Shown one piece after another: positions 1 to 64,000 of a DNA stretch of 64,000 nucleotides. Every line of letters begins with the position of its first letter. Within the stretch, counting starts at the first letter, position 1. This DNA comes from a virus, in the IMG/VR virus record IMGVR_UViG_3300046786_000502, positions 32,001-96,000 of that record; one strand, given 5' to 3'. Below the pieces are notes generated by a model. The model was not told where the DNA came from. It saw only the letters and a list, made by a program, of their open reading frames with translations, and ran no database searches. Position numbers and translations under genes: made by a program.

Positions 1-1
1 C

Positions 2-991
2 TACCTTTACATCAATAATAGATCAGTTGCTGTGGTAGATGACGAGAATCCACTTCCAGAATATACATCTTTTGCACCTTTCATTAGAGGAACTAGCAAG
101 GCGATGTTTGAAAATGTGTATGCACTCAAAAAGCGTACAATTGATGATTCAACTGCATCGCTTTCAACACCAGTACAGTCATCAATTTTTGGAATCAATA
201 ATGTATCAGCTGATGATGCACTTAGAAAATATTCTCTTAGTGGTGCAATCCAGCAAACATACCTCTCTGACATAAGCAGTGGTTCAGGTGCAGGACATGA
301 CATATACTTTGATGAATTTGGAACTATCATGCGTGAGGCTGCATATTTTAATATTAAATATGATAAGGCATGGCCAGCACTCAATGCTAAGATTGCACCA
401 ACATTCACTAGACAAAAGGGGTACACAGTTTCTGGATTTACCCCAACCGCATATGGTGCAGACTTCATAGTCTTTAATAATACAGATACTGTAATCAGCT
501 TGGACGAAACCACTGGTAACTATTTGAGAATTCAGGGTGTAACTTTTACTCAAAATTCAGATAGAAAGCTAACAGTTGACGACTTCTTTAGTCTTAACTC
601 AGACCTATCTAACGTTGACCAGCTAAACAAAAATCCACTAAAGTCACCAGTAAAAGCTAGCAAAACGTCCTACTCAATCAAGGCAAGCAGAAAGTCATAT
701 GGTAATTTGGAATTTTCAATTAATGCCAAATATATTCAAAATGCTGCTGCTGCAAATAGTCTGATGGAATGGATGATCAATAAGGTGATGAAGCCAAGAA
801 AGTCTGTTGGTGTCAGTGTGTTTGGTGGTGGAGTATTACAGTTGGGTGATATCGTACAAATTTTCTGGACAGAAAATGATGTAGATCAGATCGTTGATAG
901 AAACAAGAGATTCGTTGTTTATTCATGCGAGTACCAAAGAGGCGTAGATGGACCATCATCAATTATTTATCTTAGCGAGGTTACAGAATAA
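2..991 (+). CDS. Minor tail/structural protein, C-terminal part (5' truncated by window edge)
   Basis: Frame is open from position 2. C-terminus (LQLGDIVQI...FVVYSCEY) resembles phage tail protein ends. Lies at the end of the structural block. Confidence 0.6.
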   Translation, partial: YLYINNRSVAVVDDENPLPEYTSFAPFIRGTSKAMFENVYALKKRTIDDSTASLSTPVQSSIFGINNVSADDALRKYSLSGAIQQTYLSDISSGSGAGHDIYFDEFGTIMREAAYFNIKYDKAWPALNAKIAPTFTRQKGYTVSGFTPTAYGADFIVFNNTDTVISLDETTGNYLRIQGVTFTQNSDRKLTVDDFFSLNSDLSNVDQLNKNPLKSPVKASKTSYSIKASRKSYGNLEFSINAKYIQNAAAANSLMEWMINKVMKPRKSVGVSVFGGGVLQLGDIVQIFWTENDVDQIVDRNKRFVVYSCEYQRGVDGPSSIIYLSEVTE

Positions 992-2097
992 TGGCTAAAG
1001 CAGCTCCTAAATCAACACCTACTCCAAAGCCAACACCAGCTCCTAAACCAGCTCCTACTCCTAAGCCATCTCCAGCACCAGCCCCAAAGGCAGTTGCAGC
1101 TAAGGCACCTGTAGCTACAAAGGTTGTGGTACCAAAAGTTACACAGTCTGTTGCGTCACCATTTCTAGCTCCAACATTTAGACCAGTGGGCAACTTTTTA
1201 CCAAATAATATGTCTACCGTTATTCCTAAATCTTTAGCTAAGCCAAAGCCAACAGGTTCTAAGGGATCAAGCACACTGGATAATTATGTATATCAAAAGC
1301 AGATGGATTTGTCAAACGCTAAAAAAATTGCTGCTGATGCTGCAAAGAAAAATGCTGGACGAATTCCATCTACTTTGGAAAACTATGTTTATCAATCACA
1401 GGTTAATCTTTCAAATGCTAAAAAAGCAGCAAAGAATGTTAATGTTAAGCCTGCACCAAAGATTACCAAAGATAGAGTTGAAAGGATGCAGCCACCATCC
1501 AAGCCAAAACCAACTCCTAAAAAGACAACCACCAAAAAGACAACTACTAAAAAGACAACTACCAAAGCACCGATAATTCCACCACCAGTACTAGAAGTAC
1601 CAGAGATTGAAATTCCAGTAATTGAGGCAGTTCCATACACTCCTCCAGCTGCTGCTTCGGGATCTTCAAAACCAGACACAAAGCCTGCAACTCCAGACTT
1701 AATAATGATAACTGACGAGGCCTTCCCAGTAGAGCTTATCACAGACCTACTATTTGAAGACATTGGTGGAACTGAGATTTTGAATATAGCTAGGCATGAC
1801 CTAGTCGATGGTGCTGAGCTATCATATCAGCAAATATCTAATATGTCAAGGGTTACTACTGTTTCTGGTGGTGCAAACCTTCAATCACTTACTCAGACAT
1901 CAGAAGACGTATTCAGCCAATTCCCACTAAAAAGATACCAATATGTGCCAGCAGATACAGATGATCCAAGCGGTATGAATAGAAATGTTTACTTAAATAG
2001 TAATGGCGATTTGGTGGTAGAATTAACTGGAGTAGATAGCTCATATCAGCTAGAGGTATCTTTTCAGGTTGGTGCTGTTAGTGATATAATATACTAG
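991..2097 (+). CDS. Putative virion protein with Pro/Lys/Thr-rich low-complexity N-terminus
   Basis: 368 aa ORF, TAATG-coupled to the upstream gene. Has PKPTPAP and KKTTT repeats and a globular-looking C-terminal part. Confidence 0.55.
   Translation: MAKAAPKSTPTPKPTPAPKPAPTPKPSPAPAPKAVAAKAPVATKVVVPKVTQSVASPFLAPTFRPVGNFLPNNMSTVIPKSLAKPKPTGSKGSSTLDNYVYQKQMDLSNAKKIAADAAKKNAGRIPSTLENYVYQSQVNLSNAKKAAKNVNVKPAPKITKDRVERMQPPSKPKPTPKKTTTKKTTTKKTTTKAPIIPPPVLEVPEIEIPVIEAVPYTPPAAASGSSKPDTKPATPDLIMITDEAFPVELITDLLFEDIGGTEILNIARHDLVDGAELSYQQISNMSRVTTVSGGANLQSLTQTSEDVFSQFPLKRYQYVPADTDDPSGMNRNVYLNSNGDLVVELTGVDSSYQLEVSFQVGAVSDIIY
1006..1089 (+). repeat. Pro-rich coding repeat (PKSTPTPKPTPAPKPAPTPKPSPAPAPK)
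   Basis: Degenerate repeats visible in the translation. Confidence 0.8.
1519..1563 (+). repeat. 3x 15-bp tandem repeat aaaaagacaac(c/t)ac(c/t) encoding KKTTT
   Basis: Read directly from the sequence. Confidence 0.85.
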
Positions 2098-2106
2098 AGG
2101 AAAATT

Positions 2107-3513
2107 ATGCTTACAAATAAAGGACAAACGATTCTATCAAAATACTTGATAGGACAAACAAACTCATATGCTTCGCATATTGCTATTGGCTGTGGACAAA
2201 GACCATACTCAACTACGGACGATATCACATACGCCAACATTGCCGAACAAAGAGCAGCCAAGTCTTTAGAGTTTGAAATGCTCAGACTTCCAATTAAGTC
2301 TAGAGGATTCCTAACAGATGTCAACGCTACATCGCCAATCAATATGATAACCGTAAATGGAAGCAGCATTACATACGAGTATATCTCTGGTGGAACCCCA
2401 CAGTCACTACCATTTGAGGTGGGAGATAGAGTTAACGTAACTGGGGTTGCAGATACAAGATTTAATGTCGTGGATGCAATTATTGTCTCCAAAAGTAGCA
2501 CATCATTTACCATTAAGAAAAACACTGGATACTCAGGTCCACAGCTACCTTTACCAGGTACGGTGACATCTTACTATACTAGCATTGTTCTATCTGCTGA
2601 TCTTCCAACAGAAGAAAGATATGAGATAACAGAGATTGGTCTTTATCCAGCAGTATCCAACCCTGATGCAGGTTCTCAAGATAGCAAAAATATATTTGCA
2701 TTTTCTCAGTCTGAAAACTGGGTATATGAATCTACAACAGGTTCAGAATCAATTCCAGTAGTATATTCAAAGCTCGATGCAAGCAATGAAGCTGGAAATA
2801 TTGATGGCACTTATAATGGCAAAGACTGCTATGTGCTTCACACAAACTCAGACAATCATATTTTTAGCAACATCGCAAGAATTAATAGACACGAGACTTG
2901 CAGATTTTTAAATAACATTATTGCAGTTCGTGGAAATACATCTACAATTACATACAACACTGGGACAAAAGTTCTTACTAAGAATGCATCAAGCCCCCAC
3001 ATAAAGCTTAATGGCCTATCTCTTGGTTTTGACAAAAACTCACCATCCGATGAACTAAGACTAGCATTCTCAGTTTTGAGTAGACTTGGAACATCATCTA
3101 CACCACCTGCACGTGTTCTAATTTCTATGGACTTTGTTACATCAGACGGATATATTGGAACACTGGATTATGTTGCAGAGAATTCAGTAGATGATCCGAT
3201 GCTGAATTTTCAATCAAATAGATATATTGTTTTGAAAAAGTCATTGAGTGACTTGAAGAAAAATGATTCAAGATTTGCATGGAATAAGGTAAGCTCTGTA
3301 TCTGTATACGTAAACGTTATAAATCAAGCAGGAGAAAAGACAGAAGACTTCTATGTTGCCCTAGATGCACTAAGGCTTGAAAATGTTTCTTCTGATAGTG
3401 CCATATATGGACTTACTGGGTATGCTGTTGTAAAGACTGTTAATGGAGTTACAATTAAAAAGCTTGCCAACACAACCAACTCTATTGAGTTTAGATTTGG
3501 ATTTGATACATAA
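2107..3513 (+). CDS. Putative tail/baseplate structural protein
   Basis: 468 aa with gaggaaa SD. N-terminus MLTNKGQ...IAIGCG and EITEIGLY motif are typical of phage tail-associated proteins. Confidence 0.55.
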   Translation: MLTNKGQTILSKYLIGQTNSYASHIAIGCGQRPYSTTDDITYANIAEQRAAKSLEFEMLRLPIKSRGFLTDVNATSPINMITVNGSSITYEYISGGTPQSLPFEVGDRVNVTGVADTRFNVVDAIIVSKSSTSFTIKKNTGYSGPQLPLPGTVTSYYTSIVLSADLPTEERYEITEIGLYPAVSNPDAGSQDSKNIFAFSQSENWVYESTTGSESIPVVYSKLDASNEAGNIDGTYNGKDCYVLHTNSDNHIFSNIARINRHETCRFLNNIIAVRGNTSTITYNTGTKVLTKNASSPHIKLNGLSLGFDKNSPSDELRLAFSVLSRLGTSSTPPARVLISMDFVTSDGYIGTLDYVAENSVDDPMLNFQSNRYIVLKKSLSDLKKNDSRFAWNKVSSVSVYVNVINQAGEKTEDFYVALDALRLENVSSDSAIYGLTGYAVVKTVNGVTIKKLANTTNSIEFRFGFDT

Positions 3514-3938
3514 TGGCTAATAAAAAAATAGTTATCCCCAAGGGTCAACTCCCTAGTCCAACATCAGACAACTCATTCTTAATTAAATACAGACTTATTG
3601 CTGATAGAACTAAGGCATCTGATTGGTCTACTACAGAAGTAGTTAGAAATGTGTCAGTTGCATCGTCTGCGATTGTTCCATCCTACAGTTCTGCTACCAA
3701 GATTTTGTCTGTTGTTTGGCAACCATCAAACACAAACCTATATGATGTTTTTGTTAGATATGGATCAAGTGAAACATTTACTTATGCTGGATCGACAATG
3801 GCTACAAACTATTCAATTATTGTGCCAGAAGCCAATTGGTCATCTACGGCAGTCGTCAGGGTACAGTCAAATACTTCCTCTCACGAAATTTCCAATAGTT
3901 TGCTGGTAGCCTTGACATCTACCATTAATCTGGTATAA
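3513..3938 (+). CDS. Hypothetical beta-rich (Fn3-like) structural protein
   Basis: Coupled ORF, Ser/Thr/Val rich. Confidence 0.5.
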   Translation: MANKKIVIPKGQLPSPTSDNSFLIKYRLIADRTKASDWSTTEVVRNVSVASSAIVPSYSSATKILSVVWQPSNTNLYDVFVRYGSSETFTYAGSTMATNYSIIVPEANWSSTAVVRVQSNTSSHEISNSLLVALTSTINLV

Positions 3939-3939
3939 T
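3912..3939 (+). promoter_or_regulatory. Sigma70/SigA-type promoter
   Basis: TTGACA-N16-TATAAT with extended TG, upstream of AAGGAG SD. Confidence 0.7.
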
Positions 3940-3955
3940 CTTATAAGGAGAAAAC

Positions 3956-4402
3956 ATGGCAAATATACTAAGAACACCAAGTGCAGGTCAGCCAATTGAT
4001 GCAACCTATTTGCTAGAGATTGCTAAAGCTGTCAATGACCTATCAGACAGAATTGCTGCAACGTCTACCATGCAGTACTTGACAGTAGACACTAAGTCAG
4101 TAGGCAAGCAGTCAATCAAGACATCAGAGGCTAGAATCATTGGTGCATACACTGATGTATTCAGTGGCACTGTTACTGCTAACCAAGAAAAAGAATGGTC
4201 CATTGACTTTCCGCCAGACTTTAAGTATCCACCAATAATTACAGCAACCCCAGTAGCGATTACTGGTAGCTCTTCTGGAACTGGTGTTAGTGTTGTTATT
4301 AAGACTATTTCAAAAAGCAAGGTAACTGGTGTGGTCAGCTTTTCCACTGGTGGTAACTTCGCTATTGGTGTAAACGTCATTATTGTTGGAATTCCAAACT
4401 AA
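3956..4402 (+). CDS. Hypothetical protein (H-type lectin/tail-fibre-end-like)
   Basis: 148 aa. FPPDFKYPPIITAT motif and C-terminal VNVIIVG pattern. Confidence 0.5.
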   Translation: MANILRTPSAGQPIDATYLLEIAKAVNDLSDRIAATSTMQYLTVDTKSVGKQSIKTSEARIIGAYTDVFSGTVTANQEKEWSIDFPPDFKYPPIITATPVAITGSSSGTGVSVVIKTISKSKVTGVVSFSTGGNFAIGVNVIIVGIPN

Positions 4403-4403
4403 A

Positions 4404-4955
4404 ATGGATAAGCCCAAAAAGAGGTATGGGGCTTTAACAAGAGAAGAATACAACAATGCTCCTGTTATTCCTGGAAGTAAAAAAGTATTCTTTTTAAACG
4501 GAGATTTGGTTAGAGCACACCATCTAAATAGATCTGATGGTATTATGTCTGTTTATAATATTACAAAAGATCAGATAGAAAGTTGTTTAATTAGTGATTT
4601 TAAAACCAAAAGAGAAAGAGCATTTACTGTTGGCGAGACTGCTAGTTTAGTTAATCGTCATAAAAAGTATATGCCATCATTGGTTAGAAGAGGCATTGTT
4701 CCGCCTGCTATGGGGTCTCAGAAGGGCGGAGAGACTGGTTGGCAAGTCAGGTCTTACTATTCGGAGTCGCAAGTTTTTGCACTTCGTGATATACTGGCTT
4801 CATATCACATTGGGCAACCAAGAAAAGATAAGCTTGTAACGAATAACATTACACCAACACGCCAAGAGTTGACAAGGCGTATGGGAGATGGTATACTTAC
4901 ATATACAAAAACAGAAGATGGCAGATTCATTCCAGTCTGGTCTGAATCAATCTAG
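4404..4955 (+). CDS. HTH (MerR-like) DNA-binding protein
   Basis: AFTVGETASLVNRH...RSYYSE pattern. ATG at 4404 preferred over TTG at 4383. Confidence 0.55.
   Translation: MDKPKKRYGALTREEYNNAPVIPGSKKVFFLNGDLVRAHHLNRSDGIMSVYNITKDQIESCLISDFKTKRERAFTVGETASLVNRHKKYMPSLVRRGIVPPAMGSQKGGETGWQVRSYYSESQVFALRDILASYHIGQPRKDKLVTNNITPTRQELTRRMGDGILTYTKTEDGRFIPVWSESI
4869..4897 (+). promoter_or_regulatory. SigA-type promoter inside the upstream CDS
   Basis: TTGACA-N17-TATACT. Confidence 0.6.
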
Positions 4956-4969
4956 TAAGGAAAACGGGT

Positions 4970-5173
4970 ATGGAAAACGAAAACACTAAAGTTGGTGTAA
5001 CTCTTGGTTACACTCTAAATCTGGGAAACTTCCAGTCGCTAAGGATTGACCTTAACGTTATTGATAACAAGCGTGAGAGCGAAACTATTAACGAGGCTTT
5101 TGATCGTGTCTACTCTTTTGTAGAGACGAAGCTTGCTGAAAAAGTTACAGAAGCAAAGTCTGAAGTCGAATAA
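4970..5173 (+). CDS. Conserved phage hypothetical protein
   Basis: 67 aa, TLNLGNFQSLRID motif, SD aagga. Confidence 0.7.
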   Translation: MENENTKVGVTLGYTLNLGNFQSLRIDLNVIDNKRESETINEAFDRVYSFVETKLAEKVTEAKSEVE

Positions 5174-5481
5174 TGGCTGAACGCAAAGACCGAATGGCTT
5201 TGCTCAGTCGTTACTCAAAATTGCACACACAGCGATTTGAGCAAAAGCCTACACTGAATCTGAATGTAGAGCAATGGGCTGCTGATGCACTCATTGAGTC
5301 GTACGGCATGTCAGCATGTTATGATTTACTAGAATATTATTTTTCTGTTGCACAAAACCCAACATGGAAATATTTTGCAAATTATGCACATGATATAATT
5401 GACAAACAAGAGCAACATAGAATAGACGCACAAGAAAGAAAACAACGAAGAGAAATGGCAAGGAAGTGGCTAAGTGAATAA
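5173..5481 (+). CDS. Hypothetical protein (possible helicase loader)
   Basis: Coupled to the helicase gene. Function inferred from position only. Confidence 0.6.
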   Translation: MAERKDRMALLSRYSKLHTQRFEQKPTLNLNVEQWAADALIESYGMSACYDLLEYYFSVAQNPTWKYFANYAHDIIDKQEQHRIDAQERKQRREMARKWLSE

Positions 5482-6694
5482 TACAGAAGCAAAAGTAATA
5501 TCAGCCGTACTTGCAGATAAGCAGATGCATGTTCTTCTACAGGCAAACGTAGAAAATATTTTAAAGACACACAAAGACATCTGGAACTTTCTTCGTCTCT
5601 ACTTTGAGCAGAATGCTTCAGTCCCACCAGTATCTTTGGTTGTAGAAAAGTTCAGAGACTTCTCTCCAGTAGAAGGTGTTGGTGCAACAAAGCACCACCT
5701 AGAAGAATTGCAGTCAGAGTATATGACTGATAGCCTAAAGGATATTCTTCGTACTGCTGCAGCAGATGTGCAGGCAGACAAAGGCGTAGAGGCACTAGAA
5801 GCCATCATCTCCAAGACATCAGAGCTACGCAAGAATACAGCTGCTATCCGTGACATTGATGCAACAGACTTAGAGTCAGCAATCGCTTACTATGAAAACG
5901 TAAAGAAGCAAGCAGAGCTAGGTCTATCTGGAATCAAGACTGGTCTGCCAGGATTTGACAACTATCTTCCTGCTGGAATTATGCCAGGACAACTTGGAGT
6001 AATGCTTGCATACCCAGGTATTGGTAAGTCATGGCTATCCCTATATTTTGCGGTACAGGCATGGAAGCAGGGTAAGTCTCCAATGATCGTATCACTTGAA
6101 ATGAGTGAGACAGAAGTTCGTAACCGTGTATTCGCTATTATGGGAGATGGCCTATGGTCACACAGAAAGCTTTCGTCTGGACAGATTGAGATTGAAGACT
6201 TGAAGATGTGGCACAAAAAGGCACTTCAAGGTAAGCCAGAATTCCACATTATTTCTAATGACTCAGGTGGAGAAGTTACACCATCTGTTCTTCGTGGAAA
6301 GATTGATCAGTATAAACCAGACTTCGTTGTCGTTGACTACCTACAGTTGATGAGTCCAAACCAGAAGTCAGATAATGAAACCGTACGCATGAAGAACCTT
6401 TCTCGTGAACTAAAGCTGATGGCCATTGCTGAAGAGGTCCCAATCATTGCAATTTCATCTGCTACTCCTGATGATGTTACAAAGCTCGATACCGTTCCTA
6501 CTCTTGGTCAAACTGCTTGGTCTCGTCAGATTGCATACGATGCTGACTGGGTGCTTGCTCTTGGTCGTGGAACAAACTCTGATATTATTGAGTGCGTATT
6601 CCGCAAGAACCGTAATGGATTCATGGGTGAGTTTTTGGTACAGGCTGACTTTGATAAGGGATACTACAAGTACAAGGACTTTGAGGATAAGTAA
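5474..6694 (+). CDS. dnaB: DnaB-like replicative helicase
   Basis: Walker A AYPGIGKS, SLEMS, VVVDYLQLM, IAYDAD, KNRNG motifs. Confidence 0.95.
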   Translation: MNNTEAKVISAVLADKQMHVLLQANVENILKTHKDIWNFLRLYFEQNASVPPVSLVVEKFRDFSPVEGVGATKHHLEELQSEYMTDSLKDILRTAAADVQADKGVEALEAIISKTSELRKNTAAIRDIDATDLESAIAYYENVKKQAELGLSGIKTGLPGFDNYLPAGIMPGQLGVMLAYPGIGKSWLSLYFAVQAWKQGKSPMIVSLEMSETEVRNRVFAIMGDGLWSHRKLSSGQIEIEDLKMWHKKALQGKPEFHIISNDSGGEVTPSVLRGKIDQYKPDFVVVDYLQLMSPNQKSDNETVRMKNLSRELKLMAIAEEVPIIAISSATPDDVTKLDTVPTLGQTAWSRQIAYDADWVLALGRGTNSDIIECVFRKNRNGFMGEFLVQADFDKGYYKYKDFEDK

Positions 6695-7605
6695 TGTACA
6701 CCACTGATCAGATTAAGAAGGTTTTAATTGGCTCTGGGCTAACCATCGAAAAAGAGGTTGACACAGACTACATTATTTTCTGTCCATTCCATGCTAACAA
6801 TAGAACTCCAGCAGGAGAAGTTGACAAGAATACAGGAAAGTTCTTCTGTTTTTCTTGTCACCATATTGCTGACTTGATAGAACTTGTTATGCACACTACT
6901 GGAAGAACCTACTTTGAATCTGCTCGTTTTATTAAGTCAAGAGAAGGTCTGTCATCAATCACCACAGACATTGAGAAAAAGCTGATTATGGTTCCAGATT
7001 ATACTCAATATGATCAGGTACTAATTAAGAGATTAAACATACAAGCTTTGGATTCACATAGAGCAATGCAGTATTTTGCAGGTCGCTCTATAACTGAATC
7101 TTCAGTAAGAAAGTTTATGCTTGGATTCTCAGAGAAGCAAGATATGGTAACGATTCCAGTTTCTGCACCAGATGGAATGGAAGTTGGATTCGTTGGTAGA
7201 TCTATCGAGGGCAAGGATTTTAAGAATACGCCTGGGCTTCCAAAATCAAAAGTTTTGTTTAACCTACACAGAGTAAAAACATCTAATAGGGTATATGTTG
7301 TCGAGTCATCATTTGATGCAATTCGTTTAGATCAAGTTGGTCTTCCTGCAGTTGCTACTCTTGGTGCTAATGTGTCAACTAAACAAATAGAACTTCTTCG
7401 CAAATACTTCAATTCAGTATTTGTAATTGCTGATAACGATGAGGCAGGTGGCAATATGAAAAATAAGATTGTTGAAAATCTTAAGTCTATGGTCACTGTA
7501 ATTAAGCTAGATAGCAAGTACAAAGACATTGGAGATATGAACGATGAAGACATAAAAAGGCTAGATATGTCATTTGACAAATCAATAATGGCCATGCTAC
7601 AATAA
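6694..7605 (+). CDS. DNA primase (CHC2 zinc finger + TOPRIM)
   Basis: CPFH...CFSC zinc finger; VVESSFDA and ADNDEAG TOPRIM motifs. Confidence 0.93.
   Translation: MYTTDQIKKVLIGSGLTIEKEVDTDYIIFCPFHANNRTPAGEVDKNTGKFFCFSCHHIADLIELVMHTTGRTYFESARFIKSREGLSSITTDIEKKLIMVPDYTQYDQVLIKRLNIQALDSHRAMQYFAGRSITESSVRKFMLGFSEKQDMVTIPVSAPDGMEVGFVGRSIEGKDFKNTPGLPKSKVLFNLHRVKTSNRVYVVESSFDAIRLDQVGLPAVATLGANVSTKQIELLRKYFNSVFVIADNDEAGGNMKNKIVENLKSMVTVIKLDSKYKDIGDMNDEDIKRLDMSFDKSIMAMLQ
7574..7603 (+). promoter_or_regulatory. SigA-type promoter
   Basis: TTGACA-N18-TACAAT with extended TG. Confidence 0.6.
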
Positions 7606-7633
7606 TACAACAAACAACAATAAGGAGAACACC

Positions 7634-8287
7634 ATGGGTGTAATTAAAGGGCTAAAGGATATCAATGCAATCCTTGATAAGCCAAAATTCGAAGGTACAG
7701 GAACAAAGGTTCGTTGGGTCAAGCTTGCAGATGGTCAGGCTGCTAAGATCCGTTTCGTTGAGGAGCTAGACTCTGATTCAGCACACTACGATGAGGCACG
7801 TGGCCTCTCAGTAGTTATTGCACAGCACACTAATCCAAAGGACTACAAGCGTATGGCTGCTTGTACCATGGAGACTGAAGGTCGTTGCTTTGCATGTGAA
7901 ATGGCTCGTAAGGAGCCAAAGGCTGGATGGCGTTCAAAGCTTCGCTTCTATTGCAACGTACTTGTTGACGATGGCCTAGAGGCACCATACATTGCAGTTT
8001 GGTCACAGGGCGTTACCAAGCAGTCAGCATTCAACACAATTCGTGAGTACGCACTAGAGACTGGTTCAGTATCAAATCTTGAGTGGAAGCTAAAGCGTAA
8101 TGGTCAGGGAACTGAAACCAACTACACACTTCTTCCTACCAAGCCAGATTCAGAGCCATTCAAGTGGGGCGAATTTGAATTCCACAACCTAGAGAAGGTT
8201 GTACGTGAAGTGCCTTACCCAGAGCAGGAAGCTTTCTACTTTGGTTTTGACACTCCGTCTGTAACATCAACCAACATCGATTGGTAA
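7634..8287 (+). CDS. Single-stranded DNA-binding protein (gp32-like)
   Basis: Zn ligands (C..C..C), KRNGQGTETNY motif, aromatic/acidic tail. Lies between primase and polymerase. Confidence 0.75.
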   Translation: MGVIKGLKDINAILDKPKFEGTGTKVRWVKLADGQAAKIRFVEELDSDSAHYDEARGLSVVIAQHTNPKDYKRMAACTMETEGRCFACEMARKEPKAGWRSKLRFYCNVLVDDGLEAPYIAVWSQGVTKQSAFNTIREYALETGSVSNLEWKLKRNGQGTETNYTLLPTKPDSEPFKWGEFEFHNLEKVVREVPYPEQEAFYFGFDTPSVTSTNIDW

Positions 8288-8299
8288 TTAAGTTTGATT

Positions 8300-8327
8300 T
8301 GGGGGTGGCTTCGGCTGCCCCCATTTC
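8300..8327 (+). terminator. Hairpin terminator with UUCG loop
   Basis: tgggggtggc-ttcg-gctgccccca followed by ttt. Confidence 0.75.
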
Positions 8328-8369
8328 ATCCTATTTTCAAAACAACACTATATACAGAAAAGGAATTAA

Positions 8370-11300
8370 ATGAGTTACGCTGGTCTACACGTCCACACAC
8401 ACTACTCACTATTTGACGGAATTGCAACACCACAGGAATATGTGGACCGTGCCGTAGAGCTGGGAATGCCAGCAATTGCAATCACTGACCATGGAAGTCT
8501 ATCTGGACACCGTGAAATGTATCGTGCTGCTAAAGAAGCAGGAATCAAGCCAATCTTGGGTATCGAGGGGTATATCACAAAGGATCGCTTTGATCACACA
8601 GACAAGAAGGAAAAGAATGATCCTCTTGATCTTAACTACAATCACCTAATTATTATTGCCAAGAACTCTAAGGGTTTGCAGAACCTTAATAAGCTAAATG
8701 AGATTGCTTGGACTGAAGGATTTTATAAGAAGCCACGTATTGACTGGAACATCCTAGAAGAGTATAAGGATGGATTGATCATTACATCTGGATGTTTGTC
8801 TGGAGTACTTGCAAAGGCCATAGAAGCCAATGAGTTTGCGTATGCAAAAGAGCACATTCAGAAATGTAAGAAAATCTTTGGAGATGACTACTACATCGAG
8901 GTAATGCCACACAACCCACCAGAGATTAATAAGGCTCTCCTAGATCTGGCAGATGAGTTTGGCGTAAAGCCAGTTGTAACCCCAGACTGCCATCACTCTG
9001 ACCCATCGCAAAAAGAGATTCAAGAGCTAAAGCTGATTCTTAACTCTTACTCTAATAAGGTTGAAAAGGGTGCAACCTATGATGGTTCTAAGAAGTATGA
9101 CAACCTAATGGACCGTCTTGACTACCTGTATGGTGCTGACCGTCAGATGTCATTTAACAAGTTTGAGATTCATCTACTATCTGATGAAGAAATGCATAAT
9201 GCCATGAAGGCACAGGGCATTGACCGTGAAGATATGTACGAGGCTACTCGTGAGATTGTTAACAAGGTAGAAGACTACAAGATTAAAGACCACCAAGACC
9301 TTCTTCCTGTACAGTATCAAAATCCTAATCAAGAACTTCGTGAGCTTGCAATTGCAGGACTAAAGGAGAGAGGCATTGAGACTGAGGAATATCTTGCAAG
9401 ACTCGAAGAAGAGCTTGAGGTAATTGAGGCTAAGAACTTCGGCCCATACTTCCTTGTAGTACGTTCTATGATTGCATGGGCAAAGAAAGAAGGCATTATG
9501 GTGGGGCCAGGTCGTGGTTCTGCTGCTGGCTCATTGCTTTGCTATGCACTTGGTATTACTGATATTGATCCAATCGAACATGGTCTATTGTTCTTCCGTT
9601 TTATTAATCCAGAGCGTAACGACTTCCCAGATATCGATACAGACATTCAAGACTCACGCCGTGAAGAGGTAAAAGACTATCTTGTTCGTCAGTATAAGCA
9701 CGTAGCATCTATTGCAACATTCTTGCAGTTCCGTGGTAAGGGTATGGTTCGTGACATTGCACGTACACTAAATGTGCCATTGCCAGATGTGAACAAGGTG
9801 CTAAAGGTTGTAGATGACTGGGATGACTATTGCTCATCAAAGCAGTCCGCATGGTTCCGTGAGAAGTATCCAGAGATTGAAACCTATGGAGATTTGCTTC
9901 GTGGTCGTATCCGTGGTACTGGTATTCACGCTGCAGGTGTTGTAACATCGAAGCAGCCTATCTTTAAGTTTGCACCACTAGAAACTAGAACCTCTCCAGG
10001 AAACAAGGAGCGTATCCCAGTTGTGGCGGTAGATATGGAAGAGGCAGAGCGTATTGGTCTAATTAAGATTGACGCACTTGGTCTAAAGACTCTATCTGTA
10101 TTGCGTGATACTCTTGATATTATTGAGGAACGTCATGACAAGAAGATTGATTTGCTATCTGTAGATATGGATGATGCAAATGTTTATCGCATGCTTTCTG
10201 ATGGATACACAAAGGGTGTTTTCCAGTGTGAAGCTACACCATATACAAACCTATTGGTTAAAATGGGAGTGAAGAATCTAGCAGAACTTGCTGCTTCTAA
10301 TGCTCTTGTTCGTCCAGGTGCTGCTAATACTATTGGTAAGGATTACATTGCTCGTAAACAAGGTCGTCAAAATATTGATTACAAGCACCAAGTTATGAAG
10401 TCATTTACTGCAGAAACCTATGGATGTATTCTATACCAGGAACAGGTTATGCAGGCTTGTACAGAACTTGGCGGTATGACAATGGCTGAGGCTGACAAGG
10501 TTCGTAAGATCATTGGTAAGAAGAAGGATGCCAAGGAGTTTGACCAGTTTAAGGACAAGTTTGTCAAGGGTGCATCACGATTCCTATCACCAAACGTTGC
10601 TGAAGACTTGTGGACAGACTTTGAGGCACATGCTGGATACTCTTTTAACAAGTCTCACGCTGTAGCTTATTCAACGCTTTCGTACTGGACAGCATGGCTA
10701 AAGTATCACTATCCTCTAGAGTTTATGTACTCAATTCTTAAGAATGAGAAAGATAAGGATGCACGTACAGAGTATTTGATTGAGACTAAGCGTATGGGTA
10801 TCTCTATTAAGCTGCCACACGTAAATGACTCAGATGCTGACTTCAAGATTGAGGGCAAGGGTATTCGTTTTGGATTGACTGGCATCAAGTATATCTCTGA
10901 CAACATTGCATCTAAGTATATGGCTGCTCGTCCATTTAACTCGTACAAGGAGTTGGAAGAGTTTACATTTGGCAAGGGCAATGGAGTTAATAGTCGTGCA
11001 CTACAGGCAATGAGAGTGGTAGGTGCAGCAACATTCCAGGATCAGCCTAGAAACGATGATGAGATTCGTGAGAACCTGTACGAGTATCTAAACCTACCAG
11101 AATTTAACATTTCAGTACCACAGCACTATCATGCCTTTATTAATGAGGTAGAAGAGTTTGAAGAGAAGGGGTCATTCATCCTAATGGGAATGGTCAAGTC
11201 TATCAAGCGTGGTAAGGGGTGGTCTCGTGTCGAACTACTAGATAAAACAGGAAGCGTAGGTATATTCGATGATGAACAGTCTACAATCGAAACTGGAAAG

Positions 11301-11651
11301 ACATATCTTATTTTGGCTAGCGATAATCGCATTACTGAGGCCATCCAGATTGATGAGATTGGTAAAGCTGATACGCAACCAGCACTTATAAAATATCTTA
11401 ACTATAAGCAATTGCCTTATAAAGATGAAGAACTATTTGTTGTATCGTTCAAGTCACGCATCACAAAGGCTGGCAAGAAGATGGCAACACTTACATTAGC
11501 AGATGCTGCAAGAGAGCTTCACCCAGTGACAGTATTCCCTACAGCATATGCTAAAGCATATATGAAGATTCAAGAAGGGTCTGCATATAAATTTGATTTG
11601 GGTAAGACCAAGGATGGAACAGTAATTATGGAGGATGTACATGCAATTTGA
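8370..11651 (+). CDS. dnaE: DNA polymerase III alpha subunit
   Basis: PHP motifs HVHTHYS/TDHG, GRGSAAGS, PDIDTD, GIHAAGVV, FNKSHA; C-terminal OB folds. Confidence 0.97.
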   Translation: MSYAGLHVHTHYSLFDGIATPQEYVDRAVELGMPAIAITDHGSLSGHREMYRAAKEAGIKPILGIEGYITKDRFDHTDKKEKNDPLDLNYNHLIIIAKNSKGLQNLNKLNEIAWTEGFYKKPRIDWNILEEYKDGLIITSGCLSGVLAKAIEANEFAYAKEHIQKCKKIFGDDYYIEVMPHNPPEINKALLDLADEFGVKPVVTPDCHHSDPSQKEIQELKLILNSYSNKVEKGATYDGSKKYDNLMDRLDYLYGADRQMSFNKFEIHLLSDEEMHNAMKAQGIDREDMYEATREIVNKVEDYKIKDHQDLLPVQYQNPNQELRELAIAGLKERGIETEEYLARLEEELEVIEAKNFGPYFLVVRSMIAWAKKEGIMVGPGRGSAAGSLLCYALGITDIDPIEHGLLFFRFINPERNDFPDIDTDIQDSRREEVKDYLVRQYKHVASIATFLQFRGKGMVRDIARTLNVPLPDVNKVLKVVDDWDDYCSSKQSAWFREKYPEIETYGDLLRGRIRGTGIHAAGVVTSKQPIFKFAPLETRTSPGNKERIPVVAVDMEEAERIGLIKIDALGLKTLSVLRDTLDIIEERHDKKIDLLSVDMDDANVYRMLSDGYTKGVFQCEATPYTNLLVKMGVKNLAELAASNALVRPGAANTIGKDYIARKQGRQNIDYKHQVMKSFTAETYGCILYQEQVMQACTELGGMTMAEADKVRKIIGKKKDAKEFDQFKDKFVKGASRFLSPNVAEDLWTDFEAHAGYSFNKSHAVAYSTLSYWTAWLKYHYPLEFMYSILKNEKDKDARTEYLIETKRMGISIKLPHVNDSDADFKIEGKGIRFGLTGIKYISDNIASKYMAARPFNSYKELEEFTFGKGNGVNSRALQAMRVVGAATFQDQPRNDDEIRENLYEYLNLPEFNISVPQHYHAFINEVEEFEEKGSFILMGMVKSIKRGKGWSRVELLDKTGSVGIFDDEQSTIETGKTYLILASDNRITEAIQIDEIGKADTQPALIKYLNYKQLPYKDEELFVVSFKSRITKAGKKMATLTLADAARELHPVTVFPTAYAKAYMKIQEGSAYKFDLGKTKDGTVIMEDVHAI

Positions 11652-11961
11652 TGATTGGGCAGAAGAGCTACACAAGACTGCCGTAGCAAAAGGTTTTTGG
11701 CCTGAAGATGTAGATGATATCTTTATTACCAAACAGTTGATGATGATTGTGTCAGAGGCTGTAGAGGTAATGGAAGCTATCCGTAAGGACAAGGGAGAAG
11801 ACCAGATCGCTGATGAGATGGCAGATATCCTCATCCGTACTTTTGACCTGTATGCAGGACTTGTAGAAAACGGGTATACTAAGACTTCCCTAGATTATGC
11901 TATGGAAAAGAAAACTAACTTTAACAAAACCAGACCAGAAAGACACGGTGTAAAATTCTAA
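11641..11961 (+). CDS. MazG-like nucleotide pyrophosphohydrolase
   Basis: SEAVEVMEA...DEMADILIR motif. Confidence 0.8.
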   Translation: MQFDDWAEELHKTAVAKGFWPEDVDDIFITKQLMMIVSEAVEVMEAIRKDKGEDQIADEMADILIRTFDLYAGLVENGYTKTSLDYAMEKKTNFNKTRPERHGVKF

Positions 11962-12188
11962 TGATTAAAGTATATACAAATGTAAATTGTGTTCAGTGTG
12001 ACCAAACAAAGAAGTTTTTGGATAACGCAGGAATTGATTATGAGGTAAGGCCATTTGCTGACTACCCAGAAGAGCTTGCAAAGTTTGTTGAGCAAGGATT
12101 CAAGGCAGCACCAATTGTCGAAACTGATAATGATGTATGGTCTGGATTTAAGATTGATAAGCTAAAAGCTTTAGAGGTATCTGAATAA
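11961..12188 (+). CDS. nrdH: NrdH-like glutaredoxin
   Basis: CVQC active site, APIV, WSGF. Confidence 0.9.
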   Translation: MIKVYTNVNCVQCDQTKKFLDNAGIDYEVRPFADYPEELAKFVEQGFKAAPIVETDNDVWSGFKIDKLKALEVSE

Positions 12189-13201
12189 TGGCAGTAACTG
12201 TAGAAGATGTTTTGGCACAACTAAATCCAAAACTACGTAAAAATATTATGGTTGGCGACTCAGTTCCTGAAACTGAATTTCAACCAACACCAAGCTTTGG
12301 CTTGAATAGAGCACTTAATGGTGGATTGCCGTATGGTCGCCAGGTACTAATTTGGGGATCAAAGTCATCAGCCAAGTCATCAGTATGCCTACAAACAATT
12401 GCTCTTGCACAAAAAGAGGGAAAGATCTGTGCATGGATCGATGCTGAGATGTCATACGATAAGTCGTGGGCAGAGCGTCTAGGGGTAGATACATCTAAGC
12501 TAATTGTCTCTCAGGCACGTACAATTAATGACATGGTAGATGTTGGCGTACAGCTAATGGAAGCAGGAGTAGACATCATCGTTGTTGACTCTATCACATC
12601 CTTGCTTCCTGCAATCTATTTTGAAAAAGACTCTGATGAGCTTAAGCAGCTAGAAAATACTAAGCAGATTGGTGCAGAGGCACGTGACTTTAGCAATGCA
12701 GTTAAGATGCTTAACTATGCCAATAACAAGGTAAAGCCAACGCTGCTTATCTTTATTAGTCAGTCTAGAAATAACATTAGTGCAATGTATACCAGCCAGC
12801 AACCAACAGGTGGAACGTCTGTCAAGTTCTATTCATCCACAATTATTAGATTGTTCTCATCTGAATCAGATAATCAAGCAATTAAGGGGAAGATTAGTGT
12901 CGGAGATAAACTCATTGAAGAAAAGATTGGTAGAAAAGTTCGTTGGGACCTACAGTTCTCTAAGACTTCTCCTGCTTTCCAAGGTGGCGAGTATGACTTC
13001 TATTTTAGAGGCGATGACCTTGGCGTTGACAGTGTTGGTGATCTTGTTGACACAGCAGAATCAGTAGGCCTTGTATCACGTACAGGAGCCTGGTATCAGC
13101 TAGAAGACGGTACAAAGATCCAGGGTAGAGAGGCTTTTGTGGCTAGAGTAAAGGAAGATCTAGACCTACAAGATTCACTTAAGGCAAAACTTAATGGCTA
13201 A
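12188..13201 (+). CDS. recA: RecA/UvsX recombinase
   Basis: GGLPYGR, Walker A variant GSKSSAKS, IDAE, IVVDS, TGG..KFYSS, GAWY. Confidence 0.93.
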   Translation: MAVTVEDVLAQLNPKLRKNIMVGDSVPETEFQPTPSFGLNRALNGGLPYGRQVLIWGSKSSAKSSVCLQTIALAQKEGKICAWIDAEMSYDKSWAERLGVDTSKLIVSQARTINDMVDVGVQLMEAGVDIIVVDSITSLLPAIYFEKDSDELKQLENTKQIGAEARDFSNAVKMLNYANNKVKPTLLIFISQSRNNISAMYTSQQPTGGTSVKFYSSTIIRLFSSESDNQAIKGKISVGDKLIEEKIGRKVRWDLQFSKTSPAFQGGEYDFYFRGDDLGVDSVGDLVDTAESVGLVSRTGAWYQLEDGTKIQGREAFVARVKEDLDLQDSLKAKLNG

Positions 13202-13364
13202 ATATTCTGTTTATGCTGGAGAGTTCTTATGCCATACCTGCAAAGAAAACGTTAAGAGTATGAGGCTATACCCAGAAACCTACGAAGTTAGCTGGATGTG
13301 TTCTCAGAAGCACCTTACTCGTGTTATAATATACAAGAAGAAAACGAAAAAAGACTATGAGTGA
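13194..13364 (+). CDS. Small zinc-binding hypothetical protein (56 aa, not in ORF track)
   Basis: MAKYSVYAGEFLCHTC...WMCSQKH; fills the gap and overlaps both neighbours. Confidence 0.65.
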   Translation: MAKYSVYAGEFLCHTCKENVKSMRLYPETYEVSWMCSQKHLTRVIIYKKKTKKDYE

Positions 13365-13647
13365 ACGAGGCGAGAGCAAGCGTATTGGTGCCAAGCAGCA
13401 TAAGAATTCTGGTAGAAACACCCACAAGGGTGATGCTACATGGAAAAACTTTACTGTTGATTTTAAAGAGGTTGGAAAATCTTTTACAATCAATAAAGAT
13501 GTTTGGGCCAAGGCAAGTACTGATGCCATCAAAAATGGCAACGATCCTGCCATCTTTATTGTCTTGGGTAGCGAAGGAACAAAGACACGCCTAGCAGTTA
13601 TTGAGTTATCTTTACTAGAACAAATAATGGAGGATAGCAATGAATGA
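13357..13647 (+). CDS. Holliday junction resolvase-like PD-(D/E)xK nuclease
   Basis: SGR...KGD...VDFKE motif. Confidence 0.7.
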   Translation: MSERGESKRIGAKQHKNSGRNTHKGDATWKNFTVDFKEVGKSFTINKDVWAKASTDAIKNGNDPAIFIVLGSEGTKTRLAVIELSLLEQIMEDSNE

Positions 13648-14200
13648 TGTAGTTATTCGTAACCTGTTCAGTCCTGAAGAGATTGCACAGCTAAAGGATT
13701 TCTTTGCCAATGAAAAAGCAATCAGAAAGATGATATCTGCTGAGGACGCTGACGTAAATCAATACCATACATTTGAATATACTATTAATAATCAAACTCT
13801 TGGCAAAATAATTATCGATATTACTGGTTCAGATATACCAGATAATATAGTTAAGACAATTCAGTCTAAGGTGCCAGAGCACTGGGGTATTGGTAAGCCA
13901 CTATCATTGGCATATACAGAATATTCTAAAGCATATGGTAAGCCAGTGCTACCTGTACATAAAGACAGAGCAGATAACCTTCTAGTTGATTATCAGCTAG
14001 AAACAAATACTGAGTGGCCATTAATTTTGGATGAGGATCATAGAGAGGTCATCCTTCAGGACAATGACGCTCTTGTATGCGAGCCATACAATCAACTGCA
14101 TGGTAGACCAGAAAAAACTTTTAACGATGGAGAAAAGGTGGCTATGCTATTCTTCTATTTCGTGTATAATGGTAATAAAGAGGAGTACAAATACTTATGA
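13640..14200 (+). CDS. 2OG-Fe(II) oxygenase-like protein
   Basis: LPVHKD...DYQL...WPL...HGR (HxD...H triad). Confidence 0.7.
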   Translation: MNDVVIRNLFSPEEIAQLKDFFANEKAIRKMISAEDADVNQYHTFEYTINNQTLGKIIIDITGSDIPDNIVKTIQSKVPEHWGIGKPLSLAYTEYSKAYGKPVLPVHKDRADNLLVDYQLETNTEWPLILDEDHREVILQDNDALVCEPYNQLHGRPEKTFNDGEKVAMLFFYFVYNGNKEEYKYL

Positions 14201-15006
14201 TTAATAACCAAAGACCATACAATCCAGCACCCATGCATAAGTGGCTAACGGATTTTGACAAATATAATAAAACACTGCCAATCTATATTGAGAAGCCATT
14301 CTCAGATGATCAGGTAGCAGAACTGCGTAATGTAATCGAAAAGAACAGACAGCTAATGTATGATAACTCATACTATGCAATGCCAGGTTCTCAGGAGCAA
14401 TATTACGGTCAGTCACGCTTTCATCCAAAAAAGATTGTTCACATGTCAAGGCTGCTGATTGAATTCTTGTGTCCACCATCAATTGAGCAGACAATGGATT
14501 CATATGCAAAGCCTTTGCACCAGGATCCAGTTAGGCTGACACACTTCAACTACATCGACTATAACATGAAGTATGGTGATGGAAAGAATGCACCATCACT
14601 TCCACCACACTTGGATGCAGACGAGAATCTGGTAACATTTAACTACTGCCTTGATCAGAACATCGAAGACTGGACTTTGTGGGTAGACGATAAAGAGTAT
14701 AACCTTAAGAAGGGTGATGCCATTATCTTTAGTGCTGTGAATCAGGTTCACTGGAGACCAAAGCGTAAGTGGAAAGAGGGAGAGTTCTGCGAGATTGTAA
14801 GTTTTGATTACTGTCCAGTAACAAATTACAGATGGACTGGCATGGACAATCCTCTTGATGGACAGCTAAACTTCGAGGGCAGAGAAGCCTACGGAAGAGA
14901 AGTAGCTGCACATCCAAAGATGGTTGCAGCATGGGAGATCTATAACGCTATGGGACTTGAGGCTGGAATTCCACAAAACGAGATTGCAGGCTTTGTGAAT
15001 GAGTAA
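14197..15006 (+). CDS. 2OG-Fe(II) oxygenase-like protein
   Basis: LPPHLD...GDAIIF...HWR. Confidence 0.7.
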   Translation: MINNQRPYNPAPMHKWLTDFDKYNKTLPIYIEKPFSDDQVAELRNVIEKNRQLMYDNSYYAMPGSQEQYYGQSRFHPKKIVHMSRLLIEFLCPPSIEQTMDSYAKPLHQDPVRLTHFNYIDYNMKYGDGKNAPSLPPHLDADENLVTFNYCLDQNIEDWTLWVDDKEYNLKKGDAIIFSAVNQVHWRPKRKWKEGEFCEIVSFDYCPVTNYRWTGMDNPLDGQLNFEGREAYGREVAAHPKMVAAWEIYNAMGLEAGIPQNEIAGFVNE

Positions 15007-15301
15007 TGAAACAACACTAGATATGATCAATGGTCTAGCGGACATTGCTGATTACATGCAAGATGAAGAGCTAACTACAGCACTTACATTTATTGCGAAG
15101 TTAATAGTTAAACCAGACATTCCTTTGAATGTCGCAACAATTGAGATCGTACGCCTACAGGCAATTGCTGCTAAAATGTCTTTTAAGGCAACCTGGATGG
15201 CTAACGTAGATAAGGGAGATAGAGCGAAGAAAAACTTGTACTTTACTGCTGCAGAATCAATCAATAACTTGGTTGCTGCCCTAAAGTACATAACTCGCTA
15301 G
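14999..15301 (+). CDS. Conserved phage hypothetical protein
   Basis: 100 aa helical ORF overlapping the previous stop. Confidence 0.7.
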   Translation: MSNETTLDMINGLADIADYMQDEELTTALTFIAKLIVKPDIPLNVATIEIVRLQAIAAKMSFKATWMANVDKGDRAKKNLYFTAAESINNLVAALKYITR

Positions 15302-15308
15302 TGGTATT

Positions 15309-16142
15309 ATGGCTAAAAATTTATTGAGTCAGGTAATGGAAAGAAAGTTAACTGACAAAGACAATACTTTTATTAATCACGAGCAATTTATTCAGAAGCT
15401 AAATTCTGGATATCTTGTTGGTAGAGAAACTAAGTATCAAAAGAAGAAGACCTTTGCACCAAGCACTATTGCGTATTCTCATGGAGAATGTCCACGCTAT
15501 TGGTACTTGGCATTTGACGGAGGTAACTTTGAAGACTTTGCTGACCCATATGGTGTAGCAAACATGACAGCTGGAACTCTGTCTCACGATAGAATTCAGA
15601 GTGCTATGATGAAATCTGGTATTGCCAAGAAGTTTGTAGACGATAATGGCAATGAGACAACTGAGTTCAAGATCACGAGCCAGGACCCACCTATCTTTGG
15701 ATACGGTGATGCCATGGTTCTTTGGAATGATGAAGAGCTTGTTGGTGAAATTAAGACAATGCCAAATGAGGGATTTGAGTATAGAAAAACTGCAGGAAAG
15801 CCTAAGACTGGCCACCTTGTGCAGATTCTTATCTATATGAAGATTCTTGGCAAGTCTAGGGGAGTTCTTATATATGAGAATAAGAACAACCATGACCTGA
15901 TTCTATTTCCTATCGAAGTAAAACCAGGCAGCTATTATGTATCGTGGGTAAACAACGCATTTGATTGGATGCGAACAGTTCGTAAGGCATGGGCAGACAG
16001 AACAATGCCTGAAAAGAACTATCGATCTAATTCAAAAATCTGTAAGACATGTCCTCTAAAGGCTACATGTGCAGAGGTTGGCAAGGGAGATATTAAAATT
16101 AAGTCCTTGGAGCCAATCGATGAAACATTGCCAATGGTGTGA
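15309..16142 (+). CDS. Cas4-like PD-(D/E)xK exonuclease
   Basis: ECPR, GD...EIKT, Q..IY and C-terminal CKTCP...C Fe-S ligands. Confidence 0.85.
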   Translation: MAKNLLSQVMERKLTDKDNTFINHEQFIQKLNSGYLVGRETKYQKKKTFAPSTIAYSHGECPRYWYLAFDGGNFEDFADPYGVANMTAGTLSHDRIQSAMMKSGIAKKFVDDNGNETTEFKITSQDPPIFGYGDAMVLWNDEELVGEIKTMPNEGFEYRKTAGKPKTGHLVQILIYMKILGKSRGVLIYENKNNHDLILFPIEVKPGSYYVSWVNNAFDWMRTVRKAWADRTMPEKNYRSNSKICKTCPLKATCAEVGKGDIKIKSLEPIDETLPMV

Positions 16143-16443
16143 CACACAGTTTAAGCCAAAAACTTCTTATCAAATATATTGTTCTGTAGCCTGTAGAGAC
16201 GCAGCAACTAAAGAAAAGATTGCAGCCAGATACGAGCAGACACGCAGAGAAAGACGTAAGAATCGAGATCGCAAGTGTAAGATTTGCGATACGATATTGT
16301 CAATATATAATGATGAGAAAGTTTGTGAATCTTGTATTGTAGATCCAAAAGAAGTTAATAAAGTTTTAAGACAAATAAAGGGAATAGTTAATGGGAAATC
16401 TAGCATCATTAATTGGGAAACCGAAGAGAATCCTGGCAATTGA
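16120..16443 (+). CDS. Zinc-finger hypothetical protein
   Basis: CQWC, YCSVAC, CKIC, CESC. ATG at 16120. Confidence 0.7.
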   Translation: MKHCQWCDTQFKPKTSYQIYCSVACRDAATKEKIAARYEQTRRERRKNRDRKCKICDTILSIYNDEKVCESCIVDPKEVNKVLRQIKGIVNGKSSIINWETEENPGN

Positions 16444-16969
16444 TGCTAGCACATCCAGCCTAGCATTCTCTTTATTTGACTCAAAAGAATTAGTTTCTTT
16501 TGGAAAAATAAAATATACAGGAATAACAACTTACGATAAAGTTATTGATGCCTGCAAAAAGACTAAGGGATTTCTAGATGCCTATCAGTCTATAGATGCA
16601 ATTGTCATTGAGCACACTGTGTTTATGAATAGTCCAAAGACTGCTGCAGACCTAGCACTTGTACAGGGTGCACTGCTAGGTGCTGCAGGTCTTTCTGGGG
16701 TATCTATAATAAAGTCGGTAGCACCAATTACATGGCAGAACTATATTGGCAATAAGAAGTTGACTAAGGAAGAAAAGCTTGAAGTGCGTAAAGAATACCC
16801 TGGCAAGTCTGAGTCATGGTATAAGACACATGAGAGAAATCTCAGAAAAGAAAAGACTATTAATTATATTAATATTCAATATGATAGGGTGGTCAGCGAT
16901 CCTGACGTTGCTGACGCTATTGGCATTGGGCATTATGCTATAAATAACTGGGACAGGTTGACAAACTAA
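16391..16969 (+). CDS. RuvC-like Holliday junction resolvase
   Basis: ILAIDAS, IVIEH, D.ADAIGI catalytic motifs. Confidence 0.85.
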   Translation: MGNLASLIGKPKRILAIDASTSSLAFSLFDSKELVSFGKIKYTGITTYDKVIDACKKTKGFLDAYQSIDAIVIEHTVFMNSPKTAADLALVQGALLGAAGLSGVSIIKSVAPITWQNYIGNKKLTKEEKLEVRKEYPGKSESWYKTHERNLRKEKTINYINIQYDRVVSDPDVADAIGIGHYAINNWDRLTN

Positions 16970-17121
16970 TGGCAAAGCTGTATACTAATGAGACGTGGTT
17001 GAGAAAGAGATTTCTCGTAGACAGAAAATCACCAGAGGACATTGCTAAAGAGTGTGGTGTTAGCATGGAAACTATTTATGTTTATTTAGCTAAATTTGGA
17101 CTAAGAAAGAGTAAGCGATGA
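16969..17121 (+). CDS. Small HTH protein (50 aa, not in ORF track)
   Basis: SPEDIAKECGVSMETIYVYL; coupled on both sides. Confidence 0.75.
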   Translation: MAKLYTNETWLRKRFLVDRKSPEDIAKECGVSMETIYVYLAKFGLRKSKR

Positions 17122-17354
17122 GTAATAAGTTAAAGATCACAGTGGATCAAGTAAATCACCCAACGCACTATACCAGCCACCCCAGCGGTATTGAGGCACT
17201 ACAAATAACAAGACACATGAATTTCAACCTAGGGAATGCTATGAAGTATATTTGGCGAGCTGGGATTAAGAGTGAAGAGAAGCATATCGAAGATCTTGAG
17301 AAAGCAATCTTCTATATTCAGGACGAGATTAAGCGTATTAAGGGTGAGTTTTAG
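17118..17354 (+). CDS. DUF3310 / SaV-like (T7 gp1.7-like) protein
   Basis: VNHPTHY, FNLGNAMKYIWRAG.K, EDLEKA.FY. Confidence 0.88.
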   Translation: MSNKLKITVDQVNHPTHYTSHPSGIEALQITRHMNFNLGNAMKYIWRAGIKSEEKHIEDLEKAIFYIQDEIKRIKGEF

Positions 17355-17663
17355 TTGGCACGTAAGAAGGCTTTTGCAGAACCACTAGAGACTAAATTTT
17401 CTAGAGAGTTCTCAATGGAGGTTAATGGGTTTGAGATTAACCGTGGTGATATAATTAAGATTAGTGGAGAATATGGCCTCAAGTTTAAATTTGATGCTAT
17501 TGTTACCAACAAGGAGACTGGCTCAAAATGGGTAGACTGCTTCGAAATCCATCGAGGTATGTCTCATTCATATAGGTCATTTGATATGGGCAGGGTAAAA
17601 AGAATTCCACAGAAGGGCAAACGAGGTGTACGAAAGAATACAGCACAAGTCGTATCCAACTAA
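17355..17663 (+). CDS. Hypothetical protein
   Basis: 102 aa ORF with TTG start directly after the previous stop. Confidence 0.6.
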   Translation: MARKKAFAEPLETKFSREFSMEVNGFEINRGDIIKISGEYGLKFKFDAIVTNKETGSKWVDCFEIHRGMSHSYRSFDMGRVKRIPQKGKRGVRKNTAQVVSN

Positions 17664-18372
17664 TGTTTGGATTATCGATAACTTCTTTGATGATGCCACC
17701 ATTACGGCAATCAATGAAGACTTCTACGACTTCGATGATGAAAGATGGCTGACTCGTAACCACACTGAGTTTGAACAAAAAAGATTGTCCACACACTGGG
17801 ACTGGTATCCAGGAAGCATTTATCGTGCTATGTTTCACCTTTCGTCTCAAGACTTCGTAGATCAACTTGAGGGTATGACTGGAATCAATGGGCTAGTTGC
17901 AGACTATGGCTTGCATGCAGGTGGTATGCATTTACACGCACACAATGGAAGGCTAAACCTACACAAGGATGCTGACCTACACCCAAAGCTAGGGCTAAGG
18001 CGTAAGCTAAACATTATTGTTTATACTAATCCAGATTGGAAGCCAGAGTATGGTGGCCAGTTAGAGTTTTGGGATGATGAGAATGGTCAACCAAAAGAAA
18101 AGATTTTTGATGTAGATCCAGTATTTAATCGTGCTGTAGTATTTGAGACAGATCAAAATTTTTGGCATGGCCTACCTGCAGATGATGCATGTCATGCTCC
18201 AGATGGAGTAAACAGAGAAAGCCTAGCGTTGTTTTATTATGTCCCAGTTGAGAATGTTTCTGGACTAACCACAAGAGCATTATTTGCACCAACAGAAGAG
18301 CAGTTGCAATCACCAGAAGCTATTGCTAAAATTAAAGAGCGAATGGAGAGTGCTTTTAAATATGGAAGATAA
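17626..18372 (+). CDS. 2OG-Fe(II) oxygenase (prolyl-hydroxylase-like)
   Basis: LNLHKD, RKLNIIVY, YGGQLEFW, FNRAVVF, WHG, RESLA. Confidence 0.88.
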   Translation: MYERIQHKSYPTNVWIIDNFFDDATITAINEDFYDFDDERWLTRNHTEFEQKRLSTHWDWYPGSIYRAMFHLSSQDFVDQLEGMTGINGLVADYGLHAGGMHLHAHNGRLNLHKDADLHPKLGLRRKLNIIVYTNPDWKPEYGGQLEFWDDENGQPKEKIFDVDPVFNRAVVFETDQNFWHGLPADDACHAPDGVNRESLALFYYVPVENVSGLTTRALFAPTEEQLQSPEAIAKIKERMESAFKYGR

Positions 18373-18898
18373 ACTAATTGAGCATTTGGATAGTGTAAAC
18401 AAGGTAGTAGAAAAATACCTTGCTGGTAGCGATCCAACACAGATTTCTAAAGAACTTGCTATGCCAAGGCAGACAGTTGTGGCATACATTAGTGAGTGGC
18501 GACAGATGGCTGCTGATAATGCTGCTATCCGTGCACGTGCCAAGGAAGCACTTGTTGGTGCTGATACACACTACAGCAAGCTTATCTCAAAAGCCTATGA
18601 AGTTATTGATGAGGCAACTACAACTGCTAACCTTAATGCAAAAACCCAGGGTATCAAGTTGGTCATGGACCTTGAGAAGACACGTATTGATATGCTACAA
18701 AAAGCAGGACTATTAGAAAATAAAGAGCTTGCAGAAGAGATGATTGCCATCGAGGAGAGACAAGAAGCACTTATCCAAATCCTAAAAGACATTGCATCTG
18801 AATATCCAGAAGTCCGTGATGAGATTATGCGTAGACTTTCTAGGATTAGCAAGAATTCATCAGAAACAATTACGATAGTGAATAACGATGTTCGATGA
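18362..18898 (+). CDS. HTH protein, probable terminase small subunit
   Basis: N-terminal HTH followed by coiled coil; overlaps the terminase large subunit start. Confidence 0.6.
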   Translation: MEDKLIEHLDSVNKVVEKYLAGSDPTQISKELAMPRQTVVAYISEWRQMAADNAAIRARAKEALVGADTHYSKLISKAYEVIDEATTTANLNAKTQGIKLVMDLEKTRIDMLQKAGLLENKELAEEMIAIEERQEALIQILKDIASEYPEVRDEIMRRLSRISKNSSETITIVNNDVR

Positions 18899-20666
18899 AT
18901 TTTTAGATGCACTCAAGTCTGATAATTTTAGGGAAACTCCCGTAGATGCACGTACATTTGTTGAGGGGGAAGATTACCTAAACCAGCCTAGACTGTCAGA
19001 TGTTCAGTATGACATTGTCGAGGCAATGAGTCAAATCTATAAACTAGAGGACCTCATTGATCTAATGGGAGAAACAGATGGAACAAGATACTATAAGAAA
19101 TACACCAAGAACGAAGTCATCCTTCAGCTTGGTAAGGGGTCTGGTAAAGACTTCACTTCGACAGTTGCATGTGCTTACATTGTATATAAACTTCTATGCC
19201 TTAAAGAGCCTGCTCGTTATTTTGGTAAACCTCCTGGGGATGCCATTGATATCATTAACGTTGCGATCAACGCTCAGCAGGCGAAGAACGTATTCTTTAA
19301 AGGCTTTAAGACAAAGATTGAAAAATCTCCCTGGTTTATTGGCAAGTTCAACGCAAAAGCAGAATCTATTGAGTTTGATGAATCAATTACAGTATATTCA
19401 GGACATTCAGAAAGAGAGTCTCACGAAGGGCTCAACCTTATCCTTGCGGTGCTTGACGAGATTTCTGGTTTCGCTACTGAGATTGGAACTGGAAATGATC
19501 AAGGTAAAACAGCGGATAACATCTATAAAGCGTTCCGTGCATCAGTAGACTCTCGTTTCCCAGACTTAGGAAAGGTAGCACTGCTATCCTTCCCACGTTT
19601 TCCAGGAGACTTTATTTCTACACACTATGATGGGGTAATTGCTGAAAAAGAAGTCATACACAAGACTCATAAGTTTATTCTTAACCCAGATATCCCAGAA
19701 GATGCAGATGGTAATAGTCTAGAAATTGAGTGGGATGAAGATGAAATTGTTAGCTATAAGTATCCCAATGTATTTGCTCTAAAAAGACCAACTTGGGTAG
19801 TTAATCCAACTAGAAAGATTGATGACTTCAAGCTTGCATTCTTTACAGACATGGGAGATGCGATGCAACGTTTTGCATGTATTCCAACATATATGACTGA
19901 TACCTTCTTCAGACAACGTGACAAGGTACGATCTTCTATGAGCATTAGAAATCCTCTAGACCAGTTTAGAAGATTTGAGCCATCATTCACTCCAGATCCA
20001 GATAAGATTTATTACGTTCATGCTGACCTTGCACAGAGACACGACAAGTGTGCAGTCGCAATCGCACATGTTGACAAATGGGTTAATGTTCAGGTAATCA
20101 AAGATTATCAACAAGTCTCTCCAGTTGTTATTGTTGATGCCGTTGCCTGGTGGGAGCCAAAGACAGAAGGTCCTGTTGACCTATCAGAAGTAAAGCAATG
20201 GATTCAAAATCTAAGAAGACTTGGATTTAATATAGGTTTGGTATCGTTTGACCGCTGGCAGTCATTTGATATTCAGAAAGAACTTGCAGAAGTGGGTATG
20301 AGAACTGATACTGTTTCTGTGGGTAAAAAGCACTACGAAGATCTGGCTATGCTCGTATATGAGGATAGAATTGCAATGCCAGCAATCGAACTTTTGTTCG
20401 AAGAGCTAACAGAGCTAAAAATTACTAAAAATGGAAAGAATGTAGACCACCCACGTAAACTCTCAAAAGACTTGGCTGACGCTGTGTGTGGTTCTGTTTT
20501 TGGTGCTATAAGTCACACCCCAAGGGACCTTAACCTTGAGGTAGAGATCCATACATTCAGAGATAGGCCCAAGTCGGAACTTGACAAGGCAAAAGATAGT
20601 GTGATACAATATAAACCTATGCCAAAAGAAGTTAAAGACTACTTGGATAGATTAAAACTAATATAA
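18888..20666 (+). CDS. Terminase large subunit
   Basis: Walker A LGKGSGKD, Walker B AVLDE, nuclease HADLA/FDRWQS/KDLADA. Confidence 0.92.
   Translation: MFDEFLDALKSDNFRETPVDARTFVEGEDYLNQPRLSDVQYDIVEAMSQIYKLEDLIDLMGETDGTRYYKKYTKNEVILQLGKGSGKDFTSTVACAYIVYKLLCLKEPARYFGKPPGDAIDIINVAINAQQAKNVFFKGFKTKIEKSPWFIGKFNAKAESIEFDESITVYSGHSERESHEGLNLILAVLDEISGFATEIGTGNDQGKTADNIYKAFRASVDSRFPDLGKVALLSFPRFPGDFISTHYDGVIAEKEVIHKTHKFILNPDIPEDADGNSLEIEWDEDEIVSYKYPNVFALKRPTWVVNPTRKIDDFKLAFFTDMGDAMQRFACIPTYMTDTFFRQRDKVRSSMSIRNPLDQFRRFEPSFTPDPDKIYYVHADLAQRHDKCAVAIAHVDKWVNVQVIKDYQQVSPVVIVDAVAWWEPKTEGPVDLSEVKQWIQNLRRLGFNIGLVSFDRWQSFDIQKELAEVGMRTDTVSVGKKHYEDLAMLVYEDRIAMPAIELLFEELTELKITKNGKNVDHPRKLSKDLADAVCGSVFGAISHTPRDLNLEVEIHTFRDRPKSELDKAKDSVIQYKPMPKEVKDYLDRLKLI
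20581..20610 (+). promoter_or_regulatory. SigA-type promoter inside terminase 3' end
   Basis: TTGACA-N18-TACAAT with extended TG. Confidence 0.6.
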
Positions 20667-20686
20667 CAAGAAAAGGAAATATATAT

Positions 20687-21664
20687 ATGACTTCAATTAA
20701 GAAGATCGCATTCGCAGTGGTTGCAGCTACTGCCCTTGCAACATCAGTAATCGCAACACCTGCAAGTGCTGCAGTATCTACTGCTCTAACAGTTGGCGGT
20801 TCAGCTGCTACTGGCGGTACTGCTATTTCAGCACCAGTCGCTCTACCAGTTCCTGCAGATAACTCTGTAGATGCTGCAGACGCACTAAAGATTGCCCTAA
20901 CAGGCCTTGACACTGGAACTACTGTTTCTGCTGTCGCAACTAACGGTAAGATCGTTACTGCACTTGCTGCTTCTGGTTCTCCAGTAACTGCTGCTGCAGG
21001 CACATCATCTGTATCTGTTCCAACTGGAACTGGTACATCTGTTGACCTTTATGTATTCACTACTACTACAGCAGTTGGTTCTGTTGCAGTAACTATTGGT
21101 GGAAACACAACTACTTACTACTTCCAGGGTACTGCTGGTGCATTGAACGCAATTGAACTTGCTGGCTCTGCAACTGGTGCTGCTGGTACTGTATACACTG
21201 CAACCGTTCGTGGTGTGGATGTATTCGGTAATGCTAAGGGTGGTGCAACCATTAACCTTCAGGTTACTACAGCAACTACAAACGAAACATTCGCTCTAAC
21301 TACAGACACTGCAACTGCAACTCTTGGCACAAAGACCAAGGACATTACACTTCCTGCTTCAGGAACTGTTCGTCTGCTTGCAACTGCAACTGTAGCATCT
21401 GCTGTAACTGGACTAGCAACACCTGTTGCGGTTCGTATTGCTGATGTTACAGTTCGTGACCTTGCAACAGAGCTTGCTTCTGAGAAGGCTGCACACGATG
21501 TAACCAAGGCAGAGCTTGCCAAGATTAAGGCAGAACTTGCACTTGTAACTGCACGTGCAGAGGCTGCTGAGGCAGGCACCAAGTCTGCAAAGGCAAAGTA
21601 CAACTCACTTGCAACCAAGTGGAACAAGAAGTTCCCAAAGACTAAGGTTGCATTGCTTAAGTAA
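20687..21664 (+). CDS. Secreted Ala/Thr-rich cell-surface (S-layer-like) protein
   Basis: Sec signal peptide (…PASA), beta-rich body, coiled coil, basic C-terminus. Confidence 0.7.
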   Translation: MTSIKKIAFAVVAATALATSVIATPASAAVSTALTVGGSAATGGTAISAPVALPVPADNSVDAADALKIALTGLDTGTTVSAVATNGKIVTALAASGSPVTAAAGTSSVSVPTGTGTSVDLYVFTTTTAVGSVAVTIGGNTTTYYFQGTAGALNAIELAGSATGAAGTVYTATVRGVDVFGNAKGGATINLQVTTATTNETFALTTDTATATLGTKTKDITLPASGTVRLLATATVASAVTGLATPVAVRIADVTVRDLATELASEKAAHDVTKAELAKIKAELALVTARAEAAEAGTKSAKAKYNSLATKWNKKFPKTKVALLK

Positions 21665-21677
21665 TAATAGTCAAACT

Positions 21678-21713
21678 GGTAGGGGGAGGGAGTAAAATCT
21701 CTCCCCTTACTTG
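21678..21713 (+). terminator. Intrinsic terminator hairpin
   Basis: ggtagggggaggga-gtaaaa-tctctccccttact. Confidence 0.7.
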
Positions 21714-21736
21714 TCTAATAATCAGGAGTAAAGTAG

Positions 21737-22130
21737 ATGTCTGTGGGTATTGTGTATTTCTCTAACCATTCTGGAAATACTAAAAAGTTTGTAGAAAAGA
21801 TAACAGATAACGCAACAAGGATTCCCATAATGTGGGATGATGACAACCCAATTATTATTGATTTTAAATATGTCTTATTTGTTCCAACATACGGTGGTGG
21901 AAGTGACAAGACAGCAATCCCTAAATCAGTTAGAAAATTTTTAAACATACCAGAGAACAGATCAAAATTAGTTGGTATAATAGGTCTTGGTAACACAAAT
22001 TTTGGAGAACATTTCTGTAAAGCAGCAGAAATGATATCTCAAAAGACTGGAGCACCAGTCATTGCAAAGGTAGAAATCTTTGGTACATCAGAAGATGTAC
22101 AACGAGTAACGAATAGGTTGGATGAGATAA

Positions 22131-22138
<8 letters not shown>
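21737..22138 (+). CDS. nrdI: Class Ib RNR flavodoxin NrdI
   Basis: YFS..SGNTKKF, PTYGGG, GNTNFG. Confidence 0.95.
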
Positions 22139-25219
<3,081 letters not shown>

Positions 25220-25232
25220 AGTTATCTGATTT

Positions 25233-25261
25233 GGCCCCTCTTTGGAGGGGCCTTTTCTTTT
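25233..25261 (+). terminator. Intrinsic terminator
   Basis: ggcccctc-tttg-gaggggcc followed by ttttctttt. Confidence 0.85.
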
Positions 25262-25321
25262 GTCAAAATGGTGTATAATTAGATTGTTAAGCTTCTTAAC
25301 CCTACAAAGGAGACCCCTACT

Positions 25322-27550
25322 TTGAAGAAGTCTTGGGCAATATTTGCCTTATTTGTGCTAACTGGAGTCATGACACTGTGGCCACTTGCTACTGCATCAG
25401 CTGATGAAGTAGTAAATTCTGCTACCGTAACTGTTGTTCAAGAGGGCGATCTGGCAACAGTGGTGGTTCAGGTGCAAACAGCCAATACTGATTTAGTGGT
25501 CGTTTCTCAAAATATGGAATCAGCGGCACAAAGCTCAGGATCAGTCTCAGTAACAGAGGCAATCTCTACAGCAATTACTACAGCGACACAAGCAATTGAG
25601 GTTGCTGCAAATGCGGTAGATTCTGCAGAGACGGCTGTAGAGCAGGCTAATGTTAAGATTTCTGTAGTAGATGGTGCCACAGCAACAGTAACTCAGGCAG
25701 AGTCCAATCTAAATAATGCTCAGGAGAATTTAGTTGATGCTACAGCAGATCTGGCAGAAGCATCTGCAAACGTTGATGCACAAGAGATTGTAGTTGCAAC
25801 AGATATTCAGAATGTTCAATCAGTTCAGACTGCCATTAATCAAACAATAGGATTGTCTTCTGGCCTTAAGGCAGAAATTTATAACATGGGTGGATATAAT
25901 AATGCTCCACCACTTCCAGAGCAGATTGGTAGATCGCCAGTATACACAACCACTGTAACACAGATTAGTTTTGACTGGGGTAGTGGTGCAGCCTTTAATC
26001 TGATTGCAGAAGACTTTATTGTTAAGTTTAGTGGTAATATCACATCTCAATACACTGGAACAATTGCTTTGTCTGCCCCAGCAGATGACGGTGTTATCTT
26101 GAAGCTAAATGGAGAAACAGTTATCAATGACTGGTATGACAAGGGTGGTGGTGGATCAACTGTTACATATAATGTTCAGGCAGGTCAACCAATACCAATG
26201 ACTCTTTACTACTATGAAAATGGTGGGGGAGCTAATGTTCACCTTCTGTGGACTCAGGGTAATAATTGGGCAATAGTTCCTACAACAGCTTTTTCTAGAA
26301 CTACCTCAAGCCCAACACAGCAACAGGTACAAAGCTTGGCAGATGCAAATAATCAATTACAGTCTAGCAATACATTGTTGAATAGCCTAATTCAAATTGA
26401 AAATGAATCATTAGACCAAGTATCTTTAGCCACATCTGAAGTTGCTATTGCAGAAGAAGCAGTTATATCAGCACAGGCTGAACAAGAGGTTGCAATTCAA
26501 GATGCCAATCAGGCAATAACAACAGCCGTTAACTTGTCAGCAATTGCAGTTTCAGCAGTTCAAAGTGCAAGTGGATCAGTTAGTAATTTGTCTACTGTTA
26601 TTGCACAGCAGTCAGCAGCTGAAGAGGCTGCTAGACAGGCTGCTATAGCTGCAGAACAAGCTAGATTGGCAGCAGAGGCTGCAGCAAGGGCAGAAGCAGA
26701 AAGACTTAGGCTAGAAGCTGAAGCTAGAGCTGCTGCAGAAGCAGCTGCAAAAGCAGAAGCAGAAAGGTTAGCTGCAGAAGCAAAAGCTGCAGAAGAAGAG
26801 AGACTCAGACTTGAGGCAGAAGCTAAGGCAGCAGAAGAAGAACGGCTAAGGCTTGAAGAAGAGGCAAGGCTTGCTGCAGAAGCAGAGGCTAAAGCTAAAG
26901 CAGAAGCAGAAGCATTGGCTAAGGCTGAGGAAGAAGCAAGACTAGAAGCAGAAAGGTTGGCTGCAGAAGAGGCTGCAAAGCTTGAGGCAGAAAGACTAGA
27001 GGCAGAAAAACTTGCAGAAGCAGAGAGACTAGCTGAGGAAAAGGCAAGACTTGAGGCTGAACAAAAGGCTGCAGAAGAGGCAGCAAAAACTGAAAACATT
27101 GTAGATGATGCCAAGGCAGACGGGGTAGTTACAGAAGAAGAGAAGGAAGCAATTGTTTCATCTTTGGTAGAGGAGCTAAAGCCAGGAGAGGCATTGTCTA
27201 GTGAACAAATACAGGCAGCAGGTATATCATATTCTGATCTACCACCAGAAACACCAGTGGATGTTAGAACTGATGAAAATGGAAACGCTGTTGTTATTAC
27301 TGCTGAAGTAGCAGCAGATATTGAATTGATTTCTGACCCAGCAGCATTCGTAGGGGAATTGCTGTCTGATCCAGGAGCAGCCATTGCTGCCCTTGGCTCT
27401 ATTGGTGCAGACATGAGCCCTGCTGAGAGAGAAGAGGCTCAACACATGGTAGTGGCAACAGTGGTCGCTGCAGGTGCAGCGATGAATGCAGTTTCTGTTG
27501 CTTCATCAGGTGGTACTACAGGTGGGTCTAACAATACAAGGAGACAATAA
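25322..27550 (+). CDS. Secreted/membrane protein with PA14 domain and TolA-like Ala/Glu coiled coil
   Basis: Signal peptide; PA14 motifs (ADDGVIL, YYENGGGA); long EAE/AAE repeats; hydrophobic segment near the C-terminus. Confidence 0.8.
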   Translation: MKKSWAIFALFVLTGVMTLWPLATASADEVVNSATVTVVQEGDLATVVVQVQTANTDLVVVSQNMESAAQSSGSVSVTEAISTAITTATQAIEVAANAVDSAETAVEQANVKISVVDGATATVTQAESNLNNAQENLVDATADLAEASANVDAQEIVVATDIQNVQSVQTAINQTIGLSSGLKAEIYNMGGYNNAPPLPEQIGRSPVYTTTVTQISFDWGSGAAFNLIAEDFIVKFSGNITSQYTGTIALSAPADDGVILKLNGETVINDWYDKGGGGSTVTYNVQAGQPIPMTLYYYENGGGANVHLLWTQGNNWAIVPTTAFSRTTSSPTQQQVQSLADANNQLQSSNTLLNSLIQIENESLDQVSLATSEVAIAEEAVISAQAEQEVAIQDANQAITTAVNLSAIAVSAVQSASGSVSNLSTVIAQQSAAEEAARQAAIAAEQARLAAEAAARAEAERLRLEAEARAAAEAAAKAEAERLAAEAKAAEEERLRLEAEAKAAEEERLRLEEEARLAAEAEAKAKAEAEALAKAEEEARLEAERLAAEEAAKLEAERLEAEKLAEAERLAEEKARLEAEQKAAEEAAKTENIVDDAKADGVVTEEEKEAIVSSLVEELKPGEALSSEQIQAAGISYSDLPPETPVDVRTDENGNAVVITAEVAADIELISDPAAFVGELLSDPGAAIAALGSIGADMSPAEREEAQHMVVATVVAAGAAMNAVSVASSGGTTGGSNNTRRQ
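26620..27090 (+). repeat. Degenerate coding repeats (EAERLAAE / AEAKAAEEERLRL)
   Basis: Low-complexity gca/gaa/gct repeats. Confidence 0.8.
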
Positions 27551-27552
27551 GA

Positions 27553-27723
27553 ATGGTTAAATTCTTTAAAGATATGGTAGACCAACTTTGGACACTTCTA
27601 GGCATGTTTATTGCTTGGGTTGTCCTTGACGGTAGTGCCAAAACAGTAGTTGGGTATGCGATATTAGGAACCATGTTTGCATGGATTGTTACCTATCCGA
27701 TAAGAAACAGAGAGGAAGACTAA
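27553..27723 (+). CDS. Small membrane protein (56 aa, not in ORF track)
   Basis: MVKFFKDMVDQLWTLLGMFIAWVVL...; two hydrophobic segments; TAATG-coupled to the next gene. Confidence 0.7.
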   Translation: MVKFFKDMVDQLWTLLGMFIAWVVLDGSAKTVVGYAILGTMFAWIVTYPIRNREED

Positions 27724-28013
27724 TGGCAACTAAAAAAGAAGCAGGAACAGTGCCAGCAAAACCCCAGGGCCAAAAAGCTCTGTCTAATGTCCTCATGAGA
27801 ATCGTTGCAGTATTTGCTGCAAATGGTCTTGGAGTCCTTGGTGCAGGAGCTGTTGTAGGTATTGATACCGCACAAGCAGTATTTCTTGCAGGTTTGCTAG
27901 GTGTAGCCACAGTCGTAGAAAAGCTTGCAAGAGCATTTCTTGACGATGGCAAGCTCACAATTGCTGAAATTAATGACGCATTCGCAACAGTCGATAAGAA
28001 ACAAGTTAAATAG
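27723..28013 (+). CDS. Small membrane protein (holin-like)
   Basis: Two hydrophobic stretches, DDGKLT motif. ATG at 27723. Confidence 0.6.
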   Translation: MATKKEAGTVPAKPQGQKALSNVLMRIVAVFAANGLGVLGAGAVVGIDTAQAVFLAGLLGVATVVEKLARAFLDDGKLTIAEINDAFATVDKKQVK

Positions 28014-28029
28014 TCATTTTCAGGGGTAA

Positions 28030-28058
28030 TTGACGAAGTCCCCTAGTTCGTGTATAAT
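28030..28058 (+). promoter_or_regulatory. SigA-type promoter
   Basis: TTGACG-N17-TATAAT. Confidence 0.6.
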
Positions 28059-28099
28059 AGGTATGTACCTAATACTACAGAGAGCTAGGGGATTTTGCT

Positions 28100-28621
28100 A
28101 TGACTTGTATTGCCGTTGTCAGACAAGACGATAAAATTTTTATGGCAGGCGAACGTGCTGCCTCAACAGATGACGTTATCATGACTTTAACATCCCCAAA
28201 AGTTTGGAAATCTGGAGAGTATCTATTTGGATATTGCGGTGCAATGGATGGCGACAGAATGAGACATAACTTCAAGCCACCTGCACCAAAAGGTGATCTA
28301 GATAAATTTATGTACACTGAATTCTTGATGGCTCTTAAAGTATTTTATGAAAATTGGTGGGTAGACACAGGCAAAGATTCAGACTTTGCACTTATAATTG
28401 CTGTAAGAGGCAAGATATATGAGCATGATGCTGTTGATATGTCATTAAATCAATACACACAAGATTATATTGCAATGGGCTCTGGTGCATCATATGCATA
28501 CGGATCTTTGTTCGCAACAGAACACCTTAAAGACCCAAAGAAGCGTGTAGAAAAAGCTGTTGAAGCAGCGGTAAGATTCTCACCAAGTTGCCGTGGTCAA
28601 GTTGACATTGTCAGTCTTTAG
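28100..28621 (+). CDS. Proteasome beta/HslV-like Ntn hydrolase
   Basis: N-terminal M-T-C-I nucleophile position, PKV, AMGSG..YA.G motif. Confidence 0.8.
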   Translation: MTCIAVVRQDDKIFMAGERAASTDDVIMTLTSPKVWKSGEYLFGYCGAMDGDRMRHNFKPPAPKGDLDKFMYTEFLMALKVFYENWWVDTGKDSDFALIIAVRGKIYEHDAVDMSLNQYTQDYIAMGSGASYAYGSLFATEHLKDPKKRVEKAVEAAVRFSPSCRGQVDIVSL

Positions 28622-28636
28622 TGCTATTATATTTAT

Positions 28637-28816
28637 ATGACAGATAAAAATTTTGATGAGCTATATGATTGGCTTATGCACGGCGTTGAAAAGGGATGGG
28701 TAACTGAACCATTCTGCTACACCCATGATGGTGATCCTTATATGACAGAAGAAGAAGAGCAAGAGTGGGAAGACGGTGGAGATCCGTGTTGCCCAGTAGT
28801 TAAACTTAAGCAGTAA
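28637..28816 (+). CDS. Small acidic hypothetical protein (59 aa, not in ORF track)
   Basis: MTDKNFDELYDWL...CYTHDGDP...GGDPCC; preceded by TTGACA-N17-TATTAT-N6-ATG. Confidence 0.75.
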   Translation: MTDKNFDELYDWLMHGVEKGWVTEPFCYTHDGDPYMTEEEEQEWEDGGDPCCPVVKLKQ

Positions 28817-28827
28817 GGATATTCTGT

Positions 28828-29880
28828 ATGAAAAAGATTATGGTCTTTGGCCTAACTTTTGTATTTTTATTTACTGGTGTTGGTTGTGCAGATGCAGCAA
28901 CTGTAAAGTGTTCATCTTCAAAAAAGACAGTTGCTTGTAAGACTGTTACAGCACCAAAAAATCCTACTCCTACTCCTACACCAAAGGTATTAGGGTCAGA
29001 CTTTTCTACGCTAGTTGCATCATTCAAAGATGTAGATAAGTATATTAATTATGGCGGATATGTTTTTCCAACTGAAAACCTAAAGATTGGGCCAAGCCTT
29101 GACCCAGCAATTAAGAAAAATATTCCAGAAGTCTATCAGCTTATAGGTAGTGTCTTTTCTCCATTCTATGCACCAACATACTATTACTCTATCGTTACAT
29201 CTGAGCTTGACGTTGCTTGGGGAGCATCTCCAGAAATCAATCGTGTAGATGATAGATGGAAGGGCTACTCTACTGACATCAATGGCAAAACCTGCGAGAA
29301 TGGCAATGGCGGTAATGAGTGGAGCTCAATCTCTTGCATGTGGTCAAACAAACCTGAGTGGTGGAGAAACCAACTATTAGCACATGAGTATGTTCACAGT
29401 GTGCTGTACACAACAGGTGGAACAAAGCTTGGCAAAGTAACTAACTACCAACGTGCTTTCGATATTCCATCTTGGCTCAATGAGGGTGCTGCAACATACT
29501 ATGGTTGGTGGCTAGCACAGGTTAAAGACAAGAATATTGAAAAAAATGTTGGAGGTCACCTGTCTGGATTTGGCTGCATGATTCCTGGATACAATGACCT
29601 AAAGACACAGGATAAATTTGTTTCTGAAATGAAGTCAATTGAAACAGGCAAGGGTAGCTGGGCAAAGCAGTATGGATATGGTGCTGTCTCTGTAGCAGAA
29701 CTGATCACATACTATGGTGGGCACAAAGCAATGTTGAACTTCTATGAACGCATGAGAACTACTAGTGACTGGAGACTTGCTTTCAAAGAATCATTTGGAG
29801 TTACTCCAGAAGATTTTTATAAACAAGAATATAAAGATTTCATGAAAATTTCTCCAAGTTTGACTTGCAAACTACCGTAG
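28828..29880 (+). CDS. Secreted zinc metallopeptidase-like protein
   Basis: Signal peptide, PT linker, AHEYVH (HEXXH) and PSWLNEG gluzincin motif. Confidence 0.75.
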   Translation: MKKIMVFGLTFVFLFTGVGCADAATVKCSSSKKTVACKTVTAPKNPTPTPTPKVLGSDFSTLVASFKDVDKYINYGGYVFPTENLKIGPSLDPAIKKNIPEVYQLIGSVFSPFYAPTYYYSIVTSELDVAWGASPEINRVDDRWKGYSTDINGKTCENGNGGNEWSSISCMWSNKPEWWRNQLLAHEYVHSVLYTTGGTKLGKVTNYQRAFDIPSWLNEGAATYYGWWLAQVKDKNIEKNVGGHLSGFGCMIPGYNDLKTQDKFVSEMKSIETGKGSWAKQYGYGAVSVAELITYYGGHKAMLNFYERMRTTSDWRLAFKESFGVTPEDFYKQEYKDFMKISPSLTCKLP

Positions 29881-29934
29881 TACATGTTATAATTAATTAC
29901 AACAAAATAGGAAGTCCATCCTTAACGGACACAA

Positions 29935-30007
29935 TGCCCTATAGCTCAGCTGGCAGAGCGTCCGACTGTTAATCGGCAGGTCCCTGGTTCGATCCCAGGT
30001 GGGGCAG
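29935..30007 (+). tRNA. tRNA-Asn(GTT)
   Basis: Cloverleaf; anticodon loop ct-GTT-aa; T loop TTCGAT. Confidence 0.92.
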
Positions 30008-30011
30008 CAAA

Positions 30012-30192
30012 CACATTGACGACGGTTGATGTGGAGTATGACCGAATAATTCCCAAAGTCAAATGGGGGGAATAAGGTACTATCGGATCTTAGCGGATCG
30101 TCTTAGCGGACAAACGGTAGGTGTGCTCAAAGCGGTACTTGATGAACCGTATTGACTAGGCACTGGTGGTAAAAGGCAATCCACCTACTCAC
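30012..30192 (+). ncRNA. Candidate structured ncRNA between tRNA-Asn and tRNA-Asp
   Basis: Multiple nested complementary segments found by eye; no credible ORF. Confidence 0.5.
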
Positions 30193-30196
30193 TCTT

Positions 30197-30270
30197 GGTC
30201 CTGTAGCTCAGTTGGTTAGAGCACTACCCTGTCACGGTAGGGGTCGCCAGTTCAAGTCTGGTCAGGATCG
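30197..30270 (+). tRNA. tRNA-Asp(GTC)
   Basis: ctacc-ct-GTC-ac-ggtag anticodon arm; T loop TTCAAGT. Confidence 0.93.
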
Positions 30271-30277
30271 CTCAGAA

Positions 30278-30436
30278 GCATGAGTCTGAACAACTTATGT
30301 GGAGATTGTTATACTGAAACTACGCTGTGGACGCATCATACGAAGGGGTTCAGCCCGATGGAGATTGCTCTGCTAATCCACTAGGTATAACAGCCAATGG
30401 GAACAGTTCCTTAACCAAAAGGTGACCACGATTGGC
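30278..30436 (+). ncRNA. Candidate structured ncRNA between tRNA-Asp and tRNA-Leu
   Basis: Nested stems tgttatac/gtataaca, gtgga/tccac, catc/gatg, gccaat/attggc. Confidence 0.45.
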
Positions 30437-30440
30437 AAAT

Positions 30441-30514
30441 GCTTCTCTAGCCCAATTGGTAGAGGCACTAGATTTAGGATCTAGGTGTTACAGGTTCGAC
30501 TCCTGTGAGGAGCA
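30441..30514 (+). tRNA. tRNA-Leu(TAG), short variable loop
   Basis: ctaga-tt-TAG-ga-tctag; discriminator A. Confidence 0.85.
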
Positions 30515-30515
30515 C

Positions 30516-30589
30516 TGGGATATAGTGTAATGGTAACACAACGGCTTCCAAACCCGTTGACGTGGGTTCGATTCCTACTATCCCTGCCA
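30516..30589 (+). tRNA. tRNA-Trp(CCA)
   Basis: acggc-tt-CCA-aa-cccgt by position; discriminator G; encoded CCA end. Mismatches at 1:72 and 31:39. Confidence 0.75.
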
Positions 30590-30590
30590 T

Positions 30591-30665
30591 GCCTTCTTAG
30601 CTCAGTGGTAGAGCAACGCACTTGTAATGCGTAGGTCGTCAGTTCAATCCTGACAGAAGGCTCCA
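30591..30665 (+). tRNA. tRNA-Thr(TGT)
   Basis: acgca-ct-TGT-aa-tgcgt; CCA end. Confidence 0.94.
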
Positions 30666-30666
30666 T

Positions 30667-30741
30667 GGTCCCATAGTTTATCGGTTAGAACGCTGCCCTT
30701 TCACGGCGGTGGGAGGGGTTCGACTCCCCTTGGGACTACCA
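30667..30741 (+). tRNA. tRNA-Glu(TTC)
   Basis: ctgcc-ct-TTC-ac-ggcgg; CCA end. Confidence 0.93.
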
Positions 30742-30745
30742 ATAT

Positions 30746-30816
30746 TCTCCCTTCGTCTAATGGCAAGACTCCAGGTTTTGGTCCTGGCTATCGAGGTTCG
30801 AGTCCTTGGGGGAGAG
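30746..30816 (+). tRNA. tRNA-Gln(TTG)
   Basis: ccagg-tt-TTG-gt-cctgg. Confidence 0.92.
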
Positions 30817-30856
30817 CAAGATTAATTCATTAGTGCTATAATAGTCTAAGAAAGGT

Positions 30857-31567
30857 TTGGATGTGGAAAAACCAGATATAATGACGATGGACGTACCCAA
30901 TTTTAACGTGTGGTACGAAACTTTTGATCCTATTTTTTCTAAGATAAGTCAGCAGTCGAATATCCCATTAAAGTGGATAGAGTTTTGGCCAATAAGATAT
31001 GGGCAGAACAAGAACTCTCCAATCAAACCAATCAATAGATATGTAGAAAGGTTGTACCCAAAGCCAAAGCTTATAGATATTAGTAATAATATAGTTAGGC
31101 TTAGACAGGGCAACCATGCAGAAATCATTCTACTGGTAGATCCAGAAAATAGATTCCATAGTGGCGGTCAAGATACAGATGGATTCTACAATGTTGATAG
31201 GCCATGGATGAGACAATACTATCAGTCTAAGCTACAAATTCCAAAGCCAGACAATTGCTTTGACCCATTATATAAATTTTACGTTCCATGGTTTCCAGAT
31301 GCTGATGTTACTGTTCATTTTGAGCCATCTCCAGTAGAGACCCCATTCCACACCTTTGAGTCAGTAGGATCGTACAAAAAAGTAGATGCATTCCTAAGAT
31401 TTGCTGAGCCACACTTTGTTCCCTTCTATTTTAAAAAAGAAGGGGCACACATGGAAAGTCCAACACAAGGAAGAGTTCTAAGACAGTCTGCAATGTACGA
31501 TATGGTATTTCATGCAGATGATGCTTTGATAGAGAGAATAAGGAAACAATATGAAGAAAAAGAATAA
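30857..31567 (+). CDS. Hypothetical protein (possibly a distant relative of the next two genes)
   Basis: 236 aa. KFYVPW motif. Start codon uncertain. Confidence 0.6.
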   Translation: MDVEKPDIMTMDVPNFNVWYETFDPIFSKISQQSNIPLKWIEFWPIRYGQNKNSPIKPINRYVERLYPKPKLIDISNNIVRLRQGNHAEIILLVDPENRFHSGGQDTDGFYNVDRPWMRQYYQSKLQIPKPDNCFDPLYKFYVPWFPDADVTVHFEPSPVETPFHTFESVGSYKKVDAFLRFAEPHFVPFYFKKEGAHMESPTQGRVLRQSAMYDMVFHADDALIERIRKQYEEKE

Positions 31568-32291
31568 AGTAAACAAAGTACGTTTTTTCAACATTAGCGA
31601 AAAGACACTAAACTTTGTCCCAGAACCTGGACCTGCAAGTAAGTTTATGCCAGCTTGGTATAAGAAGCAACCAGGTAACGTTGATGAAAACATGTTGGCT
31701 GTAACTGGTCAGCCAGCAAATACTGTAAAGAAGTGCATGCCAATCTTTGATGCAATGACTGGTGGATACATTATTACACTTCCAATGGACATCTTTGTTG
31801 ATGCCAGCCATCCAGATAAGCTAGATAAGCAGATACCTGCTGCAATGGGTGGATACAAAGCAGAAATTTTTGCAACTCATGATCGCAAGCAATACTCAGA
31901 ATACCCAATTGATGAAGAGGTCTACCACAAAGATCTTCTTAGAATTTTCCCATTTTGGGTTGTAGGTACTAGCGAAGGCGTAAGCTCTTTGTTTATTCAG
32001 CCATTGCACAGAGACCAGACACCACTATTTGCATTGTCTGGAATTATTGATACAGATCAATACCCATCAGATGGTCATCTATCCTTTATGGTCAAGAAGG
32101 GCTTTAAGGGTATCATTCCACAGGGCACTCCACTAGTACAGGTCATTCCATTTAAGCGAGAACCGTTTGAGATGGAGTTTGTAGATCAGGCAGAAACAGA
32201 AGAGTACCTGATGAAAAAGCGTATGACACTAAGAAGTTCATTCTCAAACAGTTATAAAAACAAGTTTAGAACTAAGAAGGAATGGAACTAA
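31551..32291 (+). CDS. DUF6065-like protein (dUTPase-like fold suspected)
   Basis: P.WYK, KKCMP..DA..GGY, SGIIDTD, IPQGTPLVQVIPFKR. Confidence 0.65.
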   Translation: MKKKNKVNKVRFFNISEKTLNFVPEPGPASKFMPAWYKKQPGNVDENMLAVTGQPANTVKKCMPIFDAMTGGYIITLPMDIFVDASHPDKLDKQIPAAMGGYKAEIFATHDRKQYSEYPIDEEVYHKDLLRIFPFWVVGTSEGVSSLFIQPLHRDQTPLFALSGIIDTDQYPSDGHLSFMVKKGFKGIIPQGTPLVQVIPFKREPFEMEFVDQAETEEYLMKKRMTLRSSFSNSYKNKFRTKKEWN

Positions 32292-33080
32292 GTGTCAGAC
32301 AAGCCACTAGAGATACGATATATCCCACCTTATCTATATGGTAAGCAGCCTGGGATGTCTGAGCATATCCCTCCTGAACCTGCCGTTAGGCATATCCCAG
32401 AGTGGTATCGATCTCTAGCTAGGCACAACAAATCTAATGATGATATAACTCTAGATCCACAGAATCATATTGGCAATGATGGTGCACAGGTATCTACAAA
32501 GATGTGTATGCCATATTTTGATGCACTAACTGCAGGGTATGTTTATGTTCTAGAAGATGACTTGTATGTTGATTTAGATAAAGATGGTCATCCAATCCTA
32601 TCTTGGAAGAATGATATCATGCTTGTAGATACAAGAATTATCTTCGATGTTCCACTAATCGATAACTGCCACCCAATTCATTATGGATGGAGACAGAACT
32701 GGTATTATGAAACACCACCAGGATACTCAGTTTTAATTACCCACCCAATGAACAGATTTGACCTACCATTCTATACTCTATCTGGAATAGTAGAGTCAGA
32801 TATCTGGGGTCTTCCAGTGTTTACAGCGTTTCAACTTAAAAGAAATTTTAGGGGGGTTATCCCAAAGGGCACACCACTCTTCCAGGTAATTCCATTCAAG
32901 AGGGATAACTGGGAGCTGAAGGTAGACGATAGCCAAGAAGCAATTGATGAGCATTGGTTTAGGGCTGAGAACAGAAGATCTATGCTATACGGATACTACA
33001 AGAAGACTGCATGGAGAAAAAAGCTATTTGGAATCTTTAATAAGAAAGATGACAAGGGGACAGATCACGATGACGTTTGA
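32292..33080 (+). CDS. DUF6065-like protein, paralog of the previous gene
   Basis: PEWYR, KMCMP..DA..AGY, TPPGYSVLITHP.NR, IPKGTPLFQVIPFKR. Confidence 0.65.
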   Translation: MSDKPLEIRYIPPYLYGKQPGMSEHIPPEPAVRHIPEWYRSLARHNKSNDDITLDPQNHIGNDGAQVSTKMCMPYFDALTAGYVYVLEDDLYVDLDKDGHPILSWKNDIMLVDTRIIFDVPLIDNCHPIHYGWRQNWYYETPPGYSVLITHPMNRFDLPFYTLSGIVESDIWGLPVFTAFQLKRNFRGVIPKGTPLFQVIPFKRDNWELKVDDSQEAIDEHWFRAENRRSMLYGYYKKTAWRKKLFGIFNKKDDKGTDHDDV

Positions 33081-33972
33081 TAAAAAGATCGAAGACTATA
33101 AGATAATATTTGTTGTTACGTCCTATAAGGATAAGAACTTTATAGATTTTCTTAAGCACACATATGATGTAACACACCCACACTGTTATTTTGAGGTGTA
33201 TGAATCTAACCCAATTATTCATGATTTGGAAATCAAAAAGCTAGATTTTAATGTGGCATATGATTATAATATCTGGGATTCAATAGAGAGCCCAGTTTCT
33301 AAAAAGACTAAACGCCTAGAATGGGTTGCTAGAGATAACAGGAATGATAATGATGTTGTATGCTTTATAACACCAGACACTATCCTTTCCAAAGATTGGT
33401 ATGTCGATGTTATCAAGTTCTTAAAAGAAAATCCAAACTCAGTCATCTCTGGTAACGGTAAGGCAAAGATTGAGCAAAAGGATTATTTTTCATATCAGAT
33501 TAACTTTGAAGAGTCTAGCCAGTGGGAAAAAAATCAGATTGTGACAAAGCACTTTATGGTTGGTTTTGCTAGAACGTTCAAGCCTATCAAGGGCCCAGGG
33601 TATTTAAAGTACAATGGAGAAGATGAAGCGTGGACACTAGAGCTATTATCAAATAATATAGATATATATGGTGCACCATCATCCTTGTATACAGACACTA
33701 AGAATAGATCTATGGAGACTACTTATAAAACTTGGTCACCTGACCATAATTACAACGTAGTTGTTGATTTGATTAAGGGGAATAACCTTGACAAGTATAA
33801 CGTTACAGAACAGGGATTGGAAAAATTCTTGTCTGCTCATAGCTCCATAAATCCAGACGAGCTGTACCCACTACCATATCCTACAAATGATGTTGACTAT
33901 GACCCATACAATCTCAAGATGCATGAGGTTGATGCTAGAAGATTTATCGCTGGAGTAAAGGCTATTTACTAA
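33070..33972 (+). CDS. Degenerate GT-A glycosyltransferase-like protein (Gnt1-like)
   Basis: IIFVVTSYKD N-terminus and YNGEDE motif as in paralogs, but DSH replaced by TPD. Confidence 0.55.
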   Translation: MTFDKKIEDYKIIFVVTSYKDKNFIDFLKHTYDVTHPHCYFEVYESNPIIHDLEIKKLDFNVAYDYNIWDSIESPVSKKTKRLEWVARDNRNDNDVVCFITPDTILSKDWYVDVIKFLKENPNSVISGNGKAKIEQKDYFSYQINFEESSQWEKNQIVTKHFMVGFARTFKPIKGPGYLKYNGEDEAWTLELLSNNIDIYGAPSSLYTDTKNRSMETTYKTWSPDHNYNVVVDLIKGNNLDKYNVTEQGLEKFLSAHSSINPDELYPLPYPTNDVDYDPYNLKMHEVDARRFIAGVKAIY

Positions 33973-34592
33973 TGACAAATTTAATTCATGTTATACCTAA
34001 TTTTGTAGATGCAGAAGATGCAGAACTTTGGATGAAAGAAGCAGATCATCCATCTGCTAGAGAAGACTATCCAGATTATTATAATGATAGATTTGGTGGT
34101 ACAGCCTTACCATATAACGACAACACAAGATATTTAAATAAAAAGTATGGTCGTAAAGCTGCAGAATATGTTAAGCAATTGTATGGATTTAAAAGTCCAG
34201 TACATGTGTATAAGGTATTTATGAATCACACTACAGATGTTGGATATTCTGGTGGTGTACACACTGACTCAGTTGATCCAGAACCATGGATAGAGTGGTC
34301 AGCAGTTCTATATCTAGACGATAAGTTTACTGGGGCAAACCTACATTTTCCAAATCAGGACTATATCCATATACCAAAGCCACTAGAGGCTGTGATATTT
34401 CCATCTTCTGGAACATCGCACGTTCACGGCATATCAGAAATGAAGAGTGGTGAAAGATATTCTATAGTCGTTTGTCTGACAAGTCTTCCATGGAAAGCTG
34501 ATCCAGATATGCTGGAATCAGATGATAATATGGATTATGTTGGTGGATCGTGGGACATGGAAAAAGAGGAGAAAAAGCGTGGAATGGCGTAA
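33972..34592 (+). CDS. 2OG-Fe(II) oxygenase (P4Hc-like)
   Basis: VHTD, SAVLYL, HFP, IFPS, HVHG, SGERY. Confidence 0.85.
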   Translation: MTNLIHVIPNFVDAEDAELWMKEADHPSAREDYPDYYNDRFGGTALPYNDNTRYLNKKYGRKAAEYVKQLYGFKSPVHVYKVFMNHTTDVGYSGGVHTDSVDPEPWIEWSAVLYLDDKFTGANLHFPNQDYIHIPKPLEAVIFPSSGTSHVHGISEMKSGERYSIVVCLTSLPWKADPDMLESDDNMDYVGGSWDMEKEEKKRGMA

Positions 34593-35241
34593 AGACTATT
34601 ACAAGCCAAGAATTATCAAGAATGTTCTGACAGAAGAAGAGATTGATGAGCTAACTGCTGCTGTCCATTTTGCCAGAAACAATCAGGGATACTCTCCTGT
34701 TGTATTTAAGTGGTGGGGCAGACTATCTCATGATGTAACCGTTCCAGAAAGTGTTAAGAAAAAGTTTGACAGCATAGTCAAACAGATTGATCCAAGCTTT
34801 AATCAGGTAGATCAGAATTCATTTATATACTCTGGAATATATGGAAAGAAGACCCATCTACCGCCACACCAAGATGCTGGTGGAAAATTGGAAATAACCC
34901 TTGACTATCAACTAGATGCAAATGTTAGTTGGCCAGTAGTTGTAGAGGGCGAAGAGTTTGTACTTGAAAACAATGATCTGTTAATTTTTGGTGGGGCATC
35001 ATATGTGCACTGGAGAACAGAGAAATTTTTAACAGAAGATGAGCACGTTGACATGTTTAGTGTTAGCTATGCACGTCCAGAGTATGCTCAAGAATTTAAC
35101 AGTAACCGTGAAACCTACATGGCAGATGTTGACAAGAGAATGCTAGAGGCACACAGAATATATAATCCATCTTTTGATACAAGATCTTGCATAAGTAATG
35201 ACCAGATAGACCACTCAAGATGCAGTCACGAAGAATTATAA
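34579..35241 (+). CDS. 2OG-Fe(II) oxygenase-like protein (paralog of 13640/14197)
   Basis: LPPHQD, DYQLD, WPV, HWR. GTG start with gaggag SD. Confidence 0.7.
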   Translation: MEWRKDYYKPRIIKNVLTEEEIDELTAAVHFARNNQGYSPVVFKWWGRLSHDVTVPESVKKKFDSIVKQIDPSFNQVDQNSFIYSGIYGKKTHLPPHQDAGGKLEITLDYQLDANVSWPVVVEGEEFVLENNDLLIFGGASYVHWRTEKFLTEDEHVDMFSVSYARPEYAQEFNSNRETYMADVDKRMLEAHRIYNPSFDTRSCISNDQIDHSRCSHEEL

Positions 35242-35312
35242 ATAATATAAAGTTCTTTTTTTGGAAAATCAAGAATAGAAAAAAGCTTAAGAAGAAGGAC
35301 TTTATTTATTAA
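35220..35312 (+). CDS. Lys-rich micropeptide MQSRRIINNIKFFFWKIKNRKKLKKKDFIY
   Basis: Fills the gap; TAATG-coupled to the SGNH-like gene; C-terminus resembles ORF 51414-51512. Confidence 0.55.
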   Translation: MQSRRIINNIKFFFWKIKNRKKLKKKDFIY

Positions 35313-36121
35313 TGGGCTTGTTGTTTGACTTTGGGGAAGGCTCAAAAGGCAGTGGAATGAAGTTCTCAAGGGGACTGCAGTACAGTGGATATAGCCAAGA
35401 CTTTGGTCTCAGGGATTCCAGACTGAACCGTATTGAACAGCTAAATAGTTTAGGTTTCAGATGCGATGAGTTTACTAAAACCCACAATGGCAGACATATA
35501 TTATTTGCTGGATGCTCTTTTACATGGGGAGATGCATTGCCTAAAGAAGAGTCTTGGCCTTACCTTCTCTTAAAAGACCTAGAGAAAACTGAGCCAGTAA
35601 GTGGATTCTTTAGCGTTGCCTATCCTGGATCAAGCATTGCACATCAGATATCATTAATATTTAAATACATAAATGATTATGGAAACCCAGATGTAATATT
35701 TTTTATGATGCCAAATCTTGGAAGATTCTTTACTATTGTAGAAGATCATAACCAGATTACCTCATCAATTATAAAGCCAAACACCCACAAAGAATGTCCA
35801 CAGTCCTTTGAACTAGTGGCACACATATCTTTTGAGATGTACTCAATGCTAGATCAATATTGTAGGTCAAATAGTATCAAGCTGGTATCATCTTCTTGGC
35901 AACACTCAGAAGATAAAAATATAGTTGGAAACACTGCAGAATTATTTGATGGCAAGTTTGAAACCTTTTTCTCATACAGAGATATGGGCGAGGGTAAATG
36001 GATGTATGAATATATGCAAACAGATAAGGATGCCAAGATTTTAGCTAGTGATAATGCTCATCCTGGTAAAGCTAGACAGGCCTGGTTTGCACACATTATG
36101 CTGAATAAGTATTTAAATTAA
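35312..36121 (+). CDS. SGNH/GDSL-like hydrolase or acyltransferase
   Basis: NSLGFRCDEF, LFAGCSFTWG, PGSS, DNAHPG. Confidence 0.7.
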   Translation: MGLLFDFGEGSKGSGMKFSRGLQYSGYSQDFGLRDSRLNRIEQLNSLGFRCDEFTKTHNGRHILFAGCSFTWGDALPKEESWPYLLLKDLEKTEPVSGFFSVAYPGSSIAHQISLIFKYINDYGNPDVIFFMMPNLGRFFTIVEDHNQITSSIIKPNTHKECPQSFELVAHISFEMYSMLDQYCRSNSIKLVSSSWQHSEDKNIVGNTAELFDGKFETFFSYRDMGEGKWMYEYMQTDKDAKILASDNAHPGKARQAWFAHIMLNKYLN

Positions 36122-37027
36122 CTTGCATGTTACTGGATCATATCCAGCAAACTCAATATACTCTTCAATTGAGCGTTCTGTAAGTGCACCATTAATTGGA
36201 TCATATATCTTATTAATAAAGATAGACTTAAAATATTCATGGTCCTCTTGCTCTTTTTGACCCCAGGCCTGTTGCCACTTTGGATCCTTGTACCTTGAAT
36301 ACTTGATGTACGAGTCTGGATCCGCATGCTTGTAGTCATAGCCAATCAGGTAGCATCCAGCAGAGCCAATAATATTGTAACCACCTGTATACGCTCTAAG
36401 CATCATCATAGGCTGTTCATATTTGAATAGAATGTTGTTGGCCTGTGGTACATCATATAAGAATTGTGTTTTTCCAAATAGATGTCCTGCACATACAAAT
36501 CGCTCTATAGTCTGCACATTTTGTTTTGTAATCTGCTTGCCCATAATTGGTCCACCATAAATCTCAAACCACTCTTCATCTGGCTCAGCTGTCCATGTAG
36601 AGCCTCTAAACTCTCCATCCCAATCCGTAAAGGTTGTTGGGATATATCCACCAATAATGCTTTTGCCAAAATTAGCATTGGCTTCATCTAGCTCTCTTAT
36701 GAAGTCAGCGTCCCAGTTGTCTGCAAATTTTGTGTGGGAGTCAACTTGCAAAAAATAATCCTCATCTTGTACCATAGTCATGGCAACTTCACCACGTATT
36801 TTTGTGAGGGACAGTGGGGCAGTATTAGCATCTATCCAAGTAAGCCTTACCTCTGGACCAAGATTATATATATCATTAATCATCCACCTATCTTCTTCGT
36901 AGCCCTGGAAGACACAGCCAAACACAACCCTATCCTTTTCAGATGCTGTAGCATAAGCTGATTTGATAGTGTTGATTATGAATGGATCTCTCCAAGCAGA
37001 TATCTGAACAATTATCTTATTTTCCAT
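36113..37027 (-). CDS. GlcNAc-transferase family (Gnt1/GT60-like) glycosyltransferase
   Basis: IIVQISAWRDP, EDYFLQVDSHTKF..NWD, YEQ...RAYTGGY. Confidence 0.8.
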   Translation of the reverse strand: MENKIIVQISAWRDPFIINTIKSAYATASEKDRVVFGCVFQGYEEDRWMINDIYNLGPEVRLTWIDANTAPLSLTKIRGEVAMTMVQDEDYFLQVDSHTKFADNWDADFIRELDEANANFGKSIIGGYIPTTFTDWDGEFRGSTWTAEPDEEWFEIYGGPIMGKQITKQNVQTIERFVCAGHLFGKTQFLYDVPQANNILFKYEQPMMMLRAYTGGYNIIGSAGCYLIGYDYKHADPDSYIKYSRYKDPKWQQAWGQKEQEDHEYFKSIFINKIYDPINGALTERSIEEYIEFAGYDPVTCKLI

Positions 37028-37081
37028 GATTTTCCTTACGTGATATAATTAAGTATACCAGAACGCCTAAAGGGAGGTAGT

Positions 37082-37672
37082 ATGGCAGAGAAAAATACAG
37101 CAGCTCTATTGGTAGAGATTGCTAAGCAAGAACTTGGAACTATCGAAGGTCCAAAAGATAACGAAACCAAATATGGTAAATTTACAAAAGCAAACTTTCA
37201 AGCTTGGTGTGGAAGTTTTGTTATGTGGTGTGCTGATCAGGCAGGGGTAAAGGTGCCCAATACTGTTTACACACCAGCAGGTGCAGCAGCATTTGAAAAA
37301 GCTGGAACATGGATTAGTGCAAAAAGTGGAGAATCTCCACAGCCAGGAGATATCCTTTATTTCGATTTCCCAGAAGATGGGGTCAATAGGATTTCTCATG
37401 TTGGTATTTGTATTAAGGCTGGTAAAGACGGAGTGTGCACAGCCATTGAGGGAAACACATCAGGAACTGCAAAGGGTGACCAAAGAAATGGTGGCATGGT
37501 TGCAGAAAAGGTACGTGGGTATGCAAAAAATAAAAAGGGTATCCAGGTGTCTATTGTTGGCTGGGGTAGACCAAAGTTTACATCTTCATCTAAATCAACA
37601 ACAACTGAAAATACAACAGTGTTAGATACAGACTCTGTAGAAGAAATTTGTTGCGAATATCCATTAACATAA
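37082..37672 (+). CDS. CHAP-domain amidase/endolysin
   Basis: AWCGSFVMW, PQPGD, SHVGI, IEGNTS. Confidence 0.9.
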   Translation: MAEKNTAALLVEIAKQELGTIEGPKDNETKYGKFTKANFQAWCGSFVMWCADQAGVKVPNTVYTPAGAAAFEKAGTWISAKSGESPQPGDILYFDFPEDGVNRISHVGICIKAGKDGVCTAIEGNTSGTAKGDQRNGGMVAEKVRGYAKNKKGIQVSIVGWGRPKFTSSSKSTTTENTTVLDTDSVEEICCEYPLT

Positions 37673-37706
37673 TGTGTTAAAATAGATTGTACAGAAGGAG
37701 GGCCAA

Positions 37707-38465
37707 ATGGCCAACTATCAATATCCGATTGACGGAGGAAAGAACAAGGGCTGGAAAGTCAGCAGCCTAATGGGATGGAGAATCCACCCAGTTCAGAAAA
37801 CTAAAAAGCACCACAACGGTACTGACATCTTTGGACTAGGCAAAGGTCCATGGTATGTAGAAGCATTTGCTGATGGAAAAGTTCTAAAGGCACAAAAGTC
37901 AACTGCTCCTGGCGGTGGCTTTGGTAACTATGTAGTTCTTTTGCACAAGATTGACGGTGTTGCATATACCTCGTTATACGCACACATGGTAGAAGGATCT
38001 TTGCAGGTTAAGGTTGGGCAGACAGTAACAGCTGGAACAGTTCTTGGTAAGATGGGAACTACTGGTATGTCAACTGGTGTTCACCTACACTGGGAGATCT
38101 GGAAGGGTAAGGAACACGGCTGGTCTGCAGACGGTAAGGGATTCGTAGAACCAATTCGCTTTGTAGAAGCACTCATGGCAGCAGAAAAGGTAAAGGCAAC
38201 TGCTGATGAGGTAACACCTGCTGACGCACCTGCACAGCCTCTACCAGCACACTCAGCTATGCCAGAGGAGAAGCCAAAGGCTGCTCCAAAGCCTGCTGCA
38301 AAACCTACTGCAACGGCACCAGCAAAGGTACATACTGTTAAATCAGGAGATACCCTTGCAGCAATTGCAGCTAAGAACAAAACAACAATTGATAAGTTAG
38401 TTAAGCTTAATGGAATTAAGAATGCTAATAAAATTGCTGTTGGTCAAAAAATTAAGCTTGGCTAG
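37707..38465 (+). CDS. M23 peptidase with C-terminal LysM (endolysin)
   Basis: HNGTD, YAHM, STGVHLHWE; LysM HTVKSGDTL...LNGI. Confidence 0.92.
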   Translation: MANYQYPIDGGKNKGWKVSSLMGWRIHPVQKTKKHHNGTDIFGLGKGPWYVEAFADGKVLKAQKSTAPGGGFGNYVVLLHKIDGVAYTSLYAHMVEGSLQVKVGQTVTAGTVLGKMGTTGMSTGVHLHWEIWKGKEHGWSADGKGFVEPIRFVEALMAAEKVKATADEVTPADAPAQPLPAHSAMPEEKPKAAPKPAAKPTATAPAKVHTVKSGDTLAAIAAKNKTTIDKLVKLNGIKNANKIAVGQKIKLG

Positions 38466-38495
38466 TTGACAAGCATTCCCATTGGGTGGTATACT
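38466..38495 (+). promoter_or_regulatory. SigA-type promoter
   Basis: TTGACA-N18-TATACT with extended TG. Confidence 0.65.
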
Positions 38496-38539
38496 TAATA
38501 TAGTATGCCACCCTTTGTGGCTTTAATCTAGGAGGATAT

Positions 38540-38740
38540 ATGGAATCCAGGAAAAGAAGTCTTATTAAGACTATTAGCTGGCAACTTTTGCACATGTCTA
38601 TGGTTGCTGGAACAATTTTGATCCTAACTGGCGAATGGGAAATTGCAGGCATTGCAGCCATCGCTGAACTATTTTGGGAGTCAGTACTTTATTTTGCACA
38701 TGAACGTGTATGGGCTAAGTGGGGAAAGAAAGTCAAGTAA
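38540..38740 (+). CDS. DUF2061-like membrane protein
   Basis: ESRKRSLIKTISW...YFAHERVW. Confidence 0.85.
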   Translation: MESRKRSLIKTISWQLLHMSMVAGTILILTGEWEIAGIAAIAELFWESVLYFAHERVWAKWGKKVK

Positions 38741-38916
38741 TGCCAGTATATGAATATGCATGTACATCATGTGATAATACTTTTCAAGAAACCAGAAGCA
38801 TTCATGACCCATCTCCAGATCACATCTGCGAGAAGTGTGGCTATAGAATGCGTCAGGTATTAGGTACACCAGCTGTTCATTTCAAGGGCAGCGGTTTTTA
38901 TAACACAGACAAATAA
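38740..38916 (+). CDS. FmdB-family zinc ribbon protein
   Basis: MPVYEYAC..C...CEKCG...FKGSGFYNTD. Confidence 0.88.
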   Translation: MPVYEYACTSCDNTFQETRSIHDPSPDHICEKCGYRMRQVLGTPAVHFKGSGFYNTDK

Positions 38917-38930
38917 TAGGAGAGACTGTT

Positions 38931-39170
38931 ATGGATGCAGTAGCAGAAGTAAAAGAGTGGGTATTGACAGCAAATGATCGCTGTGACTCTTGTGGGGCTC
39001 AGGCCTATGTTCAGGTAACTGGTGTTTCTGGTGACCTACTATTTTGTGCCCACCATTACAATTCCATTATGGATAACGCTGTTGGATATGACAAGATGAT
39101 GAAGTTTGCATACTCATTTATTGATGAGCGTGAACGACTACAAGAGAACAGGACAAAGGGAGATGACTAA
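38931..39170 (+). CDS. Actinobacterial small zinc-binding protein
   Basis: LTANDRCDSCGAQAYV...LLFCAHH. Confidence 0.8.
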   Translation: MDAVAEVKEWVLTANDRCDSCGAQAYVQVTGVSGDLLFCAHHYNSIMDNAVGYDKMMKFAYSFIDERERLQENRTKGDD

Positions 39171-40170
39171 GAGAGTATTGCTGACTGGCTCATCAGGCCT
39201 GCTTGGCTCTCATACCCTTAAGAGGATTTTGCAAACAACTGATTGGGATGTTGTGTGCCTATCAACATTTAACCATACTGGCATTCAGGATCGTGTTATC
39301 GAGGCTGCCAATCTAAACACTGACAAATATCGTGCAAGAGTTAAGGTGTTGATTTGTGACCTGTCTTCTCCAATTTCAGATGTCACTAAGTCAAAAATTG
39401 GAAAGATTGACTACGTTATTAACTTTGCTAGTGAAAGTCATGTGACAAGAAGTATAGAAAATCCTACACCATTTATTTTGAACAATGTTCAGCTCATCTG
39501 TAACCTTTTAGATTGGGCAAGAGAAAATCCAGTAGAAAAGTTTTTGCATATTTCTACAGATGAAGTTTTTGGTCCATATCAGAATAGAGTTTTTACAGAG
39601 TGGGATCCTCATCTTCCTAGCAATCCATACAGTGCTTCTAAGGCTGCTCAGGAAAATATTGCATTCTCTTACTGGAGAACCTATGGGGTTCCAGTAGGCA
39701 TTGTAAATATTATGAATATCGTTGGTGAATATCAAAACGTAGAAAAGTATACGCCAATGATCATGAAGAAGGTTATGAACGATGAGGTTCTAGACGTACA
39801 TACCTATGACAATGGAAGCAAGATTGGTAGACGAAGCTGGCTTTATGTTGGCAATATGGCATCAGCTGTTTTGCATATTCTTGGACAAAGCTTTGATTCA
39901 GTTAATGAGTCAAATAAACTAAGTAGATGGAACATTGCTGGAGATGGCGACTATTCTAATCTTGAATGGGCAGAAAAAATTGCAGGTATTATTGGAAAAG
40001 ATCTAAAATATAGATTAGTAGATACAGCATCTTCTAGACCAGGCTATGATGCTAGTTATGCACTAAATAACCAGAAGCTACTCAATTCTGGATGGAAGCC
40101 ACCATACGATTTAGATGAGGCATTGGTAGATGTCGTTAAGTGGTATATGGAGCATCCAGAATGGTTGTAA
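39163..40170 (+). CDS. dTDP/NDP-glucose 4,6-dehydratase (RmlB-like)
   Basis: TGSSGLLG, ASESHVTRSI, STDEVFG, PYSASKA. Confidence 0.9.
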   Translation: MTKRVLLTGSSGLLGSHTLKRILQTTDWDVVCLSTFNHTGIQDRVIEAANLNTDKYRARVKVLICDLSSPISDVTKSKIGKIDYVINFASESHVTRSIENPTPFILNNVQLICNLLDWARENPVEKFLHISTDEVFGPYQNRVFTEWDPHLPSNPYSASKAAQENIAFSYWRTYGVPVGIVNIMNIVGEYQNVEKYTPMIMKKVMNDEVLDVHTYDNGSKIGRRSWLYVGNMASAVLHILGQSFDSVNESNKLSRWNIAGDGDYSNLEWAEKIAGIIGKDLKYRLVDTASSRPGYDASYALNNQKLLNSGWKPPYDLDEALVDVVKWYMEHPEWL

Positions 40171-41357
40171 GAAATAAGTGTCGTGCATGCAACAGTCCTA
40201 ATCTATTTTTAGCGATTGACCTTGGGATTCAACCATTGGCTGGCGGATTCGTCAAAGCAAAAGAGCCATCCTATCTGTATCCGAACAAGATGATGATTTG
40301 TAGTGATTGTGGTCTAGGCCAGCTATCTGTTGATATTAAGCCAAGTGAATTATATAAGAACTACAACTGGAGAACTTCAACAAGCAAATCTTATCTAGAT
40401 TATATCTATGAGTTTGCAGATAAAAACATTATACCTAGGGTAAATCCAGGGGAATGGGTTCTAGAGATTGCAAGTAATGATGGGTATCTGCTTAAGTATT
40501 TACAGTCAAATGATATTGATGTGCTTGGTGTAGACCCTGCAGAAAATATATCTAGATATGCTATTTGTGATGGGGTACCAGTCATTACAGACTTTTTTGG
40601 AACAGCGGTAGCAGAAGATATCGTTAGACTAAAGGGTAAGCCAAAGTGGATTATTGCTAATAATGTTATGGCACATACTCCAGATATTCAGGACTTTATG
40701 GCAGGAATAGCATTGCTATGTGACAGAGATACAATTGTTACAGTAGAGAATCCAACCATTATGAATATCATTGATCACGATCACTTCGATGTGATATTCC
40801 ATGAGCATTACTCATATTTGTCTGCTCATGCTGTTGCAAAGCTTGCCAATAAGATGGGGCTATCGTTATTCAATGTTCAGTCAGTTCCACCACAGGGTGG
40901 ATCAAATAGATATTGGATAAAGCAAGGTGGAGAGCCAACAGAAGGTGTTAGAACCGCAATCAGGGAAGAGCTGCAGTATGGTCTTCTAGATATAAATAAG
41001 TGGTCTGAAACTGAGGACAGGATTCGCAAATCAGCAAATGCATTCAATGGTAAAGTTGAGTCTATTTGGCAATCTGGTGGTGTTGTCTGTGGTGTTGGGG
41101 CATCTGCAAAGTCAACTGTAGTCCTTAATTTTGCTGGCGTACAATCAAAAAGAATTTCAGCAATTGCTGATGACGTAAAAGAAAAACAAGGTCGCTATGT
41201 TCCAGGACCCAATATACCAATTACAAGTATGGATGAAATGCTAAAACTTGATCCAACTGATATAATAGTTTTTGCATGGAACATCAGAGAGGATCTTGAG
41301 AAAAAGCTCAGAGATCTTGGGTACACAGGCAATGTCTGGGTATGGAATGGAGAATAA
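40161..41357 (+). CDS. NDP-sugar C-methyltransferase
   Basis: N-terminal CRAC...CSDC, EIASNDG, ANNVMAH, HEHYSY, GASAKS, FAWN. Confidence 0.88.
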   Translation: MVVRNKCRACNSPNLFLAIDLGIQPLAGGFVKAKEPSYLYPNKMMICSDCGLGQLSVDIKPSELYKNYNWRTSTSKSYLDYIYEFADKNIIPRVNPGEWVLEIASNDGYLLKYLQSNDIDVLGVDPAENISRYAICDGVPVITDFFGTAVAEDIVRLKGKPKWIIANNVMAHTPDIQDFMAGIALLCDRDTIVTVENPTIMNIIDHDHFDVIFHEHYSYLSAHAVAKLANKMGLSLFNVQSVPPQGGSNRYWIKQGGEPTEGVRTAIREELQYGLLDINKWSETEDRIRKSANAFNGKVESIWQSGGVVCGVGASAKSTVVLNFAGVQSKRISAIADDVKEKQGRYVPGPNIPITSMDEMLKLDPTDIIVFAWNIREDLEKKLRDLGYTGNVWVWNGE

Positions 41358-41774
41358 ATGTACGAGTATTATGTAAATGAAGTAACCAACGTAGTAGATG
41401 GAGACACCATTGACGTTGTAATTGATCTAGGGTTTGACATCCTATTTAAGAGTCGTGTACGCTTGGCTGGTATCGATACCCCAGAATCACGCACTACAGA
41501 TAAAGCTGAGAAGGCCCTAGGTCTTGAGGCTAAGGAGTACCTTAAGAAGAGCATTAAGTCAGCTAAGAAGGTAGTTATCCGAACTGAGAAGATGGATTCA
41601 TCTGAGAAGTATGGACGTATCCTTGGCTGGGTTTATCTAGATGATAGCTCTGAGTCAATCAACAACAAGATGATTAATGATGGCTATGCTTGGGGTTACC
41701 TTGGGGAAACCAAGATTAAAGATTTTGATGCACTAGCAAAGGCAAGAGCAAAGGCTGCTACAAAAACCAATTAA
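41358..41774 (+). CDS. Thermonuclease (SNase-like)
   Basis: VVDGDT, RLAGIDTPE, KYGRIL. Confidence 0.9.
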   Translation: MYEYYVNEVTNVVDGDTIDVVIDLGFDILFKSRVRLAGIDTPESRTTDKAEKALGLEAKEYLKKSIKSAKKVVIRTEKMDSSEKYGRILGWVYLDDSSESINNKMINDGYAWGYLGETKIKDFDALAKARAKAATKTN

Positions 41775-41797
41775 ACAAACAGGAGTATAATACTGTT

Positions 41798-42250
41798 ATG
41801 GAAGTTCTTTTAGGCTCTTTGTTTACTCTCGCTGTCATTATGTTTGCATCTAAACGTTTCAGTGAGAGTACAAAGAATACAAAACTATCTTTGCGTGTAG
41901 ATATGACACAGTCAAAGAAATTAGACTTGATGAAAACAACCAATATGTTTGCTGATATGGTTAAATATGTTGAAAAACTGAATAGTGGTCCGCAAACTCA
42001 GAGCCAGAAGCACTTCGACTCTATGCATATTAAGGTTATTATTGCACAAGACGAGGCCTATTGGATCGCAAATAATGTATTCTATGTAGCAGACATTGAT
42101 TCGGAAAGCAGAATGGTATTACAGGAAACTGCAAGAGCAGTTGACACAATGACCATGGATGATGTACAATTGAAAAAGATAGAAGAAATAGTTGAGCTAC
42201 TTAGAAAGGGCGAAGATGATAGTCGTAGTACAGGGAACCAAGAGTTTTGA
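41798..42250 (+). CDS. Hypothetical membrane-anchored protein
   Basis: N-terminal hydrophobic segment; leaderless promoter upstream. Confidence 0.65.
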   Translation: MEVLLGSLFTLAVIMFASKRFSESTKNTKLSLRVDMTQSKKLDLMKTTNMFADMVKYVEKLNSGPQTQSQKHFDSMHIKVIIAQDEAYWIANNVFYVADIDSESRMVLQETARAVDTMTMDDVQLKKIEEIVELLRKGEDDSRSTGNQEF

Positions 42251-42569
42251 TGATTACTCTGTGTTCCTAACAGCTATGCGTTCAGCATTGATACAAATCA
42301 ATCCAGACGATAAAGAATTTACAGTTTTGTCTGCAGGTCCTTTAAAGATAAATGAAATGGTTATGGAGTTTGTCAACGTTTCGGAAAGATCGTTGAAGTT
42401 GAAGGGAATCAAGGCACGTCATGCTAAGATTCATCCAGAATGGGTAATACATAATTATGCTGAAATTGATTTTTACGCATACTTGTGCAAACCTAAAGAG
42501 GAACTTGGCACAATTGTCAAGGATGCTCAAAATAAAGATGTAAACGTACAGGTTTACAGACAATTCTAG
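42216..42569 (+). CDS. Hypothetical protein (SLOG/YspA-like N-terminus)
   Basis: IVVVQGTKSFDDY motif. Confidence 0.55.
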   Translation: MIVVVQGTKSFDDYSVFLTAMRSALIQINPDDKEFTVLSAGPLKINEMVMEFVNVSERSLKLKGIKARHAKIHPEWVIHNYAEIDFYAYLCKPKEELGTIVKDAQNKDVNVQVYRQF

Positions 42570-42611
42570 ATCTGCAAAGTATGCAGACTATGGATATAGA
42601 AAGATAATGAA

Positions 42612-42848
42612 ATGAAGAATATCAAGTCATTAGAGCAAATGGAAAAGATTGTGAAGTCAACACGCTCTCTTAGTTGGGATGGTTGGGATGTGCTCAAGTC
42701 ATATCCAAATCCAACTGCATGGAGAAAGCCAAATGCACGTTATATCAAGGGCAGATGGTTCACTGTTGACCGCTACCCAGTAACAGAGAATGGGTGGATC
42801 ATTCCTGAATCAGCACTAAAGGACAACTATGCAGGTAAAAGAAAATAG
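42612..42848 (+). CDS. Hypothetical protein
   Basis: 78 aa, Trp-rich (SWDGWD). Confidence 0.65.
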   Translation: MKNIKSLEQMEKIVKSTRSLSWDGWDVLKSYPNPTAWRKPNARYIKGRWFTVDRYPVTENGWIIPESALKDNYAGKRK

Positions 42849-43125
42849 AAATGCATGGAAGTCTAGAGCACAGTGCAAAGGGTTTGACACAGAACTATTC
42901 TTTGACAAGTATGAAGAAGATGTTGAGTTAAGAGCTGACGTTGATGAGCTGTGTGCCATGTGCCCAGTAGCACGTCAATGCTTTGCTACTGGAGTATCCC
43001 AAAAAAGTTGGGGTGTCCATGGTGGAGTTTACCTAGTAGATGGTGAAATCTCTAGAGAGTTTAACAATCATAGAACAAAGGCAAAATGGTCAGAGACATG
43101 GAAGAACCTAACAATGGACAAATAA
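42829..43125 (+). CDS. whiB: WhiB-family Fe-S transcription factor
   Basis: W..RAQC...FF...CAMCPVARQC...GVHGG. Confidence 0.88.
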   Translation: MQVKENRNAWKSRAQCKGFDTELFFDKYEEDVELRADVDELCAMCPVARQCFATGVSQKSWGVHGGVYLVDGEISREFNNHRTKAKWSETWKNLTMDK

Positions 43126-43691
43126 ATGGCCATATAGACGGGCTATTTATTGAAAAAGATACAACGGTGTACTCTGAGGGAAACTTTGTTGGATATGGTT
43201 TTGATAGGGTTAGTAGCATTAAGCAGGAATTGTTTGGTGTTATTAGAAATAAATACTCTAACTTTAATGTTTTCAGTGATGTTCTAGAGTCTGATAAAAC
43301 CATAACCGCAGTTGTATTTTTTGAAGATGCTGACGTTGAGTTATTGGGTGTAAAAATACACGTTGCACAAGGATCAGTCTTTGCATCTACAAAACAGATT
43401 GATCTTGATGCAATCTCTAGTGTTCCTAACATTGCCTTTCATTTTGGGTATGGTCCAAGATCTGCAACAGTTTTTGGAAATGGTAGTAACGAGTATGAAG
43501 TGTCAGTATTGATTCGTGATACATACAAGGTCAGGATTTTTGCTAACTCAAAAGATGAAGCACTCAGTATAGCTGATGACATCCCACTTCATGATTGGGA
43601 GCATCCAGATGTACTAGAGGATGCACACCTGGAAGATAGACGTATAATTCGTCACTGTAGATGGGGAAACCTGTCAGTTAAGGAACTATAA
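43086..43691 (+). CDS. Hypothetical protein
   Basis: 201 aa ORF; start uncertain. Confidence 0.55.
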   Translation: MVRDMEEPNNGQINGHIDGLFIEKDTTVYSEGNFVGYGFDRVSSIKQELFGVIRNKYSNFNVFSDVLESDKTITAVVFFEDADVELLGVKIHVAQGSVFASTKQIDLDAISSVPNIAFHFGYGPRSATVFGNGSNEYEVSVLIRDTYKVRIFANSKDEALSIADDIPLHDWEHPDVLEDAHLEDRRIIRHCRWGNLSVKEL

Positions 43692-43936
43692 TGTACACAG
43701 ATGATATGCGAAGAGCATTTAGATCTTTAGATCACCATAAACCAGCAGGGTTTAAACTAAGCATTATAGACAATGAGCATTTCCTTACTGTCAGTGCTAG
43801 TGAGCCTGACTTTTTTAGGCTTGATATTGATGGAAAAATGCAAGCTGTTCAGTATATGATGATGGTCAAAAATGCACTAGAAATGAATGGTGCTATTGTA
43901 ATGCTAGTTCGTGAGGGTGGAAAAGAAGACACATGA
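43691..43936 (+). CDS. Hypothetical protein
   Basis: 81 aa, TAATG-coupled. Confidence 0.65.
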   Translation: MYTDDMRRAFRSLDHHKPAGFKLSIIDNEHFLTVSASEPDFFRLDIDGKMQAVQYMMMVKNALEMNGAIVMLVREGGKEDT

Positions 43937-44079
43937 GAAAAAAGATAAAGATTGTTGCGTATTCACTGCTATCTATTAGTGCTGTAGGTGCTTTATATGT
44001 TGCTGCACAGTTGACAAAGCTTAAGGATTCGGATATACTAGAGGTACACTTTGACGAAGATGAAGAGGACCTATTTTAA
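43933..44079 (+). CDS. Small membrane protein (48 aa, not in ORF track)
   Basis: MRKKIKIVAYSLLSISAVGALYVAA...; coupled at both ends. Confidence 0.65.
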   Translation: MRKKIKIVAYSLLSISAVGALYVAAQLTKLKDSDILEVHFDEDEEDLF

Positions 44080-44567
44080 TGCAAACTTTTTTGCCATCCA
44101 AAGATTTTGATGTAGCTGCTAACATGCTTGATTCTAAGCGTCTTAACAAGCAGATTCTTGAATGCTACCAAATCCTAAAAGTATTGTCTAACAAAGATCC
44201 AAAAGCAGCGTGGCGTAATCACCCTGCTGTAAAGATGTGGCGTGGGCATGAACATGGACTATTTACCTACACACTTGCAATGGTTAAAGAGGCAAACAAG
44301 CGTGGCATTAAAACAGATAAGAATATGGAAAACCTAATTGCACTTCGTGTTGTATTCATATCTGAGTGGGGCAGTGGATTTCCTTCTTGGTACTACAATA
44401 AGAGTGAAATGAAGAGAATTACAACCACACACAGAGCACGTTTATATGTGAAAGATCCAGTATATTATTTTGACTTTGTTTCCTATCAGGACCACGAAGC
44501 AAATAAGCCATGCTGCGATGGGTGTAACTACTATTGGCCAACTCATATGGAGAAGGTGCTATCTTGA
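44079..44567 (+). CDS. Pyrimidine-dimer DNA glycosylase / endonuclease V-like
   Basis: MQTFLP, LD.KRLNKQ.LE, NHPAVKMWRG, YYWP. Confidence 0.85.
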   Translation: MQTFLPSKDFDVAANMLDSKRLNKQILECYQILKVLSNKDPKAAWRNHPAVKMWRGHEHGLFTYTLAMVKEANKRGIKTDKNMENLIALRVVFISEWGSGFPSWYYNKSEMKRITTTHRARLYVKDPVYYFDFVSYQDHEANKPCCDGCNYYWPTHMEKVLS

Positions 44568-44989
44568 TACAGACAATTATCACAGACCTATTACTTTTGG
44601 TTCCAGTTGCAACAACAATTTTGCTAGCGTACCAGAGTATCAAAATGCGTATTAGCAACATAGAGCTTGCCCAAAGACTAGCACAATCAAGCATTGACAA
44701 AGACATGCTTACTATTGAGTTGGATAGGGCATATGAAGATAAAAAGCTTGTTGAGTCTCAGGAGTTTATGCTGTTTTTAAATAAAACTAGAGATGATGCG
44801 TTTGAGTATATTGAGAATGTACAGCAAGAATTAGATAGGTTTGATAAAACCGTATCACCAATTCTTGAATATCATCAAACATATGGAACAGTCCTTGGTG
44901 AAACAGTTGACTGGAAAAATATGGAAGTTGTAAACAAAGCATACAAGAGGCTCAAGAAGATTATGCCAGAATCCGCCAAGAACAATTAA
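44564..44989 (+). CDS. Hypothetical membrane-anchored coiled-coil protein
   Basis: N-terminal hydrophobic helix; TTG start overlapping the previous stop is likely. Confidence 0.6.
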   Translation: MIQTIITDLLLLVPVATTILLAYQSIKMRISNIELAQRLAQSSIDKDMLTIELDRAYEDKKLVESQEFMLFLNKTRDDAFEYIENVQQELDRFDKTVSPILEYHQTYGTVLGETVDWKNMEVVNKAYKRLKKIMPESAKNN

Positions 44990-45034
44990 TTGGTGACATG
45001 GTATAATAATAGAAACAATTCCTAGGAGGAAAAA

Positions 45035-45313
45035 ATGAATGAACAACTAAAGGCAATCCTTGCATCATATGGACGCTCAGTCCTTGCAGGTGCTGCAACA
45101 CTATACATGGCTGGAGTTACAGATCCAAAGGATCTCGTATACTCTCTAGTCGCTGCTATTGCACCAGTTGCACTTCGCTACATCAATCCAAACGACAAGG
45201 CTTTTGGTCGCTTGCCAAAGGTCGAAGAGGTTGAGGTTGCAGTAAAGAAGGCAACACCTAAGAAGGCTCCAGTCAAGAAGACTGCTGCAAAGAAGGCTCC
45301 AACAAAGAAGTAA
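45035..45313 (+). CDS. Holin-like membrane protein with Lys/Ala-rich tail
   Basis: SYGRS..., LRYINP.D.AFG, KKAPVKK repeats; aggagg SD. Confidence 0.6.
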   Translation: MNEQLKAILASYGRSVLAGAATLYMAGVTDPKDLVYSLVAAIAPVALRYINPNDKAFGRLPKVEEVEVAVKKATPKKAPVKKTAAKKAPTKK

Positions 45314-45320
45314 TGGAGAA

Positions 45321-45348
45321 GGTGAGGGGGGCCAAAATCCCCCTCACT
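45321..45348 (+). terminator. Hairpin terminator
   Basis: ggtgaggggg...tccccctcact. Confidence 0.65.
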
Positions 45349-45358
45349 AAACAAAACT

Positions 45359-46309
45359 ATGAATAACTCAGTTTTTATTATTGTGCCTGCCTACGAAGAG
45401 ACTAGGCTTATAGATACACTACGTAGCTGTATCGATAATGCAGTGTACCCAGAGAGGTTGCGATTTGCAGTAGCACTACAGTATAAGGAGTTGCCAGAGC
45501 CAGATCTATCTGAATTTGCCGAATATATTGTAGGCATAGACAGATATGATGTTGATACACGTCCTGGACTAACAAGAATTAGATACAATCTTGTAAACAA
45601 TTACTTTACTGATGAAGAATTCTTCATGTCAATTGATGCCCACAACCAGTTTGATAAGAGTTGGGACGAAACTTTGTATAATGATTATGCAGAGTTGGTC
45701 TCTAAATATGGAAACAAGGTTGTATATTCTAAGCAAGTGGCAGACTACTATGGCAAAATTGAAAGAGATATTCTAGAGGTAACTCGCTGGGAATTCAACA
45801 AAGATTTTTCTAATCCAAAGGTAGCTAGTTCTTATGGCATTGATCAAAACCATACAATCATTGGAAATATTTTTGGTGCACCACAGTGGATAAATTCTCC
45901 AGATAAGTTTGTAAAGACACAGTTTATTTCTATGCACCTTGCCTTTGCACCAAGAGACTGGGTTCTAGAGGTTGGTGTCAATCCTGATTTGCAGGTTTTT
46001 GGAGAAGAAACTTTTAGGTCGATAGTTTCATACATGGCTGGCTGGGACACATATGCAAGAACTGATTATAACCACCTTGGACATATGCCAAAGGTAGGGG
46101 ATCCAAATAAAAAGCATATGTATGATATGTGGTGGGACCTGAAAGAGCTAAGAGATGACCCACTAGAGACAGTTCTAGAGCAAGATAAATGCATCATACT
46201 TAATGATGGAAAATTCTCTGCCTATTTTGAACGCTCTCCATTTGATTTTTGGAATGAGATTGGGTACGGAAATCTATTCCCAAAGCTTGTTTCTTTAGTA
46301 AAAAAATGA
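45359..46309 (+). CDS. GlcNAc-transferase family (Gnt1/GT60-like) glycosyltransferase
   Basis: VFIIVPAYEE, AVYPER, EEFFMSIDAH..F...WD, FGEE...GWD. Confidence 0.8.
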   Translation: MNNSVFIIVPAYEETRLIDTLRSCIDNAVYPERLRFAVALQYKELPEPDLSEFAEYIVGIDRYDVDTRPGLTRIRYNLVNNYFTDEEFFMSIDAHNQFDKSWDETLYNDYAELVSKYGNKVVYSKQVADYYGKIERDILEVTRWEFNKDFSNPKVASSYGIDQNHTIIGNIFGAPQWINSPDKFVKTQFISMHLAFAPRDWVLEVGVNPDLQVFGEETFRSIVSYMAGWDTYARTDYNHLGHMPKVGDPNKKHMYDMWWDLKELRDDPLETVLEQDKCIILNDGKFSAYFERSPFDFWNEIGYGNLFPKLVSLVKK

Positions 46310-46363
46310 TATAATAGATTGTCTGCCCAAACGGGGGACACAAAACTCGCTTAATAAAAGGAG

Positions 46364-46777
46364 ATGATATCTATGGTATATACATACGTAGACCCATTTA
46401 AGACCTTTGCAGCACTTGGTCAGGAATTTGACAAGATGTTCAAGGCAACCGCAGTAGCAAGCAACTATCCACCACACAACCTTATCAAAGAGGACGATGA
46501 AAATTTTGTCCTTCAGTTTGCTGTTGCTGGATTTAAAAAGGAGAATATCAGCATCTCTGTTGAGAATGGTATTCTAACAGTGTCTGGCGATAAGCCTGAT
46601 GCAGATGAAACAAACTATGTGCACAAGGGTATTGCTACACGTAGATTTGCTCGATCATTCAACCTGCCTGAGTATTTTGAGGTAGGACTGGCTAACTATG
46701 AGGATGGCATTCTATCTATTGATCTATTCAAGGATGTGCCTGAAGAGAAGAAGCCAAAAACAATTGTAATTCAATAA
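46364..46777 (+). CDS. Hsp20 small heat-shock protein
   Basis: NYPPHN, AVAGF, HKGIATRRFARSF, DGILSI. Confidence 0.93.
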   Translation: MISMVYTYVDPFKTFAALGQEFDKMFKATAVASNYPPHNLIKEDDENFVLQFAVAGFKKENISISVENGILTVSGDKPDADETNYVHKGIATRRFARSFNLPEYFEVGLANYEDGILSIDLFKDVPEEKKPKTIVIQ

Positions 46778-46833
46778 GGCAGTTAACCCTGGGCATGGTT
46801 TAAAACTGCCCACATTATGCTATAATTAAGCTT

Positions 46834-47283
46834 ATGGATAATTCAACTATTGTGAGCCAGCTACAAGCATTGCTGGCAGATAACATTGCTCTAAAATTTA
46901 AAGCACACGGATACCACTGGAATGTTGAAGGAGATGACTTCAAACAGTTCCACGATTTTTTCGGGGATATCTATGAAAATTATGATGCTGCAACAGATAC
47001 ATATGCAGAGTGGATAAGAGTATTCCAAGCGTATGCCCCATACAGATTGGTAGATTTCTTTGATGCCTCATCTGTTGGCGAACCATCTATTGTAGGTGAC
47101 CCACAGCCAATGCTAGCTGACTTATATACATCTATTGAAAAACATATTGCAGACTTAATAGTTGCAGGAAAGATGGCTACTGCAGCAAATGAATTTGGGT
47201 TGGCAAACTTTTTTGCAGATCGTCAAACTATTTCACAAAAATTCTGCTGGCAAATTCGTGCAAGTATTGAAATAGAAGATTAA
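46834..47283 (+). CDS. dps: Dps (DNA protection during starvation) ferritin-like protein
   Basis: HGYHWNVEG..F..FH.FF..IYE...D.YAE.IR. Confidence 0.9.
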   Translation: MDNSTIVSQLQALLADNIALKFKAHGYHWNVEGDDFKQFHDFFGDIYENYDAATDTYAEWIRVFQAYAPYRLVDFFDASSVGEPSIVGDPQPMLADLYTSIEKHIADLIVAGKMATAANEFGLANFFADRQTISQKFCWQIRASIEIED

Positions 47284-47303
47284 AAAACTGATATAATAAT
47301 ATT

Positions 47304-47393
47304 GTCCCTCATACAGGCCTACGCTTAGGATGGATTAGTTACCTATTTTATGACCGTGGCCTTCGTGCTTGAATAGCCTGTATGGGGGCTTTT
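47304..47393 (+). ncRNA. Candidate ~90-nt ncRNA with 13-bp closing stem
   Basis: ccctcatacaggc pairs with gcctgtatggggg; TGnTATAAT 7 nt upstream; T-run downstream. Confidence 0.6.
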
Positions 47394-47426
47394 ATGTTAT
47401 AATTGGTATGTAAAGAACGGATTATA

Positions 47427-48479
47427 ATGAAACTTGAGCTACAGAGTGTCTTGGAGCAAAGAAGACAAAACAACAAACTGAAGACTGATAACATTTTGCC
47501 AGTACCATGGGTTGAATTCAAAGACACTTATGAAAAAGCTTTTGCAGAAATAGATCCATACAAGACAGATTATTTGGCTATTTCTGCTGGTAATTCATTT
47601 TCATCAAAAGTAAAAGGTCAGAATGAATTGGATGATCAATCTGTAATTTATGACTTTGCTGGCCCAGGCAAGAAGGTAGTCCTTACCCTATATCACCAGT
47701 GGTATCATTTTCTGTTAGACACCCTAGTCTATGTATATCAAGCTTGGAAATATGACAAAGACATAAAATTTATTTTTATTGAAGATCTGAAGCATTCACA
47801 ATATTTTGAAGAAAAGCTAATGCCATTTCTATTAAAGTTTTTAAACCATTTTAATATTACAAATTATTCTTTTATTAAAAGAGAAGCTTTTCAAAAAAAT
47901 CCTGTTCTACTAATTAATAACTATTATTATGAAAAATTAGAGTTTGGATCAGATATTTATTGGATGTGTAATGAATTTATTAAAGATATGTACCCAGATG
48001 ATGATGCTGAGCCATTCAGGAAAGTATACATATCAAGAAGAAAAAATTATGTTAAACGATCTGATGACCAGGGCTTTGTTCAACAAGAAGGATTTGATGT
48101 GTCACGTGTTGGCAATGAAGAGGCCGTAGAGGATTATTTTAAAAAATATAATTGGGAAATTATGTACCCTGAAGATTTTGATTCAATAGATGATCAAGTT
48201 AAATATTTAAGAGAAACAAAATATTTGATGGGGGCATCTAGTGCTGGTTTGATAAATGCTTGCTTTATGAAGCCAGGGACCAACTTGGTTGAACTACTAA
48301 CCACAATACACATGTTAAAAGCAGGTGAGCATCAGACACAATTCCACGTGCTATATACGGTTATGTGTTGGAGCCTTTCTATTTTCCATGCCTCAATTCC
48401 AAATATTAAAAATGAGTTAGCCCTTTTTGAATTCATAGAAAGCAATAAGCATGCCAAAGAGCTTATACAGAACACGTAA
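47427..48479 (+). CDS. Glycosyltransferase family 61-like
   Basis: WYHFLLD, KVYISRR, RV.NE, PED...DQV, GASSAGLINACF. Confidence 0.8.
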   Translation: MKLELQSVLEQRRQNNKLKTDNILPVPWVEFKDTYEKAFAEIDPYKTDYLAISAGNSFSSKVKGQNELDDQSVIYDFAGPGKKVVLTLYHQWYHFLLDTLVYVYQAWKYDKDIKFIFIEDLKHSQYFEEKLMPFLLKFLNHFNITNYSFIKREAFQKNPVLLINNYYYEKLEFGSDIYWMCNEFIKDMYPDDDAEPFRKVYISRRKNYVKRSDDQGFVQQEGFDVSRVGNEEAVEDYFKKYNWEIMYPEDFDSIDDQVKYLRETKYLMGASSAGLINACFMKPGTNLVELLTTIHMLKAGEHQTQFHVLYTVMCWSLSIFHASIPNIKNELALFEFIESNKHAKELIQNT

Positions 48480-49296
48480 TTTTAATCAGATTGCTGAATT
48501 ACTGAATGGGGCAGTCCTAGAAAAAAGATCTACCAATGTAGATAAGCTTAGGTCTGAGTATAGATACTATTATGCATGCAATACTGTTATGCAAAGATAT
48601 ATGGTAAAACCGTTTAGCTTTAAGGTTGAAAGCGGAGAGGCCTCATATCGTATGCATAATTTGAAGTCTCCAGACTTGGGATATCTTTATGCTAATGAAA
48701 TGCTAACTGAAGATATGTTTAAGGCCTTCCTCAATAGCTTTGATATCTTTAGAAATTCTGAAGGTGCTAAGCCATTTCATCCTGCAGAATCCTACAGTTT
48801 AGTGGTGCGAAAAGCTAAAACTAGAATTCTGGATATGTATGGCGGTACATTGCCACAAGATAAGAGAGAGTTGATTCGTAGACTTGATCTTGCATACAAT
48901 CACTACAATAACTTTAGACTTACATCGTTTGCCAGACCATCACATGGAGACCCATGCTTGTCAAATGTTGTCATCACAAAAAGTGGAAATGTAAAGATGT
49001 TTGATCCCAAGGGTATAGAGTTTTTCTATTTAGATGAATACTATGACATTGCAAAAATATCACAGAGTATTCATGGTGGCTATGAGCATATAGTTCATGA
49101 CAAGACCAATTTTGTTCCACAATACCAATCAATTTTTGAAAAATATCTAGATGCTAATAAAATAAACATTGGGCTAGTGCGTGTGTATGAGGCATCGCTG
49201 TTTATATCTATGTGTCCAATGCACCAGGATAGACCTGACCATATAGATAGATTTTTTAATACGGCAGATAAGATACTGAAAGAGGTTAACTTTTGA
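48451..49296 (+). CDS. APH/choline-kinase-like phosphotransferase
   Basis: HGDPCLSN, FDPKG, YYDIAKISQS. Confidence 0.75.
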   Translation: MPKSLYRTRNFNQIAELLNGAVLEKRSTNVDKLRSEYRYYYACNTVMQRYMVKPFSFKVESGEASYRMHNLKSPDLGYLYANEMLTEDMFKAFLNSFDIFRNSEGAKPFHPAESYSLVVRKAKTRILDMYGGTLPQDKRELIRRLDLAYNHYNNFRLTSFARPSHGDPCLSNVVITKSGNVKMFDPKGIEFFYLDEYYDIAKISQSIHGGYEHIVHDKTNFVPQYQSIFEKYLDANKINIGLVRVYEASLFISMCPMHQDRPDHIDRFFNTADKILKEVNF

Positions 49297-49982
49297 TTAA
49301 CGTTGTTGTTCTGATGTCTGGTCTTGGAACCAGATTCTATAATAGTGAATTTGAAAAGCCAAAGCCTTTTATAGAAGTAAATGGAAAAGAGATGTATCTA
49401 AGGTCTGCTCACAACTGTCCTGGTGATCGTTTTGTGTTTGTTGTTCAAAAAGAAAATTCTATTCGTTTCAACATGCACACCAAGGTTTTTTCTGAGTTTG
49501 AGTCTTCTGTGATTATTGAGTTGGATGGCGTTACATCAGGTCCTGCTGTATCTGCACTAAAAGCTGCAGAATGGATTGATAACGACAATGAACTGTTGAT
49601 TATAAATTCTGATCAAGAATTATTGTGGAATTATGATGACTTTATTTCTAAGGCAAGGGAGTCTGATGGTTGCGTTGTGGTTGTTGAACGAGAGGGAGAC
49701 CGCTGGTCTTTTGCAAAAGAAGTAGATGGTGTCGTTACACTGATAGCTGAAAAAAATCAAATAAGTAAAAATGCATTGTGTGGAATACATTATTTCAAAA
49801 AGGGTAGTGATTTTATTAAGTATGCAAAACAAATGTTAGAAGACGATAATAAAGTTAATAATGAATTCTATGTATCTAACGTATATAACTATGCCATTGA
49901 AGATGGCAAAAGAGTAACAATCTATAAAGCAGACGATATGCTTGATTATGGAACACCAGAAAGCTTGAGGGCCTATATATAA
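49293..49982 (+). CDS. Sugar-phosphate nucleotidyltransferase
   Basis: MSGLGTRF...KPKPFI, NSDQ, EKNQIS, NEFYVS, YGTPE. Confidence 0.85.
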   Translation: MINVVVLMSGLGTRFYNSEFEKPKPFIEVNGKEMYLRSAHNCPGDRFVFVVQKENSIRFNMHTKVFSEFESSVIIELDGVTSGPAVSALKAAEWIDNDNELLIINSDQELLWNYDDFISKARESDGCVVVVEREGDRWSFAKEVDGVVTLIAEKNQISKNALCGIHYFKKGSDFIKYAKQMLEDDNKVNNEFYVSNVYNYAIEDGKRVTIYKADDMLDYGTPESLRAYI

Positions 49983-51493
49983 TGCTTAATCTATTAGGAA
50001 TCAACAGATATGATCCAAAAGACATTGCACCACGTGTGATTGAAACTTTGAAAAATAGTCAAATAATTTTTGGAGAGCATGAGGATGCAGCCAAAGAATT
50101 TATGAAGATGGTTGGTGTAGACTATTCAAACAAAGAAGTCTATGAGGTAAATGCCAGCAATGAATCTAAATATGCTAGATGGGCGGTAGAACAGGTTAGG
50201 CTTGGTAAAAGCATTTCATTCCTTACTGGGGATGGGTATCCAGTTATTACAGATCCAGGATATAAGCTAGTAAATACGTTTATTCAAAATGCTGAAGAGA
50301 TTCGTGTATACCCTCAAGTATCTGCAATTGTTTCATCTGTTATCTTGTCTGGATATCTTGGTGCAAACAATGAGACATTCTTTTATGGTGGGATGCTAGA
50401 TTTCATGGACGAGAAGATGAAGCTAGAAGCAATGTCCTCAAGGGATACTATTGCGGTTTATCTGTTCCAGGGCACTTTTCCTGCAATAAGAAATCTTGAA
50501 GAAATATATGGACCAGAACGTGATGTAGTTATTTGTGTAAACATGGGTCACGACACACAACAGGTTATCCACACTAAGGTTGGATTTTTGGCCAATGGGA
50601 TTCCTGGAAAATCTATTTATGCTACTTTTGTAATTGCTCCAATAAATAGAGAGTCATTCTTTAATATGAACAAAATGCCAAACAACGTTCTTGAGTATGG
50701 CAACTTAAAAGAAATTGGAATACAGCAAAGAACTAATTATATTCATAATAGTTTTAATTTTAGGTGTGATGAGTTTACCCAAAACCATTCTGAAAAACTA
50801 CACGTTCTTTTTAGTGGTTGCTCTAATACTTGGCCACAGGCAATTGATGAGGACAGGGGCTGGGCAAAACAAATGTACTACAGCCTAGATCAATCATATA
50901 ATTTAAGTGGATACTACAATCTTGGAATGCCTGGTTCTACCATATCTGAGATTTGTCAAAATGTAATGAGTTATTGTAAGATTTTTGGCAAGCCAAAAAT
51001 AATATTTTTAAATCTCCCAGATGCTGGTAGAGAATCAAATATTCCAGAGAGTCCAAACAGTAAAGATGAGTATACATCTTTTGAAAAACAACAGTATGCA
51101 GACAAGGAATATGAAAAGCTTGAGGGATATTGTGCTGTAAACAACATATTGCTAATTACTTTTAGCTGGACAGACACTATGGTTAAATCTGGAGGCTACG
51201 TTCTTTCTAACCTTAAAGAGCTGCTTGGTAAAAATCACAAAAATGTATCTATATCAAATAAGTTTAATACGTATAAACATTTTGATAAAAATGATTTTAA
51301 AGAATATGTAGTGAAATACTTCGAGGATAACCCAGAAGATCATGATGCTGATGTGGCAAGGGATGCTGATCACCCAGGTCACGCCATACATTGGGCATGG
51401 TACAATTGCTTATATGAAATGTTTACAAAAAATACTCAATACCTTAGCTTCATTGAAGGCTTCAAGAAGGTACAAGAAAGCAATCAAGCGTAA
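49982..51493 (+). CDS. Fusion: RsmI-like (tetrapyrrole methylase fold) methyltransferase + SGNH-like domain
   Basis: N-half DIAPR...GDGYPVITDPG...PQVSA; C-half NFRCDEF, LFSGCS, NLGMPGS, DADHPG. Confidence 0.7.
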   Translation: MLNLLGINRYDPKDIAPRVIETLKNSQIIFGEHEDAAKEFMKMVGVDYSNKEVYEVNASNESKYARWAVEQVRLGKSISFLTGDGYPVITDPGYKLVNTFIQNAEEIRVYPQVSAIVSSVILSGYLGANNETFFYGGMLDFMDEKMKLEAMSSRDTIAVYLFQGTFPAIRNLEEIYGPERDVVICVNMGHDTQQVIHTKVGFLANGIPGKSIYATFVIAPINRESFFNMNKMPNNVLEYGNLKEIGIQQRTNYIHNSFNFRCDEFTQNHSEKLHVLFSGCSNTWPQAIDEDRGWAKQMYYSLDQSYNLSGYYNLGMPGSTISEICQNVMSYCKIFGKPKIIFLNLPDAGRESNIPESPNSKDEYTSFEKQQYADKEYEKLEGYCAVNNILLITFSWTDTMVKSGGYVLSNLKELLGKNHKNVSISNKFNTYKHFDKNDFKEYVVKYFEDNPEDHDADVARDADHPGHAIHWAWYNCLYEMFTKNTQYLSFIEGFKKVQESNQA

Positions 51494-51512
51494 GAAAGAC
51501 TATATATATTGA
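51414..51512 (+). CDS. Lys-rich micropeptide MKCLQKILNTLASLKASRRYKKAIKRKKDYIY
   Basis: Own TG-n-TACAAT element just upstream; its stop overlaps the carbamoyltransferase TTG start. Confidence 0.55.
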   Translation: MKCLQKILNTLASLKASRRYKKAIKRKKDYIY

Positions 51513-52927
51513 AAATCTTTGGCTTTAACGAAACCTCTCATGATGCTTCTGTGTCTGTAATTAAAAATGGAATGATTCTATTTGCTGGTCATGCTGAAAG
51601 ATATAGCAAAGAAAAAAATGACTGGTATACGAACAAAGAATTGTGGAATGACGCATATATGTGGGGCAAGCCAGATGCCATTGCATACTATGAAAAGCCG
51701 TGGCTAAAGAAGATTAGGCTATCTTTGCGTGGTGGTGCTGCAGACTGGAAGCCATTACATAGATATGATGTTGCATTTAAACATCACTACTCTCATGCAT
51801 GTGCAGGATACTATACTAGCCCATTCGACAAGGCAGTAATTGTTGTCCTTGATGCGATGGGAGAGTTTGCGACATCTACTGTTTGGTCTGGCGATGGCGA
51901 AGATATAAAGTTAGTCAAAGAAGTTAAATATCCGCTAAGCTTTGGTCTATTTTATACTGCTTTTACCAAACTAATAGGACTAAAGCCAAATGAGCACGAG
52001 TACATTCTTATGGGAATGGCAGGGTATGGAGATCCAACAACCTACTATGAAGACGTATTATCATATTTTCCCAGCATAACTAGCCAGAAGTATAACTACC
52101 ACAAGGGGATAACAGACTGGCCATACAACATTCTTAAAGAACAGGACAAGTTTGACATTGCTGCTGCTGTTCAGTTTGTATATCAAGAAAGACTAATGGA
52201 GTTTATGTCTAAAGTTAGACAGGACCTACCAGAATACAATAATCTTGTTTTTATGGGTGGGTGTGCCCTGAATGCCTCAGCTAATACAAAGCTTTGGGAT
52301 CTGTTTGATGATATTTGGATAATGCCAAATCCAGGAGATGCTGGAAGCTCTTTAGGTGCAGCTCTTGCACTACGTGGACAGCATGTTAAGTGGGAAGGCC
52401 CATATCTTGGGCATGATCTTGGTAACGAATACCCAGTTGATGCAATCTTTAATGAGATAATGACAAATAAAATTTGTGCTGTTGCTGCAGGTAGAGCAGA
52501 GTTTGGACCACGTGCATTAGGAAACAGAAGTATCTTGGCAGATCCACGTGACCCAGATATTAAAGATAAAGTTAATCTAATTAAACAAAGAGAACTCTTT
52601 AGGCCATTTGCCCCTGTAGTCATGGCAGAACATGCATCTGAATGGTTTGATATGGATTATGAATCTCCATACATGCAATACACACCCAAGTGCCTCAAGC
52701 CTGAGCTGATTCCATCAGTGGTCCATGTAGATGGTACATCTAGAGTTCAGACAGTCACAAAGGAGCAGCATCCAGGGCTGTACGAGGTTCTGAGACGTTT
52801 TTATGAGGCAACTGGAGTTCCAGTACTACTGAATACCAGTTTAAATGTAAAGGGCCAACCATTGCTTAATGACAAAGAAGACATTAAGCTTTGGGAGCAA
52901 ACATACAATACCAAGATTGTGATATAA
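51509..52927 (+). CDS. Carbamoyltransferase (NodU/CmcH family)
   Basis: HDAS, ERYS..K, HHYSHA, MGMAGYG, GGCALN, GDAG, EFGPRALGNRS, RPFAP, LNTS.N. Confidence 0.95.
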   Translation: MKIFGFNETSHDASVSVIKNGMILFAGHAERYSKEKNDWYTNKELWNDAYMWGKPDAIAYYEKPWLKKIRLSLRGGAADWKPLHRYDVAFKHHYSHACAGYYTSPFDKAVIVVLDAMGEFATSTVWSGDGEDIKLVKEVKYPLSFGLFYTAFTKLIGLKPNEHEYILMGMAGYGDPTTYYEDVLSYFPSITSQKYNYHKGITDWPYNILKEQDKFDIAAAVQFVYQERLMEFMSKVRQDLPEYNNLVFMGGCALNASANTKLWDLFDDIWIMPNPGDAGSSLGAALALRGQHVKWEGPYLGHDLGNEYPVDAIFNEIMTNKICAVAAGRAEFGPRALGNRSILADPRDPDIKDKVNLIKQRELFRPFAPVVMAEHASEWFDMDYESPYMQYTPKCLKPELIPSVVHVDGTSRVQTVTKEQHPGLYEVLRRFYEATGVPVLLNTSLNVKGQPLLNDKEDIKLWEQTYNTKIVI

Positions 52928-52934
52928 TTTTAGT

Positions 52935-53132
52935 ATGTCAGAAAGCATGTTTGAATCATTATTTGGCTTTAGTAAAAAGCCTGCAGAAGCTCCTGTGGCA
53001 GATAGTATGCCCCTAACAAATGGAGAGGTGTTTGGAGATCTTAATCCAATTCACCAACGTATCAGTGACGCTGAGTGGGGTTCTAATCAGAATGGACTAC
53101 CTGACTCATGGCAATTGACAACAGACCAGTAA
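52935..53132 (+). CDS. Hypothetical protein
   Basis: 65 aa; TATAAT-N6-ATG. Confidence 0.6.
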   Translation: MSESMFESLFGFSKKPAEAPVADSMPLTNGEVFGDLNPIHQRISDAEWGSNQNGLPDSWQLTTDQ

Positions 53133-54088
53133 ATACAAAAACTATATTTGTAACCATTCCGTCTTACAATGACGTATCTCTTTTGCGTACCCTAGACAGG
53201 GCATTAGAAACAGCACGGTATCCAGAGAACATATACTTCTGTATTGGGCTACAGTATTCTGAAGAACTTATGCCAGATCTATCTAAGTATAAAGACAACC
53301 CAAATTTTATTTTCCTAACATACGATGTAGATAAACGTCCAGGAGTTTATTGGATTAGAAGAGAGATGGCAGAGAAACACTCTGACCAAGACTACTTCCT
53401 AATGATAGACTCACATATGAATTTTGTTGAAAACTGGGATGTTAGATTAATCAATGACTACGAGTCATTAGTTAGACATCATGGTACAAGGACAATTCTC
53501 TCTAAGCCAACAATGTCTGAGGTTGGACATACATTTGATAATGGGCATATACATGATATCTGTAGGTGGAAAGCAGACTTTTCTTTTGATCCAAACAGTA
53601 TAGAAAGAACAATACTGCCATGGGTTGATATGGTTCCATGGGATGGAACAAGATTTATTAAGCACCTTTTATCATGCAGCCACTTCTTTTTTACTAACAA
53701 GCTTTGGCTTGAAGAGGTTGGGTTTTTCAATACCATCAGATCATATAGTGAAGAAATGACAATCGCTGTTTCATCCTTTTTATCTGGATGGGACTTCTAT
53801 TCTATGCCAGAATTTATACACATAGGTCATGATGATGACGAAACATCAAAGAAAATCTACGGAGGAATGTATACTCTGGCACAGGGTAAAAGGTATCAGG
53901 CAATCTTTGAGAATGATGAACTAAAGAAAGAGATTGATAGTTTTTGCTTGCTGGACAACTCCAATATCTTTAAGGTAAGAAATCAGGCAAGATCGATAGA
54001 TGAGTTTTATATTGAAGCTGGAGATGAGATATCTGATGCAAGAAAACAGCTATTGATTAATTTAAATCTAAATCAATTCCAAGCTTAA
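53108..54088 (+). CDS. GlcNAc-transferase family (Gnt1/GT60-like) glycosyltransferase
   Basis: IFVTIPSYND, ARYPEN, QDYFLMIDSHMNF..NWD, SEE...GWD. Confidence 0.82.
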   Translation: MAIDNRPVNTKTIFVTIPSYNDVSLLRTLDRALETARYPENIYFCIGLQYSEELMPDLSKYKDNPNFIFLTYDVDKRPGVYWIRREMAEKHSDQDYFLMIDSHMNFVENWDVRLINDYESLVRHHGTRTILSKPTMSEVGHTFDNGHIHDICRWKADFSFDPNSIERTILPWVDMVPWDGTRFIKHLLSCSHFFFTNKLWLEEVGFFNTIRSYSEEMTIAVSSFLSGWDFYSMPEFIHIGHDDDETSKKIYGGMYTLAQGKRYQAIFENDELKKEIDSFCLLDNSNIFKVRNQARSIDEFYIEAGDEISDARKQLLINLNLNQFQA

Positions 54089-54845
54089 GCTGCCTATCTT
54101 TAATTAGCTCAAGGTTAAGTTTATATTCTTCATCCATTTGCTGAGCCCATTCGCTTTTACGAACCATGTCCTTAATCAAATGATATTCTTCTGGCTTTTC
54201 TGTTGGCAAACCATTTGCAGCACCACTCGAAAAGTTAATGTCATCAGAAAAGTGTTCGGTTAGATGTTTTACTCTATCTTCAACTTCTTCTTTTGACAAC
54301 ACTCTTACATTATCCGACACACCAACTAGTCTGTGTATGTGTGGCAAGATGTCTGCAACCATAGATGTTGTCTGCTCAAATGTAAATGGTATAACTCTGT
54401 TAATTGCTTTTCGTAGTCCATAGCTATAGCCAAGCCACATCATAGACTCCTGATACATTGACTCACGAATGTATTCTTCTTTTTGTGTCTTGAAGAATTC
54501 CATATTACCCTCAACAATCTCTGGTCTTCCAGCAATTGTTGCGTTACCATAACCATAAGATGTTTTTAAAATTTGCGAGGCAACGGCATCAAAAGGATCT
54601 CTCATTGTAGTAATCATGCTAATAGAGTCATCAAAGGTAGCATGAAAAAGCAATGGGTCATGTGCTAGGGTAATCCAGGTATCCTTATGGCTCCATTCGC
54701 CAGCATACCTTGGCTTATGCAAGTCTCTCTGATTGTGTCCATAAGACTCACGTAGAGTGTCAAAAAAGAATGAACTTGCTGACCGTGGCATGAAATTTAA
54801 AATTATTTTATACAAGACTTCCCCTATATTCGCATCGTTGTGCAT
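54057..54845 (-). CDS. Sulfotransferase-like P-loop protein
   Basis: 5'PSB-like MPRSASS and 3'PB-like MRDPFDAVAS motifs. Confidence 0.6.
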   Translation of the reverse strand: MHNDANIGEVLYKIILNFMPRSASSFFFDTLRESYGHNQRDLHKPRYAGEWSHKDTWITLAHDPLLFHATFDDSISMITTMRDPFDAVASQILKTSYGYGNATIAGRPEIVEGNMEFFKTQKEEYIRESMYQESMMWLGYSYGLRKAINRVIPFTFEQTTSMVADILPHIHRLVGVSDNVRVLSKEEVEDRVKHLTEHFSDDINFSSGAANGLPTEKPEEYHLIKDMVRKSEWAQQMDEEYKLNLELIKDRQLKLGIDLDLN

Positions 54846-55941
54846 TAATTATATCACGATACACGTCTGAAGGAATTTCGATGCCTTCATTAAAAGCAAT
54901 TTCCTTGATTGCATCCACAAATGTTTGGTCAGATATGTATGCTGAGTTTTTTAAACATACCCTATCATCATTTTTAATCTCTAATGTTATTGGGTCATAG
55001 CCTAGAAAGTTTATAAACTCAGATATAGATCTGGTCTTATATGCTCCCCACGGTAGGTCATACCCTATATGACCACTCTCAAACACTTCCTTGAATTTCC
55101 TATATGATTCTTTGACCACATCAAGGTAGATACCTTCTAGCTCTTCTGTTTCCCATCTCACATGGCGATGCAAGTCTTTGTTCTTTTTGTGATCATCATC
55201 CCAATAGTCAAAGTTATTTGTATACATGTGAATTGGAGATACTACCTCATATCCTGCAGTCCAGGTTCTTAGAAGCATTATCTGTTGTTCAAATGGCTGT
55301 GCCATCTCCATTGGGTGTTGCACTGTTTTAGCATAATAAGCATCAGTGAATACACAATTACCATTATAAAATTTTTCTTTTATCATTAGGTTGTTTGGCT
55401 TTACGTGCACCCTGCCATTAAGAGGTGTGACTGCAGGTGATCGAATTACATCTTTAATTGACTCCCACTCTTCAAGATTTGCATATGCGGTTAGTGGGTC
55501 TGCCCACAGTGGGTCTTCCCATCCCAAAAAGTATACTGTTTGAGAATTGATTATACTTTTTCCAAAAGTTCTATTTGCAATAAGGTGCTCAGCCTTAAGC
55601 ATTATGTCCCAATTTTTTCTAAACTTTGTGTGTGCATCTACCTGCATCCAATATTTTTCATCAGTCATAAAAGAATCAACGATATCTCTTTTAATTTCAC
55701 ACAGAAATGGAGAGGCATCTCTGCCGTGAACCACCTTTAGCTTAAGATTAACTATCTCAGATAAAGATGCAATCTTTTCAATCATCCACTCGTCACCATC
55801 CAGCACCTGTAGAAGTACTCCATAGGTTATGCTATCTGGATTTAATGCCTGACTATGTGCAGACATGATCGTTTCATATACCATTGGATCTCTCCATGCT
55901 GGTATGGATACAAAAATACTCAAATTCTTCCTCTCAGCCAC
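54808..55941 (-). CDS. GlcNAc-transferase family (Gnt1/GT60-like) glycosyltransferase
   Basis: IFVSIPAWRDP, EKYWMQVDAHTKF..NWD, FEQ...RTWTAGY. Confidence 0.82.
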   Translation of the reverse strand: MAERKNLSIFVSIPAWRDPMVYETIMSAHSQALNPDSITYGVLLQVLDGDEWMIEKIASLSEIVNLKLKVVHGRDASPFLCEIKRDIVDSFMTDEKYWMQVDAHTKFRKNWDIMLKAEHLIANRTFGKSIINSQTVYFLGWEDPLWADPLTAYANLEEWESIKDVIRSPAVTPLNGRVHVKPNNLMIKEKFYNGNCVFTDAYYAKTVQHPMEMAQPFEQQIMLLRTWTAGYEVVSPIHMYTNNFDYWDDDHKKNKDLHRHVRWETEELEGIYLDVVKESYRKFKEVFESGHIGYDLPWGAYKTRSISEFINFLGYDPITLEIKNDDRVCLKNSAYISDQTFVDAIKEIAFNEGIEIPSDVYRDIINAQRCEYRGSLV

Positions 55942-56159
55942 TCACGCTGTTTGTGACAGTTTGAGCAAACAACATCACACTTTTTTACTTCACGCCAAGC
56001 AGCATCTTTTCCATGTTTTCTGAGAACCCTATAGACAAGGTCTATCTTCTTTACACCAGGACGGTGATCAAATTCAAGTATATAGTGGGGGTACTTGACC
56101 TTACAGTCTTTACACCCCATCCGTTCCTTGTAGGCCTGAAACTCAGAATACTGATTCAT
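55920..56159 (-). CDS. Small HNH endonuclease
   Basis: CKDC, EFDH, KCDVVCSNCH. Confidence 0.85.
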   Translation of the reverse strand: MNQYSEFQAYKERMGCKDCKVKYPHYILEFDHRPGVKKIDLVYRVLRKHGKDAAWREVKKCDVVCSNCHKQREWLRGRI

Positions 56160-56197
56160 TACATATATTATATCAAATTTAGCGGTATAATGAATGT

Positions 56198-56422
56198 ATG
56201 AATATTGAAGCTTATGACAATGAGATTGATGAAAGACATCAACTATTGCTACAAAGAATAGATGATATCACATCTGAGATATATAGTCTTGGTGCCATCG
56301 AAGAAAGACAAGCCATCATGGGCAAGCTAAGAACCTTGATACACCTAAAAGATTACGAAAATGATGAGATTGCATCTGCTGTCCTTGGTTGGGCATATGA
56401 GCAGTTAGCATCGGCTGACTAG
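56198..56422 (+). CDS. Hypothetical protein
   Basis: 74 aa; TATAAT-N6-ATG. Confidence 0.65.
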   Translation: MNIEAYDNEIDERHQLLLQRIDDITSEIYSLGAIEERQAIMGKLRTLIHLKDYENDEIASAVLGWAYEQLASAD

Positions 56423-57252
56423 TGTCACCTGCTGCAAACCCACGTGATCCTAAATTTAGTTCTGCCTTATGGACTAGGACATCTGACAATACCAGACTAT
56501 CTGATTTTAAATATATCCCTGCAGAAAAAATACTAGACAATCTAAATGCATCTGAACTGCTGCATGGCATGAATGGGTTCAGGATGTGTGAACATTTTTC
56601 AAATCTTGAAGACTTGCCAACAAAAGATGAACACCTTATTAAGCTAAACAATAATAAGAAGAATGTGCTATTTGCAGGCTGCTCAATGACATCTGGGACT
56701 GGCTTAGAGATTGGTGAAAGATGGGTAGACAAGGTATATCTAGATTTAAATAAAGATAAAGAATATTCTGGACTGTTTAATTTAGGTCAAGAGGGTGGGG
56801 GTATGCAAAGTCAGATTAGGTACATATTTAAATATTGCCAAGAATATGGGATACCAGACCTAATCATTTTTAATATTCCAGACTTCTGGAGAATGACAAT
56901 TGACGATAATACATACAAGGTATACTCAAGCAGCCCATCTACCTATTCTCAGGATGCTGTGGGTAAGCTTGTATGCTCTGCTGGCAAGCAACTATATGAA
57001 TCCCTAGAGATCTTTTGTGATTTAAATAAAATTGATTTACTTTCATTTTCTTGGGACAGGGTAACAAATAGTATATTAAAAGATTTTAAGACATTCATGC
57101 TAATTGATGAAAAAGATATACAAAAAGAAATCTTCAATTATGATGATGGTGGCAAATATGCTATACTGGCAAGAGACGACATCCATCCAGGAACTGCCAC
57201 CCATATGGCATGGTCAAAAAGAATACTTGACAAATTAGCCCAAATGCTGTAA
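56422..57252 (+). CDS. SGNH/GDSL-like hydrolase or acyltransferase
   Basis: NGFRMCE, LFAGCSMTSG, NLGQEGG, DDIHPG. Confidence 0.7.
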   Translation: MSPAANPRDPKFSSALWTRTSDNTRLSDFKYIPAEKILDNLNASELLHGMNGFRMCEHFSNLEDLPTKDEHLIKLNNNKKNVLFAGCSMTSGTGLEIGERWVDKVYLDLNKDKEYSGLFNLGQEGGGMQSQIRYIFKYCQEYGIPDLIIFNIPDFWRMTIDDNTYKVYSSSPSTYSQDAVGKLVCSAGKQLYESLEIFCDLNKIDLLSFSWDRVTNSILKDFKTFMLIDEKDIQKEIFNYDDGGKYAILARDDIHPGTATHMAWSKRILDKLAQML

Positions 57253-57261
57253 ACTATTTTT

Positions 57262-57417
57262 ATGGCAAAACACAGAGAAGAAACAATGTATTGGCTAGAT
57301 CGTTTACGCATATACGTATTCTTTTTAAAGAATAGGTGGTACTTTTTCGTTAAGCCAAAGCTAAAAAAGAAACTAAATAATATAAAGAGTTATATTCAGC
57401 AACGCCTGGGGCAGTAG
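57262..57417 (+). CDS. Small basic aromatic protein (51 aa) overlapping the tRNA 5' end
   Basis: TTGACA-N17-TAAACT-N6-ATG; MAKHREETMYWL...KPKLKKK. Confidence 0.5.
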   Translation: MAKHREETMYWLDRLRIYVFFLKNRWYFFVKPKLKKKLNNIKSYIQQRLGQ

Positions 57418-57481
57418 TTCAGGTGGTTAGAGCACCACTCTTATAAGGTGGCTGTCGTTGGTTCAAGTCCAACCTGCCCTA
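57408..57481 (+). tRNA. tRNA-Ile(TAT)
   Basis: ggggcag/ctgccct acceptor; ccact-ct-TAT-aa-ggtgg; discriminator A. Confidence 0.88.
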
Positions 57482-57512
57482 CAAACAAAACAAATAATGA
57501 TTGGAGAAACAA

Positions 57513-57803
57513 ATGATTAAACCTCTTGAAGATAAGGTTCTTGTAAAGCCTATTGAGGAAGAAGAAAAGACAAGTGCAAGCGGATTGATTATCTCAAAGC
57601 TTGAGAAAGAAAAGCCAACAGAAGCAATTGTTATTGCAGTTGGTCCTGGATTCACTGCAGCAAATGGAGACAAGGTCACTATTGACCTAAAGCCAGGTGA
57701 CAAGGTTATCTATTCTAAGTACTCTGGTACTGAGGTTGAACACAACTTTGAGAATTTTATTATCCTGCCATACCGTGACATTTTTGCAGTAATCGAGGAA
57801 TAA
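57513..57803 (+). CDS. groES: GroES co-chaperonin
   Basis: IKPLEDKVLV, TASGLII, AVGPG, GDKVIYSKYSGTEV. Confidence 0.95.
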   Translation: MIKPLEDKVLVKPIEEEEKTSASGLIISKLEKEKPTEAIVIAVGPGFTAANGDKVTIDLKPGDKVIYSKYSGTEVEHNFENFIILPYRDIFAVIEE

Positions 57804-57970
57804 TGGAACACTTTCTAGATGTAGTATTTGGTGTAGATCACATCGTTGCAGAATTTTTTTGGAATGCAGTATTTGCTTTGGTTGTATTTTTATTTTCTAA
57901 AGCAAATGCACTACGAAAAATTCATAAATATATTGATGATAGGCACGAGGTAAAGCATGACAAGTACTGA
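57803..57970 (+). CDS. Small membrane protein (55 aa, not in ORF track)
   Basis: TAATG-coupled; hydrophobic core. Confidence 0.6.
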   Translation: MEHFLDVVFGVDHIVAEFFWNAVFALVVFLFSKANALRKIHKYIDDRHEVKHDKY

Positions 57971-58172
57971 GCTGTCCTGTAATTGGCCAGAGTCATATCT
58001 ACATGTTACACAAAATCTGCTCGATGATCAACGCAAGCATCAAAGGTTTGCGGTTTATAATGAAATCATCAAAGATCTTGAGTCAGAATTATATGCAAAT
58101 AAGGGTGAAGATTTGTACTATGCCACAGCGATTGAGTCTCTAATAGATAGGCTTAAGAGCAAGGTGGCATAG
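57957..58172 (+). CDS. Hypothetical protein
   Basis: 71 aa ORF. Confidence 0.55.
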   Translation: MTSTELSCNWPESYLHVTQNLLDDQRKHQRFAVYNEIIKDLESELYANKGEDLYYATAIESLIDRLKSKVA

Positions 58173-58180
58173 CCCATCAT

Positions 58181-58254
<74 letters not shown>

Positions 58255-58273
58255 CAACTGATATAATATTATT

Positions 58274-58822
58274 ATGGTTAAAGTAATTAAGAATTTTGTA
58301 AGTCCTGCAGATGCAAAGACGGTAGTTGACTTTATAGAAGATAATCACAAGCAATCCTTCAAATACAACGATGATCGTAAACGCTTTATGTTGCGATTTG
58401 GTTATGATGAAGAGCTTCCAGACCAAGCAATACATAGCATGTATGTTGTATCTAGCATTAGAAATGTTCTTATAGATATTTTTAAAAAGACAAATAAAGA
58501 AGTTGGATATGATGTATTTCTAACCTCATGGTTTATGTCTAAACAAATTCCTGGAGCCAAGCTTACACCACACAAGGATGGCTGTGATGGTCTTAATGAG
58601 CACCTAGACTACACCGCAATGCTTTACCTAAACTCATCTGCTGATGGTGGAGCAATTGGCTTTACAGAAAGCGGTATTGAGATAGTTCCTGAACTGGGTG
58701 ACCTAATCATATTTAAATCTCAAGAAGATGAGCACTATGTAACTGATGTATTAGAAGATAGATATTCATTGCCAATGTGGTTTTCAAAAGATCAGAGCAA
58801 GAAGTTTGACACAAATCGTTAA
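58274..58822 (+). CDS. 2OG-Fe(II) oxygenase (P4Hc-like)
   Basis: PHKD, TAMLYLN, GG...F, GDLIIF, EHYV, RYSLPMW. Confidence 0.82.
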   Translation: MVKVIKNFVSPADAKTVVDFIEDNHKQSFKYNDDRKRFMLRFGYDEELPDQAIHSMYVVSSIRNVLIDIFKKTNKEVGYDVFLTSWFMSKQIPGAKLTPHKDGCDGLNEHLDYTAMLYLNSSADGGAIGFTESGIEIVPELGDLIIFKSQEDEHYVTDVLEDRYSLPMWFSKDQSKKFDTNR

Positions 58823-58840
58823 ACATGCTATACTTATATA

Positions 58841-59035
58841 ATGACAGAAAATGCCAAGTGTCCAGGATGTGGAAATCTAGAGGTGGTTCCAATCCAGTAT
58901 GGCTATCCCACACCTACACTAATTGAACGTGCAAAGAAGGAAGAGATTGCATTAGGTGGTCTTTATGATCACGGATATACGCACTATTGTTACAAGTGCC
59001 ACGAAACATATCCAGCAACAGAATATCCTACGTGA
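58841..59035 (+). CDS. Small zinc-ribbon protein
   Basis: CPGCG..VVPIQYGYP...LGG...CYKC; TTGACA-N17-TATACT-N6-ATG. Confidence 0.75.
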   Translation: MTENAKCPGCGNLEVVPIQYGYPTPTLIERAKKEEIALGGLYDHGYTHYCYKCHETYPATEYPT

Positions 59036-59145
59036 TTTACATCACATCGCAATTTGCTTTTAAACTTAATATATGGTAAACTAATACATAGTATGAAGAC
59101 ACCCTTTAACAAGGTGTCTTTATGCATCTATAGGAGGTACTAAGT

Positions 59146-59751
59146 ATGATAAGACCAGAAGATAATCCGAAGGTCATCATGGCTGGACTCACAGTCATCG
59201 CAACTCTGGTGACGTTTAGTCAAGTTTCTGCTGCAAATGCAGAAATGATAAACAAACCTGGTGTTGCCACAGTAGGGGCTCCTACACCGTCTCTGTCTCC
59301 CACAGCAACGGTTGTAAAAGAACCCTCTATTAATAAGCTGGTTGCTGAAAATGCAAAAAAGCTAACTACAACTAAATATGATGGGAGCGATGCATTAACT
59401 CCACGTGAGTTACAACTTTTGCTTTATAAAGTTGGTTTTCGTGGTCAGAACCTAAAAGAAGCCTGGTGTATAGCAATGAGAGAGTCTTCAGGCAGACCTA
59501 TGGCTCACAACACAAATGCATCTACTGGTGATAATTCATATGGATTGTTTCAAATCAATATGATTGGTTCACTTGGTACGGATCGTCAGGACAAGTATGG
59601 GCTAAAAACCTATAATGACCTGTTTGACCCAGTCACTAATGCTGAGATTGCATTTCAAATGTCCAATGGTGGAGAGAATTGGTCAGCTTGGAAGGGCATG
59701 AATGCAGGTGCAAGACAATGGTTAGATAATTACCCAGGCAATGTTAACTAA
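59146..59751 (+). CDS. Secreted lytic transglycosylase (SLT/lysozyme-like)
   Basis: Signal peptide; IAMRESSG, SYGLFQIN, LFDPVTNA, WSAW. Confidence 0.85.
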   Translation: MIRPEDNPKVIMAGLTVIATLVTFSQVSAANAEMINKPGVATVGAPTPSLSPTATVVKEPSINKLVAENAKKLTTTKYDGSDALTPRELQLLLYKVGFRGQNLKEAWCIAMRESSGRPMAHNTNASTGDNSYGLFQINMIGSLGTDRQDKYGLKTYNDLFDPVTNAEIAFQMSNGGENWSAWKGMNAGARQWLDNYPGNVN

Positions 59752-60217
59752 TCACGTTGGTAACGTCTATCCCTACCTAGAGAAGTTTTGGATTACATTA
59801 GAAAACCAAGCTGCTCTAGGTGGGGTAGATTGGGTAGTAGATGAGGCTGGCAACAAGTCAGTAACAATTCCGTTTAATGGTTATGAGAGAGACCCATATG
59901 CCATAAACGATGAGAAATATAAGTTTGAAGTTAAGATGATTAGATTCATCATGGACTCTGAGATATTAAAATATGTGCCAGACTTTAGAAACATATTTGA
60001 GCTTCAAATTATTTTAACAAAAGATCATAAAGCAATCAATTTTCCAGAAAAAGATTATCTTTTATATTTTCCAACAACCAACTCTTTAGCTACTCTATTC
60101 AGAGGCATACCAGTTGATGAAAGAGTGTGGGATGTAACGCAATCAGTTATGATTATTAAGTACGATACTAATTATTTTGCATCGCCACAGACAGAGCAAG
60201 ATCCAACACAATCTTGA
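59741..60217 (+). CDS. Hypothetical protein
   Basis: 158 aa; overlaps the previous stop. Confidence 0.55.
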   Translation: MLTNHVGNVYPYLEKFWITLENQAALGGVDWVVDEAGNKSVTIPFNGYERDPYAINDEKYKFEVKMIRFIMDSEILKYVPDFRNIFELQIILTKDHKAINFPEKDYLLYFPTTNSLATLFRGIPVDERVWDVTQSVMIIKYDTNYFASPQTEQDPTQS

Positions 60218-60393
60218 CAAGCATCTGAATTAGCTATTTTCTGAATTACTTCTGGTTTTCTATAGTCAAAGTTAAAAGTAATACATGCTACATGCTCACC
60301 ACGCATACCAAGAATCCATGCCACACCATTAAGTATCTTAGATTTCCATTCTGGCATATCTAGAATTGAAAGTCCAGTAATCTCTTTATTCAT
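60172..60393 (-). CDS. Hypothetical protein with C-terminal Cys cluster
   Basis: MNKEITGLS...CQDCVGSCSVC; ATG overlaps the HNH gene stop. Confidence 0.55.
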   Translation of the reverse strand: MNKEITGLSILDMPEWKSKILNGVAWILGMRGEHVACITFNFDYRKPEVIQKIANSDACQDCVGSCSVCGDAK

Positions 60394-60844
60394 TGTCTTT
60401 CCTAACTGTTGCTGCTTTAATAACATTACACTGACCATGTGATGGCCTTACGTTATCTATTGTATCAGTGCCACCCTTTGATAATGGAAATACGTGATCA
60501 ATGTGCAGTGACTTTTCCCATCCAGGCTTGCCACACTGTCGAGGGGCATCAAGATCAATCGGTCCAAGACAAATATGACACCTAACACCGTATATCTGCA
60601 ATACTTCTATATCTGAGTAAAACCCTACTTCACCCTTGTATCTTCTACCCCTACGATTACCACCAGGAGTACGCTGTCTCCAAGCCCTACGAAGCACGTT
60701 AATGTCTTCATTTCTCTCTACACGCTGCTTCTTCCAATGGGCTCTCATAGCCTCCCTACAGGGCGTACAGGGCTCTTCTCGCAGCTTTCTGGTATGTTTG
60801 TTATACCCAGACATGGTTCCACAGTTTTCTAGCACGGTACTCAT
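60386..60844 (-). CDS. HNH endonuclease
   Basis: CGTMSGY..H...C..C N-terminal domain; CHIC, IDHVFPLSKGG, N..PSH..CN. Confidence 0.9.
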   Translation of the reverse strand: MSTVLENCGTMSGYNKHTRKLREEPCTPCREAMRAHWKKQRVERNEDINVLRRAWRQRTPGGNRRGRRYKGEVGFYSDIEVLQIYGVRCHICLGPIDLDAPRQCGKPGWEKSLHIDHVFPLSKGGTDTIDNVRPSHGQCNVIKAATVRKDNE

Positions 60845-60892
60845 CTAACAATTATCTCATAAAACAGGATAATACGCAAGTATAATTGTCTT

Positions 60893-61087
60893 ATGGATCT
60901 TTATGATGAACTTGGAAATATACTTTTTAAGATAGGCACTGAGGTAAAAGTTCACAAATTACCAGATGGCAACCTTATATTAGATATTGATTACGATAGG
61001 TACATAGAAGAAATCCTATGCCTATTTGATGATTTCTTAGATTACCAAGAATATCTTAAAGAATCTCAGCCCAAATGGGAAGAGTAA
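60893..61087 (+). CDS. Hypothetical protein
   Basis: 64 aa; TATAAT-N6-ATG. Confidence 0.6.
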   Translation: MDLYDELGNILFKIGTEVKVHKLPDGNLILDIDYDRYIEEILCLFDDFLDYQEYLKESQPKWEE

Positions 61088-61643
61088 TTCTTGCCCCACT
61101 CGTAATCTCTTCTACCTCGTGAGCGTAATTTAGGTTTCCAGGGAAGAATATTAGCTCACCAGCCTCTGGACTGATTGATAGGTTGTGGGTAGGGAAGTTA
61201 ATGTTTCCACCTTCGTAATCATCATTTAGATATATAACTGCAGATAGTTGGTTCTCACCACTGCCAAGATCGTCTACGTGAAGGTCCATCTTTTTAGACT
61301 GTTCCCACTGAACTAGGTATGAGCCACCAACAAACTTACAATCAACACCAAATGTAGACTTAAATAGATTAAGAACTCTCGTTGTATATGGCTGGATAAT
61401 TGCATCTGACCTAGGTGTTCTCCAGATCATTCCAGACCACTGACCTGGGGTATCGTCTGCTGGGATGTTATTAACCAAGTCTATTAGTGATTGCCTGTCT
61501 TCGGCTGAAATAAAGTTTTTTACTCTATGTATGTGCTCTACACCAGATGCAGTTCGGGCGAAAAAATCTTCATAATTTTTACTACGCACAAATGAGTCTG
61601 GGCTATGGCCAACCCCTTTGCCGTTAATACGATAATCATTCAT
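61056..61643 (-). CDS. 2OG-Fe(II) oxygenase (P4Hc-like)
   Basis: LHVD, SAVIYLNDDYEGG..FP, IFFPG, HEV..ITSGAR. Confidence 0.88.
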   Translation of the reverse strand: MNDYRINGKGVGHSPDSFVRSKNYEDFFARTASGVEHIHRVKNFISAEDRQSLIDLVNNIPADDTPGQWSGMIWRTPRSDAIIQPYTTRVLNLFKSTFGVDCKFVGGSYLVQWEQSKKMDLHVDDLGSGENQLSAVIYLNDDYEGGNINFPTHNLSISPEAGELIFFPGNLNYAHEVEEITSGARITLPIWAEIL

Positions 61644-61705
61644 ATTAAAAGTATATCACGCTTGAAAGCTCGGCGGTAAATAAGAAGGCAATCCAAGCCA
61701 CAGGC

Positions 61706-61734
61706 TTGACAAATTCTACTATCTGCTCTATAAT
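61706..61734 (+). promoter_or_regulatory. Consensus SigA promoter, leaderless for thyX
   Basis: TTGACA-N17-TATAAT-N6-ATG. Confidence 0.8.
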
Positions 61735-61740
61735 AGAAGC

Positions 61741-62448
61741 ATGAATAAAGAAGAATCTAAGATTAACGTACTTGACAAGGGATACATACGACTAGTAGAT
61801 ACTTTGGGTGATGATCTATCCATTGTAAATGCTGCACGTGTTAGCTACGATAAGGAGAGCACAGAGTTTGCTGAGAGAGATGGCAAACTAATCGACTTTC
61901 TTATTCGTGAGGGACACACCAGCCCACTAAGACATGCTGCCCTAACCTTTGAAATCTATGCACCACTAATGGTTGCTAGACAGTGGTGGAAGTACGCAGT
62001 AGCATCCACACATGTAGATGACCAGAATGGCTGGAATGAATCGTCTAGACGATATATTACTGAGCGTGAAGAGTTCTATATTCCAAGTGCTTCTTCTTGG
62101 CGTAGCAAGCCAGAGAATAGCAAGCAGGGTAGTGGGGAGCCAATCAGTGCTAGTATTGGATTCTATTATACTAATAAGCTTAATGAAACTATTATCAAGG
62201 CAGAAAGCCTATATCAGGAAGCAATGAACGATGGTATTGCACCTGAGTTAGCACGTCTGTTCCTACCTGCATACTCGATGTATGTACGCTGGCGATGGAC
62301 TGTATCCCTACAGGGTGCTTTGACATTCCTAGACCAGCGTCTAGAGCATGATGCACAGGTAGAGATTCAGGAGTATGCTAAGGCAGTTAATGATCTAACA
62401 GCACAGGCATTCCCAGAAGTAATGCAGTCGTGGAAAGATTTGAAGTAA
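61741..62448 (+). CDS. thyX: Flavin-dependent thymidylate synthase
   Basis: AARVSY, GHTSP, NESSRRY, ELAR, HAQVEI. Confidence 0.93.
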   Translation: MNKEESKINVLDKGYIRLVDTLGDDLSIVNAARVSYDKESTEFAERDGKLIDFLIREGHTSPLRHAALTFEIYAPLMVARQWWKYAVASTHVDDQNGWNESSRRYITEREEFYIPSASSWRSKPENSKQGSGEPISASIGFYYTNKLNETIIKAESLYQEAMNDGIAPELARLFLPAYSMYVRWRWTVSLQGALTFLDQRLEHDAQVEIQEYAKAVNDLTAQAFPEVMQSWKDLK

Positions 62449-62563
62449 TGGCAATTGGAGACTATTTTATAATGCTAGAAGCTATTGCGTCTAGTGCTAT
62501 TGAAGGAATTACTCTTACAGAAGAAGAACAAAATAAACTATTAATGGAAGCACTGATGAAATA

Positions 62564-62968
62564 ATGAATGATATTGAAAAACTACAAGACATTAGCCGTT
62601 TGCTGGATGAAGCATACCAGCACTATTTCTCCTATGAGGGACACTGTAAGTCCTCTGAAGGCTGGATTAGCGTAGAGTATGGAAACTACTGGGAACGCTC
62701 TGAGAATCCCTCTGAGGTCCCTATCAGGAACGTCTGCATCTACTCATACGTATTCTGTGAAGAAGGTCGTAGCCAGGACTTTGCCAGCCTAGATGAAGCA
62801 CTAGAGACGGTACGTGAATGGCATGCTAAAGAGATGGCATATGACTATAATGCACCTGAAGAGGTAGCAGCACGTGAAGAAATGGATCAATTTGCTGCTG
62901 AATGGTTGCAGGAAATGCAGGCTAGTGGTAAACTAGAGGTACACATAATTGGAAATGAAGATGATTAA
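62564..62968 (+). CDS. Hypothetical protein
   Basis: 134 aa acidic ORF. Confidence 0.65.
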   Translation: MNDIEKLQDISRLLDEAYQHYFSYEGHCKSSEGWISVEYGNYWERSENPSEVPIRNVCIYSYVFCEEGRSQDFASLDEALETVREWHAKEMAYDYNAPEEVAAREEMDQFAAEWLQEMQASGKLEVHIIGNEDD

Positions 62969-63106
62969 ATATAGACATTATGGGCCAAACAGATTTGATT
63001 CTAGCAAATTCTATGGATTCTGCATTGACCTACATCCAAAGTATAAGGGCATAGATATTTATTTTGGTAGACATGTATTTGTATTTTGGAAGGGGTACAG
63101 GAAGTA

Positions 63107-63271
63107 ATGGATAGGGCAGAACTAATCCTGCAACACATAGAGCGTAATTTAGGGGCAGACCTAAAGAGAAGCACAAACCTACCACAACAGGTAGCATTTC
63201 AATTTGCTAAGAAGTACTCACAGTACTTGAGAGCATCATTCGATATAAAGGAAGAAAATGGATCTAAATAA
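63107..63271 (+). CDS. Hypothetical protein
   Basis: Short ORF; ATG preferred over the upstream TTG. Confidence 0.5.
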   Translation: MDRAELILQHIERNLGADLKRSTNLPQQVAFQFAKKYSQYLRASFDIKEENGSK

Positions 63272-63482
63272 CCTAGGTAACATCAGGCTCTCAGACTTTG
63301 AACAGCTGGGGGTAAAGGAATATAACAGAGGCTTCATAGTAGCCCTAGAGACAGTAATCAAGATTCTAGACAAGAAGCCTTGTGATGACTATAAGGCAGA
63401 TAACCAGTGTGAACATGAAGCCTGTGGATATGCTGCAGAACTAGCAGAAGGACTGATGGGTGTCAAGAATAACGTTCAGTAA
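63258..63482 (+). CDS. Hypothetical protein
   Basis: 74 aa, aagga SD. Confidence 0.55.
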   Translation: MDLNNLGNIRLSDFEQLGVKEYNRGFIVALETVIKILDKKPCDDYKADNQCEHEACGYAAELAEGLMGVKNNVQ

Positions 63483-63711
63483 GACTTGGTATGGGTCTAT
63501 CCATGTCAATGTATTTAATAAGCTAGCCATCTATCTAGGTACAAAGGGTGGATGGGGTCTTGGCTTTGAAATTGATTTCAACGATAAAGCCTTGACTCTT
63601 GATTTAATTAAGTTCTACATCATTTTTGAAAGGTACTATGACCTTTCGAAGCTTACTTATTTGATGGTAGATACTGATGAGACCCAAGACAAAGAAGAAT
63701 CCGTAGAATAG
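63460..63711 (+). CDS. Hypothetical protein
   Basis: 83 aa. Confidence 0.5.
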   Translation: MSRITFSKTWYGSIHVNVFNKLAIYLGTKGGWGLGFEIDFNDKALTLDLIKFYIIFERYYDLSKLTYLMVDTDETQDKEESVE

Positions 63712-63722
63712 GATAATCTCCA

Positions 63723-63845
63723 TTAGGAAGTTGCTTCCATATTTAGGTGGCATCTGCATACGTCAACATAAGCAAAGATATTCTTCTTAATCTCTGCTAT
63801 GTCCCAGAACGCTGCTGGCTTATCACAGTATGCACATTTTTCCAT
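63723..63845 (-). CDS. Small zinc-finger protein (40 aa, not in ORF track)
   Basis: MEKCAYCDKPA...VCRCH; TG-n-TATAAT-N6-ATG on the minus strand. Confidence 0.65.
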   Translation of the reverse strand: MEKCAYCDKPAAFWDIAEIKKNIFAYVDVCRCHLNMEATS

Positions 63846-63877
63846 GATTCAATTATAGCATGGACTATACTTATACT

Positions 63878-64000
63878 ATGGAAGAAACAATCTTGTACTT
63901 GCTCTATAACAAGGAGTATCATGCTGTCAAAATTGGGATAGCAGATATAGCCAATAGCAGGTTCAAAGCCCTCAAGACCAAAGGTTGGAAGCCTGTAGCC
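63878..64000 (+). CDS. GIY-YIG-like protein, N-terminus (3' truncated)
   Basis: ILYLLYN...AVKIGI; TATACT-N6-ATG. Confidence 0.5.
   Translation, partial: MEETILYLLYNKEYHAVKIGIADIANSRFKALKTKGWKPVA

Follow-up and report, generated by a model that had tools for sequence, protein, structure and literature searches.

A divergent manA RNA lies between two tRNA genes in a phage tRNA array

The 64,000-nucleotide stretch of viral DNA analysed here (the window) belongs to an IMG/VR virus record of 116,893 bp that CheckV rates as complete, and it carries an array of seven tRNA genes on the + strand (Asn, Asp, Leu, Trp, Thr, Glu and Gln; 29935-30817, ARAGORN). The genes of this array are separated by 0-4 nt except at two places, 30008-30196, which holds a structured RNA, and 30272-30440. 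What is the RNA that fills the first of these gaps, between tRNA-Asn and tRNA-Asp, and how would it be produced and used? No open reading frame of 50 or more amino acids overlaps 29881-30480 on either strand. An earlier note, made from the letters of this DNA, had described an uncharacterised non-coding RNA in a region of raised GC content, with the remaining tRNA spacers measuring 1-4 nt. The GC difference was confirmed (0.48-0.51 across the array versus 0.34-0.42 in the flanking coding bins), and the spacer lengths were nearly right (0-4 nt measured), apart from the second long spacer of 169 nt at 30272-30440, which that description does not mention.

A scan of the whole window against Rfam 15 assigned positions 30014-30195 (+) to the manA RNA family, RF01745, with 64.7 bits and E = 3.4e-14; the match spans model positions 1-192 of 192 and exceeds the family gathering score of 55.2 bits. 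The element at 30012-30196 (+) is therefore almost certainly a manA RNA, and it is the only copy in the 116,893-bp record. Our own covariance model, R1, built from the alignment A2 described below, scores 212 bits at 30010-30197, a value that follows by construction since the window is one of its training sequences. The element thus belongs to a known RNA family and is not a new kind of RNA: the Rfam search that the earlier note had itself proposed as a check returned a known family, contrary to the reading as uncharacterised, while the note's view of a genuine structured non-coding RNA with a pseudoknot was borne out by covariation in relatives.

The same scan bears on a self-cleaving ribozyme that would release the neighbouring tRNAs, like the HDV-like theta ribozymes. 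The position beside tRNAs is the one observation in favour of this reading, which we find hardly credible: within 29800-30950 no Rfam match at E <= 1 was obtained for GOLLD, ROOL or any ribozyme family, HDV-like, hammerhead and twister included, and apart from manA and the tRNAs nothing of note matched there, the manA model accounts for the entire element, and no cleavage activity is mentioned for manA in the cited sections of Weinberg et al. 2010 (PMC2864571) or of a 2026 cryo-EM preprint (10.64898/2026.07.01.735769). Across the whole window, the GOLLD and ROOL models gave no match at gathering score.

The manA family was first described from marine metagenomes, T4-like cyanophages and two gamma-proteobacteria, as a riboswitch candidate located in 5' UTRs (PMC2864571), and 48 significantly covarying pairs are reported for it in Rfam 14 (PMC7779021). 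Features common to the element and the family are the GACG loop of the P1 hairpin, the UGACYGAAUAA junction after the closing helix, the UAAGG junction, a domain of several stems, the GGUAA...AAUCC loop of the terminal hairpin, and a pseudoknot between a loop and the 3' strand, which Weinberg et al. marked as 'pseudoknot?' (PMC2864571). It also differs from the canonical type in several respects: its score of 65 bits compares with 150-182 bits in cyanophage-type copies; it carries twin UUAGCG hairpin loops; it resides in an actinophage-like freshwater virus, whereas the family was described from marine cyanophages and gamma-proteobacteria; and it sits flush between two tRNAs and not in a 5' UTR. 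We place the element in a divergent manA branch, marked by the twin UUAGCG loops and housed in the tRNA arrays of phages.

On the + strand, the fold begins with the P1 hairpin (30012..30033), in which the arms CACATTGAC (30012-20) and GTTGATGTG (30025-33) enclose the GACG loop; it is covered by the first hairpin of the Rfam model, and 6 of its 9 pairs change on both sides among relatives. The core (30034..30190), recognised by the RF01745 match and by covariation, is closed by P2 (gagta/tactc, 30034-38 / 30186-90), within which lies the junction TGACCGAATAA. P3 is formed by two segments (30041-43/30076-78 and 30050-54/30068-72), the latter being a covarying ttccc/gggaa stem, and P4 (ctatcg/cggtag, 30080-85/30115-20), which covaries as well, encloses the twin hairpins P5 and P6 (gatc-TTAGCG-gatc and gtc-TTAGCG-gac) with their identical TTAGCG loops at 30090-95 and 30103-08. 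These are followed by P7 (gtgc/gcac, 30123-26/30160-63), which covaries, by P8 (gcgg/ccgt, 30132-35/30147-50), where variation is one-sided only, and by P9 (ggtgg/ccacc, 30165-69/30181-85; loop TAAAAGGCAAT), which is nearly invariant and so uninformative on covariation.

Several of these stems had been read from the single sequence in the earlier note. The P1 hairpin, the closing helix, the ttccc/gggaa stem and the ctatcg/cggtag helix around the twin TTAGCG hairpins were all found in their places and all covary. The ggtgg/ccacc stem fits the structure but, being almost invariant, offers no double-sided changes. The proposed arm gtgc..tcaa..gcggt survives in part: its gtgc/gcac pairs covary and gcgg/ccgt is compatible with the one-sided variation seen, but the inner tcaa/ttga helix is not conserved. 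At loci L136 and L171 its 5' side stays CTCAAAA while the 3' side changes with the P3 loop, and this inner helix competes with the pseudoknot for the same 3' strand.

Statistical support for the fold came from two approaches. The ten helices and the pseudoknot were evaluated on A2, a plain MAFFT alignment of 15 sequences that had not been fitted to the structure. In this alignment 87.8% of the cells assigned to pairs are indeed paired; sliding the 3' partners by 1-3 columns lowers this to 35-47%. Double-sided changes occur in 25 of the 54 pairs. The covariation score of 0.385 compares with 0.05-0.12 for the slid partners and was reached by none of 500 shuffles, which supplies the covariation that the earlier note had wanted to see in homologs. 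In another control that it had named, folding against shuffled sequences, the spacer (~189 nt) has a minimum free energy of -58.6 kcal/mol, compared with a mean of -47.1 (sd 4.3) for shuffled versions (z = -2.70), and only 2 of 200 shuffles fold as well. A further MAFFT alignment, A3, in which the branch was combined with canonical cyanophage copies, misaligned the P3 region and was set aside.

The pseudoknot suspected from the complementarity of agtcaa and ttgact is supported. Its 5' half, AGTCAA, is located in the P3 loop (30057..30062, +), and its 3' half, TTGACT, in the strand between P8 and P7 (30152..30157, +), with compensatory change in 3 of the 6 pairs. Five lineage-specific versions exist, each forming a perfect match of 5-6 bp with its own partner: AGTCAA/TTGACT in the window, GTTAGA/TCTAAC in Rhodococcus phage Francesca, AGCTAT/ATAGCT at L136 and L171, GCATGT/ACATGC in the L127 group, and TGGCA/TGCCA at L314 and L335. 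When all loops were compared with all 3' strands, cognate combinations gave 5-6 bp and non-cognate ones 2-4 bp, with a single case of 5; the loop of L070 forms only 4 bp with its own 3' strand. As judged from these sequences, the pairing between the P3 loop and the 3' strand may occur within one molecule or between molecules.

To place the element among its relatives, we searched cultured phages and IMG/VR, a database of uncultivated viral genomes. Among cultured phages, blastn with the element found Francesca only, at 76% identity; the Francesca element, at about 76479-76666 of PP978770.1, in turn found only itself, and the L127-type element gave no match in this collection. Scanning IMG/VR for TGGTAAAANNCAATCCA yielded at least 118 loci, 24 of which also have the upstream junction motifs and amount to 13 distinct sequences, and a second scan with GAATAA...TAAGG...TTAGCGG added the lineages L314/L335 and L070/L095. 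The branch stands close to the limit of the Rfam model, the window copy lying only ~10 bits above the cut-off: L123, L201, L172, L175 and L227 score 62-68 bits against RF01745 and Francesca 72.9 bits, and L127, L133, L136, L070 and L095 fall below the cut-off (51.8 bits for L070) yet align throughout.

Adjacency to tRNA genes is a common property of this branch. Among the IMG/VR matches listed, a tRNA lies within ~30 nt on at least one side in 21 of 24 branch loci. In Francesca, manA begins 3 nt after tRNA-Met and ends 1 nt before tRNA-Lys; at L175, L201 and L210 it is flanked as in the window; at L172 and L227 it follows by 7 nt a tRNA that only Rfam detects; at L070 and L095 tRNA-Gly ends 5 nt ahead of it and tRNA-Pro starts 2 nt behind it; and at L314 it begins 2 nt after tRNA-Pro. 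All 14 loci of the L127 group have an upstream tRNA-Ser, and two have tRNA-Tyr directly downstream. In most members of this GC-rich lineage ~133 extra bases separate manA from tRNA-Tyr, the two being directly adjoining in L133 and L140, a difference that is an insertion or deletion of another module. The flanking tRNAs vary by lineage (Asn, Met, Ser, Gly or Pro upstream; Asp, Gly, Lys, Tyr or Pro downstream), and no particular tRNA is therefore under regulation. Flanking tRNAs are also not obligatory, because three of the 24 branch loci (L136, L171 and L206) have no tRNA within ~2 kb of manA and L335 has none anywhere in its 5.6-kb locus. The L136 locus carries a tmRNA (131 bits) and two tRNAs at 3763-4096 (-), ~2.5 kb from its manA copy.

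Across the wider family such adjacency is less frequent. A general IMG/VR sample, collected by the family junction pattern, comprised at least 119 loci, and R1 found 95 matches at E <= 0.01 in 94 of the loci listed; a tRNA on the same strand within 20 nt accompanies only 9 of these 95 matches, again among those listed, and these nine include some copies with Rfam scores of 113-180 bits. R1 replaced a regular-expression filter for the 3' hairpin (GGTA...AATCC), which passed 60 of 120 and missed copies of 150-180 bits in Rfam. The canonical manA type matched 37 Prochlorococcus/Synechococcus myovirus records. A strict 20-base pattern for the P9 hairpin occurred at three places in 185,579 species genomes, none of them a full manA: two were 22-nt local matches and one a weak 117-nt match, with no tRNA nearby. 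This gives no sign of a prophage or host copy, though so strict a pattern does not demonstrate absence. In the main texts covered by a literature search, manA was reported neither from tRNA arrays nor from actinophages.

These contexts allow the established view of the family to be weighed, namely that manA is a cis-acting riboswitch or leader controlling the gene downstream, as in its Rfam type 'Cis-reg' and its listing among 5' UTR riboswitch candidates by Weinberg et al. 2010 (PMC2864571). The arrangement in cultured cyanophages agrees with it, since canonical manA there precedes protein genes (carbamoyltransferase in P-SSM7, purL in P-SSM2). The window copy does not occupy such a position, its next gene being tRNA-Asp, although this is a feature of context and not of the RNA and leaves its manA membership intact. 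The cis-regulatory reading is weakened here because the gene that follows is a tRNA and not a protein gene, beginning 6 nt after the closing helix with no room for an expression platform. Moreover, the scan returned no terminator-like site on the + strand within the array (29935-30817) and no promoter-like site on that strand from tRNA-Asn to the end of the manA RNA, the downstream tRNA changes between lineages, and no manA ligand is reported in the literature cited. The flush position, the lack of a promoter-like or terminator-like site or an open reading frame of its own, and the changing tRNA neighbours therefore make a role as a gene switch unlikely for this copy, and we give the riboswitch explanation a low probability.

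The window virus encodes a Nol-like carbamoyltransferase of its own at 51509-52927 (+) (phrog_1601, E = 3.9e-104), and in P-SSM7 (L350) canonical manA is directly upstream of a gene annotated as Nol-like carbamoyltransferase. In the window the enzyme gene and manA are 21 kb apart, and the parallel with P-SSM7 may be coincidence.

The same evidence from context points instead to release of the RNA by RNase P and the tRNA 3' processing enzymes, and we consider it probable that the element is a free RNA of ~189 nt excised from the tRNA array by these activities. A promoter-like site, TTGCAA-17-TATAAT with a TG before the -10 hexamer (29865..29893, +; 10 of 12 consensus positions, extended -10), lies ~41 nt upstream of tRNA-Asn and, judging from its consensus match, is the presumed promoter for the entire tRNA/ncRNA array. 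The manA RNA, which has neither a promoter nor a terminator to itself and no protein gene to follow it, would be transcribed from this site together with the seven tRNAs (29935-30817), and the enzymes that mature the flanking tRNAs would release it. Upstream, tRNA-Asn (GTT; 29935..30007, +; 62.1 bits) has no encoded CCA and ends in its discriminator base at 30007; a 4-nt linker, CAAA (30008..30011, +), connects it to P1, and relatives carry a CAA(A)CA motif in the same position, where the alignment consensus begins AACA. Processing of the tRNA-Asn 3' end would thus cut 4 nt before P1. Downstream, a 6-nt tail, ACTCTT (30191..30196, +), reaches the 5' end of tRNA-Asp (GTC; 30197..30271, +; 66.2 bits). 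RNase P cleaves at the 5' end of tRNAs, and from this general role a cut at 30196/30197, 6 nt past the closing helix, is predicted. The product of this inferred co-transcription and excision would be a compact free RNA of ~189 nt that acts in trans.

A comparable case is the tRNA cluster of phage T4, which encodes small stable non-tRNA RNAs, species 1 and 2 (bands C and D); they are transcribed along with the tRNAs, and the enzymes that process those tRNAs set them free. To our knowledge, their function has long been obscure. The analogy with the window manA is one of biogenesis only.

Excision by tRNA enzymes could also be turned into an opposite argument, in which the element is a processing or spacer insulator that assists RNase P, RNase E or RNase Z in the tRNA operon and is functionless once released. 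The flush placement between tRNAs in most lineages, and the several unrelated spacers of 120-260 nt held by the same arrays, are what this explanation would expect. A fold of ten helices, a pseudoknot that covaries and invariant loops, all kept from cyanophages to actinophage-like viruses, are however more than an insulator would require; 86 of the 95 manA matches (among the IMG/VR matches listed) are not within 20 nt of a tRNA, and the remaining tRNAs of the array manage with spacers of 0-4 nt. We judge it improbable, to the same degree as the riboswitch, and retain the free, excised RNA as the preferred reading.

We then considered the carrier virus and the public libraries that contain it. 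Its DnaE-type polymerase is closest to those of Streptomyces phages (55.7% identity), and this, together with the nearest manA being that of a Rhodococcus phage, leads us to infer from sequence likeness an actinobacterial host. Eleven public runs each contain at least half of the sampled words, and all are labelled as freshwater or aquatic metagenomes. RNA library X10 contains an exact contig of 370 nt over 30057-30426 at depth 695, compared with 4-14 for exact contigs of flanking genes, and X14 contains an exact 138-nt contig over 30027-30142 at depth 2115, compared with 10-17 for flanking genes, as well as contigs over 30195-30434 at depth 180-233. These depths are weakly in keeping with abundant stable RNAs, this evidence being assembled contigs, whose depth is a poor measure of expression, in which RNA ends are invisible and DNA carry-over is possible. 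Run X18 has a contig of a relative's manA (2 differences and 1 gap) at depth 1678 and run X17 an exact contig at depth 2.7; both runs contain small shares, and parts left uncovered are uninformative. One X14 contig has an adapter-like loose end before 30027, which may mark a fragment end inside P1. Among the contig joints listed, the only one connects 30459 to 30632 (run X14) and does not involve manA; none joins both manA ends, which, coming from contigs only, says little.

The X10 contig starts in manA, crosses tRNA-Asp and reaches the following spacer, which fits an unprocessed precursor or DNA carry-over. This exact contig over 30057-30426 could alternatively be taken to mean that manA, tRNA-Asp and the 169-nt spacer form one GOLLD-like RNA of ~430 nt with an embedded tRNA, and tRNAs are indeed mentioned in the GOLLD linker region in the part of Kretsch et al. 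2025 cited here (PMC12286853). The arrangement in relatives speaks against such a unit: at L201, manA is followed by tRNA-Gly and a different 173-nt spacer, and only then by tRNA-Asp and the second element, and at L172 a different, unrelated 171-nt sequence occupies the second-spacer position after tRNA-Asp. Since P2 closes the core from 30034 to 30190, leaving only the P1 hairpin outside, and the Rfam search described above found neither GOLLD nor ROOL, we regard a single composite RNA as very unlikely, and return to an excised manA RNA with boundaries at its two tRNA neighbours.

The second spacer (30272-30440, +; 169 nt, tRNA-Asp to tRNA-Leu, GC ~0.47-0.49) has no Rfam match at E <= 1 and folds no better than its shuffles (z = -1.03). 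It was tried as a further manA copy and rejected, R1 giving one match only in the window and Rfam none at this place. It is kept after tRNA-Asp at L175, L201 and L210, with a few compensatory-looking changes (for instance GGGG..CCC to GGTG..ACC), and is covered by exact RNA-library contigs at depth 180-695. The manA-bearing arrays (L175, L201, L172, L127, L133, L135 and L002) contain many other inter-tRNA spacers of 120-335 nt; by sequence they make up a dozen or more unrelated clusters, and they include a 214-nt Glu-to-Trp spacer common to L175 and L201 as well as several spacers in Francesca. In the eight loci scanned, L135 being left out, none of them matched Rfam at gathering score. These spacers may be further tRNA-flanked RNA modules.

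What would the released RNA do? The strongest lead comes from the 2026 cryo-EM preprint (10.64898/2026.07.01.735769), in whose cited sections five manA RNAs are reported to assemble, from pentamers held by kissing loops, into octamers, decamers or a 60-mer cage; the word tRNA is absent from the main text of that preprint as available. Because other manA RNAs are reported there to self-assemble, homo-oligomeric assembly into an RNA-only particle would be the most likely molecular activity of the window RNA. Extrapolated in this way from relatives, none of which is known to come from the UUAGCG branch, self-assembly of the window manA is a tentative proposal, to which we give somewhat less than even chances. 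The setting further resembles, as the earlier note had pointed out, that of GOLLD and ROOL, two RNAs that form cages and, in phages, are both encoded close to tRNA islands (Kretsch et al. 2025, PMC12286853, in the part cited). Like the element, they are phage-encoded; they often lie near tRNA islands and form RNA-only homo-oligomeric cages, as its manA relatives are reported to do; GOLLD and ROOL are, however, several times larger and unrelated in sequence and fold, so that the likeness is one of behaviour and not of membership.

The contacts that could support such an assembly were sought in the alignment. Comparison by eye found no Watson-Crick partners inside the element for the UUAGCG loops or the P9 loop, and because the UUAGCG loops have no internal partner, there is no way to transfer the preprint's kissing-loop contacts to it. 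The candidate contact sites are the invariant UUAGCG loops, a third AGCGG and the GUAC/GAUC palindrome. The last is found in GGTACT (30134..30139, +), which follows the conserved AGCGG and has a self-complementary centre, GTAC (30135-38). Eleven of the 15 aligned branch members have GTAC at this place and four have GATC, both self-complementary, whereas the palindrome is absent from L314, L335 and L070 in sequences compared by eye. It is a possible site of RNA-RNA self-contact, and the GTAC/GATC pattern rests on one or two evolutionary events.

These elements can be joined in one more ambitious proposal, according to which RNase Z and RNase P excise manA together with the tRNAs, the RNA forms RNA-only cages in infected actinobacteria, and the "pseudoknot" is in reality an intermolecular address code. 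The five pseudoknot versions would then let each phage's RNA assemble only with itself, and the GUAC/GAUC palindrome would provide a second self-contact. As a whole we consider this combination unlikely, though less so than the riboswitch or the insulator. If it were true, manA would join GOLLD and ROOL as a third and far smaller family of this type, and all three would be tied to tRNA biology.

The finding also matters for the family. Since 2010 manA has counted as an orphan riboswitch candidate, and its Rfam type is still 'Cis-reg'. In this branch the copies are set flush against tRNAs and have no gene to control, which speaks for stand-alone RNAs at least here, and their placement gives a simple prediction of the ends of the manA RNA. 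Francesca provides a cultured carrier in which biogenesis, oligomeric state and the effect of loss of function are directly testable, something difficult to do with the marine copies. Such work, combined with the 2026 cage preprint, would help to show whether a common role unites small phage RNAs near tRNA islands.

What the first reader, a model, noticed from the sequence alone, without database searches (positions are those of the whole stretch)
33070..55941. Candidate phage-encoded hydroxylation plus O-glycosylation system (Gnt1/GT60-like expansion with prolyl-hydroxylase-like oxygenases)
Seen: five paralogous GT-A proteins (33070, 36113, 45359, 53108, 54808) share I(F/I)V.I..(Y/W)..(D/E); four keep ..D(S/A)H..F...WD. 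The window also has seven 2OG-Fe(II) oxygenases, and two of them sit between the GTs at 33-37 kb. Known: this GT signature matches the GlcNAc-transferase family of Dictyostelium Gnt1 (GT60), which glycosylates hydroxyproline made by the prolyl 4-hydroxylase PhyA on Skp1; glycosylated virions are known in some mycobacteriophages. Inference: this phage hydroxylates and O-glycosylates proteins (virion or host surface) using a eukaryote-like hydroxyproline route. I am not aware of this pairing being described in phages.
Basis: partly seen in the sequence, partly recalled or inferred. Interest (0 to 1): 0.85.

Follow-up and report, generated by a model that had tools for sequence, protein, structure and literature searches.

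The report
Phage protein hydroxylase and glycosyltransferase kit
An uncultured 117-kb phage, probably of actinobacteria, carries five sugar transferases of the family that glycosylates proteins in protists, plus seven proline-hydroxylase-type enzymes and a sugar-tailoring kit, so it probably hydroxylates and sugar-coats proline-rich proteins, something not yet shown experimentally for bacterial viruses.

Summary
Four ORFs (36113, 45359, 53108, 54808) pass Pfam PF11397 (GlcNAc, the GT60 family). The fifth (33070) is a divergent relative (hhalign 98.9%) that has lost the DxH motif. All seven oxygenases in the window keep the HxD...H triad. Family A matches solved prolyl hydroxylases best. Family B has the 2OG-oxygenase fold.

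- The GT model lies closest to mucin-type polypeptide GalNAc-transferases.
- An oxygenase gene sits beside the GT60-like gene in 17 of 41 viral loci and 17 of 39 bacterial loci.
- Four of seven long relatives examined fuse PF11397 with PF13640 domains.
- In several unrelated loci a Pro/Thr/Ser-repeat protein abuts the cluster.
- One phage lineage fuses a hydroxyproline-arabinosyltransferase-like domain, an O-FucT domain and a GT60 domain.
- No TET/JBP, TAGT or hydroxymethylase signal supports DNA modification.

Not shown: hydroxyproline as the attachment residue, GlcNAc as the sugar, or the acceptor in this phage. Twenty-four of the 41 viral loci have no detected neighbouring oxygenase, so direct Thr/Ser glycosylation remains possible.

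My literature searches found no report of this pairing in phages. This scan has noted it before on other DNA (75 notes in at least 63 genomes).

The parts
30857..31567 (+). Unnamed protein, first gene of the conserved run p30857 / DUF6065-like x2 / 33070 / oxygenase
   Evidence: No Pfam or NCBIfam hit. The same gene order is seen in L001 and L012. It recurs, whole or in part, in 15 of 80 loci of related phages.
31551..32291 (+). DUF6065-like protein, paralogue 1
   Evidence: 32% identical to 32292-33080. Homologues lie beside GT60-like genes in L012, L022, L034 and L037.
32292..33080 (+). DUF6065-like protein, paralogue 2
   Evidence: PF19541 at E 4e-4, below the cut-off. ESM Atlas neighbours include DUF6065 clusters. 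A clear DUF6065 (E 2.4e-64) sits in the L027 GT60 island. No PDB match.
33070..33972 (+). Divergent GT60-like GT-A protein that lacks the DxH metal motif (ITPD instead)
   Evidence: hhalign probability 98.9%, E 1.9e-17 against 73 GT60-like sequences. 2 of 13 homologues are precomputed as PF11397. No Pfam hit of its own.
33972..34592 (+). Prolyl-hydroxylase-like 2OG-Fe(II) oxygenase, family A
   Evidence: BLAST paralogue of the PF13640 proteins. phrog_61 at 4.8e-10. Invariant H97, D99 and H152. The family profile matches P3H1 at 1.1e-11 and B. anthracis P4H at 1.2e-8.
34522..35241 (+). 2OG-Fe(II) oxygenase, family B
   Evidence: AF2 model with pLDDT 82.8. Best folds are Trichoplax PHD Z 14.8, 6n1f 14.5 and PHD2 14.4. 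H116-x-D118...H163-x-R165 is invariant in 44 sequences. No Pfam hit.
35312..36121 (+). Unnamed paralogue family (also 56422-57252 and the C-terminal half of 49982-51493). The SGNH-hydrolase-like motifs are seen by eye only.
   Evidence: BLAST family. No Pfam or NCBIfam hit. The SGNH reading is my recollection of motifs, not a tool result.
36113..37027 (-). GT60-like glycosyltransferase
   Evidence: PF11397 at 4.3e-19. AF2 pLDDT 96.8. Closest folds are GalNAc-T1 Z 21.3 and T. gondii GalNAc-T3 Z 20.1.
39106..40170 (+). NDP-sugar 4,6-dehydratase/epimerase
   Evidence: PF16363 at 5.9e-42 and PF01370 at 4e-41.
40140..41357 (+). Sugar C-methyltransferase
   Evidence: PF08484 at 5.4e-28 and PF08421 at 8.1e-14.
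45359..46309 (+). GT60-like glycosyltransferase
   Evidence: PF11397 at 7.1e-14.
47403..48479 (+). GT61-family glycosyltransferase
   Evidence: PF04577 at 4.6e-18.
49293..49982 (+). Sugar-1-phosphate nucleotidylyltransferase
   Evidence: PF00483 at 2.7e-11. PDB 4evw at 3.6e-13.
49982..51493 (+). TP_methylase domain fused to the 35312-type domain
   Evidence: PF00590 at 1.2e-14. The C-terminal half is 31% identical to 35312-36121.
51509..52927 (+). NodU/CmcH-type carbamoyltransferase
   Evidence: PF16861 at 1.7e-54 and PF02543 at 8.3e-39. Carbamoyltransferases lie beside GT60-like genes in L013, L015, L023-L025, L027-L030 and L033, and in the cultured phage XacN1.
53108..54088 (+). GT60-like glycosyltransferase
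   Evidence: PF11397 at 1.9e-16.
54057..54845 (-). Unnamed protein, steady neighbour of the 54808-type GT
   Evidence: Its homologue directly follows that GT in L002-L005. No family hit.
54808..55941 (-). GT60-like glycosyltransferase
   Evidence: PF11397 at 1.4e-15, profile positions 116-350 of 352.
56422..57252 (+). Paralogue of 35312-36121
58274..58822 (+). Prolyl-hydroxylase-like oxygenase. In relatives its orthologue overlaps a GT60-like gene.
   Evidence: PF13640 at 3.8e-11. L002, L003 and L004 have the oxygenase and GT60 ORFs overlapping.
61056..61643 (-). Prolyl-hydroxylase-like oxygenase
   Evidence: PF13640 at 1.3e-11.
17626..18372 (+). Prolyl-hydroxylase-like oxygenase
   Evidence: PF13640 at 8.9e-14.
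13640..15006 (+). Two tandem family B oxygenases (13640-14200 and 14197-15006)
   Evidence: Paralogues of 34522-35241. Shared H-x-D...H-x-R.
991..2097 (+). Candidate acceptor: tail-module protein with an N-terminal (T/A/S)P(K)P run and a KKTTT repeat
   Evidence: 13 Pro in 30 residues, the highest in the genome. Sequence shown. No Pfam hit. It lies between large structural ORFs and a tail protein. Its role as acceptor is inferred only.

Best explanation
The phage encodes a protein-tailoring system. Prolyl-hydroxylase-type 2OG-Fe(II) oxygenases hydroxylate residues in Pro-rich, mucin-like or collagen-like stretches of phage proteins; proline is the most likely residue. GT60-like retaining GT-A transferases then start O-linked glycans on those stretches, at the new hydroxyl or at neighbouring Thr/Ser.

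The accompanying kit supplies and decorates the sugars. It comprises a 4,6-dehydratase, a C-methyltransferase, a sugar-1-P nucleotidylyltransferase, a GT61, a carbamoyltransferase and a methylase.

Shown here: family membership, folds, catalytic motifs, and the recurrent linkage of the two enzyme families with each other and with repeat proteins in other genomes.

Inferred: that the acceptor is protein, that the residue is Hyp, the sugar identity, and which proteins of this phage are modified. Candidates are 991-2097, the T-rich 2288-aa protein and the collagen-like protein, the last two outside the window.
For: (1) Family: 4 ORFs pass PF11397 and the fifth joins by profile comparison. As read in passages of PMC6939170, the GT60 members it describes are polypeptide alpha-GlcNAc-transferases, Gnt1 acting on Hyp and the T. 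cruzi enzyme.

(2) Fold: in the search of 48,161 chains, the two best matches to the 36113 model are polypeptide GalNAc-transferases, Z 21.3 (269 aligned) and Z 20.1. The next rows score 17.0.

(3) Oxygenases: the family A profile hits prolyl 3- and 4-hydroxylases and PHD2 at E 1e-11 to 1e-6, against 1.5e-4 for Tet-like enzymes.

(4) Linkage: an oxygenase ORF abuts the GT60-like ORF, or is one gene away, in 17 of 41 viral loci and lies within about 200 bp in 17 of 39 bacterial loci. One SAR86-type partner was checked as PF13640 at 8.7e-17. Orientations differ between lineages: overlapping co-directional, divergent and convergent.

(5) Fusion: 4 of the 7 long relatives scanned carry several PF11397 domains together with PF13640.

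(6) Acceptors elsewhere: non-homologous Pro/Thr/Ser-repeat proteins lie 34-179 bp from the cluster in L013, L023, L072 and L073. A positional test over 9 classes gave a combined p of 9e-4, post hoc.

(7) L027: one ORF combines HPAT (27.6 bits against a cut-off of 23.9), O-FucT and GlcNAc domains next to a mucin-like protein.

(8) The genome holds a collagen-repeat protein (PF01391, 55.9 bits) and Pro-rich tail-module proteins.
Against: - No biochemical or proteomic data exist.
- 24 of 41 viral loci and 22 of 39 bacterial loci show no oxygenase beside the GT60-like gene, though my small HMMs may miss some.
- In this window three of the four canonical GTs have no adjacent oxygenase, and no Pro-rich gene abuts any GT.
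- The rate of Pro-rich ORFs is not higher in the viral GT60 loci (13 in 0.66 Mb) than in control loci of related phages (42 in 1.19 Mb, all apparently one orthologous gene). The acceptor argument therefore rests on adjacency, not on enrichment.
- Foldseek ranks teichoic-acid GTs (RmlT, TarP) level with GalNAc-Ts.
- The family B fold matches PHDs only about 1 Z unit above small-molecule and sugar-acting oxygenases.
- 33070 lacks the DxH motif and may be inactive.
Confidence: 0.55

Rival explanations
1. The GT60-like enzymes glycosylate Thr/Ser of mucin-like phage proteins directly, as the T. cruzi GT60 enzyme does. The oxygenases do something unrelated, or only loosely related, such as other protein hydroxylations or sugar tailoring.
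For: - 24 of 41 viral GT60 loci lack a detected neighbouring oxygenase.
- The repeat proteins near the clusters are as rich in Thr/Ser as in Pro; L027 is 41% Ser+Thr.
- Three of the four canonical GTs in the window have no oxygenase beside them.
- Earlier scan notes e1-5744141 and e1-5997883 reached this reading on other phages (unchecked by me).
Against: Fusions of PF11397 with PF13640, and overlapping or abutting oxygenase-GT pairs in several orientations and lineages, are hard to explain without a shared pathway. An HPAT-like domain is fused to a GT60 domain in L027.
Confidence: 0.2
2. The GTs and the sugar kit build or modify a non-protein glycan: host wall teichoic acid, another cell-envelope polymer or a free glycan. 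The purpose would be to change the infected cell's surface (superinfection exclusion), as prophage TarP does in S. aureus.
For: - Foldseek places RmlT and TarP among the top hits at E about 1e-9 to 1e-8. TarS, TarP and RmlT score Z 15.4-15.8.
- The window holds a full nucleotide-sugar kit.
- The probable host is an actinobacterium.
Against: - Polypeptide GalNAc-Ts stand 3-4 Z units above all polysaccharide and teichoic-acid GTs.
- The Pfam family is the polypeptide GlcNAc-T family.
- Repeat-protein genes, not polymer export or flippase genes, abut the clusters elsewhere.
- In Morganella the GT60 gene lies between a fimbrial-protein gene and an OmpA-family gene.
Confidence: 0.13
3. The oxygenases and GTs hypermodify phage DNA: base hydroxylation followed by glycosylation, as in base J or in TET plus TET-associated glycosyltransferases.
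For: - Weak Tet_JBP similarity: 12.5 and 11.1 bits and E 0.12.
- Tet-like chains appear at E 1.5e-4 in the PDB search.
- A sub-threshold TAGT hit overlaps the GT60 domain of L027 (21.8 bits against a cut-off of 27.5).
Against: - No Tet_JBP match reaches the 34.9-bit cut-off.
- None of the five window GTs has a TAGT hit at E <= 0.01.
- There is no PF00303 hydroxymethylase/thymidylate-synthase homologue. An ordinary ThyX is present.
- Prolyl hydroxylases outscore Tet-like enzymes by 4-7 orders of magnitude.
Confidence: 0.04

Closest known systems
Skp1 hydroxylation/glycosylation pathway of Dictyostelium and Toxoplasma (PhyA prolyl 4-hydroxylase, then Gnt1, CAZy GT60)
   Same: The same two enzyme families occur together: PF13640-type P4H and PF11397/GT60. 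Passages of PMC6939170 state that Gnt1 is GT60 and needs the PhyA-made Hyp.
   Different: No later-acting GT74/GT2 (PgtA-type) domains were found in the 29 window ORFs scanned with Pfam. Presence of Skp1 was not tested. Here there are five GT60-like copies and eight oxygenases, plus carbamoyl- and methyl-transferases. The likely acceptors are repeat proteins, not one regulatory protein.
[quoted passage not shown]
   Same: Same CAZy family (named as GT60 in PMC6939170). The candidate acceptors are mucin-like Thr/Pro-rich repeats.
   Different: That the T. cruzi enzyme acts on Thr without any hydroxylase is my recollection. The phage genes are often linked or fused to oxygenases.
Plant and green-algal Hyp-O-glycosylation of extensins and arabinogalactan proteins (P4H plus HPAT, GT95)
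   Same: Pro/Ser/Thr/Ala repeat proteins lie next to a P4H-like enzyme. In L027 an HPAT-family domain (PF23452, over its cut-off) is fused to O-FucT and GT60 domains.
   Different: No HPAT hit in this window. The plant pathway details are recalled, not read here.
Chlorovirus PBCV-1 prolyl 4-hydroxylase (vCPH, PDB 5c5t) and mimivirus collagen hydroxylase/glucosyltransferase L230
   Same: These are virus-encoded hydroxylases that act on the virus's own Pro-rich or collagen-like proteins. 5c5t is matched by family A (E 3.6e-5) and by family B (Z 12.3). This genome has a collagen-repeat protein.
   Different: Those are viruses of eukaryotes. Their substrates and the L230 activity are recalled, not read here. 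No GT60 partner is known to me there.
Mycobacteriophage virion O-glycosylation (Freeman et al. 2023; seen here only as a citation and one descriptive passage)
   Same: An actinobacteriophage that uses its own GTs to decorate virion proteins. This phage's polymerase is closest to those of Streptomyces phages.
   Different: I did not read the paper and did not compare GT families or sites. I know of no hydroxylase step there.
Phage TET/JBP plus TET-associated glycosyltransferase DNA hypermodification
   Same: A 2OG oxygenase followed by a GT-A transferase.
   Different: Tet_JBP and TAGT are not matched over their cut-offs, and there is no hydroxymethylase.

Membership tests
GT60 / Pfam PF11397 (GlcNAc) | Sequence match above the curated gathering score | tested here: met
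   Four ORFs score 52.5-69.6 bits against a cut-off of 21. 33070 does not pass on its own, but aligns to the family profile at probability 98.9%.
GT60 / Pfam PF11397 (GlcNAc) | DxH metal-binding motif in a GT-A fold (the motif's role is recalled) | tested here: met
   D96 and H98 are invariant in 73 sequences. GT-A fold with pLDDT 96.8. Not met by 33070, which has ITPD.
GT60 / Pfam PF11397 (GlcNAc) | Transfers alpha-GlcNAc from UDP-GlcNAc to Hyp or Thr of a polypeptide | not testable with these tools
   Needs an enzyme assay or glycoproteomics.
Prolyl 4-hydroxylase-type 2OG-Fe(II) oxygenases (PF13640) | Pfam match over the cut-off and the HxD...H iron triad | tested here: met
   Three window ORFs score 44.2-52.7 bits against a cut-off of 27. 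The triad is invariant in 5 family A sequences. 33972 joins only by BLAST and PHROG.
Prolyl 4-hydroxylase-type 2OG-Fe(II) oxygenases (PF13640) | Family B (13640, 14197, 34522) belongs to the same family | tested here: inconclusive
   No Pfam hit. hhalign against family A gives probability 2%. No PDB sequence hit. The fold is a 2OG oxygenase, with PHDs on top but within about 1 Z unit of other oxygenases.
Prolyl 4-hydroxylase-type 2OG-Fe(II) oxygenases (PF13640) | Hydroxylates peptidyl proline | not testable with these tools
   The best solved relatives are prolyl hydroxylases. Specificity cannot be read from that.
Skp1 Hyp-glycosylation pathway | Later glycosyltransferases of the pathway (PgtA GT74/GT2 and further GTs) | tested here: not met
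   Among the 29 window ORFs scanned with Pfam, the only GT families hit are PF11397 and PF04577.
Skp1 Hyp-glycosylation pathway | Skp1 as acceptor | not tested
   I ran no search for Skp1.
TET/JBP plus TAGT DNA base glycosylation | A TET/JBP-family oxygenase | tested here: not met
   The best Tet_JBP match in the whole genome is 12.5 bits against a cut-off of 34.9.
TET/JBP plus TAGT DNA base glycosylation | A TAGT-family transferase or a source of hydroxymethyl-pyrimidine | tested here: not met
   No PF20691 hit at E <= 0.01 for the five GTs. No PF00303 match.
Hyp O-arabinosyltransferase (HPAT, PF23452) | Pfam match over the cut-off | tested here: not met
   None in the window ORFs scanned. 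Met only in the related viral locus L027 (27.6 bits against 23.9).

The most novel reading that the evidence does not exclude
Hydroxyproline-linked O-glycosylation, thought of as a plant, algal and protist trait, is widespread in tailed phages and some bacteria (SAR86-type genomes, Saccharibacteria). Phages use P4H-like plus GT60-like modules (with HPAT- and O-FucT-like partners in some lineages) to coat Pro/Thr-repeat fibre and tail proteins with carbamoylated, methylated glycans. In this reading the eukaryotic Skp1 PhyA/Gnt1 pair descends from this prokaryote-phage pool. The expansion in this phage to five GTs and eight oxygenases would then mean several acceptor sites or glycan types on one virion.
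Probability: 0.3. Interest if true: 0.85.

Novelty: new variant of a known kind. Interest (0 to 1): 0.68.

Why it matters
If true, a bacterial virus makes mucin- or extensin-like glycoproteins by a hydroxylate-then-glycosylate route so far known from eukaryotes and their giant viruses.

That would bear on four things:
- how phage fibres resist proteases and recognise hosts;
- how virions are seen by immune systems;
- where the protist Skp1 pathway came from;
- a new set of small, soluble peptide-glycosylating enzymes for glyco-engineering.

The same GT60-like plus carbamoyltransferase pair occurs in the cultured Xanthomonas jumbo phage XacN1, which gives an experimental handle.

Tried and rejected
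- Megablast of 33000-56000 against isolated phages: no match.
- tblastn of one GT found only four Xanthomonas/Stenotrophomonas jumbo phages.
- PDB sequence searches with the GT profile gave only chance hemocyanin hits. Family B and the DUF6065-like profile gave nothing. The 48451 protein gave nothing useful.
- The first hhalign of 33070 against four GTs failed at 0.2%. It was superseded by deeper profiles.
- hhalign of family B against family A: 2%.
- hhalign of the four-paralogue family (genome 4634-7266) and of p30857 against the DUF6065-like and oxygenase profiles: all under 1%.
- NCBIfam gave nothing for 7 of 10 proteins.
- Pfam gave nothing useful for 9 of 10 Pro-rich proteins. L081 gave only repeat-type hits: ALTTAQ repeat, and CAAP1 below its cut-off.
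- The rate-based control for Pro-rich ORFs did not show enrichment. The control loci are close relatives whose RNR-adjacent gene is itself Pro-rich. I therefore rely on the post hoc positional test.
- I considered and rejected DNA hypermodification.
- Literature searches found no paper on phage P4H plus GT60: 0 papers; 1, unrelated; 0.
- I did not ask for supplements. They are closed, and none bears on a claim here.

Full report
**What the window is**

The window is bases 32001-96000 of a 116,893-bp IMG/VR virus record that CheckV rates as complete. It carries nine tRNA genes, a DnaB-like helicase, a DnaE-like polymerase, a UvsX-like recombinase, both ribonucleotide reductase subunits and a terminase. 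Portal, protease and capsid genes lie upstream of the window.

The polymerase is 53-56% identical to those of roughly 127-133-kb Streptomyces phages. A WhiB-like ORF is visible by eye at 42829-43125. G+C is 36-43%. The host is therefore probably a low-GC aquatic actinobacterium. That is an inference.

No isolated phage matches at the DNA level.

**The observation**

Four of the five named ORFs pass Pfam PF11397 (GlcNAc) at 52.5-69.6 bits against a cut-off of 21. They form one BLAST family with 24-30% pairwise identity. All four keep D(S/A)H..F...WD. D, H, W and D are invariant across 73 relatives.

The fifth ORF, 33070-33972, has no Pfam or PHROG hit and failed a shallow profile test. With 13 homologues added it aligns to the family over 247 columns at probability 98.9%, E 1.9e-17. 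Two of those homologues carry a precomputed PF11397 hit. Its DxH is replaced by ITPD, so it may be catalytically altered or inactive.

Seven oxygenases lie in the window:
- Three pass PF13640.
- 33972-34592 is their paralogue.
- Three form a second family, B, with no Pfam hit. Family B has an invariant H-x-D...H-x-R and a predicted 2OG-oxygenase fold (pLDDT 82.8; best Z 14.8).

**What the enzymes resemble**

The 36113 model (pLDDT 96.8) is a GT-A fold. Foldseek puts the teichoic-acid rhamnosyltransferase RmlT, polypeptide GalNAc-transferases, the collagen hydroxylysine galactosyltransferase and TarP at similar E-values.

The exhaustive aligner separates them. Polypeptide GalNAc-T1 scores Z 21.3 over 269 residues and T. 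gondii GalNAc-T3 scores Z 20.1. SpsA and chondroitin polymerase score 17.0, and the teichoic-acid enzymes 15.4-15.8. No solved structure matches by sequence.

Passages of PMC6939170 state that Gnt1 is a GT60 enzyme specific for the PhyA-made hydroxyproline of Skp1. They also state that GT60 includes the T. cruzi polypeptide GlcNAc-transferase.

The family A oxygenase profile hits the following:

| Solved protein | E-value |
|---|---|
| Prolyl 3-hydroxylase 1 | 1.1e-11 |
| Bacillus anthracis P4H | 1.2e-8 |
| PHD2 | about 1e-6 |
| OGFOD1 | 1.5e-5 |
| Chlorovirus P4H | 3.6e-5 |
| Tet-like enzymes | 1.5e-4 |

**Linkage of the two families beyond this genome**

A profile of the four GTs finds 3,845 representative clusters at E <= 1e-3 in 1.84 billion proteins. 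Many are long multi-domain proteins. I scanned seven of these with Pfam. Four carry several PF11397 domains together with one or two PF13640 domains, three of them with an AhpC/TSA domain as well. The other three carry only GT domains.

Of 41 viral loci with a relative of the GTs, 17 show an oxygenase ORF beside the GT60-like ORF:
- Overlapping or within 100 bp: L002, L003, L004, L021, L022, L023, L035.
- Within about 1 kb: L001, L006, L009, L010, L012, L037.
- In an oxygenase / carbamoyltransferase / GT60 run: L013, L015, L024, L025.

The other 24 show none. Several loci are near-duplicates, and the grouping is my own reading.

Of 39 bacterial loci, 17 have such an ORF within about 200 bp. 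Thirteen are divergent pairs, mostly in SAR86-labelled genomes, and four are convergent pairs in other proteobacterial MAGs. One SAR86-type partner was confirmed as PF13640 at 8.7e-17.

The pairing is therefore recurrent and occurs in several orientations. It is not universal.

**Acceptors**

In other loci a gene for a Pro/Thr/Ser-repeat protein sits next to the cluster:
- L013/L025 type: long PT/PS runs between small Cys-containing domains, 45-548 bp upstream of the oxygenase.
- L023: AP/TP runs plus a GPP stretch, 48 bp upstream.
- L027 type: 41% Ser+Thr and 20% Pro, about 1 kb upstream with an epimerase gene between.
- L072: 34 bp downstream of the GT.
- L073/L080/L081: a hydrophobic, signal-peptide-like N-terminus (by eye) followed by about ten PPPGGTTT units, 117-187 bp from the oxygenase.

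These classes are not homologous to one another by BLAST. A positional test over nine classes gives a combined p of 9e-4, but I devised it after seeing the pattern.

A rate-based control failed. Loci around the RNR gene of related phages hold a Pro-rich ORF in 42 of 80 cases. This is the orthologue of 25322-27550, a PA14-domain protein. Pro-rich proteins are therefore common in this phage group anyway.

In L027 the ORF beside the mucin-like gene combines three domains: HPAT (hydroxyproline O-arabinosyltransferase family, 27.6 bits against 23.9), protein O-FucT and GlcNAc. The same island holds a clear DUF6065 protein.

In Morganella a full-length GT60 (PF11397 at 1.4e-70) lies between a fimbrial-protein gene and an OmpA-family gene.

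In this phage no repeat gene abuts a GT. The candidates are:
- 991-2097, with 13 Pro in 30 residues and KKTTT repeats, in the tail module;
- the T-rich 2288-aa protein;
- the Pro-rich linker of 37707-38465, whose M23-peptidase and LysM labels are by eye;
- a collagen-repeat protein among tail-fibre genes outside the window.

One oxygenase (genome 7406-7942) sits just after the tail-fibre module. In L022 a GT60 / oxygenase pair sits just before it.

**The rest of the kit**

The window also holds a 4,6-dehydratase, a sugar C-methyltransferase, a GT61, a sugar-1-P nucleotidylyltransferase, a TP_methylase fusion and a NodU-type carbamoyltransferase.

Carbamoyltransferases accompany GT60-like genes in many loci and in the cultured phage XacN1. 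This suggests a carbamoylated sugar, which is an inference.

A conserved run of p30857, two DUF6065-like genes, 33070 and an oxygenase recurs in L001 and L012. It also appears, whole or in part, in 15 of 80 related loci, with variable downstream partners. The roles of p30857, the DUF6065-like proteins, 54057-54845 and the 35312 family are unknown.

**Rivals**

DNA hypermodification is unlikely. No Tet_JBP match reaches the cut-off. There is no TAGT hit for the window GTs and no PF00303 homologue. An ordinary ThyX is present.

Envelope-polymer glycosylation is not excluded, but fold ranking and gene context disfavour it.

Direct Thr/Ser glycosylation without Hyp is the strongest rival, given the many GT60 loci without an oxygenase.

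**Novelty**

My full-text searches found no report of P4H plus GT60 in phages and nothing on DUF6065. They cover open-access papers and bioRxiv only.

This scan has noted the same theme before: 75 notes in at least 63 genomes. They include a similar lake actinophage (e1-5976610) and the triple-fusion type (e1-5660566). Two follow-ups doubted the Hyp attachment (e1-5744141, e1-5997883). Those notes are unchecked AI notes. They agree with what I found independently, before I read them.

**Verdict**

The reading 'protein hydroxylation plus O-glycosylation' is the best-supported one, at about 0.55. The residue, the sugar and the acceptor are unproven.

Noticed in passing
window 25322-27550 (+): A 742-aa protein with a signal-peptide-like N-terminus (by eye) and a PA14 domain (PF07691, 1.7e-9). 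In 42 of 80 related phage loci the gene just downstream of the RNR small-subunit gene, apparently its orthologue, carries long PT/PE-rich linkers. This copy has almost none (2.3% Pro).
   Followed up: partly
L042:4634-7266 (genome 4634-7266, upstream of the window): Four tandem paralogues of about 220 aa (35-45% identical) with conserved W-H-E/D-H, HGYYCVNAEPS and ETGHPH motifs. They lie between the tail-fibre genes and a PF13640 oxygenase. No PHROG or Pfam hit, and no profile similarity to the oxygenases or to the DUF6065-like family.
   Followed up: partly
L044:15473-16363 (genome 111473-112363): A collagen triple-helix repeat protein (PF01391, 55.9 bits) with GxP, GxK and GxT triplets, among tail-fibre-like genes that wrap across the record's ends.
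   Followed up: partly
window 31551-33080 and L027:16861-17931: DUF6065-family proteins travel with GT60-like clusters in unrelated phage lineages (L012, L022, L034, L037, L027). There is no solved relative and no paper. Function unknown.
   Followed up: partly
L057:6984-11610 (Morganella morganii contig): A full-length GT60 (PF11397 at 1.4e-70) between a fimbrial-protein gene and an OmpA-family gene. It is followed by a 211-aa Pro-rich ORF, with no oxygenase nearby. Similar loci occur in Rouxiella, Ewingella and Tatumella.
   Followed up: partly
L164 (Xanthomonas phage XacN1, ORF334-ORF333): The cultured jumbo phage XacN1 has a GT60-like 'glycosyltransferase family protein' directly followed by a carbamoyl transferase. 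It could serve as an experimental system.
   Followed up: no
L035:8415-12155 (giant-virus MAG contig): A GT60 domain fused to a tubulin-tyrosine-ligase-type ATP-grasp domain, next to a 591-aa protein with two PF13640 stretches.
   Followed up: no
window 42829-43125, 46364-47283, 57501-57803: By eye only: a WhiB-like Cys-rich ORF, an Hsp20-like ORF, a Dps-like ORF and a GroES-like ORF. None was tested with a family search.
   Followed up: no
window 29935-30817 and 57408-58255: Nine tRNA genes: seven in one array (Asn, Asp, Leu, Trp, Thr, Glu, Gln), plus Ile and Arg.
   Followed up: no
window 48451-49296 (+): A 281-aa protein upstream of the nucleotidylyltransferase, with an HGD....N kinase-like motif by eye. 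No Pfam, NCBIfam or PDB match.
   Followed up: partly

Follow-up and report, generated by a model that had tools for sequence, protein, structure and literature searches.

Among the closest described systems is that of the microprotein DltX, on a tyrosine of which D-alanine is carried from DltB to the SGNH protein DltD. As described in passages of PMC12148441, it is the invariant tyrosine of an FXYXXF motif, located either in DltX or in the C-terminus of PatA, that shuttles the acyl group to the SGNH partner. A second system comprises the DUF5989 proteins (PF19451, SxtK type), which the relevant part of PMC2679770 shows as neighbours of O-carbamoyltransferases, with SxtJ and a GDSL protein, SxtL, nearby; those retrieved here from databases end in FIYTLF, in which the FXYXXF motif is complete. 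The third, the crocagin pathway, is presented in parts of PMC10070186 as starting from a 21-aa precursor, CgnA, with a 3-residue C-terminal core and as employing a dioxygenase (CgnC), a methyltransferase (CgnL) and a carbamoyltransferase (CgnI), together with an esterase-type hydrolase, CgnD, that releases the crocagin core.

The present analysis concerns a 32-aa open reading frame (ORF) that begins at position 51414 of a 64,000-nt stretch of viral DNA from IMG/VR (the window). On sequence comparison, this ORF is very probably a member of a widespread, unnamed family of microproteins rather than a chance open frame. The peptides of this family resemble DltX and PatA in being tiny proteins or tails with an invariant tyrosine near the C-terminus in an F-x-Y context, in having an SGNH partner that keeps Ser, Asp and His together with a group-activating enzyme, and in occurring both as free microproteins and in partner-fused forms. 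They differ from DltX in the lack of a membrane helix, in the proposed donor, a cytoplasmic ATP-dependent NodU-type enzyme rather than an MBOAT, in the group transferred, which would be carbamoyl, and in a motif shortened to [F/Y]-I-Y, often at the very end, such that the invariant tyrosine and F/Y-x-Y are present without the trailing x-x-F. In addition, the fusions of the new peptides are on the SGNH side and not, as with DltX/PatA, on the donor side.

The likeness to DUF5989 extends to a small neighbour of a carbamoyltransferase (CT), a basic N-terminal stretch and FIY near the C-terminus. However, in the DUF5989 proteins, of about 50 residues, a hydrophobic membrane segment separates the basic part from FIYTLF, whereas in the new peptides the basic stretch leads straight into D(P)[FY]IY. 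The DUF5989 HMM, with which true DUF5989 proteins score 79-92 bits (Pfam cut-off 27 bits), gave no match at E<=10 for 8 phage and 10 bacterial peptides, nor for the six-frame translation of the whole genome, and an hhalign comparison of the new family with DUF5989 (3 sequences only) returned a probability of 3.8% with 4 columns aligned, PFIY. Membership of DUF5989 was rejected on the missing HMM match, the 4-column profile alignment and the lack of a transmembrane segment; homology is possible but unproven. Of the comparison with SxtK/DUF5989 drawn in an earlier note on this DNA, the alike FIY motif and neighbours stand, but membership of DUF5989 is not supported. Two of the three DUF5989 genomes examined also carry a peptide of the new family, at another locus.

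With crocagin, the likeness lies in a very short peptide whose C-terminal tripeptide is aromatic and conserved, CgnA being compared by its description in parts of PMC10070186, and in a 2OG dioxygenase, an esterase-fold hydrolase, a CT and a methyltransferase nearby, which is a match of enzyme classes and not orthology. The new peptides differ in having a strongly basic leader, in their frequent fusion to the hydrolase and, in phages, in the glycan genes that surround them; homologues of CgnB/CgnE, the peptide-binding proteins of the crocagin type, are not known from their loci.

The micro-ORF and its neighbours

The genes considered here are as follows.

49982..51493, plus strand: TP_methylase domain fused to an SGNH-like domain (about 50702-51420), 503 aa, with a variable tail of ~22 residues (Pfam, homology)
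51414..51512, plus strand: micro-ORF, 32 aa, Lys/Arg-rich, ending KKDYIY-stop (ORF list, family alignment)
51509..52927, plus strand: NodU/CmcH-type CT, 472 aa, TTG start (Pfam Carbam_trans_N/C)
35220..35312, plus strand: paralogous micro-ORF, 30 aa, ending KKKDFIY (top family-HMM match)
35312..36121, plus strand: SGNH-like protein, 269 aa, paralogue of the C-terminal half of the 49982-51493 protein (homology, family alignment)
56422..57252, plus strand: third SGNH-like paralogue, 276 aa, with no [F/Y]IY micro-ORF ahead of it (homology)

The coordinates and alternative frame given in the earlier note were confirmed: the ORF begins with an ATG at 51414, lies in the +1 frame relative to the 503-aa gene, has the C-terminus KRKKDYIY and stops at a TGA (51510-51512) that overlaps the TTG start (51509) of the CT gene. 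To call it nested goes too far: the 80 nt shared with the upstream gene are the extreme of the start overlap usual in the family, the largest found, the other loci (n=28) having 1-32 nt. Stop-to-stop, the frame is open from 51318 on, and with the ATG at 51342 as start the product would be 56 aa long. Ten K/R are found among the last 30 residues, which end in DYIY; the N-terminus (MK, then spaced I/L) resembles that of other family members, and the arrangement, with an SGNH-like domain upstream and the CT start at the stop, is the usual family layout.

An open alternative frame is by itself uninformative, as the ORF list contains 100 ORFs of at least 25 aa in 9 kb. Six-frame translation of the genome yields 13,060 stop-to-stop segments, of which 3,262 are at least 20 aa long, and an [FY][IVT]Y ending occurs in just four of the latter. 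Only two of these four are K/R-rich, namely the ORFs at 51414 and 35220, and both abut the start of an SGNH-like or CT gene. The ending and position of the two micro-ORFs are far beyond chance; the motif was defined after both had been seen, and the independent test is recurrence in other loci. The two, whose near-matching endings had been pointed out in the earlier note, are paralogues. The TAA of the 35220 micro-ORF overlaps the ATG of the SGNH-like gene (TAATG), and its start overlaps the upstream gene by 22 nt. Its peptide is matched by the family HMM with an E of 5.7e-6 with bias correction and 1.6e-10 without, and its orthologue in L053 shows 4 nt differences, 3 of them at third codon positions.

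In the 503-aa protein, the TP_methylase domain (Pfam) occupies residues 11-201. The C-terminal half is 31% identical to the 35312 protein, the homology stopping near 51403, and the gene reads 26 codons further in the other frame across the micro-ORF. The CT matches Carbam_trans_C (1.7e-54; 184.3 bits, cut-off 27) and Carbam_trans_N (8.3e-39; 134.4 bits, cut-off 24), and relatives of it were found at 16 phage loci, with 62-90% identity, and at 41 loci in genome contigs.

Fold and conserved residues underlie the putative assignment of the remaining neighbours to the SGNH/GDSL proteins. Throughout the SGNH-like alignment, which includes the three paralogues of the window, Ser, Asp and His do not vary, and the predicted structure of a bacterial homologue has an SGNH/GDSL fold (E about 1e-5 to 1e-6, probability 1.00), the fold matches of the SGNH-like model including PatB (7tjb). 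At the level of sequence, the SGNH-like proteins of the window gave no Pfam match even at E<=10, GDSL models included, and a PDB sequence search gave weak GDSL block I matches only; bacterial relatives show sub-threshold GDSL matches or match DUF6071 (Pfam). A family of ~210 aa follows some of the phage peptides; it has no Pfam match and weak BLAST links to 2OG oxygenases (E 2.6e-4 and 1e-3).

A family of microproteins ending in [F/Y]-I-Y

Members of the family are K/R-rich, 26-40 aa long, and end in [F/Y]-I-Y followed by 0-2 further residues, the phage ending being KKD[F/Y]IY and the bacterial one (K/R)(K/R)DP[F/Y]IY. They sit between an SGNH-fold protein (DUF6071-type in some, or GDSL-like) and a NodU-type CT, two enzymes by which they are nearly always flanked, and often a 2OG-Fe(II) oxygenase; the members themselves consist of a basic stretch of ~20-30 residues, presumably helical, and the invariant [F/Y]-I-Y after it. 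Peptides were found in 8 of the 16 phage CT loci and in 27 of the 41 CT loci from genome contigs. In a tabulation of 37 cases, there is overlap with the upstream ORF in 30, and in 29 the stop and the next start are no more than 4 nt apart.

A back-translated KKD[FY]IY-stop-ATG pattern gave 35 matches in IMG/VR, 29 of them K-rich micro-ORFs (14 distinct peptides), and a CT and/or SGNH-like gene is present in the locus of all 29, as against none of the 6 chance matches. In a profile search of 1.84 billion representatives, 24 matches were obtained at E<=1e-3, and the 23 that were retrieved comprise 22 with DPFIY and one with DPYIY. By their record labels, the carriers of the family are phages, Proteobacteria, Actinomycetota, Bacteroidota, Verrucomicrobiota, Myxococcota and Binataceae. 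The recurrence in phage and genome loci bears out the proposal of a conserved small gene that callers overlook and that is tied to CT and SGNH-like enzymes; conservation in homologous loci was found for the nested ORF in one relative and for the family in many loci.

Codons are switched synonymously between members, for example AGA/CGC and CTT/CTG/CTA/TTG, and genomes of 52-73% GC have Arg-rich versions ending in DPFIY. The use of Arg codons by high-GC bacteria where phages use Lys codons argues for selection on the protein; charge is kept while residues change. In bacterial members, conservation runs along the whole peptide and is not confined to its end. The final, hydroxyl-bearing tyrosine is invariant in 27 of 27 aligned members and in all 23 retrieved database matches, also where the first aromatic residue varies (F/Y/H).

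In 11 bacterial cases, from two subfamilies, the SGNH-fold protein carries the peptide as an in-frame C-terminal fusion. The first subfamily comprises L063, L064, L071 and P0027, and a 45%-identical protein from L067 is unfused; the second comprises 7 Streptomyces DUF6071 proteins. The fused tails are modelled as a helix and a low-confidence, possibly flexible end. Models of two natural fusions, from alignments of only 11 and 9 sequences, have good SGNH cores and tails with pLDDT <60, too low to inform on docking.

With a family HMM made without the sequences of the window or of the related contig L003, the 51414 ORF ranked 2nd of 3,262 segments (18.5 bits, E 3.3e-4) with null2 off only; with null2 on, it lay outside the top 8 matches of the same-genome search. 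An earlier family profile had placed it at rank 2 with an E of 0.071, and a bacteria-only profile matched neither window peptide among the six-frame segments of the genome. Lenient-threshold searches of Pfam, NCBIfam and PHROGs yielded nothing usable for phage or bacterial peptides, and the rows for MrpA, ClpS, SpaM and PHROGs (E>=0.17) were taken as chance. The family is widespread across phages and bacteria, yet has no model in these three collections; many copies are so short that they just reach, or fall below, the lengths at which gene callers usually stop, and sources that do call members name them 'hypothetical protein' only. The annotation of phage glycan-tailoring clusters overlooks a recurring component. 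In the literature searched, the terms DUF5989 and DUF6071 were not found, nor was relevant work linking carbamoyltransferase, phage and SGNH. The ESM Atlas contains unnamed clusters of 36-37 aa with scores of 0.89-0.92, which, given their low recognition, are a lead only.

Possible roles of the peptide

The reading preferred here, tentatively and at somewhat less than an even chance, is that the 51414 ORF is a real gene of the family whose peptide carries carbamoyl between the CT and the SGNH-fold enzyme. The peptide would be a mobile carrier arm between the two: the CT would load carbamoyl onto the hydroxyl of the terminal tyrosine, and the SGNH-fold enzyme would accept it on the catalytic serine and hand it on, the last recipient probably being a sugar in the glycan that the surrounding genes build. 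An SGNH-fold partner with Ser/Asp/His, as the carrier model expects, is present, the in-frame fusions link the peptide to that enzyme, and DltX and PatA provide a precedent. Against a carrier, the peptides have no membrane segment, and homology to DUF5989 is not demonstrable. The CT does not strictly need the peptide, since, with the filters used, 8 of the 16 phage loci and 14 of the 41 genome loci yielded none. The idea offers a testable answer as to why tiny proteins and a GDSL protein accompany CTs such as SxtI and, if true, would take the acyl-tyrosine shuttle, recently established for membrane acyltransferases, into soluble carbamoyl transfer. The earlier note had named an accessory subunit and a substrate peptide as alternatives; the 2OG oxygenases and methyltransferases that flank the peptide fit a reading as substrate equally.

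According to such a reading, which is unlikely but of some weight, the peptide is a RiPP-like precursor or substrate, analogous to that of crocagin, in which a basic leader precedes the C-terminal core (D)(P)[F/Y]-I-Y. The 2OG-Fe(II) oxygenase would oxidise the core, the CT and the methyltransferase would add a carbamoyl and a methyl group, and cleavage of the core from the leader would fall to the SGNH-fold hydrolase. The crocagin set of CgnA, CgnC, CgnD, CgnL and CgnI, as laid out in parts of PMC10070186, parallels the locus, and CgnD (8a2n) is at rank 10 among the fold matches of the SGNH-like model, although it is merely one of 92 SGNH-fold matches at E<=0.001 and has no sequence-level match. 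A 2OG-FeII_Oxy_3 domain is found directly upstream in L004, L005, L018, L025, L055 and L058 (6 of the 9 proteins scanned), and the overlapped gene in the window has a methylase domain. In the Bacteroidota locus L093, radical SAM, aminotransferase, SDR, two 2OG oxygenase and phosphatase-like genes come first and are followed by DUF6071, the peptide, the CT and two methyltransferases, in that order. A precursor would also fit the database protein P0021, which contains two tandem copies, each ending in DPFIYK, and a NodU-like enzyme carbamoylating a RiPP lysine is reported in a section of the preprint PMC13174530. However, a very basic leader is atypical, and it would be unusual for a precursor to be joined to the end of the hydrolase that processes it, as would be the case in two subfamilies; a motif common to the membrane protein DUF5989 is awkward for a precursor, and many loci lie among glycosyltransferases.

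In its fuller form, which is rather doubtful, this reading holds that freshwater phages and many bacteria encode an undescribed ribosomal peptide pathway with the micro-ORFs as precursors, the core being hydroxylated, carbamoylated and methylated and then released by an SGNH-fold, CgnD-like hydrolase. If true, the phage carries two precursors, one of them overlapping the gene of its own processing enzyme, and the pathway would be the third CT-dependent RiPP class, by the count in the pertinent section of PMC13174530, and a virus-borne one.

It is improbable that the peptide is a non-covalent tail or adaptor without tyrosine chemistry, its basic helix tethering the SGNH-fold enzyme or the CT to a membrane surface or an anionic polymer and FIY serving as a docking plug. 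The in-frame C-terminal SGNH fusions in two subfamilies, the modelled helix with its low-confidence end and the charge that is conserved while residues change are what a tether would lead one to expect, as is the true membrane segment that the related-looking DUF5989 has where the peptides have none. The strict invariance of the last tyrosine, however, exceeds the usual need of a docking plug, the hydroxyl-bearing residue being kept though the first aromatic varies, and the models, though made from shallow alignments (9-11 sequences) and with tails of pLDDT <60, show no docking.

Constraint and expression of the nested copy

Three further features lie in or next to the overlap.

51414..51493, plus strand: dual-coding overlap in which constraint shifts from the enzyme frame to the peptide frame (codon-position test, 80 nt)
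51398..51406, plus strand: TGgTACAAT, an extended -10-like string 7 nt ahead of the ATG, its function unsupported (consensus scan, counts)
51427..51432, plus strand: six-A run in the overlap, also present in L003 (sequence)

The nested layout is present in the window and in one related contig (L003/L002/L095), the peptide of which has 4 amino-acid changes in 32 residues. The 503-aa gene as query found one locus in IMG/VR and none in metagenome contigs, the 56-aa stop-to-stop ORF found the same single related contig and no other, and a DNA-level search of phage records gave only two 4% matches, both across the CT. Compared with L002, the overlap has 11 differences, placed 7/2/2 on main-frame codon positions 1/2/3, as against 89/55/181 for the rest of 49982-51493. 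The third codon position of the micro-ORF accordingly takes 7 of the 11 differences in the overlap and 89 of 325 elsewhere (Fisher p=0.015), in a test of one genome pair and 11 differences with p at 0.015-0.04, and no 80-nt window starting before offset 1352 of the gene equals this codon-position bias. By manual count, the peptide frame has 6 synonymous and 4 non-synonymous codon changes in the overlap; the enzyme tail has 8 residue changes there (17 of 25 identical) and one synonymous codon change. The last 20 residues of the enzyme are 12/20 identical to those of L002 and the preceding block 19/20, the tail across the micro-ORF being the least conserved stretch of the protein. The 19 nt 3' of the enzyme stop are identical in both nested-form genomes, as are the last 30 nt of the ORF (100%, window versus L003). 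The pattern is weakly suggestive of purifying selection on the ORF in its own frame. The nested copy offers a clean example of an 80-nt stretch common to two genes in different frames, in which constraint can be seen to pass from one frame to the other.

Judged from such comparisons, the 51414 ORF is quite likely a real gene. It has little probability that the family is real but the nested copy an untranslated relic, its downstream end retained as the ribosome-binding region of the CT, or that the whole ORF is a chance open frame. No Shine-Dalgarno-like tetramer lies within 20 nt ahead of the ATG, though the phage uses such elements (GGAG, GAGG and AGGA are enriched 8-10 times ahead of its long ORFs), and the ATG is buried 80 nt inside a translated gene. 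A relic would also agree with the family HMM score, which is insignificant with bias correction, and with a layout seen in two genomes only. The identical last 30 nt fit a translation-initiation region too, and a ribosome-binding stretch is a possible contributor to this identity. However, the differences cluster on the third position of the peptide frame, as they do in no other part of the gene, neither genome has a stop in that frame, the enzyme tail across the region is poorly conserved and the coincidence of ending and position holds for 2 of 3,262 segments. Nor does an explanation by a DNA motif serve the family as a whole, where high-GC members keep the peptide with different codons; KKDYIY as a mere purine-rich ribosome-binding site with an AT-rich spacer was rejected for the family on this ground.

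It is very improbable that the micro-ORF is a cis-acting upstream ORF that couples or gates translation of the next gene, with a peptide that is irrelevant or acts on the ribosome: the stop lies within 4 nt of the next start in most tabulated cases, and the conserved residues of a Lys-rich peptide directly precede it, but in the 11 fusions a full-size protein has the peptide as its C-terminal tail, no following gene is coupled to it in L070 or the Streptomyces loci, the gene behind it elsewhere varies (CT, SGNH-like or the ~210-aa family) and bacterial conservation spans the whole peptide.

As to expression, termination-reinitiation, which would serve other members, cannot serve the 51414 ORF, the ATG being 80 nt before the stop of the overlapped gene. 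The earlier note had pointed to a TG-n-TACAAT element of the ORF's own; the element is present, yet a private promoter there is not supported. A consensus promoter scan found no site at 51398-51406 and no enrichment in the region (23 sites versus 29.7 +/- 5.6), and TGnTAnAAT is common in the genome, with 57 occurrences versus 33.5 +/- 6.1 in shuffles. TGgTACAAT sits in codons that are conserved in the overlapped gene, and such an element is absent from other family members. RNA-library contigs from two studies (two metatranscriptome runs) are 100% identical to the region, one of them spanning 51348-51594; a DNA origin of these contigs is possible, starts, strand and translation are not readable from them and gaps in their coverage are meaningless. 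A leaderless start is an idea that the -10-like hexamer suggests, as it ends 7 nt ahead of the ATG. More speculatively, a Lys-tRNA on the enzyme-frame AAA of the six-A run could re-pair one base on, into the peptide frame.

The micro-ORF and its immediate surroundings

Very probably the ORF at 51414-51512 is a genuine, overlooked gene and belongs to an unnamed, large microprotein family, one bound to SGNH-fold and carbamoyltransferase (CT) enzymes. The IMG/VR virus record to which it belongs totals 116,893 bp, the window covering its bases 32001-96000, and the features concerned are as follows:

35220-35312, plus strand: second small ORF, 30 aa, ending KKKDFIY, TAATG-coupled to 35312-36121
49982-51493, plus strand: overlapped gene, 503 aa, with Pfam TP_methylase at residues 11-201
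51398-51406, plus strand: TGgTACAAT string, from sequence reading
51414-51512, plus strand: micro-ORF, 32 codons from ATG to TGA, ending KRKKDYIY, from ORF reading
51509-52927, plus strand: CT, 472 aa, TTG start, with Pfam Carbam_trans_N and Carbam_trans_C

Relative to the 503-aa gene the micro-ORF is read in frame +1, with 80 nt common to both, and at its other end its TGA shares bases with the TTG at 51509 where the CT starts. The micro-ORF, its alternative frame and its contact with the CT start, the TGgTACAAT string and the similar ending of the peptide at 35220 had been described in an earlier note, and re-reading of the sequence found that description correct in all details. The C-terminal half of the 503-aa protein is 31% identical to the 35312-36121 protein and 28% to the 56422-57252 protein. 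Its SGNH-like homology stops at ~51403-51420, and the last ~22 residues are an extension running across the peptide gene. Before the 35220 peptide, genes 33972-34592 and 34522-35241 overlap each other by 71 nt; the former has weak BLAST similarity to the peptide-preceding 2OG oxygenases of other phages (E 4.5e-6) and no Pfam match. Directly after the third SGNH-like gene, a 51-aa basic, aromatic-rich ORF (57262-57417), which lacks an [F/Y]IY ending and lies outside the top 8 matches of the family HMM, could be a decayed or divergent relative.

Alternative frames are often open in this DNA (a 9-kb stretch contains 100 ORFs that reach 25 aa). Six-frame translation of the genome gives 13,060 stop-to-stop segments, 3,262 of them at least 20 aa long, and among the latter just four have the ending [FY][IVT]Y. 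K/R-rich among these four are only the micro-ORFs at 51414-51512 and 35220-35312.

Distribution and layout of the family

Sixteen phage loci with a CT were fetched and screened for K-rich micro-ORFs. Half of them (L003, L004, L005, L009, L014, L015, L016 and L018) contain a K-rich ORF of 26-33 aa ending [F/Y]-[I/T]-Y, whose stop lies where the next gene begins, be it the CT, an SGNH-like gene or a 220-aa gene; under the filter used, the other eight (L006, L007, L008, L010-L013 and L017) yielded none. By eye, the ~80 nt upstream of position 565 in L013, just before the CT, resemble a tRNA gene ending in CCA. Codons differ synonymously between family members, with Arg encoded by AGA or CGC and Leu by four different codons. 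A back-translated KKD[FY]IY-stop-ATG pattern gave 35 matches in IMG/VR. Micro-ORFs of the family account for 29 of them, representing 14 distinct peptides, and each of the 29 shares its locus with a CT and/or an SGNH-like gene; neither gene was found beside the remaining six (L032, L038, L045, L046, L048 and L052). In four IMG/VR loci (L022, L024, L034 and L041) the ORF behind the micro-ORF opens like a CT start and ends after 24 codons; these loci gave no CT match, and their CT gene may be broken, interrupted or replaced.

With an alignment of the phage CTs as query, 41 genome-contig loci were fetched, and in 27 of these a basic ORF or protein tail on the CT strand has the ending [F/Y/H]-[I/L]-Y, followed by 0-2 residues; no such ORF or tail was found in the other 14. 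In bacterial genomes with 52-73% GC, most of the peptides end in (K/R)(K/R)DPFIY and Arg supplies most of their basic residues; a DNA motif cannot account for this. The sequences thus compared point to selection on the family as protein. A 27-member profile, run against 1.84 billion representative proteins, produced 24 matches at E<=1e-3; the motif is present in all 23 that were fetched, most of them 30-52 aa long. Where the sources name family proteins they call them 'hypothetical protein', and Pfam, NCBIfam and PHROGs returned no match for the peptides. Two database proteins (P0021 and P0038) carry two tandem peptide units in one ORF, both units of P0021 ending DPFIYK. Six contigs of 29-38% GC (L054-L059), filed under bacterial MAGs labelled Beijerinckiaceae, Methylococcus, Chitinophagaceae, Acidimicrobiaceae, Flavobacterium and Bacteroidia, have CTs with 64-69% identity to the phage CT and peptides of phage type, and are probably phage contigs binned with bacteria. 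A second kind of basic peptide, of 28-29 aa and ending KKSNGHIY, is found downstream of the CT in two such phage-like, MAG-binned contigs (L055 5518-5607 and L057 2387-2473), with nothing coupled behind it.

When layout was tabulated for 37 cases, the peptide start was found to overlap the end of the preceding long ORF in 30, by 1-32 nt everywhere except in the window and in L003, a related contig, where the overlap is 80 nt; the next long ORF starts no more than 4 nt from the peptide stop in 29. The 'nested' state proposed in the earlier note therefore stands as an 80-nt overlap but not as a separate arrangement, being the extreme of the normal one. In phages a 2OG-Fe(II) oxygenase often immediately precedes the peptide (PF13640 in six of nine proteins scanned: L004, L005, L018, L025, L055 and L058). 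Coupled behind the micropeptide by TAATG or TGATG in L015, L023, L025, L031, L033 and L036 is a conserved phage protein family of ~207-220 aa, usually encoded just after the CT, with faint links to 2OG oxygenases and no Pfam match. Ten proteins preceding the bacterial peptide were scanned: three are DUF6071, three have a sub-threshold GDSL match, one is an inositol monophosphatase and three gave no match, one of these lying on the opposite strand.

These bacterial proteins are distantly related to the phage SGNH-like proteins (BLAST E down to 3.5e-8 and 9e-10), and an 11-sequence alignment including the three window paralogues shows invariant Ser, Asp and His at the SGNH block I and V positions. 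An AlphaFold model of one of them, from the Geodermatophilus locus L071, has a confident alpha/beta core, for which Foldseek returned GDSL esterases with probability 1.00 and E values from 3e-6 upwards, the crocagin hydrolase CgnD ranking 10th and PatB, a peptidoglycan O-acetyltransferase, 46th. A Bacteroidota locus (L093) encodes radical SAM, aminotransferase, SDR, two 2OG oxygenases and a phosphatase-like gene, followed by DUF6071, the peptide, the CT and two methyltransferases, and a Reyranella locus has GT2 glycosyltransferases and a sulfatase around it.

Fusions, relatives and possible roles

In L063, L064, L071 and a database protein (P0027) the SGNH-like protein continues in frame into the peptide, which forms its C-terminus; a 45% identical protein in L067 stops before the peptide, which is there a separate, overlapping ORF. 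Seven Streptomyces loci have, just after the CT, a DUF6071 domain related to the whole 236-aa L093 protein (E 1e-33 to 1e-40), with a tail of ~60 residues ending DPYIYP or DRFIYP. In models, the fused tails consist of a predicted helix and then a low-confidence end. Fused forms thus exist in two subfamilies. They give the peptide a physical link to the SGNH-fold protein and speak against an upstream ORF with a purely regulatory role.

The earlier note had also linked the peptide to SxtK/DUF5989 (PF19451). In the saxitoxin gene table, sxtI is assigned to carbamoylation and sxtL to decarbamoylation, while sxtJ (405 bp) and sxtK (165 bp) are listed with unknown function (PMC2679770). The fetched DUF5989 proteins have a basic N-terminus, a hydrophobic segment and the end FIYTLF; in one locus (L098) DUF5989 has a CT on one side and a small membrane protein on the other, and it stands at another locus in three of five bacterial genomes checked. 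The new peptides do not match the DUF5989 model, and profile-profile comparison aligned only PFIY, with a probability of 3.8%; they are therefore not members, and what survives of the link is a resemblance in motif and company that is unlikely to be accidental.

The best mechanistic model, by analogy, is that of DltX. This microprotein is described as taking D-alanine from DltB on the invariant Tyr in its C-terminal FXYXXF motif and delivering it to the catalytic Ser of DltD, an SGNH protein (PMC12148441). The same account places this hexapeptide at the C-terminus of PatA, where the Tyr is auto-acetylated, and reports that the acetyl-Tyr hexapeptide can serve as acetyl donor to PatB, likewise an SGNH protein. 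The FXYXXF motif so described is fitted by the fetched DUF5989 endings, whereas the new peptides retain only F/Y-x-Y. The CT would load a group onto the peptide Tyr and the SGNH-fold enzyme would unload it, a scheme that would explain why the Tyr is invariant, why the peptide associates with both enzymes and why fusions occur. A rival analogy, suggested by the fold search on the SGNH-like model, is with crocagin, and would make the peptide the precursor of a RiPP-type pathway. Crocagin is described as arising from a precursor of 21 aa whose core is its three C-terminal residues, through the action of a dioxygenase, a methyltransferase, a CT and CgnD, an esterase-type hydrolase (PMC10070186). 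These enzyme classes match those around the peptide; by the account of a 2026 preprint, which adds a second, crocagin had been the only well-characterised RiPP needing a CT (PMC13174530). The peptide may act as carrier, substrate or tail.

The nested copy as a probable working gene

Among the genomes searched, the nested layout recurs in one other only. Three observations count against the nested copy being alive. No Shine-Dalgarno-like tetramer precedes ATG 51414 (GGAG, GAGG and AGGA are enriched 8-10 times before long ORFs of the same phage). This ATG sits 80 nt upstream of the enzyme stop. The family HMM, built without the window and L003 sequences, places the micro-ORF second of 3,262 segments (E 3.3e-4) only with composition correction off, and outside the top 8 with it on. 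Two freshwater metatranscriptome studies contain RNA-library contigs that match the locus at 100%, one of them covering 51348-51594; this shows presence in such libraries, not translation. Internal initiation is a conceivable route to the peptide, as is a leaderless transcript from the -10-like string at 51398-51406; for the latter, and for the private promoter that the string had been taken to be, sequence scans found no support. A third conceivable route is a +1 shift on the six-A run at 51427-51432, which if used would recreate the fused form known from bacteria.

Comparison with the related contig speaks for a living copy. The window and this contig align without gaps over 1,531 nt. Before the overlap, differences fall 89/55/181 on codon positions 1/2/3 of the gene; within it they fall 7/2/2, which places 7 of 11 on the third codon position of the peptide (Fisher p=0.015 against the rest of the gene; binomial p=0.039; 11 differences from one pair). 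Of the 80-nt windows that begin before offset 1352 in the gene, none shows so strong a bias, and the overlap is the sole one of 18 non-overlapping windows with five more first- than third-position differences. Between the pair, 28 of 32 peptide residues are kept, against 17 of 25 in the enzyme tail and only 12 of its last 20.
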